Assembly: GCA_011321815.1 (NCBI GenBank)
Contig: DROS01000026.1
Location: 54-64,053 of the forward strand
Direction of reading: 5' to 3'
From: Gammaproteobacteria bacterium
Lineage (GTDB): Bacteria > Pseudomonadota > Gammaproteobacteria > SZUA-152
Length of the DNA: 64,000 bases
Shown here: piece by piece, positions 1-64,000 of the stretch
Numbering within the stretch: the stretch's first letter is position 1
Layout: each line of letters opens with the position of its first letter
Position numbers and translations under genes: made by a program
The notes under the pieces: generated by a model
What the model was told of the DNA's origin: nothing
Seen by the model: the letters and a program-made list of their open reading frames with translations, nothing else
The model's database searches: none

Positions 1-1839
1 AGCCTGTACGACGCCGCGAATATCAAACTCATGCACCACGCCAACGCTGCCTTGCGTGCGCACACGCTGTACCAGCGCAATGTGGATTATATTGTCAAAG
101 ACAACGAAGTGATCATCGTTGATGAATTCACCGGTCGCACCATGCCGGGGCGCCGCTGGTCTGATGGCTTGCATCAGGCGGTGGAAGCCAAAGAAGGCGT
201 GAAGGTGCAAAATGAAAACCAGACCCTGGCTTCAATCACCTTCCAGAATTTTTTCCGCCTGTACGACAAACTGGCAGGTATGACCGGTACTGCGGATACT
301 GAGGCCTTTGAGTTTCAGCAGATTTATGGTTTGGAGGTGGTGGTTATTCCCACCTCTAAAAAAGTTGCGCGAAAAGATCATGCTGATTTGGTGTTTCTGA
401 CACCGGAAGAAAAATTTGCCGCTATTGTTGAAGATGTCAAAGACTGCCGTGAGCGTCAGCAACCGGTGCTGGTAGGTACAGCGTCCATTGAAACCTCCGA
501 GTATCTTTCCAGTTTACTGGACAAGCAAAATATCAAACACAATGTGTTGAATGCCAAGTTCCACCAGAAAGAAGCACAGATTATTGCCCAGGCCGGCGCA
601 CCAGGTAGCATTACCATTGCTACCAACATGGCAGGTCGTGGTACCGATATTGTGTTGGGCGGCAACCTTGAAGCCGAACTGGCTGAAGCAGGAGATATCG
701 GCGAAGACAAGCGTCAACAAATAACCGCCGACTGGCAGAAACGCCATGATACGGTGCTGGCCGCAGGGGGGTTGCATGTGGTGGGTACTGAACGTCATGA
801 GTCGCGGCGTGTGGACAATCAGTTGCGAGGCCGCTCCGGTCGCCAGGGTGATCCTGGTTCCAGCCGTTTTTATCTGTCCCTGCAAGACAACCTGATGCGT
901 ATTTTTGCCTCGGATCGTGTTGCTGGGTTGATGCAAAAGCTGGGGATGGAGAAAGGTGAGGCTATAGAACATCCATGGGTTAACAAGGCCATCGAAAATG
1001 CCCAGCGTAAAGTAGAGGGTCATAACTTCGATATTCGTAAGAATCTGCTGGAATATGATGATGTTGCCAATGATCAGCGTAAAGTGATTTACAGCCAGCG
1101 TGCAGAATTGATGGAAACAGACGATGTATCCGAGTCGATTGCCGCAATGCGCGAAACTGTTATTAATGAAGTGATCAGCACCTATATCCCGCCGGAAAGC
1201 CTGGAGGAGATGTGGGATGTTGCCGGTCTGGAAAAGGTAATGGCGGGTGAATTTATGCTTTCTTTACCGATTCAGCAGTGGCTGGATGAAGACGATGATC
1301 TGCATGAAGAGACGCTGCGTAAACGTATTCTGGAAGCCGTGGAACAAAGTTATTTTGAAAAAGAAGCGATGGTTGGCAAAAGCGTGCTGCGTCATTTTGA
1401 AAAGGCAGTGATGCTCAAGGTATTGGATGAGCAGTGGAAAGACCATCTGGGTATGATGGATCATCTGCGCCAGGGTATCCATTTGCGCGGTTATGCACAG
1501 AAAAATCCCAAGCAGGAATACAAGCGTGAAGCCTTTGAGTTGTTTTCGCAAATGCTGGAACGGGTCAAGCAGGAAGTGGTGGAACTGTTGTCGAAAGTAC
1601 AGATTCAGGCCGAAGAGGATGTGGCCGCCATTGATGAGCAGCGCCGTAGTACGGCACCGGTTTCTTATCGCCATGAAGCAATAGCATCACCAACGGCGGG
1701 CGAAGCACCGGCTGAGGCGAAAGTTGCCGCAGAAACCGAGAAACCCTTTGTGCGCGAAGGCCGTAAGGTGGGGCGCAATGAGTCTTGCCCTTGTGGTTCC
1801 GGTAAAAAATACAAACAGTGCCATGGCCGGTTGGCATAA
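1..1839 (+). CDS. secA: Preprotein translocase ATPase SecA (5' part outside window)
   Basis: [24 protein letters not shown] and [13 protein letters not shown] motifs; C-terminal SEC-C zinc motif [13 protein letters not shown]. Confidence 0.99.
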
Positions 1840-1889
1840 GGGCAATTGTAGTGGTGCTGACAAACGGTGAGTTATAGACGCAGAACTGG

Positions 1890-1920
1890 GTAGGGTGGAA
1901 CCGCTGCGCTTGTTCCACCC
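1890..1920 (+). repeat. GTAG-type REP-like palindrome
   Basis: GTAG followed by hairpin GGGTGGAAC...GTTCCACCC just after the secA stop. Confidence 0.5.
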
Positions 1921-2183
1921 GGGTTTACGCTGTGTTGAATAGAGCGGAACAAAAAACCTGAAAACACCGTCATTCCGTATGTTTTTAGCCAGAATCCAGG
2001 GGTTTGAATACCCGAGCAAGCATTTCAGTACAGTGGGAAGTTATGTAGCAGTGGTGTTAACGAGTGACGTGTTGTAAACGCAGAGGTCGCAGAGACGCAA
2101 AGGACGCAGAGAAAAACATTAAAAACTTGACGTCCTCTGTGTGAAATACCCGGTGATTCTTTAAAAACAGGTATTTTTAGCGC

Positions 2184-2213
2184 TTGATTCACATCAAAAC
2201 GGGGTTATAACGA
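2184..2213 (+). promoter_or_regulatory. FNR/Anr box overlapping the -35 of a probable argJ sigma70 promoter
   Basis: TTGAT-TCAC-ATCAA (2184-2197) is a perfect FNR consensus; TATAAC at 2208-2213. Confidence 0.55.
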
Positions 2214-2282
2214 AAGCCTCCCGTAGATGATTGTCAGCTTTTTATCTTTCTTCTGCTCTTTCTCTCTTGTATCTTGCCCGCT

Positions 2283-3500
2283 ATGACGTCAAACATTCAT
2301 ACGCTTCCTGTTTTACATTCCGTCGCAGGCCTGCGCCTGGGCACGACTTGTGCCAGCATCAAACAACCAGATCGCCGTGATTTAGTGGTGATGGAGTTGT
2401 GCGACGACGCTACCGTGGCTGCGGTATTCACACGCAATGCTTTTTGTGCCGCGCCAGTGATTGTGGCCCGTGAGCATCGGGCGCAAACGTCCTCCCAATA
2501 TTTGTTGATCAATACGGGTAATGCTAACGCAGGCACGGGCGAGCAGGGCGTGAAAGATGCCTTGGCTTGTTGTGATGCTGTGGCGCAAGCTACAGGTTGC
2601 GCGCGTGAAGCGGTATTGCCTTTTTCTACGGGGGTTATTAGCGAACCTCTGCAAGTCACCGCCATTTGTGATGCGGTGCCCGCTGCGTTGGCGGCGCTGG
2701 ATGAAAACGGCTGGAGTGATGCTGCTCACGGTATTCTTACCACGGACACTGTGCCCAAGGGGGTTTCCCGGCAACTGGAAATAGAGGGGCATAAGGTCAC
2801 TGTCACCGGTATTGCCAAGGGCTCGGGCATGATTCGACCCGACATGGCGACGATGCTTGCCTATGTTGCTACGGATGCCAACGTGCCGCAAAATGTATTG
2901 CAGGTTTGTCTGGCCCGCGCGGTGAATCGATCCTTTAATCGTATTACTGTGGATGGCGATACGTCCACTAACGATGCCTGCCTGCTGATGGCAACCGGAC
3001 AGTCGGCGGCAATTGTCGATCAGGCTGAAGGTGATGTTTTTGAGGCGCTGTGTGCAGCGGTGGCTGATGTTTGTGAGCAACTGGCGCTGGCCATTGTGCG
3101 TGATGGTGAAGGCGCCACCAAACTTATTACTGTAGCGGTGGATGGTGGTCGTGATGAGGCCGAGTGTCTACAGGTGGCTTATACCATTGCTCATTCGCCG
3201 TTGGTGAAGACAGCCTTTTTTGCCAGTGACCCGAATTGGGGGCGTATTCTTGCTGCCGTGGGTCGTGCCGGGTTGGTGAATCTGGACATCAGTGCTATTG
3301 AATTGTATCTGGGTGATGTGTGTCTGGCACGCAATGGGGGGCGTGATCCTGATTACCATGAAGAGCTGGGTCAACGGGTTATGGATCAAGCTGAAATTAC
3401 TGTGCGCGTGGCGCTGAATCGTGGTGACGCCATGGCTCAGGTATGGACTTGTGATTTGTCTTATGACTATGTGCGCATTAATGCTGAATATCGGAGTTGA
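2283..3500 (+). CDS. argJ: Bifunctional ornithine acetyltransferase / N-acetylglutamate synthase
   Basis: [24 protein letters not shown] autoproteolysis site, [16 protein letters not shown]. Confidence 0.97.
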
Positions 3501-3518
3501 AAACAAGGAAGAAGAGTG

Positions 3519-4466
3519 ATGGCTACGGAAGTGGTGCAGGTTGTTGCGGCGGCGGTGTTTGATGGTAAGGGCCGGGTAGCCATCACCCGTCGCGCCGATG
3601 ATGTTCATCAAGGCGGCCTGTGGGAGTTTCCCGGCGGTAAAGTGGAAGCGGGTGAAACAGTACGTGATGCTTTGGCTCGGGAGTTGCGCGAAGAGCTTGG
3701 TATCAATGTGCAACAGGCGCGTCCGCTGATTCGGGTGTCTTACGATTACCCTGATAAATCTGTGTTGCTGGATGTGTGGCGGGTGAATGGCTTCGATGGC
3801 GAAGCGCACGGTCGTGAGGGCCAACCGTTGAGCTGGGTGCGGCCACAGGTTTTATCTGACTATGATTTTCCAGCGGCCAATACCCCCATTGTTACGGCAG
3901 TGCAATTGCCGGATTGTTATCTTATTACTCCGGCTCCTGGCGATGATCTCTCGGCCTTTCTCGCTCAATTGGAAACCCGTCTGCGTGATGGTATCCGATT
4001 GGTGCAGTTGCGCGCCAAAACACTTTCTGAGGACGATTATTTGGTATTGGCCAGGCAGTGCCAGCATCTGTGTGAGCGGCATAATGCGGCTCTGATGTTA
4101 AATGCTGATCCGGCGTTGGTGATCGAGGTGGGTGCGACGGGTGTTCATCTTGACAGTGGACGATTGGAGTCTTTGTCTGAGCGACCGGGTGTTAAGTGGG
4201 TGTCAGCATCCTGCCATTCGGCGGAGCAGCTGCGGCAAGCGGAAAAACTGGGGGCGGATTTTGTGATGTTGTCCCCGGTGATGGCTACAGCGAGTCATCC
4301 CGGCATTGTACCGTTGGGCTGGGCGCAATTTCAGGTGCTGGCAGATTTGGCAAATTGTCCTGTTTATGCGCTGGGCGGGATGACACCCGCTGACTTGCAA
4401 CAGGCATTTATCCATGGCGCACAGGGAGTGGCGGCAATCCGGGCGTTGTGGGGACGTGAGTGCTGA
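3519..4466 (+). CDS. mutT: 8-oxo-dGTP diphosphatase MutT fused to a thiamine-phosphate-synthase-like domain
   Basis: Nudix box WEFPGGKVEAGETVRDALARELREELG; C-terminal VQLRAK, SCHS, ALGG; conserved position after secA-argJ. Confidence 0.92.
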   Translation: MATEVVQVVAAAVFDGKGRVAITRRADDVHQGGLWEFPGGKVEAGETVRDALARELREELGINVQQARPLIRVSYDYPDKSVLLDVWRVNGFDGEAHGREGQPLSWVRPQVLSDYDFPAANTPIVTAVQLPDCYLITPAPGDDLSAFLAQLETRLRDGIRLVQLRAKTLSEDDYLVLARQCQHLCERHNAALMLNADPALVIEVGATGVHLDSGRLESLSERPGVKWVSASCHSAEQLRQAEKLGADFVMLSPVMATASHPGIVPLGWAQFQVLADLANCPVYALGGMTPADLQQAFIHGAQGVAAIRALWGREC

Positions 4467-4493
4467 CTATGAGGTGGACGAAGCACGCGGTTT

Positions 4494-4706
4494 CTAATGG
4501 TGCTTTCCTTCTTGCTCTGTTAAGTGTTCGGTAAAATCTTGTGTTGTGCTGCCAGGGATGCGATGGCTTTCGTCAGCCCAGGCTCCCAGGTCAATCAGTT
4601 TGCAGCGTTCGCTGCAAAAAGGGCGATGGAGGTTTTCCTGTTTCCATTCAACGGGTTTTTCACAGGTGGGGCATTTTACTGTTTTTGATTTCATGTTCTT
4701 GCTCAT
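4494..4706 (-). CDS. yacG: DNA gyrase inhibitor YacG
   Basis: CPTC...[17 protein letters not shown]; follows zapD. Confidence 0.95.
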
Positions 4707-4727
4707 TCAACGAAGGCGTCGTGTGTT

Positions 4728-5504
4728 TTATAGCGCACAGCAACTGATATGAAATTCCACGTCAGCATCGGTCTGAGTGGGGCGCACGGTGTCGCTGGCA
4801 CTCAGAAAGCGTGCGGTGAGGCGGTGTTTGCCGGCGCTGATTTCCACAAAGAGTGGTGAGTCGGCGGGTAACCAGACGCGGATCAATTGGTAAGGGGTGC
4901 CGGTGTCCAGGTTTTGCTGGTAGTTTCCGCCAGTGGCTATTTGCGGTATGGCATCGGCGCTTTCGCGGATCAGTTTTAACATCAGTTCCACCGACAGGCG
5001 CAAAGTGTCCAGCGTGCTCAGCCAGTAACGTAGTTTTTCGGTACGTACGTCAGCTGGCTGCTTTAGCCAGTGACGGTACGGTGGCAGATCAAAATCACAC
5101 AGACCACCGGGGATGCCGCTGCGCTGGGTTACCAGTTTGAACAGTTCATTTTCACGCAGTGCCTGCGCCAGTTGGCCGCTCATGCCGTGCAATTGGGTTT
5201 TGAATCCACCGAGAGTGGTGAGCAGCTGGCTGAGGGTGTCGGTATTGACGCCGGGGGTTTGTGTGAGCGCGGTGAGAGTGGTGTTGATGCGTTCCAGTTC
5301 TTTGATGACCTCGGTTTTCATGTCGATGCGGCTGACGATGCTAAGGATTTCCAGCAACGCGGTGAGGCTGTTGTGGCTGTCCCATACAGTGTTGCTGCGC
5401 AGGCTGTGGCGGGCAAGGCGAAACAGGAACTCCAGGCGCAGGAAAAAACGCAGGCGCTCATTGAGCGGGTGTTCGTAGATGATGGCGGTGGTCAAATTTG
5501 GCAT
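4728..5504 (-). CDS. zapD: Cell division protein ZapD
   Basis: YEHPLNERLRFFLRLE N-terminus, EISAGKHR; coaE-zapD-yacG synteny. Confidence 0.95.
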   Translation of the reverse strand: MPNLTTAIIYEHPLNERLRFFLRLEFLFRLARHSLRSNTVWDSHNSLTALLEILSIVSRIDMKTEVIKELERINTTLTALTQTPGVNTDTLSQLLTTLGGFKTQLHGMSGQLAQALRENELFKLVTQRSGIPGGLCDFDLPPYRHWLKQPADVRTEKLRYWLSTLDTLRLSVELMLKLIRESADAIPQIATGGNYQQNLDTGTPYQLIRVWLPADSPLFVEISAGKHRLTARFLSASDTVRPTQTDADVEFHISCCAL

Positions 5505-5560
5505 GCTGGTTTTGCAGGCTCGGGTTTGTCGGTGGTTAATTGGCCGCCATTCTCCCTGAG

Positions 5561-6175
5561 TTAGCGAGGGTGGGCAAGTTGTTGGTACTGTTGATGCAGG
5601 GCGGCTACCTGAGCTTGCAGGGCCGGGAGGTCGGTATCGTTATGAATGACGTCATCGGCAGCGGCAAGTCGAGTTTCCCGGTCGATTTGGCTGCGGATTA
5701 CAGCATTGATGTGCGCGTTGTCGAGTCCGTCGCGTTGACTGGCACGCTGCTGCTGTTGTGCCGGGGAGGTGTCGATTACCAACACGCGGTCGACCAGATT
5801 GGTCCAGCCACTTTCAATGAGCAGCGGCACGCTGAGAATCACATAGGCCGGTGGGTGGGTGCTTTCGCGTAGTGCAGTGAGTTGTTGTAACGCAGCTTCG
5901 CGGGTGCGTGGGTGCAGGATGGCTTCGAGCACTTGGCGTTGCCTGGGGTGGGTGAAGATACGCTCGCGCAACCGGGGGCGGTTAAGTTCGCCATCTGCGG
6001 TCAGTAAATCGGTTCCCAGTTGTCCCGCGATTTCGTTTAAAGCGGGTTGCCCAGGGGCAACCAGTTCCCGCGTGAGCTGATCGGCATCAATTATCGGGAC
6101 GCCAAGCTTTTCAAAATATTTGCTGACAGTTGTCTTGCCGCTGCCGATGCCGCCGGTGAGTCCAATAATGAGCAT
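5561..6175 (-). CDS. coaE: Dephospho-CoA kinase
   Basis: MLIIGLTGGIGSGKT P-loop; start moved to ATG at 6175. Confidence 0.96.
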   Translation of the reverse strand: MLIIGLTGGIGSGKTTVSKYFEKLGVPIIDADQLTRELVAPGQPALNEIAGQLGTDLLTADGELNRPRLRERIFTHPRQRQVLEAILHPRTREAALQQLTALRESTHPPAYVILSVPLLIESGWTNLVDRVLVIDTSPAQQQQRASQRDGLDNAHINAVIRSQIDRETRLAAADDVIHNDTDLPALQAQVAALHQQYQQLAHPR

Positions 6176-6245
6176 GAGGGGAAGATACCTGAGCGGGAAG
6201 GAAACGCCAAGTTGTATGTAAACAGTTGTGCTTTGCCTGCCTCGG

Positions 6246-7127
6246 TTATTGCAAACCTGAGAAACGCAGGTAGGCATCGCTGATATCGTGCCCCCATAAC
6301 AGGGCGATCCAGCCTGCGGCAGCCAAATAAGGACCAAAGGGGATGGGAATGTTTCGGCTCCGGCCGCGTGCCAGAATGAGTGTAATACCCACCACAGCTC
6401 CCACGGCAGATGATAGAAGAATAATCACCGGCAACATTTGCCAACCCATCCAGGCACCAAGCAGGGCCAGTAGCTTGAAATCACCATACCCCATACCTTC
6501 TTTGCCCGTGATGAGTTTGAAGGCCCAATAAACAGTCCACAGGCTGAGGTAACCGGCGATAGCGCCAATAATGGCAGTGGGGCTGTCAATGAAAACCGGC
6601 CACAGGCTCAGTGCCAGACCTAACCATAAAAAGGGTAATGTAATGCTGTCGGGCAGTAGCTGGTGGTCGAAGTCGATCATGGTTAGTGCGATGAGCGCCC
6701 AGGTGAAAAACAGTGCGGCAAGTGCGGGCCAGCTGAAGCCAAAATGCCAGGCAACTGCCACGGAAAGCAGTGCAGTGGCCGTTTCGATGATGGGATAACG
6801 GGCGGAAATTTTTGCACCACAGTCGGAGCAGCGGCCGCGTAACCAGAGATAGCTGAGCACAGGAATGTTTTCCAGTGCAGTGATGGCATGCCCGCAATGG
6901 GGGCAGCGGGAGCGAGGAGTGGAAAGGCTGAGTTTTTCCTCTGTGTTTACAGTATTGTCAGCGCCGCCTTTGATCATTTCTGCGCAATGCGTCCGCCACT
7001 GGTGTTCCATCATCAGCGGCAGGCGATAAATCACCACGTTGAGGAAACTGCCGACTGTCAGCCCCAGTAGCCCGACGACAGAAAAGTAGAATGCCGGACT
7101 GGTGCTTAATAGCTCAATGATGGCCAA
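6246..7127 (-). CDS. pilD: Prepilin peptidase / N-methyltransferase
   Basis: GSFLNVVIYRLP, two CxxC pairs, GMGYGDFKL, PFGPYLA. Confidence 0.97.
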   Translation of the reverse strand: MAIIELLSTSPAFYFSVVGLLGLTVGSFLNVVIYRLPLMMEHQWRTHCAEMIKGGADNTVNTEEKLSLSTPRSRCPHCGHAITALENIPVLSYLWLRGRCSDCGAKISARYPIIETATALLSVAVAWHFGFSWPALAALFFTWALIALTMIDFDHQLLPDSITLPFLWLGLALSLWPVFIDSPTAIIGAIAGYLSLWTVYWAFKLITGKEGMGYGDFKLLALLGAWMGWQMLPVIILLSSAVGAVVGITLILARGRSRNIPIPFGPYLAAAGWIALLWGHDISDAYLRFSGLQ

Positions 7128-7177
7128 AACAATGACTTGGTAGTCGTGATCTGTAAATGTTGCTGGTTTTTCCTTAC

Positions 7178-8395
7178 CTAAACCACCGCGCCCATTTTGA
7201 ATATCGGCAGGTACATGGCGATAACCAAGCCGCCAATAAGCACACCAAGCACGGCCATGATCAGTGGTTCCAGCAGGCTGCTGAGGCCATCCACCATGTT
7301 ATCCACTTCTTCCTCATAGAAGTCGGCGACCTTGGCCAGCATGGAGTCCACAGAACCGGTTTCTTCACCGATGGCCAGCATTTGCACCACCATATTGGGG
7401 AAAAGACCGGTTTCCTTCATGCAGACATTAATCATTTGACCCGTGGCCACTTCATCTTTCATGCCCAGGATGGCATTGGTATAAACATAGTTGCCTGAGG
7501 CATTGGCCACGGTTTCCATGGCTTCCACCAGAGGCATGCCAGCCGCGAACATGGTCGACAGGGTGCGTGCAAAACGAGCGATGGTGGCTTTGGTGATGAT
7601 GTCGCCGATGATGGGTAGTTTGAGGATGGCGCGGTCCACTATTTCGTTGAATTTCCTGGAGCGTTTTTTGAGTTGCACCATGCCATAGATGGCACCACCA
7701 AAGGCACCGAAGATGGCCCACCACCATTCCTGGAAAACTTTTGAAAGCTCAACCACAAATTTGGTTAGCGCGGGCAGGTCACCACCAAAGCTGGTGAACA
7801 TGGATTCAAACTGGGGGATAACAAAAATTAACAAAATGGCGGTAATGATAAACGACACCACAACAATAGCGGCAGGATAGAACAGGGCTTTTTTGATCTT
7901 TCCCTTGATGGCTTCTACTTTTTCCTTGTAGGTGGCAATTTTGTCCAGCAGGGTTTCCAAAATACCGGCTTGTTCACCGGCGTGTACCAAGTTGCAATAG
8001 AGGCCGTCGAAGTAAAGTGGGTGCTTGGCCAGCGCCTCGGCCAGTGATGAGCCACCTTCCACCGTATTTTTAACGTCCATGATGAGGTCCTGCATGCTGG
8101 GGTTTTCATGACCTTTGCCCACAATCTCGAAGGCCTGTACCAGCGGCACACCGGCGGACATCATGGTGGCCAACTGGCGGCTGAATACGGAAATGTCGCC
8201 AGCAGTGATTTTTTTCTTTTTTGCGCCAAACAGCGATTTGGGTTTTTTCTTCACTTTGAGGGGCGTAATGCCCTGGCGTCGCAGATCGGCTTTCACCAGA
8301 GCAGTCGTGGAGCCCATAAGTTCGCCTTTGGCGCGTTTTCCCTGTTTGTTCATACCCTCCCAAATATAGAGGTCAGCAGTTGCTTGTTTAGCCAT
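7178..8395 (-). CDS. pilC: Type IV pilus inner-membrane platform protein
   Basis: FSRQLATMMSAGVPL, GEQAGILE, GEETGS; two T2SSF repeats. Confidence 0.96.
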   Translation of the reverse strand: MAKQATADLYIWEGMNKQGKRAKGELMGSTTALVKADLRRQGITPLKVKKKPKSLFGAKKKKITAGDISVFSRQLATMMSAGVPLVQAFEIVGKGHENPSMQDLIMDVKNTVEGGSSLAEALAKHPLYFDGLYCNLVHAGEQAGILETLLDKIATYKEKVEAIKGKIKKALFYPAAIVVVSFIITAILLIFVIPQFESMFTSFGGDLPALTKFVVELSKVFQEWWWAIFGAFGGAIYGMVQLKKRSRKFNEIVDRAILKLPIIGDIITKATIARFARTLSTMFAAGMPLVEAMETVANASGNYVYTNAILGMKDEVATGQMINVCMKETGLFPNMVVQMLAIGEETGSVDSMLAKVADFYEEEVDNMVDGLSSLLEPLIMAVLGVLIGGLVIAMYLPIFKMGAVV

Positions 8396-8437
8396 AATTT
8401 ATTCCTGGGTTTTATTCGCATTCTACATCATAAATCA

Positions 8438-10153
8438 TTATTCTTTGGTGACGCGGTTGACATCTTCGAGGCTGGTAATGCCCTGTTTCACCTTGATCAG
8501 ACCGGATTGCCGAAGGTCGTTAATGCCTTCCTTTTGAGCCTGATCGGCCAATTGGATGGCATTGCCCCCTTCCATGATGATGCGGGCCATTGCATCGGAA
8601 ACGGGCATGACCTGATAGATGCCGACGCGCCCTTTATAACCACTATCGCATTGATCGCATCCTATTGCTTTGTAAATTTTAAGCCCTGGCAGATCTTCCT
8701 CCCTAAAGCCCTCTTCGAGCAAGGTTTCCCTGGGGATGTCAGCCGGTTTTTTACAGCTGTTACATAACCGGCGTGCCAGGCGCTGGGCGATGATCAGTGA
8801 TACCGATGAGGCGATATTAAATGGTGCGATACCCATATTGATCATGCGACTCAGGGTTTGCGGAGCATCATTGGTATGCAGGGTAGAGAGTACCAAGTGA
8901 CCCGTTTGCGCGGCTTTGATGGCAATTTCACCCGTTTCAATATCACGAATTTCACCTACCATGATAATGTCCGGGTCCTGGCGCAGAAAGGCCTTGAGGG
9001 CAGCAGAAAAGGTCAATCCCACCTTAGGTTCGACGTTGACCTGGTTAATACCCGCCAGGTTGATTTCCACCGGGTCTTCCGCCGTGGAGATGTTTTTATC
9101 TTCTGTATTAAGGATATTCAGCCCCGTGTACAGCGAAACTGTTTTACCGCTGCCAGTGGGGCCGGTAACCAGAATCATACCTTGGGGTTGCTGTAACGCA
9201 TCCATATAGAGCTGTTTTTGGTCCTCCTCGTAACCCAGGGCATCAATACCCAGCTGGGCGCTGGCCGGGTCGAGGATTCGCAGCACAATTTTTTCACCGA
9301 ACAGGGTGGGACAGGTGTTAACACGAAAATCGATAGCCCGGTTTTTGGACAGCTTCATTTTCATGCGCCCATCCTGGGGTACCCGGCGTTCAGAGATGTC
9401 CAGTCGTGATAACACTTTTAAACGTGCGGAAATGCGACGATTGAGAGCCACTGGGGGCGCAGCGATTTCCTTGAGTACGCCATCCCGGCGGTAGCGCACC
9501 CGATAGGTTTTTTCGTAAGGCTCAAAGTGCACATCTGAGGCACCGCTATTAATCGCGTCCAGCAAAATTTTGTTCACAAAGCGTACCACGGGGGCGTCAT
9601 CAACATCTGTATCGCTGGTTGAATCATCATCAACTTCGTCGTTACCCCCGATATCCAGGTCGTCAAGGTCGCCATCCCCTGACATGTCCGCTAGTGTGGT
9701 ATCAGCACTAGCCATAGCCTTTTCGATGACGTCCTTGAGTTTGTTCTCCTCAACCAGTATGGCTTCAGTATTGGCTCCTACATGGAATTTGATTTCATCC
9801 AGTGCTGTGAGATTGGTGGGATCAGAGACGGCTACAAACAGCCGGTTGCCACGTTTATAGAGGGGCAAGGCACGATGTTTGCGTATCAGCTTTTCATCCA
9901 CCAGCTTGGTGATTTCAGCTTCCAGCTCAATGGCCTCGATATCAAACACAGGGATACCAAATTCTTCCGAGGCTGCGGTGGCAATGATTTTCCCATCCAA
10001 CAGGTTTTTTTCCACTAAATAGCTGACCAGCGGTGATTTTTTCTTGTCGCTTTCCTCTTGGGCTTTCAGTGCATCGGTTTCAGCGAGGTAGCCATCATTG
10101 ACTAATCTGCGGGCTAGGCCGTTGAGGGTCATTTGTGTGTTCAATGTTGCCAT
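8438..10153 (-). CDS. pilB: Type IV-A pilus assembly ATPase
   Basis: TGPTGSGKT, LRQDPDIIMVGEIRD, CxxC zinc motifs. Confidence 0.97.
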   Translation of the reverse strand: MATLNTQMTLNGLARRLVNDGYLAETDALKAQEESDKKKSPLVSYLVEKNLLDGKIIATAASEEFGIPVFDIEAIELEAEITKLVDEKLIRKHRALPLYKRGNRLFVAVSDPTNLTALDEIKFHVGANTEAILVEENKLKDVIEKAMASADTTLADMSGDGDLDDLDIGGNDEVDDDSTSDTDVDDAPVVRFVNKILLDAINSGASDVHFEPYEKTYRVRYRRDGVLKEIAAPPVALNRRISARLKVLSRLDISERRVPQDGRMKMKLSKNRAIDFRVNTCPTLFGEKIVLRILDPASAQLGIDALGYEEDQKQLYMDALQQPQGMILVTGPTGSGKTVSLYTGLNILNTEDKNISTAEDPVEINLAGINQVNVEPKVGLTFSAALKAFLRQDPDIIMVGEIRDIETGEIAIKAAQTGHLVLSTLHTNDAPQTLSRMINMGIAPFNIASSVSLIIAQRLARRLCNSCKKPADIPRETLLEEGFREEDLPGLKIYKAIGCDQCDSGYKGRVGIYQVMPVSDAMARIIMEGGNAIQLADQAQKEGINDLRQSGLIKVKQGITSLEDVNRVTKE

Positions 10154-10734
10154 ACCAGGGAAGTTTATATGTCGATTTTAGTTTTAGTATCGTAGTCTAG
10201 GAACGCGCCAAATTTTGTGCTGGGGTATTGCTCACAGTAGTCCAGCGCAATTATTATCCTTTACCATACGCGGTTGTTCTATGATCATGTTTTCAGGCAT
10301 AAATGTGAACTAAAAGTCATCAATACCAAGGTATTTAAAATCAATTATGTATGAATTCCTTTCCCTATATAATATATGTTTTTCGATAGAGTTCTTGGCA
10401 AGTGCCTGATTTGGTTTGGTTGTTGGTTCATATTGCAAAGGGTGGGTGGCTGATCACGGTTATTTTAACAATTGATAATAGATACTGAAAATGGCTTTCT
10501 TTTCTTTACAGTCAAACGTCAAAATAATTACGCTCATCTATACTTAATTTAGTCATTCTACGGGTTTTTAAAGAAAAATATTCTGTTGAATGCAGCGGCA
10601 ATACACAAAAATTATTTATGTCCTGTGAAATTAGCGTACAACATGGGGTTCATCTTTAGGAAAAATTAGTGATTTATAAATGAAGGAGGTATGTAAAGAC
10701 TGTTTGCAAGCAAGAATTAGAGTTTGTGATATGT

Positions 10735-10772
10735 AAAAAATGACGAGCCCCTCCTTGGGGGAGGGGCTCGTC
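10735..10772 (-). terminator. Intrinsic terminator of pilA
   Basis: 13-bp stem GACGAGCCCCTCC/GGAGGGGCTCGTC with a minus-strand U tract. Confidence 0.8.
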
Positions 10773-10800
10773 GCTGACTCTCCAGCAATTGCACCAGTGG

Positions 10801-11313
10801 CTAAGGGCGGCAGGCAGCGGAGAGATGTTGAGGCTGAACGGTAGTGGCACCCACAGCCGCGATGACGCCGCCCCCAGAAGTACCCATGAGGGCCGTGCCT
10901 GCGGGGGGAGTGGAAAGACCGCACTGCCAAGTGATGCTTAAATCGGGAGACTCATAGGGCGTTAAGGCCAAGGTCTGTCCATTGAGTACTGCGTTAGCGT
11001 CATTGCCATAGGTGATGGTTATTGTGCCGTTAACGACATCAACTTGGCTGACATATTTGCCGCTGGTATCTGTGGGATTGGCGGTCATACCGGCGAGTAC
11101 CCGGGTGGCGGGAGCCTCACCAGAATCATTGAAACTTTCAGTGACAGATGCTTTTGCGGCGGCAGCCAAGCTCAAACCTTCGCTCACTTGGGCGCGGATA
11201 GTGTAATCCTGGTAGGCCGGAATTGCGATAGCGGCTAAAATGCCGATGATGGCGACCACAATCATCAGTTCGATGAGCGTAAAACCTTTTTGTGCTGTTC
11301 TTATGTGCTGCAT
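10801..11313 (-). CDS. pilA: Type IVa major pilin
   Basis: QKG|[27 protein letters not shown]; C-terminal Cys pair; GGAGGA RBS before ATG 11313. Confidence 0.97.
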
Positions 11314-11502
11314 GGATAAATCCTCCACAGTGTTGCTGTTTATTAAATAAAATGGCTATTGCGCACTTCCCGGTTCTGACCGTTTTTTGTTCGAACCCGT
11401 GATGCCGTTCGGTGACGTCTTCACTTTTTTGTTCAATTCCACAGAAGTTTTAGTTTTGCGGTGACTGATCAAAACGAGGAAATCCGCACTCGTTTATGTA
11501 TA

Positions 11503-11518
11503 TGCACAGGGTGTGCCA
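11503..11518 (-). promoter_or_regulatory. Sigma54 (-24/-12) promoter of pilA
   Basis: Minus strand TGGCACACCCTGTGCA = GG-N10-GC; upstream of pilA and next to pilR. Confidence 0.75.
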
Positions 11519-11671
11519 ATATTTTTTGTCGCATATGATTGTTTGTTGTTTTGTGCTGCTGATGCATAAAGATTAATTTTATCAGTGGGTTAAAATTTGT
11601 CGCTTGTGAGCTTTGTGATCGATATCTTATTTTTTGGCGCAATTGGGGTGCATACTCATTTCGTTCAGCGT

Positions 11672-11700
11672 CATAAAGTGACAACCTTGGTCACTTTATG
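11672..11700. promoter_or_regulatory. Palindrome, probable PilR enhancer site
   Basis: CATAAAGTGAC-N7-GTCACTTTATG, perfect 11-bp arms about 160 bp upstream of the sigma54 site. Confidence 0.5.
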
Positions 11701-11822
11701 TATTGAGCGGTGATATAAGAAAGCAGTTTTTTCGGACAGCTGAATAATAACGGTGTTGTCAGGCGTGAGCAGGTTCCGTTGTTGTGACAGCGGTTGCGTA
11801 TATAAACAACAAAGAGCCAAGC

Positions 11823-13175
11823 CTATTCCAATCCCAACTTTTTCAATCGATACCGCAGTGCCCGAAAACTCAGCCCCAGTAGCTTGGCAGCGGCAGTTTT
11901 GTTGTATTTGGTTTGCTCCAAAGCTTGCAGGATTGCCATTTTCTCGATTTCGCCGAGATGTGCTTCAAGGTGGATTTTACCGGAGTCCAGTGGCCCTGGC
12001 ATGGGCGGGGTGAGGGTGCTATTGGTGGTTTTAGGCAAGTGCAGGTCACGTTGACGAATGATGTTGTCTTCGCACAACGTCAGGGCGCGTTCGAGGATAT
12101 TTTCCAGTTCGCGTACATTGCCGGGGAAGGGGTAGTGATTGAGGGCGCTGGCGGCGTCAGGGGCGAGGCTGGGTTTTTCCAGTCCCATTTGCCGCGCAAG
12201 TTTGCTCAGTGTGTGTTTGGTGAGCAGAGGGATGTCTTCGCTGCGCTCACGCAGGGAAGGTATGGGGAGCTGGATAACGTTAATACGGTAAAACAGGTCC
12301 TGCCGGAAACGGCCGTTTTCCACCAGCTTACTCAGGTTTTTGTGGGTGGCGCTGAGGATGCGCACATCTATGGTGGTTTCTCTGGCTTCTCCTACGGGAC
12401 GAATAGCTTTTTCCTGAATGGCGCGCAACAGTTTAACTTGCATGTGCAGAGGCAGGTCGGCCACTTCGTCGAGGAACAGGGTGCCGCCGTCGGCGGTCTG
12501 GAACAGGCCTTTTTTGTCGGCTACGGCACCAGTGAAACTGCCTTTTTTGTGGCCGAAGAATTCGCTTTCCATGAGTTCGTCGGGGATGGCGCCGCAGTTA
12601 ACGGGCACAAAGGGCTGGTTGGCGCGTGGTCCTTTGTTGTGGATAAGTTTGGCCACCAGTTCTTTGCCGGTGCCGGATTCACCGCTGATATAAATGGGGG
12701 CCTGACTGCGCGCGACTTTGGCAATGGTGGCGCGGGTATGCCGCATGAGTTTGGAGTCGCCGAGTAATTCGTCACGTGAGCGTCGATCCAGCCGCGGGCT
12801 GTTTTCTGAAACGCGCAGTGCGGTATTGACCAGGTTGCGCAGAATTTGCAGATCGACAGGTTTGGAGACGAAGTCAAAGGCACCGGCCTTGAGCGCTTTG
12901 ATGGCCCATTCCATGCTGCCGTGGGCAGTAATCATTGCCACTGGCGTCTTGGGGTGGTGCTGTTGGATGTATTCAACCAGTTCCACGCCGTTGCCATCGG
13001 GCAATTTCATGTCGGTAAGACAGAGGTCGAAGCGGTATTGGGCCAGCAGTTCGCGTGCTTGCGCCAGGTCTGTGGCGGAGCGGGTTTCGATATTCATGCG
13101 TCCCAGGGTCAGTTCCAGCAGTTCGCAGATATCGGGTTCGTCGTCAACAATGAGGGCGTGGGAAGGTGGTGTCAT
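11823..13175 (-). CDS. pilR: Sigma54-dependent response regulator PilR
   Basis: REC + AAA+ (GESGTGKE, GSFTGA) + Fis-type HTH; between pilS and pilA. Confidence 0.95.
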   Translation of the reverse strand: MTPPSHALIVDDEPDICELLELTLGRMNIETRSATDLAQARELLAQYRFDLCLTDMKLPDGNGVELVEYIQQHHPKTPVAMITAHGSMEWAIKALKAGAFDFVSKPVDLQILRNLVNTALRVSENSPRLDRRSRDELLGDSKLMRHTRATIAKVARSQAPIYISGESGTGKELVAKLIHNKGPRANQPFVPVNCGAIPDELMESEFFGHKKGSFTGAVADKKGLFQTADGGTLFLDEVADLPLHMQVKLLRAIQEKAIRPVGEARETTIDVRILSATHKNLSKLVENGRFRQDLFYRINVIQLPIPSLRERSEDIPLLTKHTLSKLARQMGLEKPSLAPDAASALNHYPFPGNVRELENILERALTLCEDNIIRQRDLHLPKTTNSTLTPPMPGPLDSGKIHLEAHLGEIEKMAILQALEQTKYNKTAAAKLLGLSFRALRYRLKKLGLE

Positions 13176-14845
13176 GAGGTCTCGGGCATGTTGTGGTTTT
13201 GTTTGCTGTGTTTCGGTTCTGGTTTTTGTTCGGCAAATTCTACCCGAAAACAGGCTCCGCCGGTGGGGATGGCCACATAACTGAGTCGGGCCCGGTTGCC
13301 TTCACACAGTTCGCGGGCGATATACAGGCCCAGCCCGGAACCTTTGCTTTCAGTGGTGAAAAAAGGCTCAAAAATATTGCTTATTGCATCCGGTGGCACG
13401 CCTGGTCCGTGGTCGATAACGTCGAGAAAGGGTTTGCGTGAGCCATCTTTGGTACCACCATGCAGCTCCAGTCTGGGTTGCCCAGGGTAATCCTGGCTAT
13501 GGCGCAAGCCATTTTGACACAGGTTCCACAGTACTTGATGCAGCTGGGTGGCGTCCATGTGCACGACGGTGTTATCGGGTTCAATGTGCAGGCTGATGTC
13601 GGAGGGGTTACAGTTTTGGCTTTGCACAAATTCCTGGAGAAAATTTTCCAGCCAGGTTTTTAATGGCAGGTCTTCGGGCATGGAGCGGTCGCGCCGGCTT
13701 AGCTGTAACACATTTTCAATGATGTCATTGACTCGTGCAGTGTTGGTGTGAATGATTTCCAGCAGACGGTTGTCAGCGGCGTTGTGGGTGCTTTCCTCTG
13801 TCAGCAGTTGTTCCGCGTGGCTGATGGCGCCCAGTGGATTGCGAATTTCGTGGGCGATACTGGCCGTGAGTCGACCCAGTGAGGCTAATTTTAATTGCTG
13901 GGCTTGTTGTGCCATGCGTGCAGTGTCTTCGAGAAAAATCAGTGTGCCAGCACGTGCTTCGCTGCCTAGGGCTGTCATGTTTGGCAACAACTCCATATTG
14001 CTGCCGCCGGGGCGGAACATGCGCGGTTCAGAGAGACCGCCACGGCGCCAGTCGATCAGTTGTTCGGCCAGTTCTGGAGATATCAATTTGAGACTCTTGT
14101 TTTGGCTATTGCCCAGCGATGGCAGGCCCAGCATGTACCAAGCGGATTCATTCATCAGGCGTATGTGTTGGTCGGCATCTACGACGACGATGCCGGATTG
14201 CATGCGCTGTAATACATGCTGGTTGAGTTGCGCCAGATTGGCCAAGTCGACGCCACGTTGTGCCGCAAGGGCTTCGCTTTCACGTACCCGCCTGGACAGT
14301 ACATGGGCAAGGAATGCGGTGGCAAAAAGAGAGGCGCCTAAAATACCGGCCTGGGTGAAGTTTGCGGTCAATGCGGGGTTTTGTTGTGCAAAGACTTGTT
14401 CGGCGAGAATGGCAATGGCCGCGATGGCTGCAAAAAAATTGGCTGCCCGGCTGCTGAATAACAGGCTGTTGCCAGCAATGGATACGATCAGCAGCATACC
14501 CAGGCCAGTCTCAATACCGCCACTGGCACGCATGATCAATGTCAGAGCGAGTATGTCCAGAACTACCAAACTGTAAGTGAGCAAGCGAAAGTTCAGCCAG
14601 CGAAAGTGGATGGCAAAACTGGCAGTTAGTGCGATGCCGAGATAAATGAAGCTGACTGTCTGGAAAAGACTGGCATTGTGGCTACCCAGTATCGGAATGT
14701 TGCTTTTGAGAAAAACGGCGCTGACAAATAATGCCGCCAGAGTAATGCGGTAGAGATTCAGAAAGTGCAGAGGCCGCCATGCCTGTTTGCCGGTGAGGCT
14801 GGGCAGAGTACTGGTTTCAGTGTTGGAAAAAGTGGATGAAGGCAC
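13172..14845 (-). CDS. pilS: Sensor histidine kinase PilS
   Basis: N-terminal TM helices, PAS, AHEIRNPL H-box, GSGLGL G-box. Confidence 0.93.
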   Translation of the reverse strand: MPSSTFSNTETSTLPSLTGKQAWRPLHFLNLYRITLAALFVSAVFLKSNIPILGSHNASLFQTVSFIYLGIALTASFAIHFRWLNFRLLTYSLVVLDILALTLIMRASGGIETGLGMLLIVSIAGNSLLFSSRAANFFAAIAAIAILAEQVFAQQNPALTANFTQAGILGASLFATAFLAHVLSRRVRESEALAAQRGVDLANLAQLNQHVLQRMQSGIVVVDADQHIRLMNESAWYMLGLPSLGNSQNKSLKLISPELAEQLIDWRRGGLSEPRMFRPGGSNMELLPNMTALGSEARAGTLIFLEDTARMAQQAQQLKLASLGRLTASIAHEIRNPLGAISHAEQLLTEESTHNAADNRLLEIIHTNTARVNDIIENVLQLSRRDRSMPEDLPLKTWLENFLQEFVQSQNCNPSDISLHIEPDNTVVHMDATQLHQVLWNLCQNGLRHSQDYPGQPRLELHGGTKDGSRKPFLDVIDHGPGVPPDAISNIFEPFFTTESKGSGLGLYIARELCEGNRARLSYVAIPTGGACFRVEFAEQKPEPKHSKQNHNMPETS

Positions 14846-15151
14846 GTTTTAGGTTTTTGCTGTATTTTTTGCGTTTTTTAGTGTGTTCTTAAATAGCAGA
14901 GGGGGGCACGAAAGTCATCTGCAAGTTATAGCACTGATAATCCGGAATTAATCAATCAGCTGAACTTGCTGAAAATACCGTAAGGTACGGGATCTGATGT
15001 GTTATCAGGATGTTTTGGATTGATTGTATGGGGTGTGCCCCTGTCTAAAATAATCTGAAAAATAGGCCATTTTTTGCATGGTGGTTATTTTTTTCACGAT
15101 TTAGCTGATCGGCTCGGGATAATAAAAATAGCGGCATTTCCGTGATTTTTT

Positions 15152-15178
15152 TCAGTTTTTTGACGGCAGTGCCGACAG
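15152..15178 (+). promoter_or_regulatory. Possible sigma28 promoter
   Basis: TCAG-N15-GCCGACAG about 80 bp upstream of the REC-PP2C gene. Confidence 0.4.
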
Positions 15179-15258
15179 GTGTTGCGGAGCTTTGGTGTGT
15201 GTGTGCCAGGCCGGTACCGTATACAAGGCCACTTTACTGTAATTAAGGTGAGAAGGTT

Positions 15259-16428
15259 GTGAATGAAAAGACCCTGAAAATTCTTGCGGTGGATGATACA
15301 GAAATGAACCTTAATTTGCTGGCACGTTTTTTCAGCAGAAAAGGTCATGAGATGGTTACGGCCACCAATGGGCAGGAAGCCATTGAGTGTTTTGAAAGAG
15401 AGCAGCCAGACCTGATTCTGATGGATGTGATGATGCCGGTGATGGATGGTTATGAAGCCACGCGAGAAATCCGCCAGCGCAGTGGTGAGAAATGGATTCC
15501 TATTATTTTTATGAGTGCCAAGGCAGCAGTTGAAGATCAGGTGGCGGGTCTGGATGCTGGTGGAGATGATTATCTCACCAAGCCCGTCAACATGCGTATT
15601 TTTGATGCAAAAATCAAGGCTATGCAACGCATTGCTGATATGAGCGATGCATTGAGCTTGCAGGCCACTGAGCTGGAAAAATACCGCGCTGCCGCAGAAG
15701 AGGAAAAGTATCTCGGCAATACGCTTATGGAACGCATGACTCGTGCGGGGAAAATGTCAGATGAGTTACTGGATAGTTGGTTATTGCCCGCAGAGCATAT
15801 GAGTGGTGATTTGGTGGCCGCATGTCGTGGTGGTGATGACCGATTTTATGTGATGGTGGCCGACGCCACCGGACACGGATTACTGGCAGCGATGATGCAA
15901 ATACCCGTGTCGCAAACGTTTTATTACATGACCAGTCGGGATTATTCATTGAGCCGCATTGTCCGCTCTATGAACAGCCAGTTGCGGTTGCTGGTACCGC
16001 GTGACCGTTTTGTTGCGGCTACGCTGATTATGGTGGATGTACGCAACCAGTTGATTGAGGTCTGGAATGGTGGTGGCCCTGAAGCTTTGTTTGTTGATGG
16101 GCAGCGCAACATCGTGCATCGTTTTGAATCCAATGCCGCGCCTCTGGGTATTTTTTCGGATGAAGAATTCGAAGCGCATACGCGAGTTTATCAGTGGCAA
16201 ATTGCCGGGGAGCTGTTGGCTTATTCTGATGGCGTTATTGATGCCTTGAGTGATGATGGAGAGCCTTTTGGTGAAGAGCGGCTGGAACACTCTATTTCTC
16301 ACTGCGGGGACAAAACAGTGTGCGCTGCTGTGGCCGATGCGTTATGTAAGCACCTGAAAGGCGAACGTGCGCAGGATGACATCAGCGTGATTAGTGTGAC
16401 CTGCCCGTTGCAGGAAAATAATCAATAA
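15259..16428 (+). CDS. Response regulator with SpoIIE/PP2C phosphatase output (RsbU-like)
   Basis: REC ([10 protein letters not shown]) + SGD, ADATGHG, YSDG and QDDIS PP2C motifs. Confidence 0.9.
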
Positions 16429-16458
16429 CGCCCCCTAATGTAATCCCGGTTTTGAAAT

Positions 16459-16535
<77 letters not shown>

Positions 16536-16566
16536 AATGTGTTGTCTTGAGATACGCCAGCGGCGA

Positions 16567-17586
16567 TCAGTAGGTACGACTGACGGAGAAATCTGCGAGG
16601 ACTTTCAAAGCGTCAGTGTAGTTGGATGCGGGGATGTTTTGCAGTTGCGCAATGGCCAAATTGGCCTCTTCCCGTGCTTTGCGCGCAGTGTACGCGATGG
16701 CATCAGTGGATTCAATGGCGGCCATGACCTCGGCAATGTTGTTGCGGCCTCCTGTTTCGATGGCTTTGCGAATCAGTGTCGATTGTTCTTTTGTTCCCTG
16801 TCGCATGGCCCGAATCAACGGCAAGGTTGGCTTGCCTTCGGCGAGGTCGTCACCAACATTTTTACCCATGGCTTCCGAGGAGGCACTGTAATCCAGCACA
16901 TCATCCACTAATTGAAATGCTGTTCCCAGGTGCATGCCATATTTGGCCACGGCCTGCTCCTGTTCGGGGGGGGCATCGCAGAGTACTGCGCCCAGTTGTG
17001 CGGCAGCCTCGAATAGTTTGGCGGTTTTACAATGGATGACGTCGAGGTAGCGCTGCTCCGTGGTGTCCGGATCGTTGCAATTGAGTAGTTGCAGGACTTC
17101 GCCTTCGGCGATGACGTTGGTGGCATGGGCAAGAATTTCCATCACTCGCATGCGCTGGGCGTCCACCATCATTTGAAAGGCGCGGGAATAAAGGAAATCC
17201 CCCACCAGTACAGCGGCTTCGTTGCCCCACAGGGCATTGGCCGTTTCCTGACCACGGCGGCGGTCGGAAGCATCTACCACGTCGTCGTGTAGCAGGGTGG
17301 CGGTATGGATAAATTCCACGATGGCGGCCAGGTTGAAATGCTGTTCTTCCTTGTAGCCGAAGGCTCGTGCCGATAGCAAGACCAACACAGGACGCAGGCG
17401 TTTGCCGCCACTATGAATAATGTAGCCACTGATCTGATTGACCAATGCCACTTCTGATTGCAGCCGCTTTTCAATGAGCTGGTTTACCGCAGCCATATCG
17501 TTGGCCACAAGCTCGTTGACGTGCTCGATGGTTTGTGGCGTGCCATTGGGCGCTGTTTCGGTATTGTTAAATGTAGGGCTGAGCAT
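16567..17586 (-). CDS. ispB: Octaprenyl diphosphate synthase
   Basis: GGKRLRP, LLHDDVVD, FQLVDD; divergent from rplU; start uncertain. Confidence 0.95.
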   Translation of the reverse strand: MLSPTFNNTETAPNGTPQTIEHVNELVANDMAAVNQLIEKRLQSEVALVNQISGYIIHSGGKRLRPVLVLLSARAFGYKEEQHFNLAAIVEFIHTATLLHDDVVDASDRRRGQETANALWGNEAAVLVGDFLYSRAFQMMVDAQRMRVMEILAHATNVIAEGEVLQLLNCNDPDTTEQRYLDVIHCKTAKLFEAAAQLGAVLCDAPPEQEQAVAKYGMHLGTAFQLVDDVLDYSASSEAMGKNVGDDLAEGKPTLPLIRAMRQGTKEQSTLIRKAIETGGRNNIAEVMAAIESTDAIAYTARKAREEANLAIAQLQNIPASNYTDALKVLADFSVSRTY

Positions 17587-17839
17587 GGCGATACAGCGGT
17601 CAGTCAATGAGTGAGTTTCTATATAATGGCAGAAAAGTTGACCATTATGGGGTTTGACGTGCTGTGCTGTAAACGCTAAAATTCGCGGTCTTTGTCCGGC
17701 CATTGTCAATTCCGTTCAGGATGGGCTGTGTCTGGGCAGGTCTTGCTCTCATGTGAATGTAGTCAGTCAAGTGTGATGTGGGAGTTGGGTGAATAAAAAC
17801 GAATTTTCAGCATAGCAATATTATTTGGAGAATACAGCC

Positions 17840-18151
17840 ATGTACGCGGTAATTAAAACCGGTGGCAAGCAATACAAGGTTTCAGAAGGTGCGACCCTCA
17901 AGGTTGAAAAAATCAATGCTGATGAAGGCGCCATGGTCGAACTTGATCAGGTGCTGATGATCGTTGATGGTGAGAATGTGAATGTGGGTTCGCCTTTGGT
18001 GGCCGGTGGCAAGGTGACTGCAACCGTCAAGTCCCATGGCCGGGGCAAAAAAATTGAAATTATCAAGTTCCGTCGGCGTAAGCACCATCGCAAACAGATG
18101 GGGCATCGTCAGAGCTACACTGAATTACAGATTACAGGCATTCAGGCCTGA
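17840..18151 (+). CDS. rplU: 50S ribosomal protein L21
   Basis: [14 protein letters not shown]...GHRQSYT. Confidence 0.99.
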
Positions 18152-18183
18152 TTATCTGGGATACAAAGTTAGAGGAATAAAAA

Positions 18184-18441
18184 ATGGCACATAAAAAGGC
18201 AGCGGGCAGTACCCGCAATGGTCGCGATTCGGAATCCAAACGCCTTGGCGTCAAACGCTATGGCGGTGAAGTGGTCAAGGCGGGCAATATTCTTGTGCGT
18301 CAGCGTGGCACCAAATTTCATCCCGGGAACAATGTGGGCTGCGGCAAGGACCACACTTTGTTTGCCAAAACAGATGGTAAAGTGCTGTTTGCGGTGAAGG
18401 GGCCAAAAAATCGCACCTTCATCAATGTGGTGCCTGCGTAG
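18184..18441 (+). CDS. rpmA: 50S ribosomal protein L27
   Basis: [16 protein letters not shown]. Confidence 0.99.
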
Positions 18442-18500
18442 CTTGTCGCGGTGAGCAAAATGATCACGAAAGGCCTCGTTGATCGGGGCCTTTTTTGTTT

Positions 18501-18656
18501 TTAGCAGGCAGGCATAATTATTTTCAATCAAATTTGCGATGGATATTTTTCGATATCCAAGGCGTTGCGCAGGCGGGCATAATGGACTACGTAACCGAAG
18601 CAGCAGTGCAAAAAACCGGCAAGCAAATGTTAAAACAATTATGTTCGCCTGCTTAA
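18501..18656. repeat. ~155-bp MITE-like palindromic element
   Basis: Ends AGCAGGCAGGCATAATTATTTT / AAAACAATTATGTTCGCCTGCT are inverted repeats matching at 18 of 22 positions. Confidence 0.5.
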
Positions 18657-19862
<1,206 letters not shown>

Positions 19863-19950
19863 CATGTAGACAAGGAGGTAACACTTAAGCGGGAAGCGCA
19901 GTTAAAAAACCATACCCTACATTGCTGTGTTGAATTTAAGCCATAAAAAC

Positions 19951-21084
19951 ATGACACGAACAGAGCTTGAAAAAACCCGTCGCTGCGTGGTCAAGATCGG
20001 CAGCGCGCTTCTTACCGCCAATGGTCGGGGGTTGGATCGTGATGCCATTGCTGGCTGGGTGGCGCAAATGGCGGGGTTGCGTGCAAAAGGTATTGATGTC
20101 GTGTTGGTTTCCAGTGGTGCCGTGGCTGAGGGTATGATGCGCCTCGGTTGGACACAGCGTCCCCATGCATTATTTGAGCAACAGGCAGCAGCAGCTGTGG
20201 GGCAAATGGGGTTGGTGCAGGCTTACGAATCCTGTTTTCAGCAACATGGTATCCACACCGCCCAGGTATTGCTGACCCACGAAGACCTCTCTGATCGCCA
20301 GCGTTACCTTAACGCCCGCAGCACACTGCGCGCTTTACTTGGCCTTGGTGTGGTGCCGGTGGTCAATGAAAACGATACGGTGGTTACCGATGAAATCCGT
20401 TTTGGTGATAACGATACCCTGGCTGCGCTGGTAGCCAATCTGTTGGAGGCGGATTGCCTGATTATTCTCACTGATCAGGCCGGATTGTTCGATAAAGACC
20501 CGCGTAGTCATGCTGATGCCAAGCTTGTGGACACTGCCCGAGCTGACGACACGTCTTTAGAGGCGTTGGTGGGTGAGGCGGGTGCGTTGGGCCGTGGAGG
20601 TATGTTGACCAAGCTGCGGGCTGCGCGGTTGGCTGCGCGTTCTGGCGCGGCAACGGTGATCGCTCATGGACATAAAACCGATGTGCTTGCATCCGTGTTG
20701 GCCGGCAAAATGGTGGGCACATTGTTATCGGCAGAAAAGGAAGCCCTGGCTGCGCGTAAACAATGGTTGGCTGGTCACTTGCAATTGCGCGGTGAATTGG
20801 TGTTGGATGACGGCGCGGTGCGCGTGTTGCAGGAATCCGGGTGCAGTCTATTGCCGGTAGGAGTAATTGCTGTTAGTGGGAAATTTGAGCGGGGCGAGGT
20901 GGTTGCCTGCGTGGACCAAAAGGGAGATGAGGTGGCGCGAGGATTGGTGAACTATAGTGCAACCGAAGCGCAAAAAATCAGAGGGCTGCCATCAGGCAGG
21001 CTAGAGGCTGCATTAGGATATGTGGATGAGCCGGAGTTGATCCATCGGGATAATCTGGTTTTAGTGGATGCCGGCACTTTTTAA
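19951..21084 (+). CDS. proB: Glutamate 5-kinase
   Basis: [21 protein letters not shown]-terminal PUA domain. Confidence 0.97.
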
Positions 21085-21223
21085 TCTGGAGGCTCAACTG
21101 ATTAATTTAGGTTCAACTGAGTTTTCCGGGGGTTAAATGTGGACCGGTTGTCCAGGCGCTGATTTTCCCGCCTGAAGAGAATGCCGGGAGCATTAGCGCC
21201 CGCTGAAAGTCTGAATGTTGGAC

Positions 21224-21259
21224 AATAAAAAAGCCGGTTAAAAAGCCGGCTTTTTTATT
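21224..21259. terminator. Bidirectional terminator between proB and rpsT
   Basis: AATAAAAAAGCCGG...CCGGCTTTTTTATT. Confidence 0.8.
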
Positions 21260-21274
21260 GTGTGGCAATGTTGC

Positions 21275-21535
21275 TTACAGTGCGCGAATGCGAGTGTTCA
21301 GGCGACTCTTGTGACGGGCACCTTTGTTGGCGCTGATCAGGCCCTTGCCGGCAGCGCGGTCAATGACCGGCACAGCATCTTTGTACAGGGCCTCGGCCTT
21401 GCCTTTTTCGCCAGCGTCGATAGCGTAAATCACCTTTTTCACTGCGGTGCGGAAAGCGGCACGTTGGCCAGCATTAAGCTGACGACTTTTTTCTGCCTGG
21501 CGGGCGCGTTTTCTGGCTTGTGCTGAATTGGCCAA
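21275..21535 (-). CDS. rpsT: 30S ribosomal protein S20
   Basis: [13 protein letters not shown]...ARHKSRL; TTG start typical of rpsT. Confidence 0.98.
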
Positions 21536-21677
21536 AGTCTTACTCCATCTTGTTGTCTGTTCTGTTCAGTTTGTATGGTACCCGGTATAGAATTAAAGCC
21601 GATACCGAAGAGGGCGCACAATATGCGGTTTTATGTGCCATTTGTCAACTGTTGTGTGCCGCGATATTGGGCGATGG

Positions 21678-22460
21678 TTATTTTAATTCCAGATGCAGCA
21701 TTTTGCCGCCGGTCTCAGCAGCCAGCTTTTGGTAATGCCAGTTGGTTTCCGGGTTGTCGTGACCGATGGGCAGAGTGTAGACCGGGCTGGGGATATGAAA
21801 ATAGTGAATGCGATCTGCGGGCGGTTCGTCGCCGATAAGTAAGTAGGCACCGGGTGCAGGAGCGTGGTCCGCAGCGTAGCGAAAACCATAACCGATGGTC
21901 TCGTTGGCGCCGGTGAAAGGGGCGCCCTCCATAAGTCGATCAAACATTTCACCCATAGTGCCGCGGTAAGTATCAGCCTTGCCGTCGGAGAACCAAGTGA
22001 GTGCGTCAAGTTTTTTGCCCGAGCGAATGACGATGACGCGCAATACTGGTATGAGAAAATCGCTGACCCCGTGCATGGAGCCGGTGGCGTCGATGAGCAG
22101 GTGCAGACTGTTGCCAGGCAGGTCGCGCAGACCTTTGACGAACACGTCGAAGTCTTTGTGGTTCTTGCCTTTGGCCAGCCCAGCGGCGGCCAGCGCTTTT
22201 TCCATTTGTTTTTCTGTAGACAGGCTGGCGAGGGTATTCATATTAGCCAACAGGCGCTTGCGTTCGGCATTAGATTTGTCCAGTTCGATTTGCAGGTTGG
22301 CCAGGGCGCTTTTCAGCCGGGGGGCTTGATATTGCTCCGCCATGCGCGCGGTAATAAGGATGGTGACCAGTAAAAAAATGAAAGTCGCCAACATCAGCAA
22401 GGCAATGTCGGAAAACATTTCGTAGATGTTGGGCGGAGCTGAGCGACGTTTTCTGCGCAT
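21678..22460 (-). CDS. Single-TM protein with ExbD/MotB-like Asp helix, coiled coil and vWA domain
   Basis: EMFSDIALLMLATFIFLL TM segment; MIDAS-like LIDATGSM and LLIGDE; ends LAAETGG. Confidence 0.75.
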   Translation of the reverse strand: MRRKRRSAPPNIYEMFSDIALLMLATFIFLLVTILITARMAEQYQAPRLKSALANLQIELDKSNAERKRLLANMNTLASLSTEKQMEKALAAAGLAKGKNHKDFDVFVKGLRDLPGNSLHLLIDATGSMHGVSDFLIPVLRVIVIRSGKKLDALTWFSDGKADTYRGTMGEMFDRLMEGAPFTGANETIGYGFRYAADHAPAPGAYLLIGDEPPADRIHYFHIPSPVYTLPIGHDNPETNWHYQKLAAETGGKMLHLELK

Positions 22461-22489
22461 ATTTTCTACGAAACAATTAGTATGAATGT

Positions 22490-23467
22490 TTATTTTTTAT
22501 GTTTGTCGCCGAACAGGTAGCCCATTACGCCACGTTCAGCCTGTCTGAGTTTAATTTCCAGCGCCAGGGTTTTTACGTGAGCTTCGCGCAGGCGTACCAT
22601 CTCCCGTAATTGGTCGAGCTCTATGTCCTGGCCGGGTTGTTTTACTTCGGTGGCGAACTCGCGCATTGCCCCCCGGGTATCCGTGAGCAATTTTTGCAGA
22701 TTGGCAATGTTGCGACTCATTATGCTGATTTCAGCATTGATGAGGTGCAGGTCGCGCTCCAATGACGGTTTGAGGTCTGACGAGCAGTAGACTAAACAAG
22801 TGCGTGTCAGGGCATCTTCCAGGCTTTCCACGCCATTTTCATCGATGTGTGCGAAAATGCGCAGCAGTACGCCGCCCAACACGGCCCCTAATAGTGTGGT
22901 GTAAAATGCAGTGCCCATACCGCCCATGGCGCCCCGCAGCCCCGCCAGCAATTGTGCCTGATCCTCGCCCAAAGCGTCCAGAGAACTGGTCAGGCCGGTG
23001 AGGGTTAACGTAAGGCCAGCGACAGTGCCAATCAGGCCCAGGGTGATGAGCAGGTTGCCAATAATTTCCAAGGCGTGGGCAATGCGCTGATAGATGGAAA
23101 ATTCCACATCCACCAAGGCCTCAATATTAAGCTCGCCATTATTGTTGACAATGGTGCGTAACGAGTTGAAAAACTCTGCCACACAACCTTTTTTTTCGGT
23201 TTGTTCAATACCCAGCCAGCCATCACGTTTGGCAACATTTTCCAATTCGTCTACTTTGATGGACTCCAGAGTAAGCAGAATAGTCAGAATAAAGCTGGTG
23301 GTTACTCCTAGCGCAAACAGGCCAATGATGGCCCAGGTGATGCGGCTGGGATCATGTTGTACGAAGGTTAATACCTCCGTATCCTGATACAGCCCCAAGT
23401 AAATGACAATAGCTGCCGCAGCCCACACGACCCACAATACCAGGGCCCGGTATCCTCTCTGTACCAT
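22490..23467 (-). CDS. MotA/TolQ/ExbB proton-channel family protein
   Basis: LLITLGLIGTVAGL and GMGTAFYTTLLG channel helices; C-terminal coiled coil. Confidence 0.85.
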   Translation of the reverse strand: MVQRGYRALVLWVVWAAAAIVIYLGLYQDTEVLTFVQHDPSRITWAIIGLFALGVTTSFILTILLTLESIKVDELENVAKRDGWLGIEQTEKKGCVAEFFNSLRTIVNNNGELNIEALVDVEFSIYQRIAHALEIIGNLLITLGLIGTVAGLTLTLTGLTSSLDALGEDQAQLLAGLRGAMGGMGTAFYTTLLGAVLGGVLLRIFAHIDENGVESLEDALTRTCLVYCSSDLKPSLERDLHLINAEISIMSRNIANLQKLLTDTRGAMREFATEVKQPGQDIELDQLREMVRLREAHVKTLALEIKLRQAERGVMGYLFGDKHKK

Positions 23468-23820
23468 GCGCGATAAGCTCAGTTTCAGTTAGTGACAAAT
23501 CCGGCAGGGTGACAGTTTCATGTCGTGCGTGCCAGTGTATAATTTTTTGTCAGAGTATGTTGCGGGTCCGGGGGTAAGGTCAAATAATGTGGGGGTCCGT
23601 TTTGATTTTATACGGGTGTAGTTGTTTTGCTTGGTGCTCGTCTTTCGATAACCAAATAAAATAGTCAGGTAAATCAAGACCAATTGAGTCTGGTAACTTG
23701 AGGGAAACGTGATATATACTGGCCGTCGTTTGCTTGTCCGGCCGGGGGTAACCGTGTTATACATGGCGCCGAAATTTTTAAACCTTAATTTTTAAGTTCG
23801 AATTTGGGAGGGGAATAAAA

Positions 23821-23910
23821 ATGGGTATTGATGCAACAATTTTTGTTATTTATATCGTCGCGACCGTCGTGTCGTTTGTCGTTGCTGGCATGATGATGAA
23901 AAGAGGCTGA
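23821..23910 (+). CDS. Small single-TM protein (29 aa, absent from ORF track)
   Basis: GGGAGGGG RBS; MGIDATIFVIYIVATVVSFVVAGMMMKRG*. Confidence 0.6.
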   Translation: MGIDATIFVIYIVATVVSFVVAGMMMKRG

Positions 23911-24134
23911 CAAACTCTTTGGGAAGTGAAGAGGTCTTAGGTGGTTTTTGTATGAGTTTTTGCTGCGGTGAGCTGTGGACAGATACGCATGCATTGTTGG
24001 TGAAGCTTGTTGGAAAAGGCTGAGAGGGTGGTAGGCCAGAGCGGGTCAGTAATAAATTAAAGGTGTTAAGCCGGGCAAAACAAGAATTAAATTGCTTATT
24101 ACGAATTAACAATTGGTTGGGAGGGAGTGGTCTT

Positions 24135-24860
24135 ATGCATCTCATAACAAAAGTATCAACAGTCGCGACACTGTTTGCCGCATCTGCGGCGTTTGCCTCT
24201 GTCGGAAGTCAGGGTAATATCGAAAGCGGTAAGAATATTTACATGAATGGCAAGGGTGATGTTCCGGCTTGTAACAGCTGCCATGGCCAGGATGCTATGG
24301 GTGATGATGCCCTGGGCACGCCGCGCCTGGCAGGGCAGGGCTACGTTTTTCTGGTCAAACAGCTGGAAGACTTCGCAACAGACAAGCGCATGGATACCAC
24401 CATGTTTGTCATGAACACCAATGCCAAAGGCCTGAGCGCCCAGGATCGTGCCGATGTATCCGCCTATGCTGCCAGCTTAAGTAAAGAGCTGGTGTCATCG
24501 GATATGGCGCAGGTGAAAGAGTTAGGCAATCCTGTGGGTGTGCGTCACCTGGGCAAGGCTCTCGTTATGTATGGTGCAGCTGATCGTGGTATTGCCTCTT
24601 GCTATTCGTGTCACGGGTTTAATGGCCGCGGTGCAGCGCCAGTTTATCCCATGATCGGTGGTCAAAAATACGTATATCTGGTCAATCAGCTGAAAAAATG
24701 GCGTGATGCCAGTCGCGCCAATGATCCCATGGGTCAGATGCGTGCGATTGCGAAAAACATGACGGATGAGGATATCCATAATGCAGCAACGTATCTGACG
24801 TCGGCTCCTCGTACGACAATGGGCAACTCTCGTGTGCCAGATGACTACCCGCACGACTAA
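24135..24860 (+). CDS. Periplasmic dihaem cytochrome c4 (Cyc1-like)
   Basis: Signal peptide; CNSCH and CYSCH; PRLAGQ and PMIGGQ c4 motifs. Confidence 0.92.
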   Translation: MHLITKVSTVATLFAASAAFASVGSQGNIESGKNIYMNGKGDVPACNSCHGQDAMGDDALGTPRLAGQGYVFLVKQLEDFATDKRMDTTMFVMNTNAKGLSAQDRADVSAYAASLSKELVSSDMAQVKELGNPVGVRHLGKALVMYGAADRGIASCYSCHGFNGRGAAPVYPMIGGQKYVYLVNQLKKWRDASRANDPMGQMRAIAKNMTDEDIHNAATYLTSAPRTTMGNSRVPDDYPHD

Positions 24861-24885
24861 GCTGTTGCGTTGATCCATATGTGCT

Positions 24886-24914
24886 AAAAAGGGCGGATTT
24901 ATTCCGCCCTTTTT
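24886..24914 (+). terminator. Intrinsic terminator after cytochrome c4
   Basis: AAAAAGGGCGGA...TCCGCCCTTTTT. Confidence 0.75.
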
Positions 24915-25131
24915 GTTCTTGTATATTTTTATGACCAATTTTCTTATGGTCTGATTTTTCTGGTAGAATCCCGATGTCCTGGTGGTTGTTACTTGCACCT
25001 TTAGCGTAAGTGGCCGGGGGACGCGTTTTTTGGAGAATGAAGAGCCTCAAAGCTGTCTGAGAGAGAAATTTCGCTTGATCGGGTGGTTTGGAAATTACGT
25101 TGTATTGTTCGGGTGGCGGTAACCATAAAAT

Positions 25132-25776
25132 ATGTCAAAAGAAAAGCAATCACTGAAAAGTGGTGAAAAGATTTTGTTTGGGATTGTGGCTGTGTTTATC
25201 GGTTTGGCTGTTATCGCTTATGCGGCGCTGGAAACCTACCGCATGTCACGTACTGAGCCTTTGTTCGATAACAAAACACACTACAATTTTTCGGAGGCGG
25301 GGCATTTGGGTTCCCGTTTATTCCGTGAAGCACGTTGTACAGCCTGTCATCGTGCATTGCGTAATGGCACCAACATGGGGTTGTCGCTGGACGGTGTTGG
25401 TTCGGTGCGGACACTGGATTGGCTGGTTGCCTTTTTGGCTGATCCGGAGGCGACTTATGGAGCCAAAACGTTTGACCATGGTCCTAAACCTAAAGAAGCT
25501 GCTTATGTTGCGCAGATGCCGGAAAAAGACCGGTATGCCATTGCGGTGTTTATTTCTGAGCTGAAGGCAGAGCAGGGCTCGTCATCAGCAGCAATGCCAC
25601 CGGAAGGGCGTTCAGCTTTTATCGACAACATGGTGGGTGCTTGGGCGCCCGCCGAGTGGAAAGAGCGTTTTCAGGATATTCGAACCAAGCAGGCGCCTCA
25701 AGGAGCCGCCGCTGGGTCAGCGTCTCAGCCGGCGCCGCAAGAGACAAGTTCGCCAGAAGCCAAAGTCCAGGAGTAA
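25132..25776 (+). CDS. Membrane-anchored monohaem cytochrome c
   Basis: N-terminal TM helix, CTACH. Confidence 0.85.
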   Translation: MSKEKQSLKSGEKILFGIVAVFIGLAVIAYAALETYRMSRTEPLFDNKTHYNFSEAGHLGSRLFREARCTACHRALRNGTNMGLSLDGVGSVRTLDWLVAFLADPEATYGAKTFDHGPKPKEAAYVAQMPEKDRYAIAVFISELKAEQGSSSAAMPPEGRSAFIDNMVGAWAPAEWKERFQDIRTKQAPQGAAAGSASQPAPQETSSPEAKVQE

Positions 25777-25781
25777 TTATC

Positions 25782-26318
25782 GTGAGCAGCAGTCATCAGG
25801 AACCGTGGGAGCGGGACACGGAATATACACGTTATACTTTGTGGTTTGTTTACGCATGCATTATTTACAGCCTTATCGGTTTTTCCTGGGGGGCGCTGAT
25901 GGGCGGTATTTCTGAATTTCGTCATTTTGTAGATCATCGTTTGCACGGTGACCTGATTGTGCGTGCGCACACGCACGTCAATTTGCTGGGTTGGGTGGAG
26001 ATGGCGATTTTTGCTGCAGTGTATTACATTATTCCTCGCTTGGTGAAACGTCCCATTTACAGCCTCAGACTGGTGAAGCTACATTTTTGGACGCATAATT
26101 TTGGCCTGATTGGTATGGTGGTATTTTTTACAACGGCGGGTGTGTTGGGTGGTTTGACTGGCGAAACCGGTACGCCCGAGCAGGTTGAGGCCGTGGTAAA
26201 GCCCATCTTGGCCACTATGGGGATTTTTGGCACTATAGTGTTGCTGGCAAATTTTATTTGGGCGTACAACCTGTTCCGCACCTGCGCAGGTTGGGAAAAA
26301 AACAGGACTAAAGCATGA
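25782..26318 (+). CDS. Short 4-TM haem-copper oxidase subunit I homologue
   Basis: RAHTHVNLLGW...YYIIPRLVKRPIYSLRLVKLHFW matches one CcoN repeat; GTG start after GGAG. Confidence 0.8.
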   Translation: MSSSHQEPWERDTEYTRYTLWFVYACIIYSLIGFSWGALMGGISEFRHFVDHRLHGDLIVRAHTHVNLLGWVEMAIFAAVYYIIPRLVKRPIYSLRLVKLHFWTHNFGLIGMVVFFTTAGVLGGLTGETGTPEQVEAVVKPILATMGIFGTIVLLANFIWAYNLFRTCAGWEKNRTKA

Positions 26319-26821
26319 AGATATGGCGGTATTTGAGTGTTTTTTTGATGGTGACGCTTCTGTCTGGCTGTCTTTTGTTTGATGATGGCAGCTACAAGGT
26401 TGGCATGACCGTGCCGAGCTTGCGCACCAAAACATTGGCTGATGTTGGTGGTGACCTGAGCCGTATCACCAGTTATCGTTACCCCGATAAGCGTATGTAC
26501 CAGTATTCGCTTGATGACGCCCTGGCCAAGGGGCAGGTGATGGTGCTGGCTTTTGCCACGCCGGGGCATTGCACACAATGTGACAAGCACCTGCAAATGC
26601 TCAAGGGTATAATGGACAAGTATGAGGATAAAGTGCTGTTTTTGCACATGGATCAATACCAGAACCCTGAGGCCTTTAATGCACTTACGGTGATTGGTGA
26701 TCCGTGGACTTATATTATTGATGGTAAAAACACCATACGTTTGAGGCGTGCCGGGCGCATGCTTTACCGCGAAGTGGATGCTGTGCTTGCCAGTTTGCTA
26801 AAAGAAGAGAAGGCGAGCTAA
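26315..26821 (+). CDS. Thioredoxin-fold lipoprotein
   Basis: LSGC lipobox; FATPGHCTQC CxxC; DPWTYIID cis-Pro region. Confidence 0.75.
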   Translation: MKIWRYLSVFLMVTLLSGCLLFDDGSYKVGMTVPSLRTKTLADVGGDLSRITSYRYPDKRMYQYSLDDALAKGQVMVLAFATPGHCTQCDKHLQMLKGIMDKYEDKVLFLHMDQYQNPEAFNALTVIGDPWTYIIDGKNTIRLRRAGRMLYREVDAVLASLLKEEKAS

Positions 26822-26826
26822 CGGAC

Positions 26827-27279
26827 GTGGCGAAATCTGAGATGTTTGAGTTGTCACAAGACCGTAAAGGTGTGACTTGGGATGTGTTGATGTATGTGCC
26901 CACCGTGGTAGGGTTAGGCATTGGTGCGTTGATGTTTTGGTACGATAAAAACCAAGGGTTGGCTTACCTGTTGTTTTTTCTGGCCTGTTTCTTCCTTTTT
27001 CAAGGGGTGCATCGTATTCTTGGACGTATGCTGGTGCTTCCTCAATCCCCTGTTTCATTGGATGTATCCAGGCAGCGGGTATCACTGGCGTTACGCAATG
27101 GTGAAGTCGTTGAGCTGGTTAAAAACGTACGCTATTTTTCAGATCATGCGGGCAAGTCGTTTGGTCTCACCGGCATGGATATGATGGGCTCCAAACGTCA
27201 GTATGTTTTTCATAAAGGCCAGTTTGCTGATGTCGTTGCTTTTGGCAGGGTGGCGGATGCGCTAAAAGTGTTTGCTTAA
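26827..27279 (+). CDS. Conserved-looking membrane protein (2 TM + soluble domain)
   Basis: Closely coupled to the upstream gene; two hydrophobic helices. Confidence 0.7.
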   Translation: MAKSEMFELSQDRKGVTWDVLMYVPTVVGLGIGALMFWYDKNQGLAYLLFFLACFFLFQGVHRILGRMLVLPQSPVSLDVSRQRVSLALRNGEVVELVKNVRYFSDHAGKSFGLTGMDMMGSKRQYVFHKGQFADVVAFGRVADALKVFA

Positions 27280-27298
27280 CCCGCTCGCGAGGTTTGCG

Positions 27299-27493
27299 TT
27301 AACGTTGTCTGCGCCGCCGGACAATGTCCCACCCCATGAATGTCAGTATGGCCACGCCAATCAGGCAGGCACCTGCGATGATCCATTGTTCGGTTGTTTT
27401 CGAAACCAGTCCTCCAATCAGCATGTGTATGGAATAGCCGAGAATAAAGATAGAGCTGACAGCCACGGAAATGAGGATGATTATTTCTTTCAT
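27299..27493 (-). CDS. Small 2-TM protein
   Basis: Two hydrophobic helices and a basic C-tail WDIVRRRRQR. Confidence 0.65.
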   Translation of the reverse strand: MKEIIILISVAVSSIFILGYSIHMLIGGLVSKTTEQWIIAGACLIGVAILTFMGWDIVRRRRQR

Positions 27494-27883
27494 TTGAGTA
27501 TGGTTTTTTTAGAGCAGATCTGTGTCGAGGCGGGTAGCTTAACAGAAAACACAGGACGCACAGAAACTTAGATTTTCATACCGATTGTCTCGGGTATTCG
27601 TTTGATTTATCTATGAAATTGTCAAAATTTTGTCAGGGGTTAAAAGCCGTTCTGTTTTTCCCTGTGGAGGCTTGACCCTTGCTATGACATGTGACACTCT
27701 CTTTCGTCATGATTCTCCGGGTTATTATGCGGGCGAATGTTAGGGAGGGGGGACTTCCCAAAAAAAATTAGGTCATAGAGCACGGGGTGACATGGACAAA
27801 TGGCAACATTTTATCGTGTCCTGCGGTCTCCGCCAGACCCTAATAAAACAAAATGTAATGTTGGTTATTTCAGGAGGTGAGGG

Positions 27884-28141
27884 ATGAAAAATCCACTAAT
27901 GCTTTCTCTTGTTGGGGGAATGCTAACTGGGATGGGTAACGGCAGTGTGTTTGGTGCCGCGCTCATGTGCTTTCTTGGCCGTGGTCAGTTTAGTGACTGG
28001 GGAGGATGGGGCAGTCAGGCATATGATCCCAGCACTTTCACGGGATTTATTGACTGGGCGATGATTGTATTCGGTATTGCCTTTTTCATTATCCTCAAGG
28101 TTGCGGTTGGCCGCCATTTAGAGATTGAAGCCAAGGCGTAG
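27884..28141 (+). CDS. Small Gly-rich membrane protein, first gene of the oxidase operon
   Basis: AGGAGG RBS; two hydrophobic segments. Confidence 0.75.
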   Translation: MKNPLMLSLVGGMLTGMGNGSVFGAALMCFLGRGQFSDWGGWGSQAYDPSTFTGFIDWAMIVFGIAFFIILKVAVGRHLEIEAKA

Positions 28142-28198
28142 TCAGTCTTGTTTCTATTTTGATAATTCTTGATTTAATAAATTTAGGGAGGAGTTGAC

Positions 28199-28288
28199 AT
28201 GGCTACCTTTGCGGGAATGATGGGGATTTTGTTAGCACTGAGTTTTATGTGGTTCAGCTGGTTTTTGCTGATGCCTCGTAGCAAGTAA
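28199..28288 (+). CDS. Small single-TM protein (29 aa, absent from ORF track)
   Basis: GGAGGAG RBS; MATFAGMMGILLALSFMWFSWFLLMPRSK*; directly before ccoN. Confidence 0.7.
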   Translation: MATFAGMMGILLALSFMWFSWFLLMPRSK

Positions 28289-28323
28289 ATAGTTGATTCA
28301 GAAAATAACCTGGGAGGGTAAAG

Positions 28324-29730
28324 ATGTTTAAATACCTATTTGCGAAAGCGGAAGATATCCCGGCTGGGTCAGCCGCGATTTACTTCGGCTATTCGTCGAT
28401 TATTTGGTTTGTAATTGGAACTGGTTTGGGTTCCTTTAATGCCGCCAAGCTCGCATTTCCGGACTTTGTCACGGGCAGCGAGATTTTGTCGTTTGGGCAT
28501 ATGCGTCAAGTTCACGTTCTGGCTGTTATCCTTGGCTGGATATCCATGGCCTTCGCCATGGCAATGATGTACATCACACCGGCGTTGGGTAACACCAAGC
28601 TCTGGTCTGAGAAGCTGGGCGTCTGGAACTGTTTTATCTGGAATATTGGACTGTCTCTGGGACTGTTCCTGTTATGGCTGGGCGTAAGTTCAGGTCGTGA
28701 ATATTCCGATATGCCGTTTTTCATTGACGTAGTGGTTATTCTGGGTATTTTGACACCACTGTGTGTTAACGTGTTCATGACGATCAAAACTCGTCGTACA
28801 CAGGGTATCTACACCACCAACTGGTTTTTTGGTGCCGCCACTTTCATGGTCATCATCGTGTTTTCTGTGGGCAACTCACCTGAGTTCTTTCAGTTGACAG
28901 GTCTGACTGAGGCATACCTGACATGGTGGTTCGCTCACAATGTGTTAGGTCTGTGGATTACCCCGGTTGCTGCGGCTATTTCGTACTACGTTGTGCCAAA
29001 AGTAACGGGCAATCCATTGTACTCGCACCGTATTGGCCACTTGCACTTCTGGTCGGTTGTGGTGTTTTATTCAACGCCGGCTGCTCATCACCTGATGTCT
29101 GCTCCTCTGCCAGAATGGCTGAAGTCTTTTGCCTCGGTGGAAGGTGTGCTGATTCTGGTGCCAGCCATCGCCTTCGTGTCGAACTTGCTGCTCACTATGA
29201 CAGGCAAGTGGCGCATGTTTGTGGAAAATATTGAGATCAAATTCACCATTACAGGTGTGTTGATGGCGATTCCGCTAAACATGCAGGGTGGTTTCCAGCA
29301 GACTCGTGCAATTAACTGGTACATTCATGGTACTGGCTGGATTGTTGCCCATGCTCATCTGGCGTTGTTGGGCTTTTCCACTTTCCTGGAAGCCGCTGCC
29401 GTATACTATGGCTTGCAGACACTGTTGCGTCGTAAACTGTACTCATTAGGCTTGGCCAACTTCCATTTCTGGATGTTGCTGGTTGGTTTTACCACCTACT
29501 GGGTATCTATGACTATCGCTGGTTTGATTCAGGGCGCAGGTAAAATCTACGAAGTGCCTTACATCGATGTCGTGATTGCTGAACATCCTTACATGATTGC
29601 ACGTTGGGTGGGTGGCACCATGGTGTTCCTCGGAAACTGCGTATGGCTGTACAACATGTATATGACTGCTCGTGTCGGTACTGCGATCCCAGCGGGACGC
29701 CTGCCACATGAACTGGCCTACGAACGTTAA
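28324..29730 (+). CDS. ccoN: cbb3-type (C-family) cytochrome c oxidase subunit I, divergent
   Basis: Six His ligands (RQVH, WWFAHN, AAHH, AHAH); helix-VII cross-link Tyr in HFWSVVVFY; GREY Ca-binding loop. Confidence 0.92.
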   Translation: MFKYLFAKAEDIPAGSAAIYFGYSSIIWFVIGTGLGSFNAAKLAFPDFVTGSEILSFGHMRQVHVLAVILGWISMAFAMAMMYITPALGNTKLWSEKLGVWNCFIWNIGLSLGLFLLWLGVSSGREYSDMPFFIDVVVILGILTPLCVNVFMTIKTRRTQGIYTTNWFFGAATFMVIIVFSVGNSPEFFQLTGLTEAYLTWWFAHNVLGLWITPVAAAISYYVVPKVTGNPLYSHRIGHLHFWSVVVFYSTPAAHHLMSAPLPEWLKSFASVEGVLILVPAIAFVSNLLLTMTGKWRMFVENIEIKFTITGVLMAIPLNMQGGFQQTRAINWYIHGTGWIVAHAHLALLGFSTFLEAAAVYYGLQTLLRRKLYSLGLANFHFWMLLVGFTTYWVSMTIAGLIQGAGKIYEVPYIDVVIAEHPYMIARWVGGTMVFLGNCVWLYNMYMTARVGTAIPAGRLPHELAYER

Positions 29731-29756
29731 TAGAATAATAAGGGGAGGTAATTACC

Positions 29757-30707
29757 GTGGCTTTTAGAGAATATAAAATCGGTTCCCGAATGTTCGGTTT
29801 GGCGTTCGGTACATCGATGTTCATTACTTTGTATATGCCGGCAGTGGATATTCAGAATGTATCCGCAACGTCTATTGCAATGGATCGTCAATTGTCCTTT
29901 GGCCGGGTAGGTGGCTTCAGTTATGAAGACCCTTTCCTGCAAGGGTGGGCAAAACCTATTACGGTGCAGATAAACCAGGACCCGAAGACGGGGGCTACTA
30001 TTGAGTCGACACGTGCTTTTGTGTACGAAAAAGGTGTGCCGTTTCCCAATGGTATTCGTCATCCGCGGATTCTTGGCAAAGTGCCGGCTGCTGCGAGCGA
30101 ATCAAAAGGGCGGATTAATGAGGCATCTGAAGATCAGGGTGCCGTGTTTATCGTCCGGGAAGAAGTTGATGGTGGCGTGATGGTCCCGTACATCGAAAAT
30201 GCGACGGCGACTCGTGGTTGGTTGCCCAGCGCAACGCTGGCAAAGGCAAGTGAGTCACAGCGACTGCATGTGGGTAAAGGCAAAATCATGTTCGTTCGTG
30301 AAGGCTGCTGGTGGTGTCATACCTTACTGCCTGAGCAGACTCAGGATTGGCAGTATTTTGGCGCACCGCCTATGCTGGGCGACTTTAATGGTGAATCACC
30401 AACGGCGTTTGGTTCTGATCGTAAGGCGCCTGACTTGACTCATGTGGGGTCTCGCAACTCTTCACGCGAATGGATGATGATGCACTTTTTTAATCCTCGT
30501 CTGGTTCAGTCGCATTCCATCATGCCTCGTTATGACTATTTGTGGGGTGAAAAGGACGCAAACGGCAATACTATCGACTATGATGGTTGGCGTGCGGCCT
30601 ATACAGCGTATGCTGACGGAAAGTCAATTTATCCACCTGAAGTCCCTGTACCGGCTGCTGATAGTGAAGCCCGTGCATTGATTGACTTCGTTCTGAATCT
30701 GAAATAA
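29757..30707 (+). CDS. ccoO: cbb3-type oxidase subunit II (extended CcoO)
   Basis: N-terminal TM; REGCWWCH, GSDRKAPDL, HFFNPR and SIMP motifs. Confidence 0.88.
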   Translation: MAFREYKIGSRMFGLAFGTSMFITLYMPAVDIQNVSATSIAMDRQLSFGRVGGFSYEDPFLQGWAKPITVQINQDPKTGATIESTRAFVYEKGVPFPNGIRHPRILGKVPAAASESKGRINEASEDQGAVFIVREEVDGGVMVPYIENATATRGWLPSATLAKASESQRLHVGKGKIMFVREGCWWCHTLLPEQTQDWQYFGAPPMLGDFNGESPTAFGSDRKAPDLTHVGSRNSSREWMMMHFFNPRLVQSHSIMPRYDYLWGEKDANGNTIDYDGWRAAYTAYADGKSIYPPEVPVPAADSEARALIDFVLNLK

Positions 30708-30721
30708 AAAGGGGAGTAGAT

Positions 30722-31345
30722 ATGGCTTGGAAATTTGATAACCCACTGCACACCCTGTGTACGGACGATCAGAACGAAGCGGCGAAGGCTGTTTGGGAGG
30801 GTGAGAGCCTGGGTGGTATTACAGAAGATAATAATCGCCTACCGCCTCCCATCATTGGTATCTTGGTGCTGACGATTGTTACCGCGTTTTTGATTACTTT
30901 TCCGTTGTGGGGTCAACGCCCTACTGCGGCGATTTACGAGGAATACATTGCATTAATGGATTCCCCGGCGATTCAGGGTAAAAGTGACGCGGAGGCAATG
31001 GAATACATCGTTAATCAGGTGAAGGCAAGTGGTTCCAAATGGGCACCTTTACAGGAACGTCATCCGCTGGAAATGGACGATTTGCGTCTGATTAAAGATG
31101 CTATCATCGAGTTGCAGCGTAATGGATCGGACTTGCGTGAGTTTACGGTGCTCGGTGATCGTCTTGTGTTGGCGAACTTTGAAGGCAACTTGAAAGCTGA
31201 CGGCACCAAGGAACGCATTCAGCCTTGGTGGGACAAAGGTTATACCATCGATATTTTCTTTATCGTTATTTTCTGTCTTGGCGTGATGATTGTTGTGAAG
31301 CGCTTGCCTGACTACGGTTGGGAACCAAGCCACCACGGCCATTAG
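30722..31345 (+). CDS. CcoP N-terminal-like membrane subunit without haem c motifs
   Basis: GGITEDNNRLP resembles the CcoP DGIEEYDNPLP motif; 2 TM; no CxxCH. Confidence 0.7.
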   Translation: MAWKFDNPLHTLCTDDQNEAAKAVWEGESLGGITEDNNRLPPPIIGILVLTIVTAFLITFPLWGQRPTAAIYEEYIALMDSPAIQGKSDAEAMEYIVNQVKASGSKWAPLQERHPLEMDDLRLIKDAIIELQRNGSDLREFTVLGDRLVLANFEGNLKADGTKERIQPWWDKGYTIDIFFIVIFCLGVMIVVKRLPDYGWEPSHHGH

Positions 31346-31375
31346 ACTAGTAAGAGAGAAAACAGGAGAATTATT

Positions 31376-31507
31376 ATGATTGATTTGGATAATGGCCCAC
31401 TGGCGATGTTGATTTGGATTTTGCTGGTTTATACAGCACCATTCATCTACAGCTTCTATGTTGATAAAACGGATCAGGACAAGCCTGGCATTGGCGACTA
31501 CGGTTGA
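31376..31507 (+). CDS. Small single-TM protein (43 aa, possible CcoQ analogue; absent from ORF track)
   Basis: AGGAG RBS; MIDLDNGPLAMLIWILLVYTAPFIYSFYVDKTDQDKPGIGDYG*; followed by a terminator. Confidence 0.7.
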   Translation: MIDLDNGPLAMLIWILLVYTAPFIYSFYVDKTDQDKPGIGDYG

Positions 31508-31546
31508 TTTAATGCTCGTCTGATCCGTGTTTGGAAGCAGTAAAGC

Positions 31547-31581
31547 AAGGCCACATCCTTAATCCGGGTGTGGCCTTTTTT
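31547..31581 (+). terminator. Terminator of the oxidase structural operon
   Basis: AAGGCCACATCC...GGGTGTGGCCTT followed by a T tract. Confidence 0.75.
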
Positions 31582-31894
31582 ATGAGGCTTTTTAAACAGC
31601 GCGCCTTCGAATGCCTCTAAAAACTTTACGAGAGAGGCGTCACCCTCGCAGTGTCACTGCCCAAGTTTTATTGGCTGTGAAGCGCGCAGCCATGGTAAAG
31701 TGGCTTTTTCATGGTGGCGTTTATCCGTATTTCTTTTGTGTTCCCGATGCAGGTTACTGGTGATGGTTTCTGAGGTGTTACAGCATATTTTTGGCAGTAT
31801 GGTTGCTGCTGCATATTCATTGAATTTTCCGTACCTGAATTTGTCGATAAAGGAAAGTTCCGGCCCGTTTGGAATTGACACCAGCATCGAAGGG

Positions 31895-32104
31895 ATGAAA
31901 TCGCAGGAGTTTAGCGTAGGGATTTTTTATTTTCTGATTGCCTCTATCGTTGTATTTACCGTTTTTGTTTTTATGTTTATGACGAAGGGGAAAACAGAGA
32001 ACCTTAAAAAAGGTGAAAAAATTCTTTTTGTCTGGATTCTGTTGGGCGTTGTGGTCGCAGTAGTGTTCGGTGCGGCACAAATGCTTCATGGGTATTTGTT
32101 TTAG
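31895..32104 (+). CDS. Small 2-TM protein
   Basis: Hydrophobic helices flanking LKKGEKILF; start uncertain. Confidence 0.6.
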   Translation: MKSQEFSVGIFYFLIASIVVFTVFVFMFMTKGKTENLKKGEKILFVWILLGVVVAVVFGAAQMLHGYLF

Positions 32105-32112
32105 GAGGAATA

Positions 32113-32394
32113 GTGATGGCGGATTTTTTTAACTCATTTGAAGATGGCTGGACCATTTATCTTTGGTTGGTTGCGGGTGCGGCGATTGTTTTGACTGCAA
32201 TTTATTGGGTGCGTTGGGCTGCACATAATGATCAGTTTGACGAAGATATAAAATATGTCGTTTTTGATGAAAATGATAAAGATAAAATGGCTCCTGAAGA
32301 GTTTGAAAAAGCGATGAAGGTAAATAAAGCCCAGGAGGAGTTGCGCAAGGAGTATTTGGAAAAAGAGGCCGAGCGCAAACAGCGAACCTCATGA
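32113..32394 (+). CDS. ccoS: CcoS/FixS-like cbb3 maturation protein
   Basis: TM helix followed by WAAHNDQFDED, compare CcoS W-A-x-x-x-G-Q-F-D-D. Confidence 0.7.
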   Translation: MMADFFNSFEDGWTIYLWLVAGAAIVLTAIYWVRWAAHNDQFDEDIKYVVFDENDKDKMAPEEFEKAMKVNKAQEELRKEYLEKEAERKQRTS

Positions 32395-32879
32395 AGAAGG
32401 GTGAAAAGGGCATTTTAATCGGTATAACGGCTTTTGTTTTGGTGGCGATGGCCGTGAAGGGTTGGATGGTTTCGCAGGAAGAAGAAAAAGATCCAGGTAT
32501 CCCGTTTTATAGCACGGCGTCACCGGAGTTTGCAGCCAAGGCGTCGGTACTTTACCGCAAATATAATTGTCGTGATTGTCATGCGTTGTGGGGGCTGCGT
32601 AATATTATGCAGGCGGTTCCTGCACCTCCGTTGGATGGAATGGGCTCATTACGTGATGAAGAATGGTTGTATAACTATTTTTCTGCAGAGGATCCCCAGT
32701 CAATAATCCCGTCGCGACTGAAGCCACGTTTTCGCATGCCGTCGTTTGCCAAGATTCCTGAAGAAGATCGCCGAATGCTTGCCAGCTATATCAGCAGTCT
32801 GAAAGTTGAAGACTGGTATCTGGAAGAGACCAAAAAGACGGCCTATGAAAAACTGACGGGTAAGGAATATCAGCAATGA
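32391..32879 (+). CDS. Membrane-anchored monohaem cytochrome c (CcoO/NorC-like fold)
   Basis: TM helix, CRDCH, APPLDGMGS, RMP axial Met. Confidence 0.85.
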   Translation: MKKGEKGILIGITAFVLVAMAVKGWMVSQEEEKDPGIPFYSTASPEFAAKASVLYRKYNCRDCHALWGLRNIMQAVPAPPLDGMGSLRDEEWLYNYFSAEDPQSIIPSRLKPRFRMPSFAKIPEEDRRMLASYISSLKVEDWYLEETKKTAYEKLTGKEYQQ

Positions 32880-33370
32880 GATTCCGGGTGCGTTGGTTTT
32901 CTTTTTGGGTGGCGATATTTGTCGGTTGTCTGGTGAACTTTTTGGGTGACTGGCTGCTTGGTATTCGCATAGAGTTGTTTTGGGGGTTGGATACGTTTAA
33001 TTTTTTCTGGTTTTTGCAGTTGTTTATTTTGCCGGTATTGGTGGGCATTTCAGTGTCATACATTTACGGGCTGGGTGGTAAGTGGATTGCTATATTTCCA
33101 CCACTTATTGTGCGCTTTGCGGCGTATTATCAAACTGTTGAATACTCTGGTGTACCACGAGGCGCGGAGTTGATGCCGCTGGGTTGGTGGGGGTTTTTCG
33201 TGATTCTGGCGATGGAAGCCTCAATGATTGGTGGTGTGCTCGGTGAAATCATGAACAAACGGGTCTATGGGTGGAAAAAGGCGGTACATGTTTCGGATAA
33301 CGACGTATCGCCTGAGATGTTGTCCGGCCAGGCAAAGTCTGCCGAAAAAGCTGTTACTAAGACTGAGTGA
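32876..33370 (+). CDS. 4-TM membrane protein
   Basis: ATGA overlap with the upstream gene; four hydrophobic helices. Confidence 0.75.
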   Translation: MRFRVRWFSFWVAIFVGCLVNFLGDWLLGIRIELFWGLDTFNFFWFLQLFILPVLVGISVSYIYGLGGKWIAIFPPLIVRFAAYYQTVEYSGVPRGAELMPLGWWGFFVILAMEASMIGGVLGEIMNKRVYGWKKAVHVSDNDVSPEMLSGQAKSAEKAVTKTE

Positions 33371-33379
33371 GGCTTGGGT

Positions 33380-34453
33380 ATGGCACCGCGGTATCAGTCA
33401 AATCTGAGCGCTGATGAGCGTCGTAAGCGTGAGCGTTATCTGGCAGCGACCGTTATTACCTGTATTGCGGCAGCGGTGATATTTGGTGTGATGCATGTGG
33501 TAAAACTGGGCGCGAATCGTATGGCTGACATGAGGGATAGGGCAACTTATGATTTGGCGGATATGAAGGATCATATACGCGCAGCAGGGGAGGATATCAC
33601 CCGGCACCGTGTGCATGAATCACGGAAGAAGGCGAAAAAAGTTTACCAATGGAACGAGCTGGAGGCCCTGTTGACGGCTGAGCAGTGGCAAGAGCTTGCG
33701 ACTATGGTGACTATTCCAGCAGGCGATTTTTTAATGGGCACTGATTCAGAGCGTGCCGATAAGTTTAATCGTCCTCAACATACGGTGTTTTTGCCGGAAT
33801 ATAAAATTGATAAATATCCTGTTACACATGCGCAGTTTGCGCAGTTTGTTGTTGCTACGCAACATCGTCCACCATTGGACTGGGTCGATGGTAGTATCCC
33901 GGATGGAAAAACACAGTACCCTGTTACTATGGTGACGTGGTATGACGCGGTGGATTATTGCAAGTGGAAAGAAAAACGCTTGCCCACTGAGGCAGAATGG
34001 GAGAAAGCTGCACGTGGTACTGATGGCCGCCGTTGGCCTTGGGGTAATCAGATGGACGCAAGCCGCCTGAACACTTATTACCACGTTGGTTCGAGTACCG
34101 AAGTGACGACGTATAAAACCGGGGTGAGCCCATATGGGGTCTATGATATGGCTGGGAATGTCAGCGAATGGACAGCAAGTGACTTTCTTCCCTACGAGGG
34201 GTCGGCGGCTGTTGCAGACACATTCCAGCCAAAAAAGGTGCAGGCGGCGACGCCTGAAGACCGTGCTTTAAAAGTGGCGGACCTTGTCGCTGTAGAGGGT
34301 GTTTATAAAGTGCGTCGCGGTGGTTCGTGGAAAAGTGACCCGTTTTCAACGTCGGTTTATCACCGGAATTTTTCAATGCCTTATTATGCGTCAGATTTTT
34401 TTGGCTTCCGCTGTGCAGTTACGGTAGCAGACATAAACCAGGCAATAAATTAG
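33380..34453 (+). CDS. Membrane-anchored FGE/SUMF1-domain protein
   Basis: IPAGDFLMG, RLPTEAEWEKAARG, DMAGNVSEW, RGGSW, GFRC. Confidence 0.92.
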   Translation: MAPRYQSNLSADERRKRERYLAATVITCIAAAVIFGVMHVVKLGANRMADMRDRATYDLADMKDHIRAAGEDITRHRVHESRKKAKKVYQWNELEALLTAEQWQELATMVTIPAGDFLMGTDSERADKFNRPQHTVFLPEYKIDKYPVTHAQFAQFVVATQHRPPLDWVDGSIPDGKTQYPVTMVTWYDAVDYCKWKEKRLPTEAEWEKAARGTDGRRWPWGNQMDASRLNTYYHVGSSTEVTTYKTGVSPYGVYDMAGNVSEWTASDFLPYEGSAAVADTFQPKKVQAATPEDRALKVADLVAVEGVYKVRRGGSWKSDPFSTSVYHRNFSMPYYASDFFGFRCAVTVADINQAIN

Positions 34454-34466
34454 CGAGAGTCGCGTA

Positions 34467-34691
34467 GTGAGTAAAATATCCCGTTCGTTCGTATTTTTGA
34501 TGCTGCTGGCAACAACATGTTCTGTGTATGCGGTGGATAGTTACCGTTATGCACATGTTACCATTGAAACGCCTTGGGCAATTTTCATTTTTTTGTTGCT
34601 TATTATTCTTTTTCCGTTTGTTCTTATGGCAATACTGTATTGGTATTTTGCGGTTAAAAAATCAGAGATTAAAGATGCAGAACATGAGTAG
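34467..34691 (+). CDS. Small exported or membrane protein
   Basis: Signal-like N-terminus plus one TM; ATGA overlap with the next gene. Confidence 0.65.
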   Translation: MSKISRSFVFLMLLATTCSVYAVDSYRYAHVTIETPWAIFIFLLLIILFPFVLMAILYWYFAVKKSEIKDAEHE

Positions 34692-35046
34692 GGCATTTTT
34701 TTGTTTATGCACATGGTTGATGTTGAGTGTGGCTGCGCCAGGTTATGCGGATGGCTCTGTGGAAGAGAAAACGGAGCAGCAAAGCGCGGGAGTGATACAG
34801 GCCTTCACGAATGACAGATCAGCAAAGAGCGAGCTGGTTGCCATTGATGAGAAAACCAAATATCTGGTTATGTTTTTGATGGGTGTTCCTCTGTTGTTGC
34901 TCATTATTACTACAGTGGCGCTTGGTGTTGCCATGGTTGTATATGGCAAGCGCGTGTTTGTTGCCCACATGGTGTGTGCTGGGCTGAGTTTGACGTTGGC
35001 GCTAGGGCATGCTGTGGTGGGTATTGTCTGGTTTTATCCTTTTTAG
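34684..35046 (+). CDS. Membrane protein with signal peptide and two His-bearing TM helices
   Basis: FVAHMV...LGHAVVGIVWFYPF; possible haem b ligands. Confidence 0.7.
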   Translation: MSRAFFCLCTWLMLSVAAPGYADGSVEEKTEQQSAGVIQAFTNDRSAKSELVAIDEKTKYLVMFLMGVPLLLLIITTVALGVAMVVYGKRVFVAHMVCAGLSLTLALGHAVVGIVWFYPF

Positions 35047-35185
35047 CTGGTCCACTGACCTTGGGGCTCTCGAATAAATCAAGGGCGATCTGAGCAGTTG
35101 TTGTCATAAAAAATTGAGCTGGGCGATTACTTAAACGAGTGTGGGCAGGGTTGTCAAATGATTGTTAACGCCTCTTAGACATTCA

Positions 35186-37807
35186 ATGCAAAATATTCCT
35201 GCATTACGAAGGCTTGGTCTGTTTCTTGTTTGTTTATATCTGATCTCCGGTGCCGCCAGTCTCTCCTACGAAATTCTCTGGACGCGCATGTTGTCCTTGC
35301 AATTTGGGGTCAGCATCTTTGGTGTGGTTGTTACGGTAACTGCCTATATGGCGGGCTTGGGTGCGGGCAGTTTTTTAGGTGTGCACTGGAGTCGTTTGAC
35401 GGGCCGCCCTTTGCGCCTGTTTGCTTGTATTGAATTATTTGTTGCTGCTACAGCCGTATTGCTTCCCACATTGTTCCAAATGGTAGATACACAGTTTGCC
35501 GTTATCGCGGGCAGTATCAGTTATTCCGGTTGGATTGCGTTGCAAATTTTTATTGTTACGCTGGTGTTGATGATTCCTGCCATGGCTATGGGTGCCGGCT
35601 TCCCGTTAATTTTATCCGCAGTACAAGGTGCAAAAGTTTCTCTGGGTAGTATCTATGGGATCAATGCCCTTGGGGGGGCTTTGGGGGCATTATTACCGCT
35701 ATGGTTGTTGCCTATGTTGGGCTGGCTGTCATCACTGAGGGCTGTCGCATTAATCAGTTTTGTGGTTGCGGCGGTTTTGTTTTTATTGTCCTGGCGGTTT
35801 GAGTCGGTGCAGAAAAAAGAAAAGGTGGAGCCTCTGGTTCGCCCCCCCACAAAATGGCTGCTGATTTATGCGGGGATAGGAGCTGGTGCGCTTTTGCTGG
35901 AAATTGGTTGGGCGCGTTTATTCGGTATGGTGATGTTGCGTACTGAGTATGTGTTGGCGATTATTTTGGCCGTATTTTTGCTGGGTATTGGTTTTGGCAG
36001 CCTGTTGGCTCGATTACTGGTGAGCAAACGTTGGTTCAGCGTCTTGCCGGTTGTGGCTTGTGGATTTGCTTTATTGAGTTTGTGGTGGTTGCCGACACTT
36101 TCAGCCTGGATTGAACAGGCGCATTTTTCTTCTTTGTTTGCCGCATTATGGTTACAGGGCTCGGCAATCATTATGTTGACCTTGCCAGTGACGTTGGTGC
36201 TGGGCGCCTGGCTGCCGTTGCTGGCAGAGCGCGTGGGTAACCGTTATCAAAGCGGAATGTGGTTGTATGGGGCTAATTCACTCGGGGCTGCATTAGGCAC
36301 GCTGTTGGCCGGTTTTGTTTTTATTCCGAGCATTGGCAGTAGCAGCACGGTTGCTCTGGGAGCGATGTTGTTATTGATTTTAGGGCTGGTATTGGCACAG
36401 GGATGGGCTTCCCGGCCTGCCTGGGCCTTGGTCATTGTGATGGGGTTGCTGAGTATGACGGTGGCGGATATGCCGCCGGTATCCCGTTTATTGCCGCAGG
36501 CTTATGCACAGGCAAAAACGCTTTCCCTGCACGAAGATGCTATTTCTATCACCCATGTTGTTGCAGGCCCGGATGGCCAGCGACAGTTATTGGCCGACAT
36601 GCGGCGCATGGATGCCTCGTCGGAGCCCACTGCTGTAGAGGCGCAAAAAAATCAGGCACGATTACCGTTGTTGTTGCATGCTGAGCCACAGCGGGTTTTG
36701 TTTTTGGGTTTAGGGACGGGGATTTCTGCGTCAGCGTCTTTGGCATTTCCCGGGTTGCAGCGCACTGCCGTTGAATTATCACTGGGCGCAATTAACGCCG
36801 CACAAAAGGAGTTCCGGCCAGTCAATGGCAGCATTACCGATTATTTAAAAATTGTGCGTGATGATGCCCGCCACTTTTTATTGAGCGATTCTGAACATTA
36901 TGACGTGATTGTTGGCGATCTGTTTCACCCTGATCTGGTGGGGCGTAGCGCGTTGTTGTCCCGTCAACAATTCATTCGTGCACAAAAACGCTTGTCACCC
37001 GGTGGTGTTTTTGTGCAGTGGCTGGCGCTGAATCAATTTGATATCAATAGTCTGCAAGTGGTTTTGGCGACCTTCAAAGACGTATTTCCGGACGCTGTTA
37101 TTTTTGTGGATGCTTTTCGGTTGGCGATGGTCGGTGTACGTGATGGCAGTATTGGTAGTGTGCAGTTATTGGGTAATGTACAGCGGCTAACGGATGGACA
37201 GGCCGAGTTGGCAACGGGAGGGGAGGGGGCGTGGACATGGCTGGGACGTTATTGGGGGGGGATTCCTGAATTTGATGTACCGCGACAGGATGAGTGGGCT
37301 CCAGTGATTGAATATCAACTGCCAGAGGCTCGCTACGATGGCCAACTGGATATTTCCAAGATATTGTCATGGTTATTATCTATTCGTTCTCCGTTGGGTG
37401 CGGCAGCCAGTTATCTTGGTGTCAGTGAGAATAATTTCCCTCAATTTGAGCGCGCATATATTGCCACGGAATTAGGGCATCGCAGTTGGTTGGCTTTGTT
37501 GTATGGGAAGGCTGCGGAAGGCCAACGGTTGCTACCGCTAGCTTATCAAGCCAACCCAAAAGACCGCTGGGTAGGTTTTGCATTGGCGGATGCGGTTTTG
37601 CAGGATCGTGCTGCGGCAGAGGCGCGCGGGCTGAATGAACGGCAGTTGTTGGAATCGGTGCTGCGTATACGGCCGGATCATGCAGAGGCATTGCGTCGCC
37701 TGTGGGAGCTGGCGGAATTGGCGGGGAACCGTGAGCAGGCCGCCGTTTACCGGCAGCGTTTCGCGGCGTTGAACCCACTGGATTCTGCGGTGCAAAAAAC
37801 TCAGTAA
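35186..37807 (+). CDS. Multi-TM / spermidine-synthase-like SAM-binding fusion protein
   Basis: SGAASLSYEILWTR repeats, FLGLGTG, DDARHFL, YDVIVGD; TPR-like C-terminus. Confidence 0.88.
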   Translation: MQNIPALRRLGLFLVCLYLISGAASLSYEILWTRMLSLQFGVSIFGVVVTVTAYMAGLGAGSFLGVHWSRLTGRPLRLFACIELFVAATAVLLPTLFQMVDTQFAVIAGSISYSGWIALQIFIVTLVLMIPAMAMGAGFPLILSAVQGAKVSLGSIYGINALGGALGALLPLWLLPMLGWLSSLRAVALISFVVAAVLFLLSWRFESVQKKEKVEPLVRPPTKWLLIYAGIGAGALLLEIGWARLFGMVMLRTEYVLAIILAVFLLGIGFGSLLARLLVSKRWFSVLPVVACGFALLSLWWLPTLSAWIEQAHFSSLFAALWLQGSAIIMLTLPVTLVLGAWLPLLAERVGNRYQSGMWLYGANSLGAALGTLLAGFVFIPSIGSSSTVALGAMLLLILGLVLAQGWASRPAWALVIVMGLLSMTVADMPPVSRLLPQAYAQAKTLSLHEDAISITHVVAGPDGQRQLLADMRRMDASSEPTAVEAQKNQARLPLLLHAEPQRVLFLGLGTGISASASLAFPGLQRTAVELSLGAINAAQKEFRPVNGSITDYLKIVRDDARHFLLSDSEHYDVIVGDLFHPDLVGRSALLSRQQFIRAQKRLSPGGVFVQWLALNQFDINSLQVVLATFKDVFPDAVIFVDAFRLAMVGVRDGSIGSVQLLGNVQRLTDGQAELATGGEGAWTWLGRYWGGIPEFDVPRQDEWAPVIEYQLPEARYDGQLDISKILSWLLSIRSPLGAAASYLGVSENNFPQFERAYIATELGHRSWLALLYGKAAEGQRLLPLAYQANPKDRWVGFALADAVLQDRAAAEARGLNERQLLESVLRIRPDHAEALRRLWELAELAGNREQAAVYRQRFAALNPLDSAVQKTQ

Positions 37808-37881
37808 TTTAATCGGCTATATCATCTGTTTTGAAGGGCGTGCGCAATGAATAAACAGGTTTACAGTGGTAGTATGTGGCT

Positions 37882-39210
37882 ATGAGCGGTAACGATACCT
37901 TGAGTAAAATCCCCATCAGAGTAGAAGCTGCCAATGCCGGTGTCAGCTTTCACTGGCGTCGTCGGTTGGCGCAATTTTTGTTCATTGCCATTGCCGTGAT
38001 TATTCCGGTGAGTGGATTGCTGCGTATTGATTTGGTGGCAGGTGCCTTTGTGGTGCTGGGGCATCAAATTTGGTGGGCCGACTTTTTTCTGATTTTTGGT
38101 TTATGGATGCTGCTGGCCAGCGGCATGGTGATGTTGTACTCCACGGTGGGCACAGCTTTCTGTGGTTGGGCTTGCCCACAAAACACCTTGTCAGAGATAG
38201 CCAATGAATGGACTTACCGTCTGCTTGGCAAACGTGCGGACATGAGTGTTTCCGGCGCAAAAATGAAAGTGGCCGACAGTAAAAACCGCCTGTTGAATTG
38301 GACGTTATTGGGGGCGATTTTACTGGCCATGTCCATGTTGCTGGCGTTGATCCCCCTGCTTTATTTTTATCCGCCAGACGTCATCTGGTCTTTTATGACT
38401 TTCCGGGATGATGAGCGTCTGGCGAGTTCATTGCATTATATTTACGCCGTTTTTGTGATACTTGTTTTGGTCGATGTGAGTGTCATTCGTCATTTCTGGT
38501 GTCGCTTTATGTGCGTTTACCGTGTGTGGCAACATGGCTTCAAAACCAAGCAGACATTGAAAATTGCCTATGACGATACACGCTCTTCCCAGTGTGAAAA
38601 GTGCAATTATTGCAGTACCGCATGTTTTATCGGGCTTGACCCGCGCAACACGGACATGTACGACAGCTGTATTAATTGTGGTGAATGTATTGATGCCTGT
38701 GCTCAGCTACAAGGCAAAAAAGGTGAAACAGGTTTGCTGTCTTTTGAAAGGGGCGCATCGGGAAAATCATCCGCTTTACGCAATCTGGCCTCGATCTCCT
38801 TACGTGTGCGCTGGACTCTGCCATTTTCTGCACTAGGTTTGGGGATGTTTATTTGGGGGTTGTTAACGTATAACGGATATCATTTGGCGGTTTATCGTGC
38901 CGACCAACAATTTGGCTCAGTGATTCGTGACTATCGCATTGCCGTTTCCAACAAACTGTATCGTCCTGCAGAGGCCACGTTACGTATTGAAGGTTTACCA
39001 GAAAACAGCTATTCGATACCGGAAAAAGTACTGCGTTTTGATAGTGCCGGGCGGATTGATGTAAATCTGCGCATTGAGCCCAATGTGCCACCTGGTTTGC
39101 ATATGTTTTTGGTGCATGTGGATACAGCGGATGGCTGGCATAGTGTTTTTCGTGTACAACATTTTGTGGCGGAAAATGTTGCGCCCGAAGTAGAAAATAG
39201 CGCTTTTTGA
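37882..39210 (+). CDS. ccoG: CcoG/FixG-like membrane 4Fe-4S protein
   Basis: FCGWACPQ, WCRFMC, CEKCNYCSTAC, CINCGECIDAC; Ig-like C-terminus. Confidence 0.82.
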   Translation: MSGNDTLSKIPIRVEAANAGVSFHWRRRLAQFLFIAIAVIIPVSGLLRIDLVAGAFVVLGHQIWWADFFLIFGLWMLLASGMVMLYSTVGTAFCGWACPQNTLSEIANEWTYRLLGKRADMSVSGAKMKVADSKNRLLNWTLLGAILLAMSMLLALIPLLYFYPPDVIWSFMTFRDDERLASSLHYIYAVFVILVLVDVSVIRHFWCRFMCVYRVWQHGFKTKQTLKIAYDDTRSSQCEKCNYCSTACFIGLDPRNTDMYDSCINCGECIDACAQLQGKKGETGLLSFERGASGKSSALRNLASISLRVRWTLPFSALGLGMFIWGLLTYNGYHLAVYRADQQFGSVIRDYRIAVSNKLYRPAEATLRIEGLPENSYSIPEKVLRFDSAGRIDVNLRIEPNVPPGLHMFLVHVDTADGWHSVFRVQHFVAENVAPEVENSAF

Positions 39211-39256
39211 TATACCCGGAAATGCTGTATTTATGTATTAAACTGTGGACCTGCCA

Positions 39257-39757
39257 ATGAATAAAACTGAAGATACACCCAAAGTCGAAGATGAGGAAAA
39301 AGATCCTCCACCTCCCGGTAATCTTAAAGATACCCAATGGGGTGAATTGCCAGCCGATAATTTTGGTTATGCCTCCGATGAAGAACGCCGGGCCAAACGG
39401 GGTCTGGAAGACTGGGAGTTGGTGGAAAAAATTCCCGAGTCACAACAGCCTGTGCCACGCTGGTTTATTGGTATTATTGTTGCCGTGATGTTAGTGGCAG
39501 TAGGGCTCAGCTTTCCTTTTTGGGGGGACCGTCCCGGTTATGAACGTGAGTGGATTAATTGGGGGTTTGGTGCGGCGCTGTTGTACACTGCCGTGTTTGG
39601 TACTTTCGTTTATTTTATGGTGAATTTTTACGGCTCCAAAGTGGCGGGGCGTTTGGATACGGACAAAGAAAAAAATGCAGAGTCACCCACAGACAGTAAA
39701 GAAGCCAGCAGCAAAAAAAATGCAGCACACCCGACGTCCAAATCTACAGACAAATAG
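39257..39757 (+). CDS. Second haem-less CcoP N-terminal-like membrane protein
   Basis: IPESQQPVPRWF-TM-FPFWGDRP parallels the 30722 ORF (ITEDNNRLPPPI-TM-FPLWGQRP). Confidence 0.65.
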   Translation: MNKTEDTPKVEDEEKDPPPPGNLKDTQWGELPADNFGYASDEERRAKRGLEDWELVEKIPESQQPVPRWFIGIIVAVMLVAVGLSFPFWGDRPGYEREWINWGFGAALLYTAVFGTFVYFMVNFYGSKVAGRLDTDKEKNAESPTDSKEASSKKNAAHPTSKSTDK

Positions 39758-40043
39758 CTGTTTCGGTTTAATGGCGCTGTTGTTGTCGGCCTGTGATATC
39801 CCCAACGAGCCATTGGTGTACCCTGATGCTGATTCGTCAGCAGCGCAGCTTTATCAGGCGAAATGCGCCAGATGTCATAATGCGCCGCAGCCTCATGCGC
39901 ATACTGCACAGGCATGGCCTGCTATTTTGCAGCGCATGCAGATGCGCATGAAAACAAAAGGGGCGACACCGTTGAATAAAAATGAATTAAGCGAAGTGCT
40001 GGATTATCTTCAGCGACATGCCGCACCGGTAGAGTTGAAATGA
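39720..40043 (+). CDS. Monohaem cytochrome c lipoprotein
   Basis: LSAC lipobox, CARCH, WPAILQRM; start uncertain (39720 or 39771). Confidence 0.8.
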   Translation: MQHTRRPNLQTNSCFGLMALLLSACDIPNEPLVYPDADSSAAQLYQAKCARCHNAPQPHAHTAQAWPAILQRMQMRMKTKGATPLNKNELSEVLDYLQRHAAPVELK

Positions 40044-40474
40044 AACAACAATTTTCTGTTTGTTTTGTCCGTTGTTTTAAACGTTCGTTTTTTATTATGT
40101 TGTGCGCAGGATTGTTGTCTGCCTGCTCTAACGAGCAATCGGTCATTCTTGGCCCGCAGCAGTGGCAAGACCTGGGATTCCGGGTGGAAACACGGCCCAG
40201 TCCCCTGCGGGTAGGTATGAATGAATTTATTGTTATTGCCAGCCGCGAGGAATACAAACCCGGTGTAGGATTGGTGGTAATGCTACGGGTGGGGGAAGAC
40301 AAAGAATGGCGGCAGGCGATCCAGGACGGTTTTACCGGCGTGTATCGTCGCGCTGTGAAAGTGGATGACCCTGCAACACAATCATTAGCAGTGCATGTGC
40401 GTCGGGCGAAAAGTGACGATAAAAATGATGAAACGGTGTTGTTTTTTCCGTTGAGTCAAAATCGGGCAAATTAA
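40040..40474 (+). CDS. Lipoprotein with Ig-like (YtkA/FixH-like) character
   Basis: LSAC lipobox; ETRPSPLRVGMNEF. Confidence 0.65.
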   Translation: MKQQFSVCFVRCFKRSFFIMLCAGLLSACSNEQSVILGPQQWQDLGFRVETRPSPLRVGMNEFIVIASREEYKPGVGLVVMLRVGEDKEWRQAIQDGFTGVYRRAVKVDDPATQSLAVHVRRAKSDDKNDETVLFFPLSQNRAN

Positions 40475-40586
40475 TCATTTTAACTATGAAACAAACCCAC
40501 AGCAGGCTGGCGGACGATTAACACCGTAATGTCCCCAGCGGAAGGTGTCGGAGTGTTGTGGGTGTGCTGTGCGCCGGTGATTTGAT

Positions 40587-41096
40587 TTATTGTTGGGTCT
40601 TGGCTGCCAGACGGCGACTGCTGCGCCAGCGCCGTAATAATAAAATGCGCTCTCCGCCACGGGTATCACAGCAGGTTGGGCAGGTGAGGTACGCCAAATA
40701 CATTTCTTTGGGCATGCGACCACTGTCCAATAACAGCATTTGCTGCTCACGCACGCTGGTGCGCAGGGTTCCAATGCCGCCCTCGTGTAAAAAACCCTGT
40801 AATTGGAAATCAGCGGGCAGATGTAAAAAATGGCGTGAAGGTGATTCACCTTTTTCCAGTAACCGAATCATTTTCCCGCGCAGCCAGCCAGTGCGTGTTA
40901 ATGCAAAACCGGGCCAGCGCTCGCGTAATTCCAACTGCTCAATTTCGTTTTGTTGACGCTGCTTGTAGGTTTCATATGACAGCGGCATGTGCAGGAAGCT
41001 GGCAATGGGTAATGCGTGCGCAGTGTGGTGGGCCAGATCAACATCCTGTTTGTGCCAATCAGGGTATTCGCCAGGGCAGCCGCATTCAAGCATCAT
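40587..41096 (-). CDS. Cytoplasmic hypothetical protein with CGC and CPTCC motifs
   Basis: ATGA overlap with the upstream short CcoN homologue; Cys clusters at both ends. Confidence 0.75.
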   Translation of the reverse strand: MMLECGCPGEYPDWHKQDVDLAHHTAHALPIASFLHMPLSYETYKQRQQNEIEQLELRERWPGFALTRTGWLRGKMIRLLEKGESPSRHFLHLPADFQLQGFLHEGGIGTLRTSVREQQMLLLDSGRMPKEMYLAYLTCPTCCDTRGGERILLLRRWRSSRRLAAKTQQ

Positions 41097-41662
41097 GACT
41101 GTTTTTCGGAACTCAACTTGTTGCGGATTTTGCGGAAAGTCAAAAATATATTGGCAAAATAGACCCAGAAACCAATACCCATGATGGTGGAAACGGTGGC
41201 GATAGTGGGGCCGTAAAAGCGATGAATATTGTCCACCGAATCGGGGTCTTCCAACAGGGCAATGCCCTCAAGAATGCCGAAGGTCATCAGGGTGCTGTAA
41301 AAGCCGGCGATACCGAGGCTGGTCCACCAAAAACTGTGTTGTACCAAGCGCCTTGAGTAGAGGCGGACGCCGCCCATTTTGGGTAACAGGTAATATGAGG
41401 CGCCCATGAGAAAAATCACCACGCCGCCAACTACGTTGATGTGGGCATGAGCCAGTGGGTCGATGAGATGTCCGGGGCCGCCGTAGGGGCTGCCGATACT
41501 GTCCAGCCATGCGCGCACCGGGCGGATCACTTGCAGGACACCGTGTACAGTGCCAATGAACAGGCACAACGCGGATACCATCAGATATTTAACAAGATAG
41601 GCGTCATCATCTGACGCGGTGGACGGATTGTTTGGTTGGTGTGGTGTTTGCATGAAGTACAA
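41093..41662 (-). CDS. Second short 4-TM haem-copper oxidase subunit I homologue
   Basis: LAHAHINVVGG...YYLLPKMGGVRLYSRRLVQHSFW. Confidence 0.8.
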   Translation of the reverse strand: MYFMQTPHQPNNPSTASDDDAYLVKYLMVSALCLFIGTVHGVLQVIRPVRAWLDSIGSPYGGPGHLIDPLAHAHINVVGGVVIFLMGASYYLLPKMGGVRLYSRRLVQHSFWWTSLGIAGFYSTLMTFGILEGIALLEDPDSVDNIHRFYGPTIATVSTIMGIGFWVYFANIFLTFRKIRNKLSSEKQS

Positions 41663-41781
41663 CTGTCTTTATATGTAGAAGGTCCAGAGGAGGGTGCATG
41701 CCGCACGCTCAGGTACTGTGTTTGTTTACAGCCCCTGATTGTGGGTGTTTTTTATCCGTGACGTGCATGCAAAGGCCGCAC

Positions 41782-41810
41782 AAAAAAGCCCGGGAAATCC
41801 GGGCTTTTTT
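41782..41810 (-). terminator. Intrinsic terminator
   Basis: AAAAAAGCCCGG...CCGGGCTTTTTT. Confidence 0.75.
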
Positions 41811-41840
41811 GCATTCGGGGCCAGGAGCCCCGTATTTGTT

Positions 41841-41945
41841 TTATTTCTTGCGGGCGTCAGCAGCAGCATCACACCCCATACCACCCAACATGGTGGTAGA
41901 GACGAGAATGAACAAAAACACAGTAATTGGTACGATGATGGCCAT
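41841..41945 (-). CDS. Small single-TM protein (34 aa, absent from ORF track)
   Basis: GAGGAG RBS; MAIIVPITVFLFILVSTTMLGGMGCDAAADARKK*; has its own terminator. Confidence 0.6.
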   Translation of the reverse strand: MAIIVPITVFLFILVSTTMLGGMGCDAAADARKK

Positions 41946-42119
41946 CAAAAATTCTCCTCAGAATCCCTCCCCCCACAGGAGGTTTGGTAAAAATCAGCCC
42001 CGAGTCTACCCAATTGGCCGGGGGCGTGCAAGTTTCATTAAGCGTAGCAGGCCCGGGCATTTATATTGATTGTTTGTCCGGGCTAAATTGGTGAGCGGGC
42101 AGGGGATAAACCGGCTGTA

Positions 42120-42919
<800 letters not shown>

Positions 42920-42939
42920 GAGGTGATTGTCGCACGAAT

Positions 42940-44504
<1,565 letters not shown>

Positions 44505-44614
44505 TTACACCACGAGGGCGGATATTGCGATGCCGGGTCTGGGAAGCACAGCGGCGGCACCTCACCTGCGTGGTAGTACGTGGGGACGCTGCGCTGTGAA
44601 TCATCCTGGCCAGC

Positions 44615-45052
44615 TTAGAGTGTACTCAGTATTGCCCAGGCGAGCACCATTTGGGCACCGAACCCAACCAGGAATGAAATAACCCGCAGTGCCGGGATGG
44701 CCAGGGTGAATGCCACCACATGTACCAGTCGTGCCGTAAAATAGACGGCGCAAGCTTTCAATGTCACCGGCGTGGAAAAATTGACTGCATGCAGAATCAA
44801 CACCAATGGGGCAAATACAGCCAGGTTTTCTGTTGCGTTTTCATGCGCCTTCAGCATGCGTCGCGCCCATGCCGCCCGTGCCTGACTGTGGTCATATTCC
44901 GTGGGATTCCAGATGGCGGCAACGAAGCCCTTTTCCACGATCCAATTGGTGATGTAGGGCAACCAGAGTAGCGCGGTCATGGTGGTGGTGGCGGTCAACC
45001 AGAATAGTTCGCCGGACAGCAAGGTATTTGCAGAGGACAATATTTCGGGCAT
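44615..45052 (-). CDS. MAPEG-family membrane protein
   Basis: AHENATENLAVFAPLVL, ARLVH; CAT at 45050-45052 and TTA at 44615 place it on the minus strand although the track labels it +. Confidence 0.85.
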   Translation of the reverse strand: MPEILSSANTLLSGELFWLTATTTMTALLWLPYITNWIVEKGFVAAIWNPTEYDHSQARAAWARRMLKAHENATENLAVFAPLVLILHAVNFSTPVTLKACAVYFTARLVHVVAFTLAIPALRVISFLVGFGAQMVLAWAILSTL

Positions 45053-45108
45053 GTTTTGCTCCTTGTTTTTGGGGAAATGGAAAAGTGAGAATTTCCGGGA
45101 ATGGTGGT

Positions 45109-45657
45109 TTAATATTTTTCCCAGCTCATTGCGGCAAACTGCCTGTCCAACGGTGTGTGGGCCAGATGATTGGTGTAATTGCTCAGTGTCTTCAACGCCA
45201 CAACAGTCAAGATATCCAGCATGTGCTGTTGTGTGTAACCGGCTATTTGGAATGCCTGTAGGTTTTTCGTTGGTACCCAGCCCCGGTGTTCCAGCACCGC
45301 GAGGGTGTATTGGCGCAAAGCTTCAAGGCGAGCATCAGATAAGGGTTGCTGTTGTCGCAGTTGTTGCAAGGTATCGGCAGGCATTTGCACCATGTTGGCG
45401 ATAACGGAATGTGCAGCAACGCAATAATCGCAGTTATTTTTTATGCTTACGGTCAACGCGACGATTTGCTGCTCTACCGGTGTCAGCGCACAGTGTTTCA
45501 GTGCTTCGTTGATGGCGGCATAAGCAGCGATGGCTGTCGGTGATTCGGCAAATACGCCGTAAAGATTAGGGATGAAGCCAAAGGCTTGTTCTGTTGCCAC
45601 CATGATGGGTAACGATGCGGCAGGTGCAGTGGTTTTGTTATGTATGGTGAAAGACAT
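45109..45657 (-). CDS. AhpD / carboxymuconolactone-decarboxylase-family peroxidase
   Basis: FGFIPNL, NNCDYCVAAH, KTLSNYTNH. Confidence 0.9.
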   Translation of the reverse strand: MSFTIHNKTTAPAASLPIMVATEQAFGFIPNLYGVFAESPTAIAAYAAINEALKHCALTPVEQQIVALTVSIKNNCDYCVAAHSVIANMVQMPADTLQQLRQQQPLSDARLEALRQYTLAVLEHRGWVPTKNLQAFQIAGYTQQHMLDILTVVALKTLSNYTNHLAHTPLDRQFAAMSWEKY

Positions 45658-45731
45658 TTTTTGTCTCCTGTTGATTATTGTTCTGGTCATTAACCCGGCA
45701 ACGCTGATTACTGGGTTAATGACCCACAAGG

Positions 45732-45950
45732 TTATTTTTGGGCCGCCATATCGCGGATTGTCTCAGTGGTGACGGGGACTCCTGCCACCCCCCATTCACC
45801 CGAATTGACATCTTCGATGATCACCCAGGTCACTGGACGCACACCTTCGCCTTCCACGGCGACGATGGCATCCGTTACCCGACGAATAACCTCCTGTTTT
45901 TGCGCAATGGACAGACATCCGCTGATCCCTTTTATTTGTGCTAATGGCAT
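45732..45950 (-). CDS. 4-oxalocrotonate tautomerase family protein
   Basis: N-terminal Pro, QKQEVIRRVTDA, WGVAG. Confidence 0.9.
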   Translation of the reverse strand: MPLAQIKGISGCLSIAQKQEVIRRVTDAIVAVEGEGVRPVTWVIIEDVNSGEWGVAGVPVTTETIRDMAAQK

Positions 45951-46015
45951 GTGTTTCTCCTCTGTTTACGTTAATGGGTACTGCTGTTTGGCGCTGTGAG
46001 TCAGCACTACAATAA

Positions 46016-46029
46016 GGACCAATTGGTCC
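46016..46029. promoter_or_regulatory. TetR (NemR-like) operator 2
   Basis: GGACCAATTGGTCC palindrome upstream of the tautomerase-AhpD-MAPEG genes. Confidence 0.75.
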
Positions 46030-46047
46030 AAAATAAGGTAAAAAAAA

Positions 46048-46635
46048 TCAGTCCAGGGCGCTCAAGGTAATTTTCACAATCTCTTCCAGCGTTTTGCGCG
46101 CCGTTCCTGCCTTGGCCATGGTGCGCAACCCGCCCATGCTGCTAAGCAGATAGCTGGCCAGCGCCTCTGGGTTTTTATCGCCAGGTATTTCACCGTCTGC
46201 CTGCGCCCGTTTGATGGCATGTAAAAACACAGTATGTATTTTTTCTGTTCCTGTACGAACCAGCTTGGCAACGACCGGGTCATCCTGAGCAAATTCGCTG
46301 GCAGTGTTCATGATCAGGCAACCAAACTGACCGTCGCCGTCCTGGCCGTTGTCACTGATAGCGCGAAAGGTGGCATCAATGAATTGCCGGGCGGAAGGGC
46401 TTTTTTGCAAATGGGCCAGCATGCTGTCTTCCAGCGTATTGCGATAATGTTCCATGCAGCGTTGGAAAAGTGCATGTTTGCTGCCGAAGGTCTGGTAAAA
46501 GCTGCTCTTGGAAATTTGCATGGCTTTGAGCAGATCTTGCAGTGAGGTAGCTGTGTAGCCTTGTTGCCAAAACTGGTGCATAGCCGCCGCCAGCGCCTGG
46601 TTGGTATCAAATTCTCTGGGGCGTCCCGTCGTCAT
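46048..46635 (-). CDS. TetR/AcrR regulator, NemR/ComR-like
   Basis: GRPREFD, GYTATSLQDL, SFYQTFGSK, GCLIMN. Confidence 0.92.
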   Translation of the reverse strand: MTTGRPREFDTNQALAAAMHQFWQQGYTATSLQDLLKAMQISKSSFYQTFGSKHALFQRCMEHYRNTLEDSMLAHLQKSPSARQFIDATFRAISDNGQDGDGQFGCLIMNTASEFAQDDPVVAKLVRTGTEKIHTVFLHAIKRAQADGEIPGDKNPEALASYLLSSMGGLRTMAKAGTARKTLEEIVKITLSALD

Positions 46636-46642
46636 GAAAAAT

Positions 46643-46671
46643 ACAATAGGACCGATTGGTCCTATTGTCAA
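46643..46671 (-). promoter_or_regulatory. Sigma70 promoter with embedded TetR operator; likely leaderless transcript
   Basis: Minus strand TTGACA-17-TATTGT-7-ATG; palindrome ACAATAGGACC-N4-GGTCCTATTGT. Confidence 0.8.
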
Positions 46672-46719
46672 CGGTGATTCGATGGGATGGGGATTTCACG
46701 GGTTAATGTGTTCACTTGC

Positions 46720-47394
46720 TTATATTTCACTCCACCTGCGCAGCAGATTGGCGTAGGCGCGGTTGACCTGTTGACTGGTGAGGTCGGCAGCGTTTTGTCG
46801 GAGCAGTGCGTTTCGCGCCTGATCCAGTTCGTACAATAATTCACGTTTGGCGGAGTCACGCACCATGCTCTGAATCCAGGTTACGGCGACGAGGCGTTCG
46901 CCGCCTGTCACTTCTTTTACCCGATGCAAGCTGTTGGCAGGGTAAAGCACAGCATCACCGGCAGCATATTTCACTTGTTGCTCACCAAAGGGGGAGTGAA
47001 TCACCAGCTCGCCGCCATCGTAATCCTCCGGAGGGTTGAGGAATACCGTGACAGCGACATCGGTACGAAATTTTTCCAGACCGTTGCCCATAACAGGGTC
47101 GTCAGTATGATCGCCATAACGCATGCCCGTGCGGTAACGGGCAAACACGGGCTGAGCGACACGAAAAGGCAATGCGGCACTACGAAAATCAGCATTTTCC
47201 GCCAAACTGCCCATGACCAGTTGGTCAAGATATTGCGCCTGTTGTGTGTCTTGGCGCATCTCCAGGTTGTTTTTGACCTGTTTGGCGGCTGTGCCTGCGC
47301 TGTGTTTACCATCAATAAACGGCGCCTTATTGAGCATTTCACGAATATTATGCTGTTTGGCTGTGTCGAGGATATTTTTGAGATGTAATAGCAT
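46720..47394 (-). CDS. PKHD-type Fe(II)/2-oxoglutarate dioxygenase (YbiX/PiuC-like)
   Basis: FIDGKHSAG, HxD (YGDHTD), YDGGEL, SLHRV, RLVAVTW. Confidence 0.9.
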   Translation of the reverse strand: MLLHLKNILDTAKQHNIREMLNKAPFIDGKHSAGTAAKQVKNNLEMRQDTQQAQYLDQLVMGSLAENADFRSAALPFRVAQPVFARYRTGMRYGDHTDDPVMGNGLEKFRTDVAVTVFLNPPEDYDGGELVIHSPFGEQQVKYAAGDAVLYPANSLHRVKEVTGGERLVAVTWIQSMVRDSAKRELLYELDQARNALLRQNAADLTSQQVNRAYANLLRRWSEI

Positions 47395-47654
47395 GTGAGT
47401 TTTTAACTCATTGATTAAAAAGGTATTGTTTGCGTGGCCTATGCAAGCTTTGTTTTGTGTCTAGACTGTTGGTACCCCTCCGGTGCGGTACTGCGTACGG
47501 TGCGCTGGCCTGGATGGGAAAAATGGGGCTTTGCAGGGTGCGCAGGCTATCCTGCTGCGCACAAAACCAATTGCAATACACGTTTGTTAGCGTATTATAA
47601 GCATAGACTAATCTTCTGTAATACTGAAATTGATCAGCGGGGAGAAAAGATAGA

Positions 47655-47852
47655 ATGAACGAAGACTATTACGCCGCCATTGATAAAATGGAAAAAGCCA
47701 ACGTTTCCCGTGAATATATTGTCGGTTGGGCCAGTGGTTTTTTACAAAATCCCAAGCTGGAAGAACAGCGCGTGAATGATGCCTATGAAGCGGGTTATGC
47801 GGATGGTGAGGACAAAAACGACAGCAATTTCTCTGCGTGGGAAGGCAAATAA
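47655..47852 (+). CDS. Alvin_2107-like small protein (sulfur-globule oxidation associated)
   Basis: EYIVGWASGFLQNPKLEEQRVNDAYEAGYADG resembles the family as recalled; not searched. Confidence 0.65.
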   Translation: MNEDYYAAIDKMEKANVSREYIVGWASGFLQNPKLEEQRVNDAYEAGYADGEDKNDSNFSAWEGK

Positions 47853-47924
47853 CGCAGCCAGGTAAAGTGCGCAGGCACAAAAAGCGGGCTGCTTGTGTAA
47901 AAGGCAGTCTGTTTTTTGTGCCTG

Positions 47925-48353
47925 CTAACGGTTTTTGTCAGCCAGGTTATACCAGCGGCGCGCTTCGACTTCGTTTTTTTCCACGCCCTGACCATTTTCG
48001 TACATCATGCCGAGAGTCATTTGTGCCCCAGGCAGACCCTGCTCGGCGGCGCGGCGGAACCACTCCAGTGCGGTGGTTTCATTTTTTTCCACACCTTCGC
48101 CGTAGAGATACATTACCCCCAACCCGTGTTGCGCATAGGCGTGTTGCTGGTCTGCGGCGGCGCGCATCCATTGAGCACCCAACGCAGTATTTTTTACGCG
48201 CCCCAGACCGTTTTGGAACATCATGCCCATACGGTATTGTGCTTCGGCGATACCCTCATCGGCCAGCGGTGAAAGCAAGCGCAGGGCGCTGGTAAAATCT
48301 TTGGCCTCGAATGCTGCGATGCCGCTTTGCAAATCAAAATCGGTGTCATTCAT
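47925..48353 (-). CDS. Sel1-repeat protein
   Basis: Three SLR repeats (AQYRMGMMF, AQHGLGVMY, AQMTLGMMY). Confidence 0.88.
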   Translation of the reverse strand: MNDTDFDLQSGIAAFEAKDFTSALRLLSPLADEGIAEAQYRMGMMFQNGLGRVKNTALGAQWMRAAADQQHAYAQHGLGVMYLYGEGVEKNETTALEWFRRAAEQGLPGAQMTLGMMYENGQGVEKNEVEARRWYNLADKNR

Positions 48354-48395
48354 GAGCGCGCCCCGGGATGGCCAAAGTGTTGATAGTGTTTCAGC

Positions 48396-48545
48396 AAAAA
48401 CCCTAGGGGGGTAACAATCATCCCCTAGGGATGAGACAGCTTTTTGCGCAGACTTCGGCGAGGTGTTTTCAAGTCGGGCACTGACCATCCTGACCACAGT
48501 CTAACGAGTCCGTGGGATACTGAAAACCACCCAAATAAGGTATTT
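48396..48545 (-). ncRNA. Candidate structured sRNA or leader RNA ending in a terminator
   Basis: Promoter TTTACG-17-TATTGT (48579-48551); multi-stem fold; CCCTAGGGG/CCCCTAGGG hairpin followed by U5. Confidence 0.4.
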
Positions 48546-48668
48546 GCCATACAATAAAAATACTGTATGGCAGCGTAAATGCAGTGCTGTCAGGCTTAAG
48601 GGGCTGTTATTCAGAATACGAGGCCAGCATCATACTGCGCACACGACGTTTTTACGGGAGAAATATAT

Positions 48669-49253
48669 ATGGCTGTTCGTATTAGAACCCGCTGGCACCG
48701 TTCGCAACGCTCTGAGCGAAACCGTGAAGGCTCGCAGCGCGCCAAAACACAGGAGAACCTGTGCAGTGTGGCGGCTATTAATATCTGGAAGCTGGCAAAA
48801 GAGGCTTTCACGCACATGGAAAAGGAAAATTTTCGTTTTCGAGAGGATACCCAGGCCATTGACGTGATTGCCGAATTTTGTATTTTTTTGTTGCACATCG
48901 CGGACAGAATGATTTACGGCAAGTTGAGTGAAGAGGCGCGTGAATCACTGGTTAACGGTATCGCAAAAGAAATTGCAGCCACGATTGAGGGTAACCAGAT
49001 TGACCTGTTGGGGCCGGGTGACTATAAAGCACTGTTTATCGACAGGCTCAACGAACGACTGGCCAATTATGCCGAGTGTGGTTTTGATGAAAACGGTCCA
49101 GCCTACGATTTTTTACGTTATCTGGCCCAAAATATCGCGGATATTATGTCGCTCAGTGATGATAAGTGGGTGCTGGAACAGGTGATGGATATTGAAGCAC
49201 CGGAGCTGGTGCAGCGTTTTCAGCCGGTGGTGCGTGATGTATTTGCTTTATAG
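48669..49253 (+). CDS. Conserved hypothetical protein
   Basis: GGAG RBS; 194-aa globular ORF with host-like codon usage. Confidence 0.8.
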   Translation: MAVRIRTRWHRSQRSERNREGSQRAKTQENLCSVAAINIWKLAKEAFTHMEKENFRFREDTQAIDVIAEFCIFLLHIADRMIYGKLSEEARESLVNGIAKEIAATIEGNQIDLLGPGDYKALFIDRLNERLANYAECGFDENGPAYDFLRYLAQNIADIMSLSDDKWVLEQVMDIEAPELVQRFQPVVRDVFAL

Positions 49254-49269
49254 GACGGGTGACTTTGTT

Positions 49270-49449
49270 TTACACCATTTGAATTAAAAACATCACAAAC
49301 AATCCCACCACCAGTAAAATCAACAGGTAGTTAAGCCATTCTTTGTTGCTGCCCTTGCGTCCGTGTTTTACCGCCTGGCGCATACTGGGGAATAAATACA
49401 CCAACATCATGATCAGGAAAATTGCGGAACCTATTTTTAGCCAATCCAT
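49270..49449 (-). CDS. Small 2-TM protein (59 aa, absent from ORF track)
   Basis: GGGAG RBS; MDWLKIGSAIFLIMMLVYLFPSMRQAVKHGRKGSNKEWLNYLLILLVVGLFVMFLIQMV*. Confidence 0.7.
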   Translation of the reverse strand: MDWLKIGSAIFLIMMLVYLFPSMRQAVKHGRKGSNKEWLNYLLILLVVGLFVMFLIQMV

Positions 49450-49547
49450 TTTTTATCTCCCGGGTTGTGTATAAAAGCCGTTGCAGAAAAAGGTAGTCAA
49501 AAAAAAGCCCCGTGGGCCGGGGCTTTCAGGGTGAGCGCTACACCGGT

Positions 49548-50213
49548 TTAGTCGTCGCCACTGAATGCGCCGAGCAATTGCAATAACGCGGTAAACAGGT
49601 TAAGGACCGATAAAAACAGGCCGGCGGTAGCCATGATGTAATTGGTTTCACCACCGTGAATCAGCGATGAGGTCTGAAACAGGATGAAGCCGCTCATGAT
49701 CATGATTACCGCGACATTCACCGCCAGAAACAGGGCGGGGATAGCAAAGAAAATATTCAGCAGTGCCGCACCGATCACGACAAACAGGCCCACCATCAGG
49801 AAACCGGCGAGGAAGCTGAAATCCTTGCGAGAGGTCAGGGCATAGGCTGACAGACCCAGAAAAATGGCCCCGGTACCACCTAATGCCGTCATTACAATAC
49901 TGGGGTTAACCGAAAGGTAGTAACTCAGGATCGGACCCAGGCCCAGGCCCAGCAGGCCAGTGAAGCCAAAGATGACAGGAATACCCATCGCTGAGTTTGC
50001 CGTGCGGGGCAGTACAAACCACAGCAGGGCAATGGCAGCGATATCCGCCACCAGGGCCATCCCCTGGGAGATATGCATAAACACACCCACCGCAGCGGCC
50101 AGCGCGCTGAATAATAGCGTCATGGACAGCAACATGTAGGTATTGCGAATCAGCTTGTTCGTTGCTAACGCCGAGGATGAGGCGTGGCCAGCAACAGAAT
50201 AATTAGGGTTCAT
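49548..50213 (-). CDS. yccA: Bax inhibitor-1 / YccA membrane protein
   Basis: NKLIRNTYMLLSMTL, RKDFSFL, GGETNYIMAT; adjacent to tRNA-Ser. Confidence 0.93.
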   Translation of the reverse strand: MNPNYSVAGHASSSALATNKLIRNTYMLLSMTLLFSALAAAVGVFMHISQGMALVADIAAIALLWFVLPRTANSAMGIPVIFGFTGLLGLGLGPILSYYLSVNPSIVMTALGGTGAIFLGLSAYALTSRKDFSFLAGFLMVGLFVVIGAALLNIFFAIPALFLAVNVAVIMIMSGFILFQTSSLIHGGETNYIMATAGLFLSVLNLFTALLQLLGAFSGDD

Positions 50214-50463
50214 CAGGATTAAACCTCCATGGTTTGTCAGTGTTTTAAAACGTAAAATCTCGAACTCTTAGACCTGCATGGGAGTATAAGTTCCGCCTAT
50301 GCAGGGGTCAATGCAGCTCTCACTGGCAATGCCCTCGCTGATTCAGTATCATTGCCCGCCTTGTCTGAAGTGGGGGTAGATGAGCCCATCTTCAAGGATA
50401 AAAATCCCCTTTTTGTAATGGCGCTATTTGTGCTGTCACACGGTGGGCGTGCAGGCAAGTAAC

Positions 50464-50551
50464 GGAGAGCTGGCTGAGTGGTCGAAAGCGGCGGTCTTGA
50501 AAACCGTTGACGGGAAACCGTCCGGGGGTTCGAATCCCTCGCTCTCCGCCA
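50464..50551 (+). tRNA. tRNA-Ser(TGA)
   Basis: GGAGAGCTGGCTGAGTGGTCGAAAGCGGCGGTCTTGAAAACCG...GGTTCGAATCCCTCGCTCTCCGCCA; long variable arm. Confidence 0.97.
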
Positions 50552-50599
50552 TAGGCGTTCGGAATTTTGTGATAAAAACGCAGAATTTCGACAACAAAC

Positions 50600-50638
50600 A
50601 AAATAGGATAGCGGGAAAACCCGCTATCCTATTTTTTT
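50600..50638. terminator. Bidirectional terminator inside the element
   Basis: AAAATAGGATAGCGGG-AAAA-CCCGCTATCCTATTTT. Confidence 0.85.
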
Positions 50639-50674
50639 GCACGGAATAATAGGAAGTTAAGGTGTCACTCCCCA

Positions 50675-50974
50675 TTACATATCGATATACGAAATGATGT
50701 CCATGCTTTGGTGGGGTAACCCGATGATCTCGATTCCCTCTTCACCAAGAAGATAGAACACAATGTGCTGCCCTTCAGGGAAACTAAAATAGCCGGGCTT
50801 AACATCATCACGGGTTTTACCCGCGCGGGGGTTATTCGCAAGCCAACTAAAGCGATCGATAAGGGCACGTGTATAGTGGTCTGCCTGGTCAACGCCCCAT
50901 TGCTCGAAGGTATATAACCAAATGGCTTCCAGCTCAGCGATAACACTCTGCCTAACCGTATAGGCTGGTTTCAT
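50675..50974 (-). CDS. parE: ParE-family toxin
   Basis: [42 protein letters not shown]. Confidence 0.9.
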
Positions 50975-51216
50975 TTCAGGTGCTGCTTGTGCATATTCTG
51001 AAGAAATGTCTCGCCATCAAAGTCGCTGGCCACGGGACTATTTTCACCAGCCTGTAGCTTGGCTCTCAACACCTCCAACTTTGCTTCGTTCTCTTCCAGG
51101 CTGCGCAGACCTGCTCGAACGACTTCGCTGATGGACTGAAAGCGTCCCTGGCGAATTTTTTCGGTGACGAATTCGTCAAAATGTTCACCCAGGGTGACAG
51201 AGGTATTTCTCGGCAT
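50971..51216 (-). CDS. parD: ParD-family (CC2985-like RHH) antitoxin
   Basis: NTSVTLGEHFDEFV...GRFQSISEVVRAGLRSLE; ATGA overlap with the toxin. Confidence 0.92.
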   Translation of the reverse strand: MPRNTSVTLGEHFDEFVTEKIRQGRFQSISEVVRAGLRSLEENEAKLEVLRAKLQAGENSPVASDFDGETFLQNMHKQHLK

Positions 51217-51505
51217 GGAAAGGCTCCCGTAATTGATGTATTAAATATTAATACATCCTGCGGCGCTGTCAACAACACTAGGATATGAGCCATATATAAC
51301 GAATAAATCACCAATCAAAGATTGTCTTAACCTATTGATATTTAACTGCTATTGAGAAGCCATATCACAAATTTCCGAACGGCTAGCTCTCCGCCATATT
51401 TTTCAAGGTTTGACCCCTTTGTTTTTCCGCCATACGCAAAAAGAGGCCCCATTTGGAGCCTCTTTTCATTTGTCATATTGCAGCCGCAAATCGTGTATTG
51501 AATGT

Positions 51506-52483
51506 TTATCGCTGTAACTTGATTTTTCGCAGCTTGTTTTTGGTGCAGGTCAGGGAACGGTCGTTTTCAAATTGGCAGGCCAATTTATGGTCAGCATCCT
51601 GCCAGCCGAGGGTAACGGGCACTTTGCGACCGGATTCAGCGAACTCGGGATCAGTGATCGTGATTTTGACGACGTTATTGCGATAAGAAATTTTGAATGC
51701 CCCGTCGTCTTTAAAGTCAGACAAGACAGCCTTGGTGGTGTAGCTGACATCGGCCATACCAATGCTGCGGGAGATGTTTGCAGACAGACATTCCACGCGG
51801 TCCGTTTTGTCTTTGCACTGGGTAAGCGAAGACGGGAGGTATTCGACGGGTTTATTACGTCTTTTCCAGCCGCCAGCCAGTACTTTTTCTTTGGTGGATT
51901 TGATTTTTGGTGCAGGTTTCGGTTTTGGTGCGGGCTTTGGTTTAGCCGCTTTTATTGCGGCAGCGCGGCGTTCCTGTCCCGCAGATTTTTGTGCTTTGAC
52001 GACCCGCTTGATGCCTTCGGATGCGCTGCCGTAACCGCCAGCCAGTGCCCGTTTGTACCAGTTGAGGGCTTCGTCGTAATTTTTTGCTACGCCCTGGCCA
52101 TTTTCATACAGGATGCCTAGGTAGTATTCAGCGCGCACATATTTTTTACTGGCGGATTTTCTGAGCCAGTCGTGTGCTTTCCTGTAATTTTTGCTAACAC
52201 CTTTTCCGTCCAGGTAGGCCCGGCCGACTTTGTAGGCTGCCTTTTTGTCATTTTGTTTCGCCGCCTTGCTGTACCATTCAAAGGCCTTTTTGGTGTCTTT
52301 AGCAGTACCTTTGCCTTTTTCAAACATTTCGCCGATGGCATATTGTGATTTTCTGTCACCTTGCTCTGCTTTGGACAGGGCTTTTTTAAATTTTTCTTCC
52401 CAGATGTAATCGTCAACAGCAAGGGCTTGTGAGAAAAGGCTGGTGGTGACAATTAGTAGTATGATTCCAAAAAAATTTTTCAT
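51506..52483 (-). CDS. Exported Sel1-repeat protein with Pro/Lys linker and Cys-containing C-terminal domain
   Basis: Signal peptide, three SLR repeats, KPKPAPKPKPAP linker. Confidence 0.85.
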   Translation of the reverse strand: MKNFFGIILLIVTTSLFSQALAVDDYIWEEKFKKALSKAEQGDRKSQYAIGEMFEKGKGTAKDTKKAFEWYSKAAKQNDKKAAYKVGRAYLDGKGVSKNYRKAHDWLRKSASKKYVRAEYYLGILYENGQGVAKNYDEALNWYKRALAGGYGSASEGIKRVVKAQKSAGQERRAAAIKAAKPKPAPKPKPAPKIKSTKEKVLAGGWKRRNKPVEYLPSSLTQCKDKTDRVECLSANISRSIGMADVSYTTKAVLSDFKDDGAFKISYRNNVVKITITDPEFAESGRKVPVTLGWQDADHKLACQFENDRSLTCTKNKLRKIKLQR

Positions 52484-52540
52484 AAAGCATTCTCTTGGCT
52501 ATAGCCGACGCTGAATAAGGTGTGTGTATTTACCTTTACG

Positions 52541-52568
52541 GTATCGGCAGCGGGGGGAAGGGACTTTA
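52541..52568 (-). promoter_or_regulatory. Probable sigma28 promoter
   Basis: Minus strand TAAAG...GCCGATAC (TAAA-N16-GCCGATAC), 58 bp before the ATG at 52483. Confidence 0.55.
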
Positions 52569-52675
52569 ACAACGAAAGGTGCTTTTACTTATGTTACCGG
52601 GTGTTAGCGAATTTGTTTCAATGATAGCTTAAAAAATAACCAATAAACACCAGGAGAGTGATGAACCGGTATGGA

Positions 52676-53131
52676 TTAGCTGTCGAGGGGCTCTGTTGCT
52701 GTGTGAAAGACACAGCCCATACGCAGGCAGTGATCCAGCCATTCACCTAAAAACTGATTGATTTGCCATTTTTCGTTGCATTGGAACATATCGCGGTTCG
52801 GGTAACTGTAGCGTGCGTTGAGGCGGTGTTTGTGTTGAAAGGCCAGCACTTCAGTGACGCCGGCATCGTAATAGTTGCGGATTTTCATGTGCAGGCCGGG
52901 TAGCCAGGGTTGCCCGGTGGCGTGCTCCAGGTGCAGTGAAAAAGTTTTGGTGTATTTACTGGTTTCCAGAATGCGCAGGGACAGCTGCATTCCATTGGTG
53001 TCTTGTGCGGTGGTGGTTGTTTCCAATGTGAGCAGGGCGGGGACCACGCGTGCGAGTTTTCTGAAGTTTGCTTCGTGCAGGGCAGTGGCATTATGTCGCT
53101 TGCGTTTGGCGATGAGAAAAGGGTGCACCAT
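52676..53131 (-). CDS. DUF1249 (YqiB-like) protein
   Basis: LHEANF, SKYT, YYDAGVTEV, EKWQINQFLGEWLDHCL. Confidence 0.85.
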   Translation of the reverse strand: MVHPFLIAKRKRHNATALHEANFRKLARVVPALLTLETTTTAQDTNGMQLSLRILETSKYTKTFSLHLEHATGQPWLPGLHMKIRNYYDAGVTEVLAFQHKHRLNARYSYPNRDMFQCNEKWQINQFLGEWLDHCLRMGCVFHTATEPLDS

Positions 53132-53167
53132 AAAAATGTATTTTGAACCTGAGTTTTGAGTCAGTGA

Positions 53168-53884
53168 CTATTGTTGCGCAATCCAGTCTCGCATGCGAGC
53201 CCGCAGACGGATATGGGCCTGACTTAATAATTGGCTGATGCGTGATTCGCTGACATTCATCACTGAACCGATTTCCCGCAGGTTGAGTTCAGATTCGTAA
53301 TACAGGGAGACAATCATTTTTTCACGTTCGGGTAATGAGGAGATGGAGTCTGACAGTTTTGCCTGAAAGTGCTGCTTTTCCAGTTGGTCATGTACGCTGG
53401 TTTTGTTATCGCCAGCACTGTGTCCAAAGGCGTCTTCGTCGATGCCGATTTCGTCCCAGCTCAAGACTCGGTGGCTGGAAACATCTTGCAAGGTTTTGAA
53501 ATATTCATCGCGGGAAATGCCCAACAATTCGACGACTTCTTCATCGCGGGCATCGCGTCCTTCGCGGTGTTCAATGGTGCGAATTGCCTGGGTAATATCG
53601 CGGATTTTGCGGTGTACGGATTTGGGCGCCCAGTCGTTACGACGCAACTCATCGAGCATGGAGCCGCGAATACGAATGCCTGCATAGGTCTCAAAGCTGG
53701 CGCCCTGGCTCGCATCGTACTTGCGTGAGGCTTCCAGCAGGCCGATCATGCCGGCTTGCAGCAGGTCGTCCACTACCACGGTTGCGGGCAGGCGTGCTTT
53801 TAAATGGTAGGCAATACGCTTTACCAATGGCGCGTATTTGGTGACCAGTTCGTCGTGGCCTGCATTTTCAAGGTTATCGTACAT
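53168..53884 (-). CDS. fliA: RNA polymerase sigma-28 factor
   Basis: DDLLQAGMIGLLEA, FETYAGIRIRGSMLDELRRNDW, VSESRISQL. Confidence 0.93.
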   Translation of the reverse strand: MYDNLENAGHDELVTKYAPLVKRIAYHLKARLPATVVVDDLLQAGMIGLLEASRKYDASQGASFETYAGIRIRGSMLDELRRNDWAPKSVHRKIRDITQAIRTIEHREGRDARDEEVVELLGISRDEYFKTLQDVSSHRVLSWDEIGIDEDAFGHSAGDNKTSVHDQLEKQHFQAKLSDSISSLPEREKMIVSLYYESELNLREIGSVMNVSESRISQLLSQAHIRLRARMRDWIAQQ

Positions 53885-54034
53885 GCCTTCCTCAGCAATC
53901 GCACAGGCGTGTTGTACCTTTCACGTTGTAATGAACGAGGCCTGTGGGGGTTCTCTTGAAATTACGGCAGGAGGGGGGGAACCTTTAATGGTGGGTGGCA
54001 AGAAAAGCGGTGATTTATGGTGGTGAAAAAAGCG

Positions 54035-54631
54035 CTATAGCTGACGTCTGCCGGAAAAGGCGTGGGAAAGGGTTCCGCCATCGACATATTCCAGTTCACC
54101 ACCCAAGGGTACGCCGTGGGCGATGCGTGAACTGGTAACACCATGCACTTTGGCCATTTCGTTGATGTAGTGGGCCGTGGCCTCGCCTTCGACAGTGGGG
54201 TTGGTGGCGAGAATAAGTTCGCGGACAACCCCTTCGGCGAGCCGGTTGTCCAGTAAATCCAGGCCAATCTCGTTGGGACCAATGCCGTCCAGTGGCGAGA
54301 GATGACCCATTAACACAAAATAGCGGCCACGATACGGCGTGGCTTGCTCGATGGCGCGTACATCCGCTGGGGATTCCACCACACATAACAGGTGTTGTTC
54401 GCGGCCAGCGTTGGCGCACAGGGGGCAGAGATCTGTTTCACTGAGCGTGCGGCATTGTGTGCAGTGGCCAACCTGCTCTGAAGCGTCGGCCAGTGAGCGG
54501 GCCAGTGCCAGGGCCCCTTCGCGATTACGTTCCAATAGATGGAAGGCCATGCGCTGCGCCGACTTGGGTCCGACGCCGGGCAGGCAACGCAGGTCTTCAA
54601 TCAGGCGATTGATCAGTGGGCTGAATTCCAT
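54035..54631 (-). CDS. recR: Recombination mediator RecR
   Basis: [12 protein letters not shown]4 zinc finger, Toprim [11 protein letters not shown]. Confidence 0.98.
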
Positions 54632-54680
54632 GGGGATTAAGCTAAGAGGGGGGCAGGCTGCTGTCAGTTCGGGGTGTGGC

Positions 54681-55007
54681 TTAAAACGGCATTTTGAAGC
54701 CGCCGGGCAGGTCCAGCCCCGCAGTCATGCCGGCCATTTTTTCCGATGAGGTGCTTTCCACCTGACGCACGGCGTCATTCACTGCCGCCGCCAGCAGGTC
54801 TTCCAGCATTTCTTTGTCGTCTCCCATCAGGCTATCGTCAATGCTCACACGCTTTACATCGTGCCGGCCGGTCATCACCACTGAGACCATGCCGCCGCCT
54901 GCCTGACCGGTGACTTCCATATTGGCCAATTCTTCCTGGGCCTTTTGCATATTGGCCTGCATTTCCTGGGCCTGCTTCATCATTTTACCGAGACCACCTT
55001 TTATCAT
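54681..55007 (-). CDS. ybaB: YbaB/EbfC nucleoid-associated protein
   Basis: [33 protein letters not shown]. Confidence 0.97.
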
Positions 55008-55295
55008 GATATTACTCCTACCTGAATTGATAACGGAAAACCGGGAACGGGTGTGGATTATACATGAGAGCGCCGGGGAACGTTTCCAATTGTTCTGAAA
55101 ATTCTGCCAGGTTTTCCGATGATTGCGGTTGCTTTTTGTTTGTGCACAATCAGTTTATCATCAGGCAGGTTTTTTACATGTCGTCAAAGGATGCACCGCC
55201 CAGAGTCGGTGGCTCCATTGTTGCACCCACTGGCAGCGCTGCCGGTATTTTCTGCGCACTTTGAAATATCCGGAAATCAGAAAGCGACTAACCCC

Positions 55296-57581
55296 ATGGC
55301 CAGGCAGTTTTCTCCGAGTATCAAATCACACAGTATGCTGACGTTTGGTTTTGCGTTATTGCTCGCTACGGTGGGGCTGCTGGTTTATGCATTACCGGGC
55401 GGTTTTGATCTGGAAGAAAATGTGGCGCTGGATTTTTTGTTCAAGCAGCGTTCACAGAGCCCTCCGCCGGATAATGTCATGCTGGTCTCTATCGACAAAA
55501 CAGCCGCACAACAATTGGGGCTGGATAATGACCCGGGAACCTGGCCGCGTGAATTGCACGCGCGTTTGATCGACCGGTTATCTGCGGCAGGGGCCGCAGT
55601 GATTGTCTTCGATGTGTTTTTCAGCCAATCCAAGACACCCGGGCACGATGCGCGTCTGGCGCAGGCCATGCGACAGGCGGGCAATGTTGTGATTTTTGCC
55701 AGGCTGCAACGTGAGAAACAGAGCCTGGAAGGCGGCGGTGAATATAACCTGGAACGTTTGCTTTTGCCGCTGCCCATGTTCCAGCAGGCTGCGGCTGCCT
55801 ATGCCCCCTTTGCCTTGCCCAAAGTACCCATCAAGGTTAACCAGTTCTGGGCTTTTCACACCTCGGCCGGTGGTCACCCTTCATTGCCGACTGTGGCCCT
55901 GGAACATTATGTGGCGCAGGATCATGGAGCGTTATTTGACATTCTGGCCAGGGTTTCCCCGCAGCAGGCAGCCGTATTGCAGGCATCCCTTGAGGGTCGA
56001 TTCCGACGTGAGCGCATCGCGCAGATACGGGCTTTTTTAAAACAACAAACCGTTACCACCCAAGCCATGCTGGAAACATTGCGTGAGTCCGCAGGGCCGG
56101 TGACTGACCCGGAAACCAACCGGCGTCTTCAGGCCTTGCTTACGGTGTATCTCGGGCCGGAGCGTCGCTATCTGAATTTTTACGGGCCGCCGCGCAGCAT
56201 TCCTACGTGGTCTTATGGTGAAGTGCTGTCTGCGACAACGGAGCAGCTTGCCCCTTTTTTCAAAGGCAAGGTTGTGTTTGTCGGTTTTTCCGAAGAGCGC
56301 CAGCCGGAGCAAAAAGACAATTTTTACACAGTGTTTTCTCAAACCAACGGGCTGGACCTAAGTGGTGTGGAGATTGCCGCCACCGCCTTTGCCAATCTTG
56401 CGGCACCGTTGTCAACGTCCATTCTGACATCTCTTGCAGATCCTTTTCTAGCGCAACAAAGCCTGCGTCTGCCGGAACCGGCGGTCTATGCCGCCATCAT
56501 CATCGGCTTCGGCTTATTGCTGGCCTGCCTGGGCAGGCTGTCCAGCGCCAGCGCATTTGTGCTCCTGAGTCTGTTCACTGCCGGACTGTATACGCTGATC
56601 AGCCTGCAATTATTTGCCCGTTCAGCAATCTGGTTACCACTCTTTGTTCCGGTTTTGCTGCAGACACCGCTGGCATTGTTTATCGGGCTTTTATGGCGCT
56701 ATCGACAGCTTAACCGTGAGCGTAGCCGGATTCGTCAAGCCTTTGGTTATTATCTGCCCGACCATGTGGTTGAAAATCTGGCGCGCAGCTCTCAACACCT
56801 GAGAGCCCTGAGTGAGCGCATGTTTGGTGTGTGCATGGCAACGGATGCCGCGCAATACACCCGGCTGGCTGAATCACTGACACCCGAAGCCCTCAATACT
56901 TATATGAATGATTATTACGAACGCCTGTTTAAACCGGTGCGCGTGCGTGGTGGCATTATTTCTGATGTGGTGGGCGATGCGATGCTGGCAATCTGGTCTG
57001 CGCATCAAGAGGAAGGCAGCCTACGTCGGCGGGCTTGTGAAGCGGCCCTGGAGGCATTGCGTGTCGGGCAGGAGTCTGCACCTGACTCCGATCTACAGAC
57101 GCGCATTGGTTTGCACGCAGGTGAAATCATGCTGGGAAACATTGGTGCCCTGGACCACTACGAATACCGTGCTGTAGGCGATATCGTCAATACCGCCTCG
57201 CGTATCGAAGGACTCAACAAACAGCTCGGCACCACCCTGCTGGTTTCTGATGCAGTGCTTTCGGGGCTGGATGGTTTTATCAGTCGCGAACTGGGTGCAT
57301 TCCGCATGGCTGGTAAACAAAAAGCCATTGTGATTCATGAATTGCTGGGCTGGCAGGAAGACGGTGATCAACAGCAACATTATTTATGTGAGTGTTTTGC
57401 TGAGGGACTGTACGCTTATCAGCGGCATGACTGGCAGGCCGCAATGGATTGTTTTCAGCGGGCGTTTGAATTCTCGCCGGGGGACGGCCCCAGTCGTTAC
57501 TATCTTGAACGCTGTAAATTGCATGAGCAAAAAATGCTGCCCCTGCCGCAGGATGGAGTGATTGTGATGCAGAAAAAATAG
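55296..57581 (+). CDS. CHASE2-sensor class III nucleotide cyclase with C-terminal TPR-like tail
   Basis: LVSID...WPRELHA, VIVFDVFF, SGVEIAA, 3 TM, cyclase GDAML and GDIVNTASRIEG. Confidence 0.92.
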   Translation: MARQFSPSIKSHSMLTFGFALLLATVGLLVYALPGGFDLEENVALDFLFKQRSQSPPPDNVMLVSIDKTAAQQLGLDNDPGTWPRELHARLIDRLSAAGAAVIVFDVFFSQSKTPGHDARLAQAMRQAGNVVIFARLQREKQSLEGGGEYNLERLLLPLPMFQQAAAAYAPFALPKVPIKVNQFWAFHTSAGGHPSLPTVALEHYVAQDHGALFDILARVSPQQAAVLQASLEGRFRRERIAQIRAFLKQQTVTTQAMLETLRESAGPVTDPETNRRLQALLTVYLGPERRYLNFYGPPRSIPTWSYGEVLSATTEQLAPFFKGKVVFVGFSEERQPEQKDNFYTVFSQTNGLDLSGVEIAATAFANLAAPLSTSILTSLADPFLAQQSLRLPEPAVYAAIIIGFGLLLACLGRLSSASAFVLLSLFTAGLYTLISLQLFARSAIWLPLFVPVLLQTPLALFIGLLWRYRQLNRERSRIRQAFGYYLPDHVVENLARSSQHLRALSERMFGVCMATDAAQYTRLAESLTPEALNTYMNDYYERLFKPVRVRGGIISDVVGDAMLAIWSAHQEEGSLRRRACEAALEALRVGQESAPDSDLQTRIGLHAGEIMLGNIGALDHYEYRAVGDIVNTASRIEGLNKQLGTTLLVSDAVLSGLDGFISRELGAFRMAGKQKAIVIHELLGWQEDGDQQQHYLCECFAEGLYAYQRHDWQAAMDCFQRAFEFSPGDGPSRYYLERCKLHEQKMLPLPQDGVIVMQKK

Positions 57582-57957
57582 GTTTCCAGTCACATTTCCG
57601 ACAGTGCCATTGATGTGAACATTTCACACATTACAGCACAACTATTACATAGTATTGCGATGGCAAAGGGAGTAGCTTTCTCTCTGTGCCAAAGCAAATT
57701 AACATCATGCGCAATACATAATAACTATAAATAGTTATCTTTAGACAAGGTATAATTTGTGGTGGAGCGACAGGGCTATCACCCGGCATCATAAAGGTGT
57801 TGATCGAGCGCCTTGGGTATTACTACTTGGTGTGTACCATGCGGTATCGCTTGAATGAAAGCAAAATAAAGAGGATCATACGGCGCATCCCGGTTAATCA
57901 GCAGTATACCGGCAGTAAATCAGATTTACCTCTACATAATAAAAACAGGATTGTAAA

Positions 57958-60900
57958 ATGAACAGGGTGAGTGTCTTGGGTCGTTTTGGTTCCGTTCGCT
58001 GTGGTTTGCTTTTACTACCGGTATATTTTTTTGCATCTGTGGCGATGGCAGAGGAATGCGCCGAAAAAATGGCCACGATCATCTCCATTCAGGGGACTGT
58101 GGAAAAGCGCCAGAAATCCGGCACAGTGTGGGAAAAAGTGACGGCACAAGATACCTTTTGTGTTAACGACATGGTGCGCACCCAGATGAACAGTCGCGCC
58201 GCACTTTATCTCAATAACAATTCCATATTACGTCTGAACGAACTGTCCACCGTTATCTTCACAGGCCCATCTTTACAGGATGCAAGCCGGCTGGATCTGA
58301 GAAAGGGCATTGCGCACTTTATCAGCCGTATCAAGCAACGCTTTGAAGTGCTGACCCCCTACGTTAATGCCGCCGTTGATGGCACAGAGTTTGTTGTTGC
58401 CGTCGATGCGGATCAAACCCGTGTCACCGTGCTCGAAGGCCGGGTACGGGTCAGCAATGAGCAGGGTGAAATCAACCTGACCCAAGGGGAAACCGCCTTG
58501 GCCCAGGCGAGAAAAGCCCCCGCTTTGCAAACACGGGTAAAGCCCTGGAACGAGGTAAGCTGGGCCTTGTATTACCCCGCAGTGAGTGATTTTTCCACAC
58601 TGGTGGTGGCTGCTGAAGAGCTGCCTGAACCATGGCGCGCCCGTTTGCTGCAATCCGTTGAACACTATCAGCTGGGGCGTGCATCAGCAGCGCTAACGGA
58701 ACTTGAAGCGTTACCGGACGATATCCTGAACGGCAACATCTACGTTTACCGCGCCGCGTTATATCTGGCGGCAGGTCAGGATGTGCAGGCCAGCATGGAC
58801 CTGGAGCGTGCATTGAAACGGGATGCTGGAAATGGAGAAGCCCTTGCACTCAAGTCTGTCATCGCCGTCACGCAAAACCGCGCTGACCAAGCTGTAACGC
58901 TGGCCCGGGAGGCCACCGATGCCAGTCCGAAAAGTGCCGCCACCTGGTTGGCTTATTCCTACGCGCAACAAGCCGTATTCGATCTGAAACAGGCTCGCCT
59001 CAGCGTCAAGCAGGCAGTAAGACTGGCGCCGGAAAATGCCCTGGCCTGGGCACGGCTGGCCGAACTCCACCTGATGTTTGGTGAGCTTGATCAGGCGCTG
59101 TGGGCAGCGCGGCGTGCGGCAGAAATTGCGCCCCGGTTGGCGCGCACGCAAAGTGTACTGGGATTTGCTTACCTGACACAGATTAAAATCGCGGCGGCAG
59201 AGCGGGCTTTTAATCAGGCCATCAAACTTGATCAGGCGGCCCCCTTGCCCCGGCTAGGGTTGGGACTGGCGATGATCCGTCGTGGCGAGCTGGCATCCGG
59301 ACGTCGCCAGATCGAAATCGCCGCCAGTCTGGCCCCGGCAAATTCGTTGATTCGCAGTTATCTGGGTAAAGCCTATTATGAGGAAAAACGTGGCCCACTG
59401 GATGCCACGCAATTTGCCATGGCCAAAGAGCTGGACCCCAATGACCCGACGCCGTGGTTTTATGATGCGATTCGCAAACAAACTGAAAATGATCCAGTTG
59501 GTGCGTTGCAGGATTTAAACAAGTCGATAGAACTTAACGATAATCGTGCGGTATATCGCTCGAGTTTCTTGCTGGACAGTGATGAGGCTGCGAGAAGCGT
59601 CAGCCAGTCCCGGATATACAAGGATCTTGGATTTGAACAGCGCTCCTTATTGGAAGGTTGGAGGTCTTTAATATACGACCCCAGCAATTATTCTGCGCAC
59701 CGGTTGTTGGCAGATTCGTATTCTAATTTACCCCAGCATGAAATTGCCCGTGTCAGTGAACTATTGCAATCCCAGTTATTACAGCCAATAAATGCAAATC
59801 CCATCCAGCCTCAACTCGCAGAAAGTAACTTGGGCATATTGGATGGGGCCGGGCCCTCTGGTCTTGGATTAAATGAATTTAATCCATTGTTCATTCGTAA
59901 CAGCGCCAGCGTTCAAATGGATTTCACAAACGGCAGCAATGGCACATCAGGTGACAGTTTAATACTTTCAGGTATTCAGAATGACTTCTCATTTAGTTTT
60001 GGGAAGTTTCGTTATGAAACCGATGGGTTTAGAGAAAATAATGACGCCGCATATGATATTTACAATTTTTTTGCTCAGGCACGGGTAAGTAACAGGGCAA
60101 ATATACAATTTGAATATAGGGATACTGAAAGAAATAACGGAGATGTCAGGGTTAACACTTTTAGACCCGAGTCATTTAAGCCTACCTTGCGTGAGCGCAC
60201 CGAGACCGATCTTTTTCGTGTTGGGTTGAATTATAAATTAAATCCAAATGCTGTTTTTCTGGCATCACTGGCGACCAACTCTGCTGATTTTGTTTCATCA
60301 GATTTCGAATCAGGCTTAACGCGGAATGATGAAGGTGACAGTGTCGAGTTGGTATATCTGGGCAACTATGCGACATTTAACACTGTTTCAGGAATCGGTT
60401 CATTTAAAGGCAGCACAAAAGATAAGCTTGTTTTGTATGAAGACCCTGCTATTTGCATATTAATTGGTGGGTGCGAAAAAAGCTCGGAAGAAACAATCAG
60501 ACATAACAATTTTTTCTTTTACGCTTATCTGGATTTGGATGATAAAGGCTCAAAAATCATCACAGGCTTGACCGTAAACGATGTAAAAAATGATCTTGAA
60601 AATGACAGTTTTGTAAATCCAAAGCTTGGTGCTATTATTAACATTAATCGTGATAACATTTTACGCTTTGCGGCATTTAAAACCACTAAAAGAGATTTGG
60701 TGAACAATCAGACTCTTGAACCAACTCAAATAGCAGGGTTCAACCAGTTTTTTGACGATTCAAAATCTGCCGAAAGCCGCTTGTATGGCATTGGGTATGA
60801 TACAAAGATGTCGGGTAGCACATATGCGGGACTAAATTACTATAATCGAACGATTGATTTTTCGTTTATAAATGGAGATGTAATAGATTCAGTGGAATGG

Positions 60901-61347
60901 ACAAGCAAAAACGGTGGGTTATACGTTTATAGTCAGCTTGATGATAATTTTAATTTCAGTGCTGAGTTTCAATTTGACCGGTTTGAGGCGCCAACGGAAT
61001 TTAATACGGGAATTTTAGAGTTAAACACTTTTTTGGCCCCGGTTTCACTTCGTTACTTTAATTCAAATGGGTTATCAGCAAATATTACTGTGGTGCATGT
61101 GAATCAGGATGGAAAGTTCTTTGATTCGACTATTCCCCCATTTGGGGAGAAGGTAAATGACAACGATAACTTTATAATGACGAACGTGAGCATGGGTTAC
61201 CGGCTTCCAAAGCGATTGGGGATTTTGACCTTGGAAGTCAATAATTTAACAGATAAAAAATACAAATTTCAGGATATACAAGCTTCACCGGCTATCTTTT
61301 CGCCCGAAAGATATGTTATCGGGAAGTTTACTTTAAATCTGCAATAA
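57958..61347 (+). CDS. FecR-TPR-beta-barrel outer-membrane receptor (NsrA-like architecture)
   Basis: Signal peptide; FecR (VLTPYVNAAVDGTEF, TVLEGRV); many TPRs; amphipathic beta strands to the C-terminus. Confidence 0.85.
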   Translation: MNRVSVLGRFGSVRCGLLLLPVYFFASVAMAEECAEKMATIISIQGTVEKRQKSGTVWEKVTAQDTFCVNDMVRTQMNSRAALYLNNNSILRLNELSTVIFTGPSLQDASRLDLRKGIAHFISRIKQRFEVLTPYVNAAVDGTEFVVAVDADQTRVTVLEGRVRVSNEQGEINLTQGETALAQARKAPALQTRVKPWNEVSWALYYPAVSDFSTLVVAAEELPEPWRARLLQSVEHYQLGRASAALTELEALPDDILNGNIYVYRAALYLAAGQDVQASMDLERALKRDAGNGEALALKSVIAVTQNRADQAVTLAREATDASPKSAATWLAYSYAQQAVFDLKQARLSVKQAVRLAPENALAWARLAELHLMFGELDQALWAARRAAEIAPRLARTQSVLGFAYLTQIKIAAAERAFNQAIKLDQAAPLPRLGLGLAMIRRGELASGRRQIEIAASLAPANSLIRSYLGKAYYEEKRGPLDATQFAMAKELDPNDPTPWFYDAIRKQTENDPVGALQDLNKSIELNDNRAVYRSSFLLDSDEAARSVSQSRIYKDLGFEQRSLLEGWRSLIYDPSNYSAHRLLADSYSNLPQHEIARVSELLQSQLLQPINANPIQPQLAESNLGILDGAGPSGLGLNEFNPLFIRNSASVQMDFTNGSNGTSGDSLILSGIQNDFSFSFGKFRYETDGFRENNDAAYDIYNFFAQARVSNRANIQFEYRDTERNNGDVRVNTFRPESFKPTLRERTETDLFRVGLNYKLNPNAVFLASLATNSADFVSSDFESGLTRNDEGDSVELVYLGNYATFNTVSGIGSFKGSTKDKLVLYEDPAICILIGGCEKSSEETIRHNNFFFYAYLDLDDKGSKIITGLTVNDVKNDLENDSFVNPKLGAIININRDNILRFAAFKTTKRDLVNNQTLEPTQIAGFNQFFDDSKSAESRLYGIGYDTKMSGSTYAGLNYYNRTIDFSFINGDVIDSVEWTSKNGGLYVYSQLDDNFNFSAEFQFDRFEAPTEFNTGILELNTFLAPVSLRYFNSNGLSANITVVHVNQDGKFFDSTIPPFGEKVNDNDNFIMTNVSMGYRLPKRLGILTLEVNNLTDKKYKFQDIQASPAIFSPERYVIGKFTLNLQ

Positions 61348-61376
61348 CTGTTCTACTTATAACTGGAGGGATAATA

Positions 61377-61655
61377 ATGACTACAAAAGAGTGTGTTGCC
61401 ATGCGGTCTGATCTGAATGAAATTGTGCCTGATAACATGCAGGTTGGGATTTTTTATTTAGATGATGGAAGGATGATTGTCATAGATTCGCAGGGCACTG
61501 TTATTAAGCCTCATCAGGAGTGCGATTTATTCCCCCTGTGTGATGTAAAAGAGGTTGAAAAAATTGAATGTACAACAACAGTTACAGTGCGCGGTTCCCA
61601 CTATAAAGTTAAGAGAATCGGGGATAAATATTATAAAATTCCGCTGCCCCATTAA
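61377..61655 (+). CDS. Small Cys-containing hypothetical protein (92 aa)
   Basis: GGAGG RBS; 29 bp after the receptor; same AT-rich composition. Confidence 0.75.
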   Translation: MTTKECVAMRSDLNEIVPDNMQVGIFYLDDGRMIVIDSQGTVIKPHQECDLFPLCDVKEVEKIECTTTVTVRGSHYKVKRIGDKYYKIPLPH

Positions 61656-61843
61656 ATCAAATAAAGCGCACGCAACAGCGTATTTGTGCGCGAAACCCTG
61701 CTGGTGCTGACATAGTACGCTGGGTTGCTTTAACGCATTTATTGATTCCACATCGGGGGAAAATTGTCCCCCGATGTGGATGATGCCAAACCCCACAGCC
61801 AATCATGATGCCTAAAATGCATCATGATTTTTTGTGCGATGCC

Positions 61844-62329
61844 CTAACGGGTGAAATTAAACAGGAATCGTGTGATTTTCCATGTGTTGTCGTTTTTTTC
61901 CAGTACAAAAAACGCACGATAGGACTCAGTGGAAACCACTTTGCCTGTTTCCAGAATGTTAAGCTGGCCTTCCGAGCGAGTGCGGGCAAAGGCCATGTTT
62001 CCATTCTGTACCACTTCATCAAAAACAATGTTTACATCCAGGTCAATGATTTTGAATTCGTGTTCGTAAGCGGCTTTGATTTGCGTTAATCCTGTTGCCG
62101 TCGGTTTTCTTGCGGGCATAAATACCGCGTCTTTTGTGTACAGCGATAAAACACCGTCAACATCGGAGGCATTCATTGCCCTGCCATAAGCCAGGATCAC
62201 TTCTTTGATGTGTTGCGTTTCTGTGGCGGGAGTCTTTGTTTGGGTATTGGGTTGCGCATGGGCTGTGGTGCTTGCAATAGTTATGAATAGTGCGGAGGCC
62301 AGTAATACGGTTTTTGTGAGCGTTTGCAT
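61844..62329 (-). CDS. Exported SnoaL/NTF2-like (DUF4440) protein
   Basis: Signal peptide ending AHA; LYTKDAVFMP, WKITR. Confidence 0.85.
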   Translation of the reverse strand: MQTLTKTVLLASALFITIASTTAHAQPNTQTKTPATETQHIKEVILAYGRAMNASDVDGVLSLYTKDAVFMPARKPTATGLTQIKAAYEHEFKIIDLDVNIVFDEVVQNGNMAFARTRSEGQLNILETGKVVSTESYRAFFVLEKNDNTWKITRFLFNFTR

Positions 62330-62429
62330 GATTACGTCCTGTGGTCGGTAGGGAAAAAAATAATTCAGACTTATGGTTTGGTTTACACCTCAGGTTAAAC
62401 GATGTCGTTGTCCGGGGTAAGTGGCTATT

Positions 62430-62446
62430 ATTGGGAATCATTATTC
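62430..62446. promoter_or_regulatory. Possible Fur box
   Basis: ATTGGGAATCATTATTC partly matches TGATAATnATTATCA, about 100 bp upstream of the SnoaL-like gene. Confidence 0.3.
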
Positions 62447-62505
62447 CAGTGATGGGGAAATGACATGCAGCCTGATTTGAATGCTTTGTTTAATCGTTAT
62501 GGGTA

Positions 62506-62666
62506 TATACCTGTAGCGATTGAGATTTAGGTCTGATGGCATGCTCTGTTTGTCCCATAGCTGCATTGTTGTCCTTGCCATAGACCGGCTATTGCGCGTC
62601 ATTTTGCCTGGCCATGAAACAAATATGACGCACGCTTAAACCTAAATCCCAAACGTCTCGGGTATA
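62506..62666. repeat. 161-bp ERIC/MITE-like element
   Basis: TATACC...GGTATA ends; 27-bp terminal inverted repeats with 6 mismatches. Confidence 0.65.
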
Positions 62667-62716
62667 ATATCCCGCCAGTTTGTTTTAAGGGCGCACTGTT
62701 GGTGTTGCGCGATAGT

Positions 62717-64000
62717 TTATTTCAGCGGTTGCACTGATCCCGGTTTTACCTGCCCGTCGAAGGCCTCGATAATGGCCTGTACGGTTGCGTCGTTACTGAT
62801 GGTGGATTCCGCCTGACTTTGACGGGCATCGACACGTTCCTGTTGACGTTCTGCCGGGGTTGCCGTGCTGGCGCCTTCCAGCACGATGTTGAGCGTTATA
62901 CTTTGCCCCAGATGTTGGCTGAGTGCTTTCGTTAAACCTTCTTCGCGGCTTTTGCTTAACAGATATTTATGGTTAGGTGACATGCTGAGTTGGAAATTGT
63001 TGCCATCCCGTTGGGTCAGGGCACAGTTGGTGGCCAGTTGCAGCAACATGCCGGAGAGGTTCATGGCTGCGACCATATTTTCCCAGTCATCGGGGGTGCC
63101 TGATGTGGGCGGTGCTGCTGGCGGGGTGGGTGTGGTCGGTGGTGCCGATTCTGCCACACCGGTGAACGCAGGGGCCGGTGTGGGGCGGGTAGTGGTTTGC
63201 GCTGGTGTGGCAGGTGCCGGTGCCGCGCTGGCGTGGGTCGGGCGAAATGCCAGCATGCGCAGCAGCACCATCTCGAAACCATCACGGGCATCCGGGGCCA
63301 ATGGCAGGTCGCGACGGCCAATGAGGCCGATCTGGTAGTAGAGCTGCACATCTTCCGGTGTTATTTGCTGTGCCAGCGCTACGATGGCTTCACGATCGCC
63401 CAGCCCGTCGTCGATGGCTTCGGGTGCGGTTTGCGCCAGGGCAATACGATGCAGGGTGGAAATCAGTTCTGCCAGTACACCCGCAAAATCCGGGCTGTGT
63501 TGCGCCAGTTCGCCGATGCGCGCCAGCAGACCGGGGGCATCGTTGGCCGTCAACAGGTGTAACAGGTCGATGACGTGGTCTTGTTCAATGGTGCCCAGCA
63601 TGGCGCGTACGTCCGGTTCATTCACTTTGCCGCTGCCGTAGGCAATGGCCTGGTCCAACAGGCTTAATGCGTCACGCATGGAGCCGTCGGCAGCGCGGGA
63701 AATCAGCGTCAGTGCGGCAGTTTCAAAGTCGATTTTTTCGTCACCCAGCACGCACTCCAAATGGCCACGGATCTGTTCCAGGGGCAGGCGTTTGAGGTTG
63801 AATTGCAGACAACGGGAAAGAATGGTCACAGGCAGTTTTTGCGGGTCGGTGGTGGCCAACAGGAATTTAACATGAGGCGGTGGTTCTTCCAGGGTTTTCA
63901 ACAGCGCGTTGAAACTGTGGTTGGAGAACATGTGCACCTCATCAATGAGATAGACCTTGTAGCGGCCCCGGGTGGGGGCGTACTGCACGTTTTCCAGCAG
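62717..64000 (-). CDS. dnaX: DNA polymerase III subunit gamma/tau (5' part outside window)
   Basis: IDEVHM, NALLKTLEEPP, TILSRC, GSMRDALSLLDQ. Confidence 0.98.
   Translation of the reverse strand: MLENVQYAPTRGRYKVYLIDEVHMFSNHSFNALLKTLEEPPPHVKFLLATTDPQKLPVTILSRCLQFNLKRLPLEQIRGHLECVLGDEKIDFETAALTLISRAADGSMRDALSLLDQAIAYGSGKVNEPDVRAMLGTIEQDHVIDLLHLLTANDAPGLLARIGELAQHSPDFAGVLAELISTLHRIALAQTAPEAIDDGLGDREAIVALAQQITPEDVQLYYQIGLIGRRDLPLAPDARDGFEMVLLRMLAFRPTHASAAPAPATPAQTTTRPTPAPAFTGVAESAPPTTPTPPAAPPTSGTPDDWENMVAAMNLSGMLLQLATNCALTQRDGNNFQLSMSPNHKYLLSKSREEGLTKALSQHLGQSITLNIVLEGASTATPAERQQERVDARQSQAESTISNDATVQAIIEAFDGQVKPGSVQPLK

Follow-up and report, generated by a model that had tools for sequence, protein, structure and literature searches.

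What kind of enzyme is encoded by a block of some 20 kb of redox and membrane-protein genes in a gammaproteobacterial genome, and how many of the genes packed around it serve it? We analysed a 64,000-nucleotide stretch of contig DROS01000026.1 (the window; all positions are counted in it, with + or − for the strand), in which the block is flanked by rpsT (21275-21535, −) on one side and a ferredoxin/coaD pair (42120-42919, −) on the other. The first-pass annotation had placed about 28 genes over 21678..41945 between rpsT and yfhL-coaD: the region is real and strongly conserved, but we count 27 supported genes, and the conserved part (21678-41662) stops short of the proposed end. As had been noted, neither a copper ATPase (CcoI) nor murJ was found in the window, the latter upon scanning 35 region ORFs and 38 of the 40 flank ORFs of at least 90 aa. 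Our reading, to which we assign a probability of about 0.78, is that the region encodes a non-canonical, 'distal'-type oxygen reductase of the cbb3 family along with the proteins that donate electrons to it, additional small subunits and maturation proteins of its own; the earlier proposal of a distinct low-oxygen terminal oxidase complex is supported, as neither of the two outcomes named as refuting it was observed.

The cassette has been described before: a suite of 20 genes appeared in print in 2013 (PMC3770913), and the accessible sections of a preprint on Ca. Tenderia electrophaga list the same 26-gene region and interpret it as a complex in the membrane accompanied by assembly proteins (bioRxiv 10.1101/2022.05.06.490989). 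As far as the available portions of the texts go, the cassette is known from genome studies of bacteria that oxidise iron or feed on electrodes, the terms 'proximal' and 'distal' are used in papers on iron oxidisers (PMC8788666, PMC7029218, PMC10734462), and expression of the distal ccoNO is high in Sideroxydans ES-1 (PMC8788666); the portions consulted of the genome literature on carriers apparently include no bench study of the distal enzyme. The novel element here is the predicted binding of CcoN by a conserved small protein, orf85.

The catalytic subunit CcoN (28324..29730, +) belongs to a non-canonical, 'distal' type of C-family haem-copper oxidase. It matches Pfam COX1 at 254 bits, in agreement with the first-pass call, and scores 217.8 bits against the TIGR00780 cut-off of 583.15; over 61 genomes, distal-type CcoN proteins score 216-234 bits with this profile, as compared to 660-801 bits for canonical CcoN, and the two types are 29% identical. 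A tree built from 30 CcoN sequences of the canonical type, taken from related genomes, and 78 of the distal clade divides at its root into these two groups, which are set apart by long branches. Adding 73 more representatives leaves the distal clade outside a canonical ccoNOQP clade whose support is 1.0. Clustering at 50% identity collapses the distal clade to one representative, with the next relatives 57% and 40% identical. The suspected resemblance to 'distal' ccoNO from iron oxidisers is borne out by relatives in Mariprofundus and Gallionella at 77-85% identity. The six histidines that ligate the metals and the tyrosine of helix VII can all be aligned with P. stutzeri CcoN, and each of H64, H205, Y249, H255, H256, H343 and H345 is kept without exception among the clade members aligned (41 of 41). 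A315 and Q321 are also invariant in the clade; canonical CcoN has Y317 and E323 (P. stutzeri numbering) in their stead, and E323 is important in canonical enzymes.

The partner subunits also depart from the canonical pattern. The monohaem subunit CcoO316 (29757..30707, +), annotated as ccoO at first pass, has a FixO match of 63.7 bits that covers residues 174-266 only (profile positions 52-144). An insert of ~130 residues separates its anchor helix from its haem domain; the insert is modelled confidently (pLDDT 80-96), and a fold search with the model returned no match reaching Z 5. While canonical cbb3 oxidases have a dihaem CcoP, the distal type has the haem-less FixPN207 (30722..31345, +; 2 TM helices), which retains only the CcoP-type N-terminal membrane anchor: as predicted at first pass, a haem-bearing CcoP is absent, and the gene following ccoO encodes no CxxCH and has a weak FixP_N match (E 0.0032) that lies, like the CcoG-like and FixS-like assignments below, under the curated cut-off. 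Both CcoO316 and FixPN207 are found in 68/68 loci, where here and below the denominator, unless it is 80 or refers to extended loci, is the number of loci reaching the gene's place and the linkage does not tell structural subunits from maturation factors or unrelated co-inherited genes. A second haem-less CcoP-anchor protein, orf170 (39245..39757, +; FixP_N E 0.049), is a paralogue of FixPN207 (hhalign probability 93.4, E 2.5e-7). Two single-TM peptides complete the core: the conserved 29-aa s29 just 5' of CcoN (28199..28288, +), present in 74/80 loci including all 18 zetaproteobacterial ones, and orf43 (31376..31507, +), recovered in 69/80 loci by a sensitive search.

Upstream of CcoN lies orf85 (27884..28141, +), a small membrane protein of 85 residues that is present in 65/65 loci and carries an invariant TGMGNGSVF motif. 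Among 151 genomes of the class (one per family) it is found in 10, all of them among the 12 with a distal CcoN and each time adjoining CcoN. Prediction of the orf85-CcoN complex gave a score of 0.67 (runs of 0.70, 0.00 and 0.67, one of the three thus failing to score), the best of three controls being 0.00; 58 of 80 solved complexes score that high, as do 2 of 110 mismatched pairs, a calibration that is rough since own alignments were used. Across the runs, contact agreement was at least 0% and partner pLDDT at least 60. The predicted interface takes in CcoN residues 313-325, Q321 included, and the models point to orf85 as a candidate extra subunit on CcoN.

The five c-type cytochromes and six CxxCH motifs counted at first pass are exact: cyt265 has two motifs and cyt214, CcoO316, cyt162 and cyt122 one each. 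The periplasmic dihaem cyt265 (24132..24860, +; 41/52 loci) is of the cytochrome c4 type (Cyc1-like; 78 bits to P. aeruginosa c4, 6q2u/8smr, and 77.6 bits to 1h1o) and is a likely electron donor. Membrane-anchored by one TM helix and matching PF00034 are the monohaem cyt214 (25132..25776, +; 54/56 loci) and cyt162 (32391..32879, +; 63/65 loci), and cyt122 (39675..40043, +) is a monohaem lipoprotein with a lipobox and DHC and Cytochrome_CBB3 matches.

Several further genes resemble maturation factors. CcoG444 (37876..39210, +) is a CcoG/FixG-like polyferredoxin membrane protein with Fer4_18 and Fer4_5 matches, and the first-pass call holds with a TIGR02745 score of 121.3 bits, under the cut-off of 316.7; a tblastn match is found in 50/80 loci, many of which end early, and in 5/7 extended loci. 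The CxxC lipoprotein Trx168 (26315..26821, +; 55/62 loci), of thioredoxin fold (TlpA/DsbE-like; weak AhpC-TSA and Thioredoxin matches), has the expected lipobox and an invariant HCTQC motif. Both the FGE-like and the spermidine-synthase-like proteins were correctly named. The former, FGE359 (33374..34453, +; 55/59 loci), is a membrane-anchored FGE-sulfatase-fold protein (PF03781, 180.8 bits) whose closest solved structures are OvsA, ToxD, SUMF2 and FGE. The latter, SpdSyn881 (35162..37807, +; 50/55 loci), fuses an MFS-like membrane domain, a spermidine-synthase-like fold (residues 498-650, E 1e-7) and a TPR tail, with about 14 TM helices and an NF037959 match of 92.2 bits (cut-off 40). The proposed CcoS-like factor, in turn, has as its sole basis the sub-threshold FixS match (E 0.011, 15.9 vs 23.1 bits) of the single-TM orf93 (32113..32394, +; 63/66 loci).

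The remaining genes are mostly small membrane proteins. The 2-TM orf150 (26827..27279, +; 55/62 loci) had no family match in profile searches, and its soluble domain is possibly bacterial PH-like (a lead scoring 0.92). The 64-aa 2-TM s64m (27299..27493, −), antisense to orf99, is found in 67/80 loci, 16 zetaproteobacterial ones among them. Only the C-terminal part of the orf134C reading frame, from near residue 62, is conserved (31889..32104, +; 2 TM helices, about 71 aa; 66/80 loci). The polytopic orf164 (32876..33370, +; at least three TM helices; 58/62 loci) and the lipoprotein orf144 (40040..40474, +; with a lipobox) belong to no family. In orf172 (34528..35046, +; 55/59 loci) the two C-terminal TM helices alone are conserved, and the true start is probably near residue 50. 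Of the many tiny membrane ORFs of the first-pass annotation, orf99 (11/80 loci) and orf50 (2/80) are not conserved; s64m and s29 are two others that are. At the left end, the MotA half of a suggested MotA/vWA pair holds (a MotA/ExbB-like 4-TM protein, 22490..23467, −; PF01618, 30.6 bits; 13/48 loci), and its membrane-anchored partner vWA260 (21678..22460, −) has no Pfam or NCBIfam match and is possibly vWA-like by a feature-search lead only (0.88). The latter is present in 12/46 loci. In L126, L128 and L129 its place is at the opposite end of the cassette, and the two occur together in 3/7 extended loci; vWA260 is a peripheral, variably placed partner.

The two predicted mini haem-copper proteins are indeed present as stand-alone homologues of CcoN helices 9-12. 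Mini-HCO A (25773..26318, +; 181 aa) aligns to CcoN 322-450 (hhalign probability 98.3, 34% identity), has invariant H66, H68, H104 and H108, and yields an AF2 model (pLDDT 82.8) whose closest folds are CcoN chains. It is present in 58/58 loci and has 786 homologues, with lengths of 169-185 aa among the 120 matches listed. Mini-HCO B (41093..41662, −; COX1 42.7 bits, profile 312-407) retains an AHAH motif; in genomes of family f1, CcoN and a second mini-HCO are 12-13 kb apart. Mini-HCO B adjoins hyd169 (40587..41096, −), a Bact_hydrolase-family protein (PF20603, 31.2 bits), and among seven extended loci from other families the pair recurs in four and the CcoG-orf170-orf144 module in five.

Does the oxidase then comprise the core operon only (orf85, s29, ccoN, ccoO, FixPN207 and orf43), the other ~20 genes being one or more co-inherited membrane systems, for instance a second redox complex around both mini-HCOs (the 'alternative complex IV' idea)? 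We regard this as unlikely. CcoG-like proteins and CxxC lipoproteins are typical of oxidase maturation, and both mini-HCOs lack the CuB ligands and hence cannot themselves be oxidases, although the accessible text of the Tenderia preprint names them partial oxidases 'cbb3-1/cbb3-2' (bioRxiv 10.1101/2022.05.06.490989). Strong terminator-like hairpins after cyt265 (24885-24915) and orf43 (31547-31577, 12 pairs) bracket separate units and point to transcription in more than one unit, which means that the 27 genes do not have to work as one system; likewise, in L126 and L128 the block from CcoG to mini-HCO B has moved or been inverted as a whole. However, the accessory genes accompany this CcoN clade across Gamma-, Beta- and Zetaproteobacteria, as the first-pass reading required, and in the genomes searched the modules were not found away from it. 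Mini-HCO-type matches all fall in genomes of family f1, the majority of which gave a distal CcoN in that search, and in 0/29 genomes of other families.

For the oxidase with its donors and maturation proteins, we propose that electrons would enter through cyt265 and/or the membrane-anchored cyt214 and cyt162, reach the low-spin haem b of CcoN (H64/H345) by way of the one haem c in the enlarged CcoO, and move on to the haem b3-CuB centre (H343; H205, H255, H256; Y249), where O2 would be reduced to water and proton-motive force built. The cytoplasmic proton-entry region of CcoN appears remodelled (A315, Q321), and orf85 is predicted to pack there. The CcoG-like polyferredoxin, CxxC lipoprotein, FGE-fold and MFS/spermidine-synthase-like proteins are likely copper/redox maturation factors in place of the missing CcoH and CcoS, and the two mini-HCOs may be assembly or auxiliary cofactor-binding proteins. 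Linkage suggests that the distal oxidase has its own assembly machinery, but one that is not self-sufficient, since two copper ATPases and a Sco homologue are encoded elsewhere in the genome.

CcoN is the sole PF00115 oxidase of this 99.16% complete genome, which also encodes cytochrome bd, RuBisCO, soxB (886 bits) and dsrA (597 bits), in keeping with the probable sulfur oxidiser suggested earlier; as the only cytochrome-c-linked terminal oxidase, the enzyme would serve sulfur (Sox/Dsr) lithoautotrophy at low oxygen. Carriers are, however, mostly iron oxidisers and Tenderiales, this genome has a uet-like cluster (tetrahaem, three trihaem and undecahaem proteins), and the distribution of the cassette resembles that of the uet genes in the accessible part of the preprint (bioRxiv 10.1101/2022.05.06.490989), all of which would fit a cassette specialised as the electron acceptor for extracellular electron uptake, with Fe(II) or a cathode being oxidised, instead of a general terminal oxidase. 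We consider this quite improbable: being the only haem-copper oxidase alongside soxB and dsrA, the enzyme must also take electrons from sulfur oxidation, and the distal ccoNO of ES-1 is upregulated on thiosulfate, according to the available portion of that study (PMC8788666). Finally, the distance from canonical cbb3, the E323-to-Q change and the kinship of C-family enzymes with nitric oxide reductases might hint at NO or another substrate, which is highly improbable given that neither the active-site tyrosine nor any of the three CuB histidines varies, that the top-scoring relatives of solved structure are cbb3 CcoN (204 bits, vs a weak 39.2 bits for NorB 4xyd), that the O2-dependent HemF is encoded within the window of a genome with no other haem-copper oxidase, and that the obligately microaerophilic Mariprofundus has this type.

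Between rpsT (21275-21535, minus strand) and a ferredoxin/coaD pair (42120-42919) lie 27 genes supported by the ORF listing and family scans, flanked by housekeeping genes. We consider it probable, at roughly 0.78, that this cassette encodes a distal-type (non-canonical) cbb3 oxygen reductase along with the electron donors, additional subunits and maturation proteins that serve it. At its core are a CcoN-like gene (28324-29730; Pfam COX1, 254 bits), a CcoO-like gene (29757-30707; FixO, 63.7 bits, one CWWCH motif) and, directly after ccoO, the gene that we call FixPN207 (30722-31345), whose product matches FixP_N, the CcoP N-terminal anchor, weakly (E 0.0032) and lacks a CxxCH motif; it is thus not a canonical dihaem CcoP. 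As judged by script, hardly any cassette product is without a transmembrane helix, signal sequence or lipobox.

The first-pass annotation had described five c-type cytochromes with six CxxCH motifs in total and no haem-bearing ccoP, and a scripted count agrees: cyt265 has two motifs, and cyt214, CcoO316 (the CcoO), cyt162 and cyt122 have one each. The CcoG-like protein, CxxC lipoprotein, FGE-fold protein, MFS/spermidine-synthase-like fusion, two short CcoN-like proteins and MotA-like protein that it listed were all found, and murJ is indeed missing from the flank ORFs scanned. Other labels need adjustment. The ‘CcoS-like’ protein, orf93, has a FixS match only, and that below threshold (E 0.011, 15.9 bits versus 23.1), and the ‘vWA’ assignment is a lead from a feature search only (0.88). 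The set of tiny membrane ORFs gains a conserved 64-residue two-helix ORF at 27299-27493 on the minus strand (67/80 loci) and a conserved 29-residue single-helix ORF just 5′ of ccoN (28199-28288; 74/80 loci), and it loses orf99 and orf50, which we rejected as genes on finding them conserved in 11/80 and 2/80 loci, respectively. The former is a 99-aa plus-strand ORF (27272-27571) lying antisense to the two-helix ORF, and the minus-strand ORF is likely to be the real gene of the two; it is the sole minus-strand gene inside the plus-strand block. The ORFs at 23489-23764, 23785-23994, 23846-24145 and 24522-24998 gave no match in the family scans.

Strong terminator-like hairpins of 13 and 12 pairs, each followed by a T run, lie after cyt265 (24885-24915) and orf43 (31547-31577); although the promoter and terminator scans report consensus matches only, these hairpins suggest that orf85-s29-ccoN-ccoO-FixPN207-orf43 form one transcription unit. 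The FNR/Anr box TTGATNNNNATCAA, allowing up to two mismatches, is not enriched (40 matches versus 36.35 expected). Composition gives no hint of recent horizontal transfer: the GC content of the cassette is 0.486 as compared to 0.505 for the genome, which puts it at the 15th percentile among 468 equally long windows and is not anomalous.

The distal oxidase type is widespread, with a relative encoded in 316 of the 344 candidate stretches from a scan of one genome per species. Linkage was assessed in the best 80 loci, taking up to 10 kb on each side and counting a gene only at loci that reach its expected place with a 1.5-kb margin. CcoO and FixPN207 (68/68 loci each), orf85 (65/65) and mini-HCO A, a stand-alone homologue of CcoN helices 9-12 (58/58), are present at every locus counted; then come the cytochromes cyt214 (54/56) and cyt162 (63/65), orf93 and orf134 (63/66 each), orf164 (58/62), the FGE-fold protein and orf172 (55/59 each), the spermidine-synthase-like protein (50/55), the accessory protein Trx168 and orf150 (55/62 each), and cyt265 (41/52). 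Gene order is the same across the 18 of these 80 loci whose layout was compared, which come from Gamma-, Beta- and Zetaproteobacteria. A reverse search of 151 genomes, each representing a different family of the class, found orf85 in 10 and distal CcoN (E ≤1e-120) in 12. All 10 orf85 genomes are among these 12 and have orf85 directly upstream of CcoN; in the two genomes lacking an orf85 match, CcoN is cut at a contig start or is a more divergent relative. The co-occurrence of accessory genes and CcoN, on which the first-pass reading depended, holds, and for orf85 it does so in both directions.

The outer genes could instead form a second, separate system. Among seven extended loci from other families, the CcoG-to-mini-HCO B block is inverted as a whole in two (L126 and L128), CcoG-orf170-orf144 recur in five and the accessory gene hyd169 with mini-HCO B, the second helix 9-12 homologue, in four; in genomes of the same family as ours, mini-HCO B counterparts lie 12-13 kb from CcoN. 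We regard a separate outer system as less likely than a single cassette serving the oxidase. The MotA/vWA pair is found upstream in just 12-13 of 46-48 loci, and three of the seven extended loci (L126 in G065, L128 in G142 and L129 in G079, from three other families) carry it at the cassette's other end; since it recurs at the far end, we take it to be a looser associate and not a chance neighbour.

The best solved-structure match of the window CcoN is Pseudomonas stutzeri CcoN (3mk7_A, 204.4 bits). P. stutzeri H60, H207, Y251, H257, H258, H345 and H347 align to H64, H205, Y249, H255, H256, H343 and H345 of the window protein, positions that we take to be the haem and CuB ligands (the bis-His pair of haem b, the proximal His of haem b3 and three CuB histidines) and the cross-linked tyrosine. 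The six ligand histidines and Y249 are invariant in 41/41 aligned members of the non-canonical CcoN clade to which the protein belongs, and a tyrosine six residues before the HH pair (Y249/Y251) is also present in 30/30 canonical sequences. The protein thus has the marks of the C family (cbb3): six His ligands, the helix VII tyrosine and an adjoining monohaem CcoO. That the enzyme acts on a non-oxygen substrate is a less likely reading. Like cNOR (NorBC; 4XYD, 3O0R) it combines a subunit I of the haem-copper superfamily with a monohaem cytochrome subunit, but it differs in keeping the active-site tyrosine and a CuB-type site, and NorB scores 39.2 bits against 204.4 for CcoN, on which grounds we rejected assignment to the nitric oxide reductases (cNOR/qNOR). 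The window CcoN does depart from the canonical enzymes at P. stutzeri Y317 and E323, replaced by A315 and Q321; A and Q are found in 13/13 clade members of the tree, versus Y and E in 30/30 canonical sequences. In the canonical enzyme we take Y317 and E323 to contribute to the proton-entry path and to hydrogen bonding with the proximal histidine.

On TIGR00780, the curated ccoN equivalog, the window CcoN scores 217.8 bits, far under the cut-off of 583.15. Scores are bimodal over 61 genomes (the genome under study and 60 relatives, 32 of the 61 above the cut-off), with canonical CcoN at 660-801 bits and the distal type at 216-234 bits. In a midpoint-rooted tree of 30 canonical and 78 clade CcoN sequences the two groups part at the root; sequences share 29% identity across this split and 76-97% inside the clade. 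When 1.84 billion representatives were scanned, the clade collapsed to one 50% cluster, its next relatives being 57% and 40% identical; adding 73 full-length representatives to the tree left the canonical clade with a support of 1.0 and the distal clade amid non-canonical relatives. Given the bimodal scores, low identity and tree support, we conclude that CcoN is not nested among ccoNOQP enzymes; nesting there would have undone the first-pass interpretation, which stands, and the finding is real. The window CcoN is 77-97% identical to those of Mariprofundus, Gallionella and Tenderia loci. Many of the full-length CcoN-like representatives related to the clade (P0241-P0389) lack the metal ligands: of 73, just 37-43 have His at any one ligand position and 36 retain the tyrosine. 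Such losses suggest that haem-copper-oxidase-like proteins have radiated widely into forms that, as judged from sequence, would be incapable of oxidase function. A CcoN relative at G076:C157:4029-5387, which scores 664 bits on the clade profile (clade members score 924-1008) in a genome with no orf85 match, may represent a sister type of the distal oxidase.

CcoO316 matches canonical CcoO over residues 174-266 only, and residues ~40-170 are an insert, modelled by AlphaFold as a mixed beta/alpha domain (block pLDDT 80-96); a fold search with VIA-align against 48,161 chains gave none at Z ≥5, the top match (Z 3.0) falling on the C-terminal part. FixPN207 and orf170 have in common an N-terminal module ending in FP[LF]WG[QD]RP (hhalign probability 93.4, E 2.5e-7), and from this module and their weak FixP_N matches we infer that they are two haem-less CcoP-anchor paralogues. 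The FixPN207 profile had no matches at E ≤1 among solved structures. The dihaem cyt265 is a c4-type cytochrome. Mini-HCO A shares 34% identity with CcoN 322-450, to which it aligns with a probability of 98.3, and retains the HxH pair and HFWxHN motif (H66, H68, H104 and H108 invariant in 40 sequences); it is without the CuB ligands. It is predicted to fold as a helical bundle, closest in structure to CcoN chains (E 0.025-0.1, TMq 0.57). Of its 786 homologues, the 120 listed span 169-185 residues; such uniform length argues for a stand-alone protein and not a gene fragment.

The predicted complex of CcoN with orf85 scores 0.67 (runs of 0.70, 0.00 and 0.67), as compared to 0.00 for the best of three controls. 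The 0.67 mark is reached by 58/80 solved complexes and 2/110 mismatched pairs, counts that hold only roughly because the alignments are our own. Contact agreement between the runs is at least 0%, and the partner pLDDT is at least 60. In the predicted interface an invariant glycine-rich segment of orf85 packs against CcoN 294-339 and 383-422, including Q321 and the residues next to A315; the model supports, but does not prove, docking of orf85 on CcoN. A bolder reading is that the cassette specifies a distinct ‘complex IV’ architecture and not a trimmed cbb3. It would have the canonical proton-entry residues (P. stutzeri Y317 and E323) lost; the clade-specific subunit orf85 capping this region, with its TGMGNGSVF loop predicted to touch CcoN 313-325; CcoP divided between haem-less anchors that can stand in for one another (FixPN207 and orf170) and separate membrane-anchored cytochromes; and two helix 9-12 modules, their HxH pair kept, that would hand haem or copper to CcoN. 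Taken jointly, these four claims make a rather improbable whole. If true, an orf85 cap would mean a different proton path or regulation. We know of no haem- or copper-delivering factor of the mini-HCO kind for cbb3 oxidases.

A full ccoGHIS set is not found beside the oxidase. At 121.3 bits the CcoG-like protein falls below its cut-off of 316.7, and it gave only ferredoxin-motif matches among solved structures (E ≥0.0016). No FixS was detected in the genome at E 0.01, orf93 reaching just E 0.011, and no FixH over the cut-off, the best score (18.6 bits, below 23) being on another contig. Two copper ATPases over the cut-off and a Sco homologue are encoded on other contigs, in keeping with the CcoI copper ATPase having been reported as absent from the cluster. 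A third P-type ATPase, just under the copper-ATPase cut-off at 392 bits, lies 3 kb from the weak FixH-like ORF (18.6 bits) at G000:C60:32086-36769, and the pair may be what is left of a ccoGHIS-type set. FGE359, the FGE-fold protein, is nearest to OvsA, ToxD, SUMF2 and FGE among solved structures, and SpdSyn881 consists of ~14 membrane helices followed by a spermidine-synthase-like fold; from their linkage, we infer maturation roles for these two and the CcoG-like protein.

Compared to canonical CcoNOQP/CcoGHIS systems (P. stutzeri 3MK7/5DJQ, P. aeruginosa 8SMR and R. capsulatus 6XKW), the cassette shares the fold and metal ligands of CcoN, and likewise encodes a monohaem CcoO, a donor of the c4 type and a CcoG-like factor. 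It differs in its CcoN (29% identity, E323/Y317 replaced), in lacking a dihaem CcoP, and in its ~130-residue CcoO insert, extra small membrane proteins and two mini-HCOs, and its genome has no CcoS or CcoH over the cut-off. It is not a new system: others of its kind have been mapped gene by gene before, and this is a further member. In the preprint on Ca. Tenderia electrophaga (bioRxiv 10.1101/2022.05.06.490989), a conserved ‘cbb3-1/cbb3-2’ region of 26 genes (ALP51721-ALP51744) is interpreted as a membrane-bound complex plus assembly proteins, described as ‘a sort of alternative complex IV’ and met earlier in freshwater iron oxidisers. Compared by annotation order and through MAG loci, that region matches the window in its gene order: dihaem cytochrome, monohaem cytochrome, truncated CcoN, thioredoxin, small ORFs, CcoN, CcoO, small ORFs, monohaem cytochrome, ‘Ser/Thr kinase’ (an FGE fold in our case, compare ToxD), small TM protein, CcoG, monohaem cytochrome and truncated CcoN. 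The published 26-gene order matches the window, the 18 loci (of 80) compared in layout and the seven extended loci. Two Ca. Tenderia MAG loci (L032 and L041) encode CcoN 88% identical to ours, L032 with the layout of the window. Tenderia has three cbb3 loci according to that preprint; our genome has no canonical ccoNOQP beside the cassette.

Gene order in Gallionellaceae and Mariprofundus loci is also the same as in the window. Emerson et al. 2013 (PMC3770913) describe 20 conserved-order genes common to Sideroxydans lithotrophicus ES-1 and Mariprofundus ferrooxydans PV-1, of which 14 have Leptospirillum homologues, their function being given as not known; like the cassette, the suite is of conserved order, mostly hypothetical and partly haem-bearing. 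McAllister et al. 2020 (PMC7029218), with reference to Field et al. 2015, place cytochromes on ‘a conserved cassette’, and Zhou et al. 2022 (PMC8788666) report ES-1 distal ccoNO expressed ~three-fold above proximal and up on thiosulfate. The proximal/distal naming after Ducluzeau et al. 2008 is used for Sideroxydans (PMC8788666), Zetaproteobacteria (PMC7029218) and in Gallionellaceae papers. The literature searched yielded no biochemical or structural work on the distal enzyme, and no measurement of its subunit make-up, oxygen affinity or proton pumping. What we add is a carrier with the cassette alone, a clean two-way co-occurrence test and, in orf85, a candidate subunit predicted to dock where the proton-entry region is remodelled; all three give sharper definition to structural work on the enzyme from a cultured carrier.

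The genome is 99.16% complete, and in it PF00115 finds just the window CcoN and two mini-HCOs, and FixO just the window CcoO; with this sole haem-copper oxidase, cytochrome-c-linked respiration of the organism rests on the distal-type enzyme. Canonical ccoN is also present in some genomes of the same genus, and absent from this one. Cytochrome bd is present, and the window itself encodes the O2-dependent HemF. The organism had been called a probable sulfur oxidiser; soxB (886 bits), dsrA (597 bits) and two RuBisCO large subunits support a sulfur-oxidising autotroph. Carriers of this oxidase type include lithotrophs living where oxic and anoxic zones meet: iron oxidisers, bacteria that feed on electrodes and, like the present organism, sulfur oxidisers known from hydrothermal-vent metagenomes. 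That the cassette is devoted to taking up extracellular electrons is a less likely reading than a general terminal oxidase.

Other putative cytochromes are encoded elsewhere in the genome. Two Cyc2-like candidates found by a crude pattern (L122 and L123; G000:C56:13382-14662 and G000:C88:4849-6510) show a single N-terminal CxxCH followed by a long stretch free of haem motifs and ending in Phe, as would fit fused cytochrome-porins; neither has an NCBIfam match. At G000:C46:57000-71000 (L124), a tetrahaem cytochrome and three c7-type trihaem cytochromes (TIGR04257, 59-63 bits) accompany an 899-aa ORF with 11 CxxCH motifs (undecahaem), a cluster like the uetA-J extracellular electron uptake cluster of Tenderiales, as described in the Tenderia preprint (bioRxiv 10.1101/2022.05.06.490989). 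Finally, adjacent ORFs of 544 and 764 aa at G000:C19:4224-8165 carry 21 and 29 CxxCH motifs, respectively, and are giant multihaem cytochromes.

Follow-up and report, generated by a model that had tools for sequence, protein, structure and literature searches.

To our knowledge, the 5:2 motors characterised so far serve flagella, gliding, secretion, defence against phages, or import and upkeep at the outer membrane. A further class has been predicted in silico, in which tolQ-like genes are paired with 'TPH-vWA' proteins of unknown function (PMC12204202, Mol Biol Evol 2025). As described there, the TPH-vWA protein inserts into the pentamer via an Asp-bearing helix, the vWA genes occur predominantly, albeit not universally, as heterologous pairs, and the force is proposed to act at the outer membrane (PMC12204202). 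A vWA protein is also found at work on a respiratory enzyme in NorQ/NorD, where an AAA+ ATPase drives NorD, which for the insertion of iron into cNOR attaches to NorB at its cytoplasmic surface (PMC9976466). This precedent shows that a motor can be linked to a heme-copper enzyme through a vWA adaptor, though with ATP as the energy source and on the cytoplasmic face (PMC9976466).

The window analysed here is a stretch of 64,000 nucleotides from a gammaproteobacterium (GCA_011321815.1, DROS01000026.1:54-64053), in which a motor gene and a vWA gene, referred to as A and B or as the pair, stand beside a divergent cbb3 oxidase cluster. The motor-vWA architecture as such was already predicted in 2025; what is new is its genome-level association with this cluster. 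A literature search, whose scope lay mostly outside the subscription journals, returned no paper tying the pair to an oxidase, nor any paper by locus tags or accessions.

Results

Locus layout and gene A

The open reading frames of A and B were confirmed on the minus strand with a gap of 29 bases between them, and lie between rpsT and the dihaem cytochrome gene that opens the plus-strand oxidase cluster, so that the pair is divergent from the cluster, as the initial annotation had stated. A search for FNR boxes gave 40 matches against 36 expected, with none inside the divergent intergenic region, and a promoter scan gave 5 matches against 3.3 expected.

Gene A (22490..23467, minus strand) encodes a predicted channel subunit of the MotA/TolQ/ExbB type with a length of 325 aa, an assignment drawn from Pfam, fold matches and hydropathy. 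The protein passes the Pfam family MotA_ExbB (PF01618) with 30.6 bits against a cut-off of 22.9, and has four predicted membrane helices (hydropathy peaks at residues 8-26, 47-65, about 135-157 and about 187-205) and a predicted cytoplasmic coiled-coil tail. The best fold match of the model, which has a mean pLDDT of 77, is ExbB (Z 13.2, rmsd 3.6, 202 aligned), followed by TolQ (Z 12.9, rmsd 3.2, 197 aligned) and then ZorA and MotA; Z values of this size are possible for any helical bundle, yet the top rows of both fold searches are of the MotA/TolQ/ExbB family, with ExbB, ZorA, PomA, MotA and TolQ heading the Foldseek results. Three threonines are likely to line the pore, T148 on helix 3 (23024..23026, minus strand) and T190-T191 on helix 4 (22895..22900, minus strand), each conserved in 81/81 distinct homologues. 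These presumably correspond to the known pore threonine ring of ExbB/MotA. The tail of about 80 residues (residues 236-311; 22535..22762, minus strand), modelled as helices 236-276 and 284-311, gave weak matches to generic coiled coils only and is the least conserved region of A.

Gene B

Gene B (21678..22460, minus strand) encodes 260 aa with a predicted Asp-bearing membrane helix, a coiled-coil stalk and a vWA head. Its basic N-terminus is followed by a single hydrophobic membrane helix that peaks at residues 19-37, and the putative trans-pore helix (22350..22409, minus strand) starts with D18, which is invariant in 91/91 distinct homologues. The membrane helix contains neither a His nor an SHLS motif, and resembles MotB_plug weakly in 14/36 members (best E 0.0014), with none of the matches listed over the cut-off. 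The long helix extends to residue 78, ahead of the vWA fold.

Fold searches place a vWA domain at about residues 115-260 (21681..22118, minus strand). All 50 matches listed cover about residues 110-260, the best at Z 13.5 with an rmsd of 2.7 over 144 aligned residues, and Foldseek returned vWA chains at E 1e-6 to 2e-4, that of NorD among the matches at E 1.1e-5. Conservation is highest at D124, S128, E187, D211 and E212, each 91/91, with T126 at 90/91 and T188 at 86/91; as a sequence pattern, D124-x-T126-x-S128, T188 and D211 fit the MIDAS arrangement DxSxS-T-D (PMC9976466). The Pfam VWA family gave no match in B (P0001), nor was it one of the 25 families listed, out of 58, in a scan of 36 members, and the vWA assignment therefore rests on fold and motif. 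The ESM Atlas yielded, as leads only, vWA clusters (0.83 to 0.88) and two clusters without a name (0.98). From the basic N-terminus, the single helix and the positive-inside rule, the vWA head would be periplasmic, and the stalk of about 40 residues looks too short to reach the outer membrane.

The initial annotation had proposed a MotA/TolQ/ExbB channel gene beside a partner with an Asp-bearing transmembrane helix, followed by a coiled coil and a vWA domain rather than an OmpA or ExbD domain, and this description is borne out by the Pfam and fold matches of A and by the helix and fold of B. It had also named beforehand, as grounds for refutation, a lack of conservation of the Asp and the MIDAS residues; D18, D124, S128 and D211 are conserved throughout the 91 homologues. 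Its remark that no TonB or TolA gene is nearby agrees with the wider search, in which no TonB, TolA, ExbD or OmpA gene flanked the pair within the window and none was found among 50 recurring neighbour families scanned with Pfam, the representatives of which come mostly from 108 families present in at least 3 loci.

The pair is like ExbB-ExbD and TolQ-TolR in the fold of A, the pore threonines and the Asp-bearing partner helix, and unlike them in that B ends in a vWA domain instead of an ExbD/TolR domain, no TonB/TolA gene is a neighbour, and A is extended by one helix at its N-terminus and by the tail at its C-terminus. With MotAB and ZorAB it shares the four-helix A, the weak MotB_plug likeness of the B helix and, as in ZorA, a cytoplasmic tail; it differs from them in that B has no OmpA-like wall-binding domain, no flagellar or zorC/D/E context is seen and the tail is about 80 residues long. 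These likenesses raise the possibility of a Zorya-like anti-phage module, to which weak ZorA matches of A (PADLOC best E 1.2e-6; NCBIfam far below cut-off) and the place of ZorA among its fold matches would point. Such a role is extremely unlikely, given that B has no PADLOC match at E<=1 and no OmpA domain, that the pair is single-copy in most carriers and near-universal in carrier lineages (25/32 and 28/29 genomes), and that respiratory or housekeeping genes flank it. The Pfam scan of recurring neighbour families gave no zorC, zorD or zorE, PADLOC having been applied to the two genes of the pair.

At E<=0.001, 674 homologues of B were found after clustering at 90%, compared with only 26 representatives at 50% identity passing E 0.001, which indicates a compact and isolated family. 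Out of 156 GTDB loci with B, the 80 best belong to marine Gammaproteobacteria, Ca. Tenderia and Zetaproteobacteria; A adjoins B in 76 of these 80, and in the remaining 4 B lies at most 330 bases from a contig end. Each locus has one B-family gene, with the proviso that a highly diverged second gene would escape detection. The family is on record in Ca. Tenderia electrophaga (Tel_14115) and in cultured Mariprofundus ferrooxydans (EAU55029.1, EAU55121.1), strain PV-1 of which has two B records. A metagenome scan seeded with P0126, a distant homologue, returned no locus, which leaves the sister families without genomic context.

Judged by architecture and description, the pair resembles the TPH-vWA systems, whose family in Fig. 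4c of PMC12204202 is seeded from Idiomarina: a tolQ-like gene stands beside a membrane-anchored vWA gene, the helix Asp and the threonine ring are conserved, tolR/exbD is lacking, and the vWA fold is carried, here as there, on an Asp helix that has no SHLS motif (PMC12204202). It is unlike them in having one B gene where mostly heterologous vWA gene pairs are described, and in forming a tight, isolated family tied to a respiratory cluster, a context that section 8 of PMC12204202 omits.

The divergent cbb3 oxidase cluster

The cluster (24138..41662), identified from profile matches and published gene order, comprises genes for a dihaem cytochrome c, two monohaem cytochromes, two truncated CcoN-like proteins and a thioredoxin-like protein. 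It also has ccoN, a long ccoO, a haem-less CcoP-like gene and a CcoS-like gene, together with an FGE-sulfatase, an MFS/spermidine-synthase fusion, a CcoG-like gene and small membrane proteins. The gene order is that of a 26-gene region in Ca. Tenderia electrophaga, the Tenderiales cbb3-1/cbb3-2 region (10.1101/2022.05.06.490989). Unlike the present locus, that region does not have the pair among its 26 listed genes, and the main text of the same work makes no mention of MotA, ExbB, TolQ, a motor or the accessions of the pair (10.1101/2022.05.06.490989).

The ccoN gene (28324..29730, plus strand), aligned to 3MK7, was used as the co-occurrence marker. Members of its clade are 75 to 99% identical to the window copy and about 30% identical to canonical CcoN, a gap that makes the clade easy to score. 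All six His ligands (H64, H205, H255, H256, H343 and H345) and the cross-link Y249 are present in 70/70 aligned rows; Glu323 and Tyr317 of P. stutzeri CcoN are replaced in the window CcoN by Gln321 and Ala315 in the 3MK7 alignment. In genome G000 the window ccoN is the only full-length heme-copper oxidase subunit found with a ccoN query. A replacement of a copper ATPase by the pair was also considered; in G000 two P1B ATPases pass the cut-off at other loci, and FixH gave no match.

Co-occurrence of the pair and the ccoN clade

In a class sample of 400 Gammaproteobacteria genomes, each at least 90% complete, 26 carried both the pair and the ccoN clade, 4 the pair only, 5 the ccoN clade only and 365 neither, one further genome being unscored for B. 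The clade is therefore present in 26/30 pair-carriers against 5/370 others, with both present in 11 families. Among 112 Zetaproteobacteria the corresponding counts were 49, 9, 10 and 44, that is, the clade in 49/58 pair-carriers against 10/54 others. Within the window's own family, the sole family of its order, 24 of 32 genomes carried both, 1 the pair only, 2 ccoN only and 5 neither, and in a second order of 29 genomes the counts were 23, 5, 0 and 1. All these counts take in fragment matches to B in fragmented assemblies and ignore kinship; the genomes are related and not independent, and Fisher P values therefore overstate the association. The distribution of the pair is nonetheless not independent of the oxidase, an independence that the initial annotation had named as telling against its reading.

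The exceptions differ in the two directions. A second test of 12 pair-only genomes found the clade's ccoO or the MFS/spermidine-synthase gene of the cluster in 9, and three of the five ccoO matches begin at a contig end. In the other three (G055, which is 100% complete, G396 and G202), B is present, and neither the ccoN clade nor its ccoO nor the MFS/spermidine-synthase gene was found; a GT-C-like gene is, however, retained in G055, as is the dihaem cytochrome, which there lies at a contig end. From the same-sample counts and the re-tested exceptions it follows that the pair nearly always implies the cluster. The converse does not hold: three genomes of family f68 (98 to 100% complete) have the whole ordered cluster, with neither A nor B found, and the nine Zetaproteobacteria without the pair fall into a single ccoN clade (100% support) and thus represent one event. 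Two genomes with a sister ccoN (58 to 60%) also have no B. In its distribution, the dependence of the pair on the oxidase cluster is nearly one-way. Given that the oxidase is kept without the pair in f68 and in the Zetaproteobacteria clade, the pair is accessory and is not required by every member of the ccoN clade. The hypothesis in the initial annotation of a remodelling or cofactor-insertion machine for the oxidase is therefore supported in its tie to the oxidase cluster, and not supported as regards an obligatory cofactor insertion.

Electron uptake and kinship

The window's genome also carries the uet electron-uptake cluster (names after 10.1101/2022.05.06.490989). This raises the possibility that the motor serves electron uptake or surface life, by positioning or servicing outer-membrane conduits or adhesins, and that the oxidase link reflects shared lineages. 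The gene for the beta-barrel UetC, uetC, is present in 39/400 genomes of the class sample, including 27/30 pair-carriers. Where the pair is present, 24 genomes have ccoN and uetC, 2 ccoN only, 3 uetC only and 1 neither; where it is absent, 5 have ccoN alone, 12 uetC alone and 0 both. All 24 genomes with both the ccoN clade and uetC thus hold the pair, as if it marked the overlap of the two modules, and all five ccoN-only genomes are without uetC. Since uetC tracks the pair as well as ccoN does, the oxidase and uptake explanations are hard to separate in Gammaproteobacteria. Eddie et al. state that the distribution of the cluster resembles that of uetA-J and may reflect relatedness (10.1101/2022.05.06.490989), and a force acting at the outer membrane, as proposed for the TPH-vWA proteins (PMC12204202), would suit such a role.

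Against the uptake explanation, the twelve uetC-positive genomes just counted have neither the pair nor the ccoN clade. Three relatives in genus g2 (G051, G053 and G056; 90, 98 and 93% complete) keep uetC and are missing the ccoN clade, the pair and the GT-C-like gene. In 5/5 pair-positive Zetaproteobacteria uetC was not found in a search run without a positive control; nor was it found in 5 pair-less Zetaproteobacteria, so that it does not separate the two groups there. The g2 pattern and the missing uetC in pair-positive Zetaproteobacteria favour the oxidase over uptake. The pair, moreover, sits at the oxidase cluster with no uet gene among its recurring neighbours, and the stalk looks too short to span the periplasm. 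Taken together, a role in electron uptake is unlikely.

Trees of A, B and ccoN were compared over 52 genomes. The A and B trees share 20 supported splits with 1 conflict, and each shares 14 splits with the ccoN tree, against 8 to 9 conflicts. Distances in A and B correlate with those in ccoN at 0.83 and 0.84 over all genomes, and at 0.58 to 0.76 when the classes are taken separately. This level of agreement fits a long shared descent of the pair and ccoN as judged from their sequences, and not one inseparable unit. Apart from two Lys/Arg swaps, no column of CcoN varies with the presence of the pair, and CcoN itself is for that reason a less probable target. A recent co-transfer between classes was considered and is not supported, as the identities of B (45-53%) and A (38-43%) do not rise above a background median of 45% for 70 other genes.

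Neighbourhood of the pair

The cluster lies in the flank of the pair in 27/80 best GTDB loci, with its dihaem-cytochrome end towards the pair in 20 of them and its ccoG or spermidine-synthase end in the other 7. For 50 of the 64 loci without ccoN in the flank, the genome was searched, and 41/50 carry the ccoN clade elsewhere. Among the class-sample genomes examined, the pair abuts the cluster in 11/23, in six families and at either cluster end, stands beside the GT-C-like gene only in 1/23, and has no cluster gene in the 5 to 7.5 kb of flank inspected in 11/23. In four Zetaproteobacteria B shares contig and strand with ccoN and lies 19 to 30 kb downstream of it, as a rule preceded by rrf2, globins and a 2Fe-2S flavoreductase, and elsewhere a ccoG copy precedes A; in Ca. 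Tenderia the pair is about 3 Mb from the cluster by coordinates. A small lipoprotein-like gene (150 aa) often faces B.

These arrangements raise the possibility that the motor partners another accessory module, most plausibly the 490-aa GT-C-like membrane protein, or, in Zetaproteobacteria, the block of globin and flavo-ferredoxin reductase genes. In families f1, f114 and f62 the GT-C-like gene is on the strand of the pair, immediately after B or ahead of A; it is lost together with the pair in g2 and is kept with it in G055, which has no ccoN. The rrf2-globin-reductase block often precedes A in Zetaproteobacteria. However, the GT-C-like gene is retained in f68 and in pair-less Zetaproteobacteria, lies on another contig in G000, and owes its glycosyltransferase label to one weak Pfam match among 8 members scanned (E 0.0027), while ccoG also travels with the pair in several Zetaproteobacteria. 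A partnership with either module is distinctly unlikely.

No AAA+ gene was found beside the pair, and a MoxR family was met in just 3 loci, either some 8 kb away from B or in genomes without the pair. The analogy with NorQ/NorD offered by the initial annotation is accordingly loose: NorD is driven by an AAA+ ATPase on the cytoplasmic face (PMC9976466), and here the head would be periplasmic and an AAA+ gene is not a regular neighbour. A Bat (MoxR-vWA) operon stands at the cluster end in three pair-less Zetaproteobacteria. As an exclusive replacement of the pair this operon was rejected, as G000 carries both.

Expression in Ca. Tenderia electrophaga

Tel_14115 is the B orthologue in Ca. Tenderia electrophaga, and Tel_14120 is taken as the A orthologue from its place, strand and length. 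In length-adjusted log2 values, Tel_14120 stands at 8.6 and Tel_14115 at 8.3 (PMC5371394 supplement 3), compared with 13.25 for ccoN, 12.9 for ccoO and 8.2 for the spermidine-synthase fusion; accessory genes of the cluster at 8.2 and 8.3 are expressed like the pair (PMC5371394). From these values, transcripts of the pair are about 25 to 30 times below those of ccoN. Such a housekeeping level indicates that the pair is not a structural subunit and is compatible with a catalytic helper.

TolQ at 8.4, ExbB at 8.2 and 8.5 and gyrA at 8.6 have the same log2 level in this organism (PMC5371394). The level of the pair would fit any housekeeping motor, which counts against an oxidase-specific reading of it.

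Neither gene responds to electrode potential (logFC 0.08 and -0.05 for Tel_14120 and Tel_14115, FDR above 0.9; PMC5371394). Unchanged transcripts would be in keeping with a sensor or gated ion leak, in which the vWA domain binds a fixed partner and the A ring and tail report or relieve membrane energisation by a very highly expressed oxidase, and the cytoplasmic helical tail of A, which lies beyond the ExbB fold as in ZorA, could be read in the same way. This scenario is very unlikely: no regulator or effector gene is a constant neighbour, the tail is the least conserved part of A, and the MIDAS and the threonine ring are kept as in working motors.

Discussion

It is tentatively suggested, at somewhat short of an even chance, that the pair is a proton-driven 5:2 motor which acts as a dispensable, substoichiometric assembly or repair helper of the cbb3-type oxidase complex. 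The parts of this proposal differ in strength. By homology it is very probable that A and B assemble as A5B2 and that protons passing at D18 make the ring turn against the axle. That the pair serves the system of the oxidase cluster is somewhat probable, given its distribution.

By analogy with ExbBD, TolQR and MotAB, five A subunits would ring two B helices, and the passage of protons via D18 would turn the A ring against the B dimer. The vWA heads would sit in the periplasm on the stalk of about 40 residues, as the basic N-terminus and single helix suggest, and vWA chemistry would allow a MIDAS-bound metal ion to grip an acidic residue on the periplasmic part of a cluster protein. Candidate targets are the long CcoO, a membrane-anchored cytochrome and the small lipoprotein-like gene product often encoded facing B. 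Rotation could then pull on the gripped target and, for example, free an intermediate of assembly or restart a complex that has stalled. The whole chain, in which a periplasmic domain close to the inner membrane is held by the vWA heads and pulled during assembly or repair, has slightly less than even standing.

A more specific form of the proposal, in which the pair is the periplasmic counterpart, driven by the proton-motive force, of the AAA+/vWA activases NorQD and CbbQO, with a 5:2 rotary motor replacing the ATPase, is conceivable, if rather unlikely. The motor would then grip a subunit of the oxidase and be powered by the gradient which the oxidase itself makes. NorQ/NorD is alike in that a motor and a MIDAS-bearing vWA protein are encoded with an enzyme of the heme-copper superfamily (PMC9976466). 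It is unlike the pair in that NorQD runs on ATP, works at the cytoplasmic face and is indispensable for active enzyme (PMC9976466), whereas the pair is predicted to be ion-driven and periplasmic, is missing from some oxidase carriers and has no MoxR partner alongside.

The vWA-headed motor class has so far only been predicted, and the pair gives it a first candidate job in a testable context. In Ca. Tenderia the associated ccoN ranks with the most highly expressed genes (PMC5371394), and if the activase proposal were true, the target would be a subunit of the dominant oxidase in iron- and electrode-oxidising bacteria. If the pair acts on the oxidase, it would show that force-dependent remodelling can be powered in the ATP-free periplasm, and would supply one more component of the respiratory chain, as yet unsolved, in marine iron oxidisers and electroautotrophs.

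The divergent oxidase

Within the divergent ccoN clade, to which the ccoN of the window belongs (28324-29730 (+)), all 68 of the 68 rows have Gln at the position of Pseudomonas stutzeri Glu323 and Ala at that of Tyr317, while the Ser240 position is occupied by Gly or Ala; despite these changes, all metal ligands are retained. Given that these positions line the proton channel and tune haem b3, proton pumping or redox tuning may differ in this clade. Two short genes of the window, at 25773-26318 (+) and 41096-41662 (-), resemble the C-terminal part of CcoN only (Pfam COX1), and both are conserved alongside the oxidase cluster, possibly as assembly placeholders. A search of the 99% complete genome of the window with its ccoN found no canonical ccoN or coxA, nor was a FixH match found in that genome, and the divergent oxidase may therefore be its sole heme-copper oxygen reductase. 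The same genome carries an electron-uptake (uet) cluster with an 11-haem cytochrome; it also encodes two giant cytochromes, one containing 21 CxxCH motifs and the other 29, as well as two proteins that bear a Cyc2-like motif at the N-terminus (C46:57699-70542; C19:4224-8162; C56:13385-14662; C88:4852-6510).

Genes neighbouring the pair

The 490-residue GT-C-like membrane protein (L001:1980-3458) matches no Pfam family over the cut-off and gives one weak Alg9-like match. Its gene follows gene B, which encodes the vWA protein, or precedes the channel gene A in three families and starts the oxidase cluster in others; in the window's genome it has been relocated to a different contig (C2:38778-40253). 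A 150-residue lipoprotein-like gene with weak matches to DUF3887/DUF4019 (L046:6572-7021 and 13 other loci; L152, L177, L178, L191, L195) lies tail-to-tail with B in many Gammaproteobacteria, follows B at L104 and is the first gene of the oxidase cluster in some Zetaproteobacteria; its product is a candidate partner of the vWA head of B.

Three Zetaproteobacteria that lack the pair have a MoxR-DUF58-BatA-BatB-BatD operon where the oxidase cluster ends (L118:11549-18680; L098-L099; L144:7435-14400), flanked by the GT-C-like gene and the globin block and sited near the place of the pair in relatives. Some Zetaproteobacteria carry the pair at least twice: one copy follows the globin-reductase block and another lies behind a copy of ccoG (L089:11042-12978; L092:9312-11248; L101, L102, L104). 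In a subgroup, the stalk of B has a 16-residue insertion. Lastly, in three genomes with B (G396, at L150; G055, on C214; and G202) neither the ccoN clade nor the MFS/spermidine-synthase gene was found; if their assemblies are complete, these genomes are natural test cases.

Follow-up and report, generated by a model that had tools for sequence, protein, structure and literature searches.

A parDE cassette at the 3′ end of a tRNA-Ser gene as a probable non-autonomous member of a DDE-type transposon family

The segment at positions 50551–51386 of the DNA analyzed here (64,000 nucleotides of contig DROS01000026.1 from a gammaproteobacterial genome, referred to as the window) is very probably a non-autonomous DDE-type transposon, that is, a mobile insertion cassette (MIC) or a MITE with parDE cargo. 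It would belong to a transposon family whose transposase is represented by the protein P0001 described below. Among bacterial DDE transposons, a single landing site that is conserved and harmless is a rarity, with Tn7 as the textbook case, and such transposons are sought for the targeted insertion of DNA. The present family, a transposase lineage distinct from that of Tn7, appears to solve the landing problem at the end of tRNA-Ser genes, with self-repair of the target and tolerance of stacked insertions.

Anatomy of the cassette in the window

The cassette adjoins an intact tRNA-Ser(UGA) gene (anticodon tga, 50464..50551, + strand, ARAGORN). The 3′ acceptor strand of this gene, the discriminator G and the following CC make up the 9-bp sequence CTCTCCGCC (50542..50550, +), which represents the left target-site duplication under the model derived in the next section. 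It is followed by the left terminal inverted repeat (IR-L) of 24 nt (50551..50574, +), consisting of an A and the 23-mer TAGGCGTTCGGAATTTTGTGATA at 50552–50574, which lies directly 3′ of the tRNA-Ser(tga) gene. The right terminal inverted repeat (IR-R; 51363..51386, –) also comprises 24 nt, a C plus TAGCCGTTCGGAAATTTGTGATA on the minus strand, and the right copy of the duplication CTCTCCGCC occupies 51387..51395 (+). Under this assignment of the ends, the element most likely extends from 50551 to 51386 (836 bp).

A preliminary description of the locus, made from the letters of the window, had reported a pair of inverted repeats and a repeated tRNA end around parD-parE, and this arrangement occurs beyond chance. 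A degenerate form of the 23-mer matches twice in the window (0.01 expected; at least two matches in 0 of 100 shuffles), with 21 of 23 positions identical between IR-L and its inverse, and both mismatches of IR-R are variants also present in other copies of the element. Likewise, GCTCTCCGCCATA is found at 50541–50553 and 51386–51398 (two matches, 0.06 expected; 0 of 100 shuffles). The repeat pattern had thus been given correctly, but the inverse repeat ends one base earlier than implied, spanning 51363–51385.

The only cargo between the two repeats is parD-parE, and no transposase gene is present inside. Both genes read on the minus strand: parD, encoding an antitoxin of 81 amino acids (50971..51216; PF03693, E 2.8e-27), lies upstream of parE, which encodes a toxin of 99 amino acids (50675..50974; PF05016, E 1.5e-15), with an overlap of 4 nt and with both Pfam matches above the cut-off. 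Upstream of parD, a promoter-like site (TTGACA, 16 nt, TAATAT; 51235..51272, –) overlaps a perfect palindrome with 10-nt arms (51235–51257), and together they are the probable promoter and operator of parDE, as predicted from these motifs. The predicted function of the ParDE cargo would be addiction or defense.

Between IR-L and parE, we identified two further features. The first is the subterminal site CGCAGAATTTC (50579..50589, +), in which the inner half of the IR recurs in inverted orientation and which is conserved across an alignment of 12 left ends. The second is a strong hairpin with the core ATAGGATAG...CTATCCTAT (50597..50638; –27.4 kcal/mol, z –8.6), followed by seven T residues on the + strand and hence by a U7 tract on the strand of the tRNA transcript. 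This hairpin is likely a bidirectional terminator serving both the tRNA and parE.

Related copies and the insertion junction

The cassette is present as a single copy in its own genome, where a search with its ends returned only the two ends themselves. Other copies with other cargo, which the preliminary description had proposed to look for, do exist elsewhere. In a genome of the same genus (G010), we found a copy of 895 bp whose IRs are perfect and whose ParD and ParE differ from those of the window (32–37% protein identity). This copy has no tRNA gene nearby and is flanked by a perfect 9-bp duplication, AAATAATTT, unrelated to the tRNA end. Over 730 bp, it shares 85% identity with an element in a Thiodiazotropha MAG (L034), which indicates that the element has moved between lineages.

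To 185,579 species genomes, represented by one genome per species, we applied a scan for the exact IR core, which returned 20 loci. Based on the four outer bases, which are not part of the scan pattern, these were sorted into 11 real loci (10 records), one unclear locus (L038) and eight chance-like matches, compared with an estimated nine or so matches expected by chance. Of 12 left ends from the scan, the window and G010, eight directly follow the CCA of a tRNA-Ser gene with the anticodon tga, gga or cga, and four (G010, L032, L034 and L036) are located elsewhere. The proposal that the element targets tRNA genes therefore stands for the majority of the copies but does not extend to all of them, and from the sequences at hand the targeting of tRNA-Ser ends is preferential, not absolute. 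Small or partial elements carry a ParE-type toxin–antitoxin module in five of six cases (window, G010, L034, L042 and, as Phd-ParE, L032); the sixth, L048, contains two open reading frames (ORFs) without assignment. Minimal toxin–antitoxin cassettes can thus themselves be mobile units.

A sister subfamily, with the IR TAGCCGTT(T/C)(G/A)TAATTTTTGG..., follows tRNA-Ser genes in the genomes G036 and G403. Behind tRNA-Ser(gct), G403 has a head-to-tail array of four units with lengths of 20.8 kb, 414 bp (a MITE), 2.7 kb and 554 bp, and two junctions of this array read IR|GCTCTCCGCCA|IR, where GCTCTCCGCCA is the tRNA-Ser end. All four tRNA-Ser genes examined in this genome (gct, tga, gga and cga) are occupied, with eight junctions between a tRNA end and an IR, in keeping with the expectation that further copies would be found at tRNA 3′ ends. 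The gga gene is followed by MITE arrays with a spacing of 425–426 bp. Besides the MITE arrays at several of its tRNA-Ser genes, G403 also encodes a transposase homologue. The junction pattern TCTCCGCCATAGSCGTT occurs in three of 401 genomes of the class (once in the window genome, G000, twice in G036 and eight times in G403), and a control with the reversed pattern gave a single match in the same set.

These copies allowed us to refine the position of the ends. The base preceding the left end is always A (12 of 12, including the four sites without tRNA gene, and six of six in the sister subfamily), and the base preceding the right end is always C (eight of eight, and five of five in the sister subfamily). 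Simple IS relatives, described in the next section, likewise show a C before TAG. The ends therefore most likely comprise 24 nt (A or C plus TAG...), and the duplication would be 9 bp, not the 11 bp (or 13 bp) that had been suggested. The window alone fits both lengths equally, but an 11-bp duplication would match in only 10 of 11 positions in both G010 and G041. In five of ten complete elements the 9-bp duplication is perfect (window, G010, G041 with TTCTCCGCC, the G403 MITE and G403 element 1), and in the other five it is imperfect (L048 4/9, L034 6/9, G403 element 3 6/9, G403 element 4 4/9 and G036 4/9). Among the simple IS relatives, perfect duplications of 8–10 bp were found in five of 25 cases using crude boundaries; the 20 without a resolved duplication are explained by true IS boundaries that lie outside the perfect IR core. 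As a consequence of the 24-nt ends, the insertion had to be relocated: it would fall between the C and the A of CCA, inside this triplet, and not exactly after it as first described.

The two ends of the element are not equivalent. The 12 aligned left ends share the IR, an A-rich spacer and the inverted copy of the IR inner half, and the hairpin core ATAGGATAG/CTATCCTAT recurs in eight of them, whereas the IR is the sole common feature of the right ends. A consensus fold of the left ends contains 11 pairs between the IR inner half and the subterminal motif. Because no compensatory changes are present among the 12 sequences, we read this feature as a repeat at the DNA level and found no evidence of an RNA element at the left end. 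We predict that CGCAGAATTTC is likely a second transposase-binding site. The U-tract of the hairpin on the tRNA strand is present in the window and absent in G010.

A candidate transposase and the full-length elements

An autonomous partner, the existence of which had been postulated for the cassette, was found in the chromosome of the MAG G041. Here, matching ends lie 16.3 kb apart, with the left end directly after tRNA-Ser(gga) and the right end followed by GTTCTCCGCCA. The cargo of this element includes a type IV restriction-like Mrr-helicase, AbiH and a PDC-S64 candidate. An ORF of 626 amino acids, P0001, starts 80 bp inside its IR-R. Upstream sequence was available for three close homologues of P0001 (L081, L084 and L083; 76–91% identity). 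In L081 and L084, an IR with one mismatch directly follows the reverse complement of GCTCTCCGCCA, and in L083 the IR is present at another flank. The same IR thus accompanies P0001-type genes in G041, L081 and L084, in line with the earlier view that the parDE cassette is non-autonomous.

The sequence of P0001 gave few clues to its identity. No family in Pfam or NCBIfam was found above the cut-off: NCBIfam returned no match, and Pfam only a sub-threshold hit to DUF6399 (E 0.0045) and two weaker matches at the limit of E 1. A large protein collection contains 110 homologues. Those with about 33% identity are about 590 amino acids long, and one of them bears the NCBI name “IS1 family transposase”; one cluster of homologues has 905 members, located on contigs of roughly 2–4 kb. 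Proteins of the P0001 type (roughly 625 amino acids) carry several Cys-rich, zinc-ribbon-like motifs at the N-terminus.

We examined an AlphaFold model of P0001 (based on 26 sequences; pLDDT 80.4, pTM 0.85). No PDB entry matched this model at E ≤ 0.001 in a Foldseek search, the best rows of which were the Tn5 and ISCth4 transposases with low TM. By contrast, every one of the top 28 matches from VIA-align is a (retroviral) integrase or a DDE transposase, with Z from 12.4 down to 7.8 and about 140–280 residues aligned within residues 224–597 or so. In this region, D233, D398 and D528 are invariant among 26 sequences, and R535 is located at position +7 from D528. In the model, D233/D398/D528 is the probable catalytic triad within a core of RNase H fold. 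Equivalents of these three residues, and not of D259 or E494, are kept in four paralogues of P0001.

These paralogues are encoded at the opposite end of the full-length elements. A distant paralogue of about 540–610 amino acids lies just inside the left end and reads inward in G041, G036, G403 and L087, and is partially present in L044, L037 and L032; at the right end, the P0001-type genes are likewise oriented inward. The left-end paralogues share 22–25% identity with P0001, and those of G041 and G036 are related to each other with E 3e-24. A 282-aa ORF is recurrently found near the paralogue (G403, L090, L080 and L085). As cargo, G403 and L087 carry type I restriction-modification systems, G403 in addition an AAA_15 ATPase, and G036 a Tle1-like phospholipase-domain protein. 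In G036, the Pfam scan covered the 385-aa ORF. No integrase (PF00589-type), Cas1 or TnsB domain was detected by Pfam in the 16 ORFs scanned in G041, the 13 of G403 and the six of L087.

Distant relatives of P0001 form ordinary insertion sequences. Of the 58 metagenomic loci that encode a P0001 homologue, 38 have the gene between perfect or near-perfect IRs of 22–54 nt, and the elements bracketed in this way are mostly 1.9–2.1 kb long and encode a P0001-type protein only. Their termini (CTAGGCGTTCGC... and CTAGCCGTTCAC..., with inner ends ...GGTGTTGA) are homologous to the ends of the cassette, and the IR cores (C[TAG]AG[CG]CG.. and ..GTGTTGA) resemble the cassette IR. At 19 of the 58 loci, most of which are large elements or lie on cut contigs, the automatic search found no IR, and at one (L099) it gave a spurious pair. 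From the comparison of these termini with those of G041 and its relatives, the ends of the cassette belong to the P0001-type transposase family.

The presence of two paralogues leaves room for another division of labor: the cassette could be a genuine inverted-repeat transposon moved by another enzyme (the left-end paralogue alone, the 282-aa protein or an unseen transposase), with P0001 serving, for example, in target selection. Such an arrangement would fit the two paralogues and the recurring 282-aa ORF of the autonomous elements, the three acidic residues kept in both paralogues, and the two ends of the element, which carry A on the left and C on the right as the terminal base and are also unlike in their subterminal structure. 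However, the simple 2-kb relatives make do with a P0001-type protein between homologous IRs, and in L081 (3.3 kb) the IR lies directly upstream of the P0001 homologue, so that we consider another enzyme unlikely.

We regard as still less likely, indeed as very improbable, that the repeats are attL/attR remnants of an island of a tyrosine or serine recombinase that has lost its integrase (CIME-like), in which the IRs would be core-type binding sites on either side of the crossover segment. Integrases classically target tRNA 3′ ends, and at a simple recombinase site of the lambda att type, the half-sites on the side of the element would likewise look like inverted repeats abutting a direct repeat. 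In addition, the 13 bases just upstream of the right-hand repeat agree with the T-arm of the tRNA at seven positions, islands with 62-nt tRNA repeats, typical of integrase islands, occupy the same tRNA-Ser gene in the genomes G005 and G001, and a remnant of such an island adjoins the cassette in the window. Against this origin, the ends also occur without integrase islands, as the elements of G041, G403 and L087 contain no integrase domain detectable by Pfam. In such an island, the direct repeats would stem from identity between attP and attB and would always derive from the tRNA, and homology-dependent recombination would not create the unrelated 9-bp duplication at the non-tRNA site of G010. 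Finally, the autonomous elements encode a DDE-fold protein next to their ends, and its distant relatives are IS elements with homologous ends. The 9-bp duplications and the DDE-fold protein beside the same ends thus argue for DDE transposition rather than integrase activity, as had been suspected. Casposons combine terminal inverted repeats and a target duplication with a Cas1 casposase and PolB, and some archaeal members insert at tRNA 3′ ends, but a miniature casposon-like element moved by Cas1 has a negligible probability, given a duplication of 9 bp instead of their 14–15 bp and given that neither Cas1 nor PolB domains occur among the ORFs scanned in the autonomous relatives.

For the preferred DDE transposon of the P0001-type family, we propose the following course of insertion. 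The transposase would cut the last bases of the tRNA-Ser gene with a 9-bp stagger at CTCTCCGCC|A, and joining of the element at the staggered cut would duplicate these 9 bp. The first A of the element (50551 in the window) would then complete the encoded CCA of the tRNA, and the hairpin of the element could stand in for the displaced tRNA terminator. Because the element starts with A and its hairpin could take over from the terminator, the tRNA gene would stay functional. Comparison of the sequences shows the anatomy, the other copies, the empty sites, the link between these ends and the transposase family, and the target preference; the catalytic chemistry, the division of roles between the paralogues, the function of ParDE and the terminator role are what we infer from it.

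The window copy itself could be moved only by an enzyme supplied in trans. The P0001 family is rare, with homologues encoded in seven of 400 genomes of the class, including G165 and G331. None is found in the window genome (99% complete, 109 contigs) or in G010, and the transposase homologues of G359 have neither such an IR nor a tRNA gene within 20 kb. In the lack of a homologue in its own genome, the cassette copy appears stranded and is probably a remnant or satellite.

On a broader and more tentative level, for which we would claim slightly less than an even chance, the cassette could be a satellite of undescribed complex transposons. These would use two paralogous DDD-type transposases, one for each of the differing ends, insert into serine tRNA genes precisely at the step from C75 to A76, restore CCA through the first base of the element, bring along a hairpin as a substitute terminator, and form tandem arrays that seed defense islands (type I/IV restriction, AbiH and ParE toxin–antitoxin modules). 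The target selector of such a transposon would be the paralogue or the 282-aa protein. If true, this would amount to a compact, protein-only system for site-specific DNA insertion.

Relation to known elements and history of the tRNA site

MICs such as MIC231 of the Bacillus cereus group lack a transposase, have the terminal inverted repeats of an IS or transposon, a target duplication and one or two passenger genes, and are presumed to be mobilized in trans. The cassette resembles MICs and cargo-carrying MITEs in its inverted repeats, duplication, passenger genes and lack of a transposase. It differs in that its ends derive from a different transposase family, in its strong preference for tRNA-Ser and in the recurrence of ParE-type modules.

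Any kinship of the P0001 family with IS1 is confined to a weak N-terminal signal, in which hhalign compared the zinc-ribbon and HTH region with InsA at E 1e-3 and a probability of 22%. The target duplication of 8–10 bp is similar to the 8–9 bp of IS1, and the nearest Pfam-bearing Atlas cluster to P0001 carries DDE_Tnp_IS1 (score 0.86, a lead only). Distant relatives of P0001 reach 41 bits against NF033558, for which the cut-off is 100, and P0001 itself has no match. However, P0001 is three times larger than its IS1 counterpart, and the family has cargo, a second paralogue and a site preference. The IS1 catalytic domain (PF03400 / InsB) was not detected in P0001 by Pfam at E ≤ 1, and hhalign against InsB of E. 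coli IS1 gave a probability of 0.16, with the low sensitivity of a single-sequence template. The ends differ as well, with (A/C)TAGSCGTTCGG... in the cassette family compared with GGTAATG.../GGTGATG... in IS1A.

Tn7 inserts at attTn7 downstream of glmS by means of a TnsB-type (rve/Mu) transposase together with TnsA and TnsC and generates a 5-bp duplication, and some Tn7-like elements target tRNA genes. By analogy, Tn7 is the closest counterpart of the P0001 family in strategy, and the tycheposons are the closest in ecology. The 3′ end of an essential gene as a safe harbor, asymmetric ends with several predicted binding sites, several element-encoded proteins and frequent defense cargo are all reminiscent of Tn7. 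The P0001 family differs from it by an insertion inside the last bases of the gene and not downstream of it, by a duplication of 9 bp and not 5 bp, and by two paralogous DDE-fold proteins in place of a TnsA/TnsB pair; no TnsA/B/C/D-type domains were found by Pfam in the scanned elements. As the hallmark genes were not found, identities as a casposon or a Tn7-like element were rejected.

Tycheposons share with the present elements the tRNA targets including tRNA-Ser, tandem arrays, cargo and degenerate members (10.1101/2020.12.28.424599). Their recombinases are of the tyrosine type (910 of 937) or large serine enzymes, and the term “DDE” is absent from that text (10.1101/2020.12.28.424599), whereas in the P0001-family elements no such recombinase was found and a DDE-fold protein, terminal inverted repeats and target duplications are present. 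DDE transposons with sequence-specific targets are also known from the IS1202 family, which inserts at dif/pdif sites (PMC10132070), and from the eukaryotic Dada transposons, which target small-RNA genes and insert in tRNA or snRNA genes (PMC3706591). Their transposase families, hosts and targets are different from ours, and neither is reported at the bacterial tRNA-Ser CCA end. Literature searches on tRNA-Ser-targeting DDE elements, MICs and defense islands returned no description of this family, and none was found for ISMhu11 or DUF6399. Provisionally, the transposon family appears to be undescribed in the literature, a statement whose scope does not include a comparison with ISfinder.

Besides the islands of tyrosine integrases, these elements suggest a second route by which tRNA hot spots may gather defense and toxin–antitoxin modules. 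For genome annotation, att-like repeats of 11–13 bp at tRNA-Ser genes need not imply a lost integrase.

The empty allele, for which the preliminary description had recommended a search in relatives, is present in three genomes of the same genus (G006, G009 and G003). In these genomes, the tRNA gene runs straight into its native trailer (CCA|TAC...), which is followed by a terminator hairpin and a Sel1-repeat gene. Compared with this allele, the window contains more than the element and its duplication. Outside the transposon (51397..51434, +), a 29-nt filler (51397–51425) separates the second repeat from a third and incomplete repeat of the tRNA end, TCCGCCATA at 51426–51434, which the preliminary description had not listed; the native downstream sequence and the synteny within the genus restart at 51426. 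The filler and the partial third repeat indicate that this tRNA site has a more complex history. The first 10 nt of the filler (TATTTTTCAA) are identical to the start of a different type of island at the same tRNA gene in G001, and a similar island start is found there in G013, G007 and G005. This match to the left end of another island indicates that two kinds of element have visited the site, of which the parDE cassette is the tRNA-proximal one.

Insertions at tRNA-Ser genes

Besides the ParDE-carrying cassette, the tRNA-Ser(UGA) gene of the window retains traces of what was probably another element. Between the right duplication of the cassette and native sequence (51397-51434) lies a filler of 29 nt, which is followed by part of the tRNA end (TCCGCCATA), present here for the third time. 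The first 10 nt of this filler are identical to the left end (CCA|TAT(T/A)(T/A)TCAATGACTTAC) of islands from another family, which are found in relatives at the same tRNA-Ser gene. The filler is probably the scar of an integrase-type island that has been almost wholly deleted.

In relatives of the same genus, tRNA-Ser(tga) carries other insertions (L029 in G005:C62, L030 in G001:C135, L027 in G013:C76 and L028 in G007:C48). Two of these are islands of ~9.5 kb and 4 kb with 62-nt repeats of the tRNA 3′ end at their borders, and the remaining insertions measure 2.5 kb and roughly 0.2 kb. This gene is a hot spot for multiple elements.

The sister subfamily, whose elements have related inverted repeats, occupies all four tRNA-Ser genes examined in genome G403 (G403:C1 at ~285.5-306 kb, 395.6 kb, 1943.3-1944.2 kb and 2227.4 kb; loci L155, L156 and L163-L167). 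The insertions include a 414-bp MITE without genes, present in tandem arrays, and a 20.8-kb element bearing a type I restriction-modification system, into which an IS256-family IS has inserted.

A second transposase paralogue

Immediately inside their left end, full-length elements encode a second, highly divergent paralogue of the transposase: L053:3413-5239 in G041 and, on the minus strand, L062:13509-15119 in G036, L078:18697-19956 in G403 and L087:15851-17317. This paralogue retains the three putative catalytic aspartates, and an ORF of 282 aa (L053:6025-6873) is its recurrent neighbor. This arrangement may represent a two-transposase or a transposase-plus-selector system. A truncated paralogue is also found together with Phd-ParE in the L032 element (L032:470-1432), the other end of which was not found within 3 kb. 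Further ORFs, tentatively taken to be an IS91-type transposase, appear to interrupt or follow this element.

Other transposase branches and ParDE cassettes

Another branch of the transposase family (~690 aa; G359:C1, loci L079 and L080) is preceded by a small conserved ORF; a search of 20 kb revealed no recognizable inverted repeat or tRNA. The 590-aa branch (metagenome loci L094-L154) consists of plain IS of ~2 kb with perfect 25-nt inverted repeats, abundant in soil and sediment metagenomes, where 905 members fall into a single 90% cluster. Longer imperfect inverted contexts (...AGGGYCAGNAATGG|CGAGCCG...) surround many of the copies, as though each had inserted into one copy of a palindromic repeat.

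ParDE cassettes were also found at non-tRNA sites in two unrelated lineages, G010 (L025:3221-4115) and a Thiodiazotropha MAG (L034:2198-3023). Their 85% identity across 730 bp, given these hosts and sites, suggests that they spread horizontally in recent times and that there is a second target pathway of lower specificity.

Follow-up and report, generated by a model that had tools for sequence, protein, structure and literature searches.

NsrA of Sinorhizobium meliloti combines a FecR domain, TPR repeats and a beta-barrel and is encoded beside a CHASE2 class III cyclase. It was reported to sense uL2, a protein without a signal peptide, and to raise cAMP (PMC7529298), and it acts in an NsrA–CyaK/CyaD1/CyaD2–Clr pathway, according to the available text of PMC7529298 and PMC13001267. 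Neither barrel exchange nor a linked partner family is described for NsrA in the passages covered. Among the papers found under CHASE2 or NsrA, none dealt with such a family or such an exchange, and the only ligand for NsrA-like receptors found there in print was a plant ribosomal protein. CHASE2 cyclase clusters of Campylobacterota differ in having FecR and TPR as separate genes and include a phosphodiesterase, and the available text of that report mentions neither a small partner nor barrel exchange (PMC9239204).

We analysed a stretch of 64,000 nucleotides (the window) from a gammaproteobacterium, in which an ORF of 1,129 aa (57958..61347, forward strand, as are all genes and protein segments below) encodes an NsrA-like outer-membrane receptor with a signal peptide, a FecR domain in the conserved N-half (aa 72–164, 58171..58449; PF04773, 5e-18), a TPR rod (about aa 260–499, 58738..59454, from Pfam and congener comparison), a helical plug region and a 22-strand barrel. 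The adjacent gene (55296..57581) encodes a CHASE2-domain class III nucleotide cyclase of 761 aa (Pfam CHASE2 3e-33, Guanylate_cyc 3e-12). This receptor-cyclase core is of a known kind, that of NsrA–CyaK, to which the receptor is a distant homologue (24–28% in local pieces); a tblastn search of the plasmid collection gave no match, and profiles of the family matched the gene 5' of cyaK in record L040 (N-half 1e-45, barrel 3e-9), which is frameshifted there. S. meliloti NsrA differs in acting on a plant protein, and no partner profile match lies beside its gene. NsrA-like receptors are numerous: among the best 7,991 candidates scored, 1,933 protein clusters reached E<=1e-30, and 45 of 401 genomes from this class have such a receptor, counting the window genome and the unpublished G070.

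Across four congener loci the cyclase is 82–83% identical. Its substrate-specifying positions hold Asp and Arg, as in 20 of 25 neighbouring cyclases, whereas CyaK has Lys and Thr/Ser at these sites (K/S in record L040); judged by its residues, the window cyclase lacks the adenine-type set (Lys, Thr/Asp/Ser), and its product is not readable with certainty. CHASE2 and class III cyclase domains were both near the FecR/TPR/barrel receptor in 31 of 37 loci with full flanks. The genome has 11 cNMP-binding matches, none of them on this contig, and a Crp-like gene lies 3' of the partner in Nitrosomonas loci. The NsrA–CyaK/CyaD1/CyaD2–Clr pathway reportedly goes back to Garnerone et al. (2018).

The receptor model (pLDDT 86.9, pTM 0.88, 22 strands) places an AT-rich, hypervariable barrel with a TonB-dependent-receptor-like fold at aa 649–1128 (59902..61344), which resembles FpvA (Foldseek 1e-20) and PirA (Z 19.6, rmsd 3.0, 407 aligned). 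PF00593 matched 39 of 67 receptor homologues, the window receptor not among them, and the Plug family matched none of the 67. A canonical mixed alpha/beta plug was not seen in the window receptor model, in which the segment before strand 1 consists of helix and coil only. A conserved helical segment (about aa 543–648, 59584..59901), drawn from helices in the model and structural alignments, is predicted to lie at the plug position of TonB-dependent transporters, a placement read from the alignment ranges, which start at receptor model residues 42–66, within the transporter plug. TonB-dependent transducers (FecA–FecR–FecI, HasA–HasR) share the 22-strand barrel fold and the FecR domain, and HasR binds a small secreted protein. 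They differ from the window receptor, whose FecR domain is fused to it via the TPR rod, whose plug region is helical and whose neighbour is a cyclase and not an ECF sigma factor.

The sequence-only reading had described a shift to AT-rich codons inside the receptor ORF, starting at roughly 59.5–59.9 kb and continuing through the 92-aa ORF behind it, and a GC3 change-point analysis confirmed this. GC3 within the ORF falls from 0.57 to 0.36, with the best change-point at codon 584 (nt 59710; 2-log-likelihood support 59452–59860) and a log-likelihood ratio of 25.2 versus a permutation maximum of 8.1 (300 permutations); the small ORF has a GC3 of 0.38. Amino-acid bias was ruled out as the cause of the seam because four-fold sites shift as well, from 0.65 to 0.38. 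A GC3 of 0.36 belongs to the lowest 2% among the 1,397 long ORFs of the genome. Barrel GC3 is below that of the N-half in 85% of 134 receptors (median difference 0.07, window receptor 0.24; at least 0.15 in 31 of them), and as this is a trend of the family, a swap is not provable from composition alone. An assembly chimera was ruled out by contigs of two further studies that bridge the junction, one spanning 59171–61799 with 5 differences and one spanning 58365–60883 with 68.

The seam is a recombination junction. Codon identity locates it at codons about 500–510 (59455..59490, around nt 59,470), between a vertically inherited N-half and an exchanged cassette. Congeners are 81–88% identical in the N-half, their barrels are unrelated from about nt 59,470 on (33–34%), and each barrel is followed 3' by a different small gene. 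Compared with congener G003, identical residues are encoded by identical codons at 22 of 28 positions from aa 481 and at 7 of 22 from aa 511, and a comparable drop was found against G007, G009 and the G006:C179 locus. Synonymous identity falls where the protein is still 52–88% conserved, so that selection on loops is no explanation. In trees from which four duplicate barrels were taken out, the window N-half groups with its congeners at 100/100 support, whereas the barrel alignment rejects this group (p-AU 6e-5), and it also rejects two close N-half pairs, L043+L050 (5e-13) and L034+L177 (2e-4); locus L138 of G070 was excluded from all local analyses. Fast evolution of an orthologous barrel was ruled out by the synonymous drop together with the AU tests. 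The proposal of a conserved signalling half joined to an exchangeable recognition module was thus borne out by the junction, the unrelated barrels and the incongruent phylogenies of both halves; neither a missing breakpoint nor congruent trees nor absence of the small ORF from homologous loci was found.

The last TPR repeats (aa 400–495), which are 78–95% identical between congeners, likely serve as the homology arm for recombination. DNA identity between the window and G006:C197 rises from 75–94% before about 59,180 to 88–100% after it, which points to a recent exchange, and likeness to G007 returns at 61851 (blastn), so that the right end of the cassette lies 5' of this position. Four different cassette types were found behind near-identical N-halves, those of the window, of G003, of the G007 type and of L177. 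The donor of the window barrel was not found among the best 7,991 candidates scored, of which the closest other protein is 38% identical; in the tree, the barrel is placed in its clade with 92/80 support, short of the mark for a well-supported node, on a long branch with odd composition.

Behind the barrel, a GGAGG ribosome-binding site (61365..61369) lies 7 nt 5' of the ATG of the 92-aa partner ORF (61377..61655), which encodes a protein without a signal peptide (model pLDDT 81) and belongs to an unnamed family of 229 clusters found behind these receptors. It matched a family profile made without it or its subclass (E 1.5e-4 among 2,126 segments) and differs from the G006:C197 copy by 7 synonymous and one non-synonymous changes; by its sequence it is under purifying selection. 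A spurious ORF was ruled out by the profile match and this synonymous bias. Among 68 family members, no Pfam or NCBIfam match above the curated cut-off was found, a single-sequence search with the ORF returned only a near-identical twin, and the model had no PDB fold match and nothing usable in Atlas, blanks that do not prove a new fold. Ribosomal L36 was dismissed as a relative (PDB sequence match E 0.37, not significant).

Four Cys, the lack of a signal peptide and a hairpin tail had been read from the partner sequence. These features stand, with no hydrophobic signal peptide to be seen, but all four Cys (at positions 6, 49, 55 and 65) fall outside the terminal hairpin. According to alignment and model, this hairpin (61593..61652) follows a Gly-Ser turn and carries His75 and His92 at the two positions at which most family members have Cys. 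Likewise, the CILIGGC motif noticed in the barrel (60454..60474) is present, in the predicted extracellular loop 5, but was ruled out as a family feature, as only 22 of 184 barrels have a Cys pair there.

Partner and receptor are linked. All 19 partner profile matches in the 401 genomes (best 14 candidates or fewer each) lie within about 1 kb 3' of a receptor, 7 of them outside the training set, and an ORF with a Cys-pair tail follows 101 of 142 receptors versus 19 of 136 control genes. No partner profile match at E<0.01 was found at 107 of 176 receptor loci, many of which have other small or Cys-rich ORFs. Partner type follows barrel type and not the N-half: the partial rank correlation of partner with barrel given the N-half is 0.149 (reached in 0 of 499 permutations), and that of partner with N-half given the barrel is −0.02 (333 of 499; n=84 for both, the near-copy L031 omitted). 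The correlation is weak, and its permutation test overstates it because the rows are related. In the barrel tree, 40 of 84 loci have their best partner match among their five nearest neighbours; in the N-half tree, 34 of 84 do. The eight best non-identical relatives of the window partner are all of the GS-H/PLP class and seven fall within its barrel clade; L212, the closest, is outside it. As had been anticipated, homologous receptors are thus followed by small ORFs whose hairpin tail has the pattern (G/N)(S/P)...G..., and these ORFs vary together with the barrel, with a modest effect.

We favour an explanation that we give about an even chance of being right, in which plug, barrel and small gene are exchanged as one cassette among related bacteria and the partner is the cognate ligand of the barrel. 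The cassette would be swapped through homologous recombination within the conserved terminal TPR repeats, which would keep a new barrel coupled to the FecR/TPR rod and the CHASE2 cyclase already in place. Lacking a signal peptide, the window partner would have to leave the cell by lysis, in vesicles or by another route. By a crude rule, only 2 of 73 family members of up to 100 aa have a hydrophobic N-terminus, which counts against this explanation, as does NsrA, which acts on a plant protein and has no partner match beside its gene. In its favour, the protein sensed by NsrA also lacks a signal peptide (PMC7529298), and one locus of Nitrosomonas, L107, codes for a signal peptide together with the bare hairpin. 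By analogy to NsrA, the partner, once extracellular, may dock its C-terminal hairpin onto the outer barrel loops. The change on docking may then travel via the plug, the TPR rod and FecR as far as the cyclase, whose product, likely a cyclic nucleotide and possibly cGMP, would be sensed by a Crp-type regulator. A complex prediction of plug plus barrel with the partner scored 0.00 in two runs, made without controls and with an uncertain partner fold, and speaks neither for nor against binding. More specifically, and rather doubtfully, the locus might belong to a widespread, polymorphic self-alarm channel of Gram-negative bacteria, in which a small hairpin protein stored by each strain and freed on lysis is sensed only by cells with the matching barrel and triggers cyclic-nucleotide signalling, tandem copies give one cell several channels, and the channel is changed by recombination of a barrel-and-signal cassette at a fixed point of the receptor.

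The main rival, which we hold to be rather improbable, treats the partner as a co-receptor that senses metal or redox state: its Cys/Cys, Cys/Sec or His/His hairpin pair would bind a metal ion or switch redox state, and only one state would engage the barrel, comparable to a hemophore loading HasR, so that the system would report chemistry and not cell identity. Cys, Sec and His replace one another in metal sites, and the TBDT fold of the barrel fits this proposal. Among 196 sequences, all 16 GSH-type partners have a second His near the C-terminus, at the place of the second Cys of Cys-type partners (matching position in 142 of 146), and 4 of 112 partners have a TGA in place of the second Cys codon, with a single further residue (W or H) before the stop. 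It is not obvious, however, why a chemical sensor should come in many unrelated barrel-partner types at a single site within one genus. In addition, the last 28 residues of type-C partners contain no Cys, and the His/His class may have arisen only once and thus represent one event. Still less probable is a resident accessory subunit, such as an assembly factor, lid or periplasmic inhibitor (cf. LptE/LptD and Llp/FhuA), with a foreign true signal and barrels that diversify to escape phages or sense new hosts. A one-to-one subunit would account for the co-variation equally well, and of 139 family matches below 260 aa, 57 start with a hydrophobic N-terminus and 26 contain a lipobox-like motif; the closest class of the window partner includes lipoproteins. 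Against it, the Sec route to the envelope is closed to the window copy and most short members, which lack a signal peptide, the barrel lumen seems to be filled by the receptor's own helices, as judged from ranges in the model, and NsrA functions without such a gene.

A regulated output or a passenger, co-transcribed and co-transferred because it lies 3' of the junction but making no contact with the barrel, appears to us a very unlikely role for the partner. Whatever gene lies between the junction and the next point of homology has to be transferred along with the barrel, whether or not its product binds it, and the weak correlation agrees with this. On the other side, the 356 genomes that lack a receptor match gave no family match either (best 14 candidates or fewer per genome), and tandem receptor copies each keep a different partner of their own.

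The linked and co-varying small protein offers a concrete ligand candidate for every receptor, and the four natural cassettes on nearly one signalling half are a ready test of specificity. Should the partner act as a self signal, the locus would be a polymorphic peptide system of the agr kind, built on an outer-membrane barrel; as a metal or redox lid, the partner would represent an unnamed Cys/Sec/His sensor family. If it is, as seems likely, the matching signal or co-receptor of its receptor, each strain would have its own sensing channel. In CDI/Rhs toxin-immunity pairs and in the AgrD–AgrC pherotypes of staphylococcal agr, a conserved 5' part is joined at a fixed junction to a variable 3' part with a small cognate gene. 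The window cassette has the same layout but differs in that its variable part is a membrane barrel and not a toxin, a processing or export gene is missing, and the predicted output is a cyclic nucleotide. No toxin domain and no gene for dedicated peptide processing or export was found at the locus, where the neighbours are a SnoaL gene and genes that are presumably ybaB/recR-like and dnaX-like. Promoter and terminator scans stayed at chance level. Two inverted repeats (61744..61829) lie between the partner ORF and the convergent SnoaL gene and contain a terminator-like site (61801–61829), of a kind whose number is not above chance.

The receptor ORF (57958-61347, 1,129 aa) and the 92-aa partner ORF directly behind it (61377-61655) were both found where a sequence-only reading had placed them, and the AT-rich turn which it had described within the receptor ORF is present, as GC3 falls from 0.57 to 0.36 and is still 0.38 in the small ORF. 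The GC3 change-point has a support interval of 59452-59860 and a likelihood ratio of 25.2, whereas 300 permutations gave no value above 8.1. Four-fold sites move in the same way, and the barrel part's GC3 of 0.36 falls in the bottom 2% when set against 1,397 long ORFs from this genome. The seam is also bridged by contigs of two additional studies. A milder GC3 fall is widespread among these receptors (85% of 134, median 0.07), and therefore comparison with relatives, not composition, is the decisive test.

The receptor is present in 4 of 13 congeneric genomes, in five copies, of which four sit at the same ybaB-cyclase site (cyclase 82-83% identical). The FecR/TPR halves (N-halves) of the congeners share 81-88% identity with that of the window, and their barrels 33-34%, with the exception of contig G006:C197. 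Against G003, identical residues are encoded by identical codons in 22 of 28 cases in the segment starting at aa 481 and in 7 of 22 in the one starting at aa 511; the same fall was seen against three further relatives, although the protein is still well conserved in this stretch. In the N-half tree the window and its congeners form one clade (support 100/100), which is rejected by the barrel alignment (p-AU 6e-5), and two more close N-half pairs (L043+L050 and L034+L177) are rejected by their barrels as well; inspection of a first tree had guided the choice of rows for these trees (34 and 30 out of some 180). The proposed exchange of the barrel half was thus borne out by the collapse of codon identity at the seam and by the conflicting histories of the two halves. 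Judged from these alignments, the seam is a recombination junction, and cassettes of plug, barrel and partner are exchanged at this fixed position. Recombination within the conserved last TPRs would leave the incoming barrel joined to the resident rod and cyclase.

DNA likeness between the window and G006:C197 is 75-94% up to about 59,180 and 88-100% thereafter, a switch that reads as a recent transfer, and the two partner genes differ by seven synonymous and one non-synonymous change. The G006:C197 contig might be mis-binned, which leaves the mosaic unaffected either way. Transposase-like genes lie directly 3' of the partner in two congener loci (L031:3858-6487 and L035:10373-11504) and may supply the right-hand end of exchanges. 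A dispersed, MITE- or REP-like repeat of about 160 bp occupies 62500-62666 of the window (56 blastn segments in the genome, itself counted), with a copy between cyclase and ybaB in G003.

Behind the congeneric N-halves four kinds of partner were found: the 92-aa ORF (window and G006:C197), a 147-aa lipoprotein (G003), a different peptide of 56-60 aa (G007, G006:C179 and G009) and a 110-aa ORF (metagenome locus L177). In two other families, too, the short type stands behind members of the same barrel clade (100/100). Its members, of 56-62 aa (L033:6309-6572, L034:641-811, L035:10055-10237, L037:1148-1336 and L130:3750-3920), are Tyr/Arg-rich, are unmatched by the hairpin profile and accompany one barrel clade across three families.

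The window's 92-aa ORF is preceded by a ribosome-binding site and was retrieved at E 1.5e-4 among 2,126 segments by a profile made from 30 partners, from which this ORF and its subclass had been excluded. The iterated profile matches 69 of 176 receptor loci, training rows counted, and none of the reversed decoys at E<0.01. Small ORFs had been anticipated behind homologous receptors, and ORFs that satisfy a simple Cys-pair-tail rule follow 101 of 142 receptors versus 19 of 136 control genes; in 401 whole genomes all 19 profile matches, seven of them new, lay directly behind a receptor. At E<=0.001 the family comprises 229 clusters, and the top 150 include a few long repeat proteins; no match was found to named families and folds.

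Partner and barrel are tightly linked and co-vary, as had been suggested. With the N-half held fixed, partner similarity correlates with barrel identity (0.149; 0 of 499 permutations, n=84), compared with -0.02 for the N-half at fixed barrel (333 of 499, n=84), a small effect among related rows that are not independent. In barrel-only trees the window falls into a nine-member clade (0.955 in one tree, 92/80 in another), all members of which carry the GS-H/PLP partner type, and grouping the N-halves of these members into one clade is rejected (p-AU 3e-8). The window's branch on the barrel tree is long, and L212, with the partner most like that of the window, lies outside this clade. Where receptors stand in tandem, the partner differs from copy to copy, with none recognised after some copies. 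In such arrays of two or three receptors (L255 on G336:C149, L256 on G279:C362, L257, L097, L099, L107 and L119) most receptors have a small gene of their own, and there is a single cyclase where seen.

Receptor and partner are each single copy in the window's genome. FecR and TPR domains were detected in the receptor ORF, and a CHASE2 class III cyclase gene lies upstream. In the structure model of aa 501-1129 (pLDDT 86.9) helices precede 22 strands, and the modelled barrel shares its fold with TonB-dependent receptors. Structural alignments begin in the helical part, opposite the plug of those receptors, and their ranges suggest a helical plug. At the specificity positions the window's cyclase has Asp and Arg, as have 20 of 25 neighbouring cyclases, whereas CyaK has Lys and Ser; in class III cyclases, Asp/Arg would presumably fit guanine better than adenine.

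The S. meliloti gene preceding cyaK is matched by the receptor family profiles (1e-45 and 3e-9), and therefore the core of the window's locus is an NsrA-type system, as described in PMC7529298 and PMC13001267. In the record used (L040:2284-5873) nsrA is unannotated and broken across three frames, possibly by sequencing error. The receptor-cyclase pair is already known; barrel exchange and the partner family were not found in literature searches whose scope lay outside the original NsrA paper. The window's locus contributes near-identical N-halves that bear four types of cassette, and a junction placed within about 35 nt; it also adds a recent transfer and a His/His subclass of partners.

In the structure model of the partner (pLDDT 81) a hairpin lies at the N-terminus, and three strands make up the C-terminal part. 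The chain of 117 out of 139 members finishes with a (G/N/S)(S/P) turn and a hairpin closed by Cys. In the window's subclass, probably of single origin, His replaces the first Cys and a second His lies near the end (16/16 among 196). In 4 of 112 partners (L046, L166, L215 and L230) TGA, a possible selenocysteine codon, occupies the position of the second, last Cys; the next residue is W or H, and then comes a stop. That the partner serves as a metal or redox co-receptor is conceivable, and clearly less probable than a role as ligand.

Partners occur as lipoproteins, secreted or without signal. A Nitrosomonas gene (L107:8213-8419) encodes a signal peptide and a bare Cys hairpin only; it lies directly 3' of a full partner whose hairpin is almost identical. 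This arrangement suggests that the hairpin is the active part. NsrA senses a protein without signal peptide from outside the cell, according to PMC7529298. Because of this, and because a gene can consist of just a signal peptide and the hairpin, the partner would most likely be the cognate ligand of its barrel, a reading to which we give about half of our confidence. A resident accessory subunit is unlikely, and a mere passenger very improbable.

The family profile's hairpin (window 61593-61652) has a weak, non-significant likeness to that of ribosomal protein L36 (E 0.37), of interest solely since the reported NsrA ligand is a ribosomal protein. Six partners (L058, L060, L072, L080, L093 and L098) have an internal Ala-x-Ala motif ahead of the Cys-rich tail that looks like a second processing site. 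Secreted Cys-rich proteins of 230-360 aa take the partner position at L053, L055, L075, L081, L113, L153, L171, L223, L228 and others, and several of them end in a similar turn-plus-Cys hairpin.
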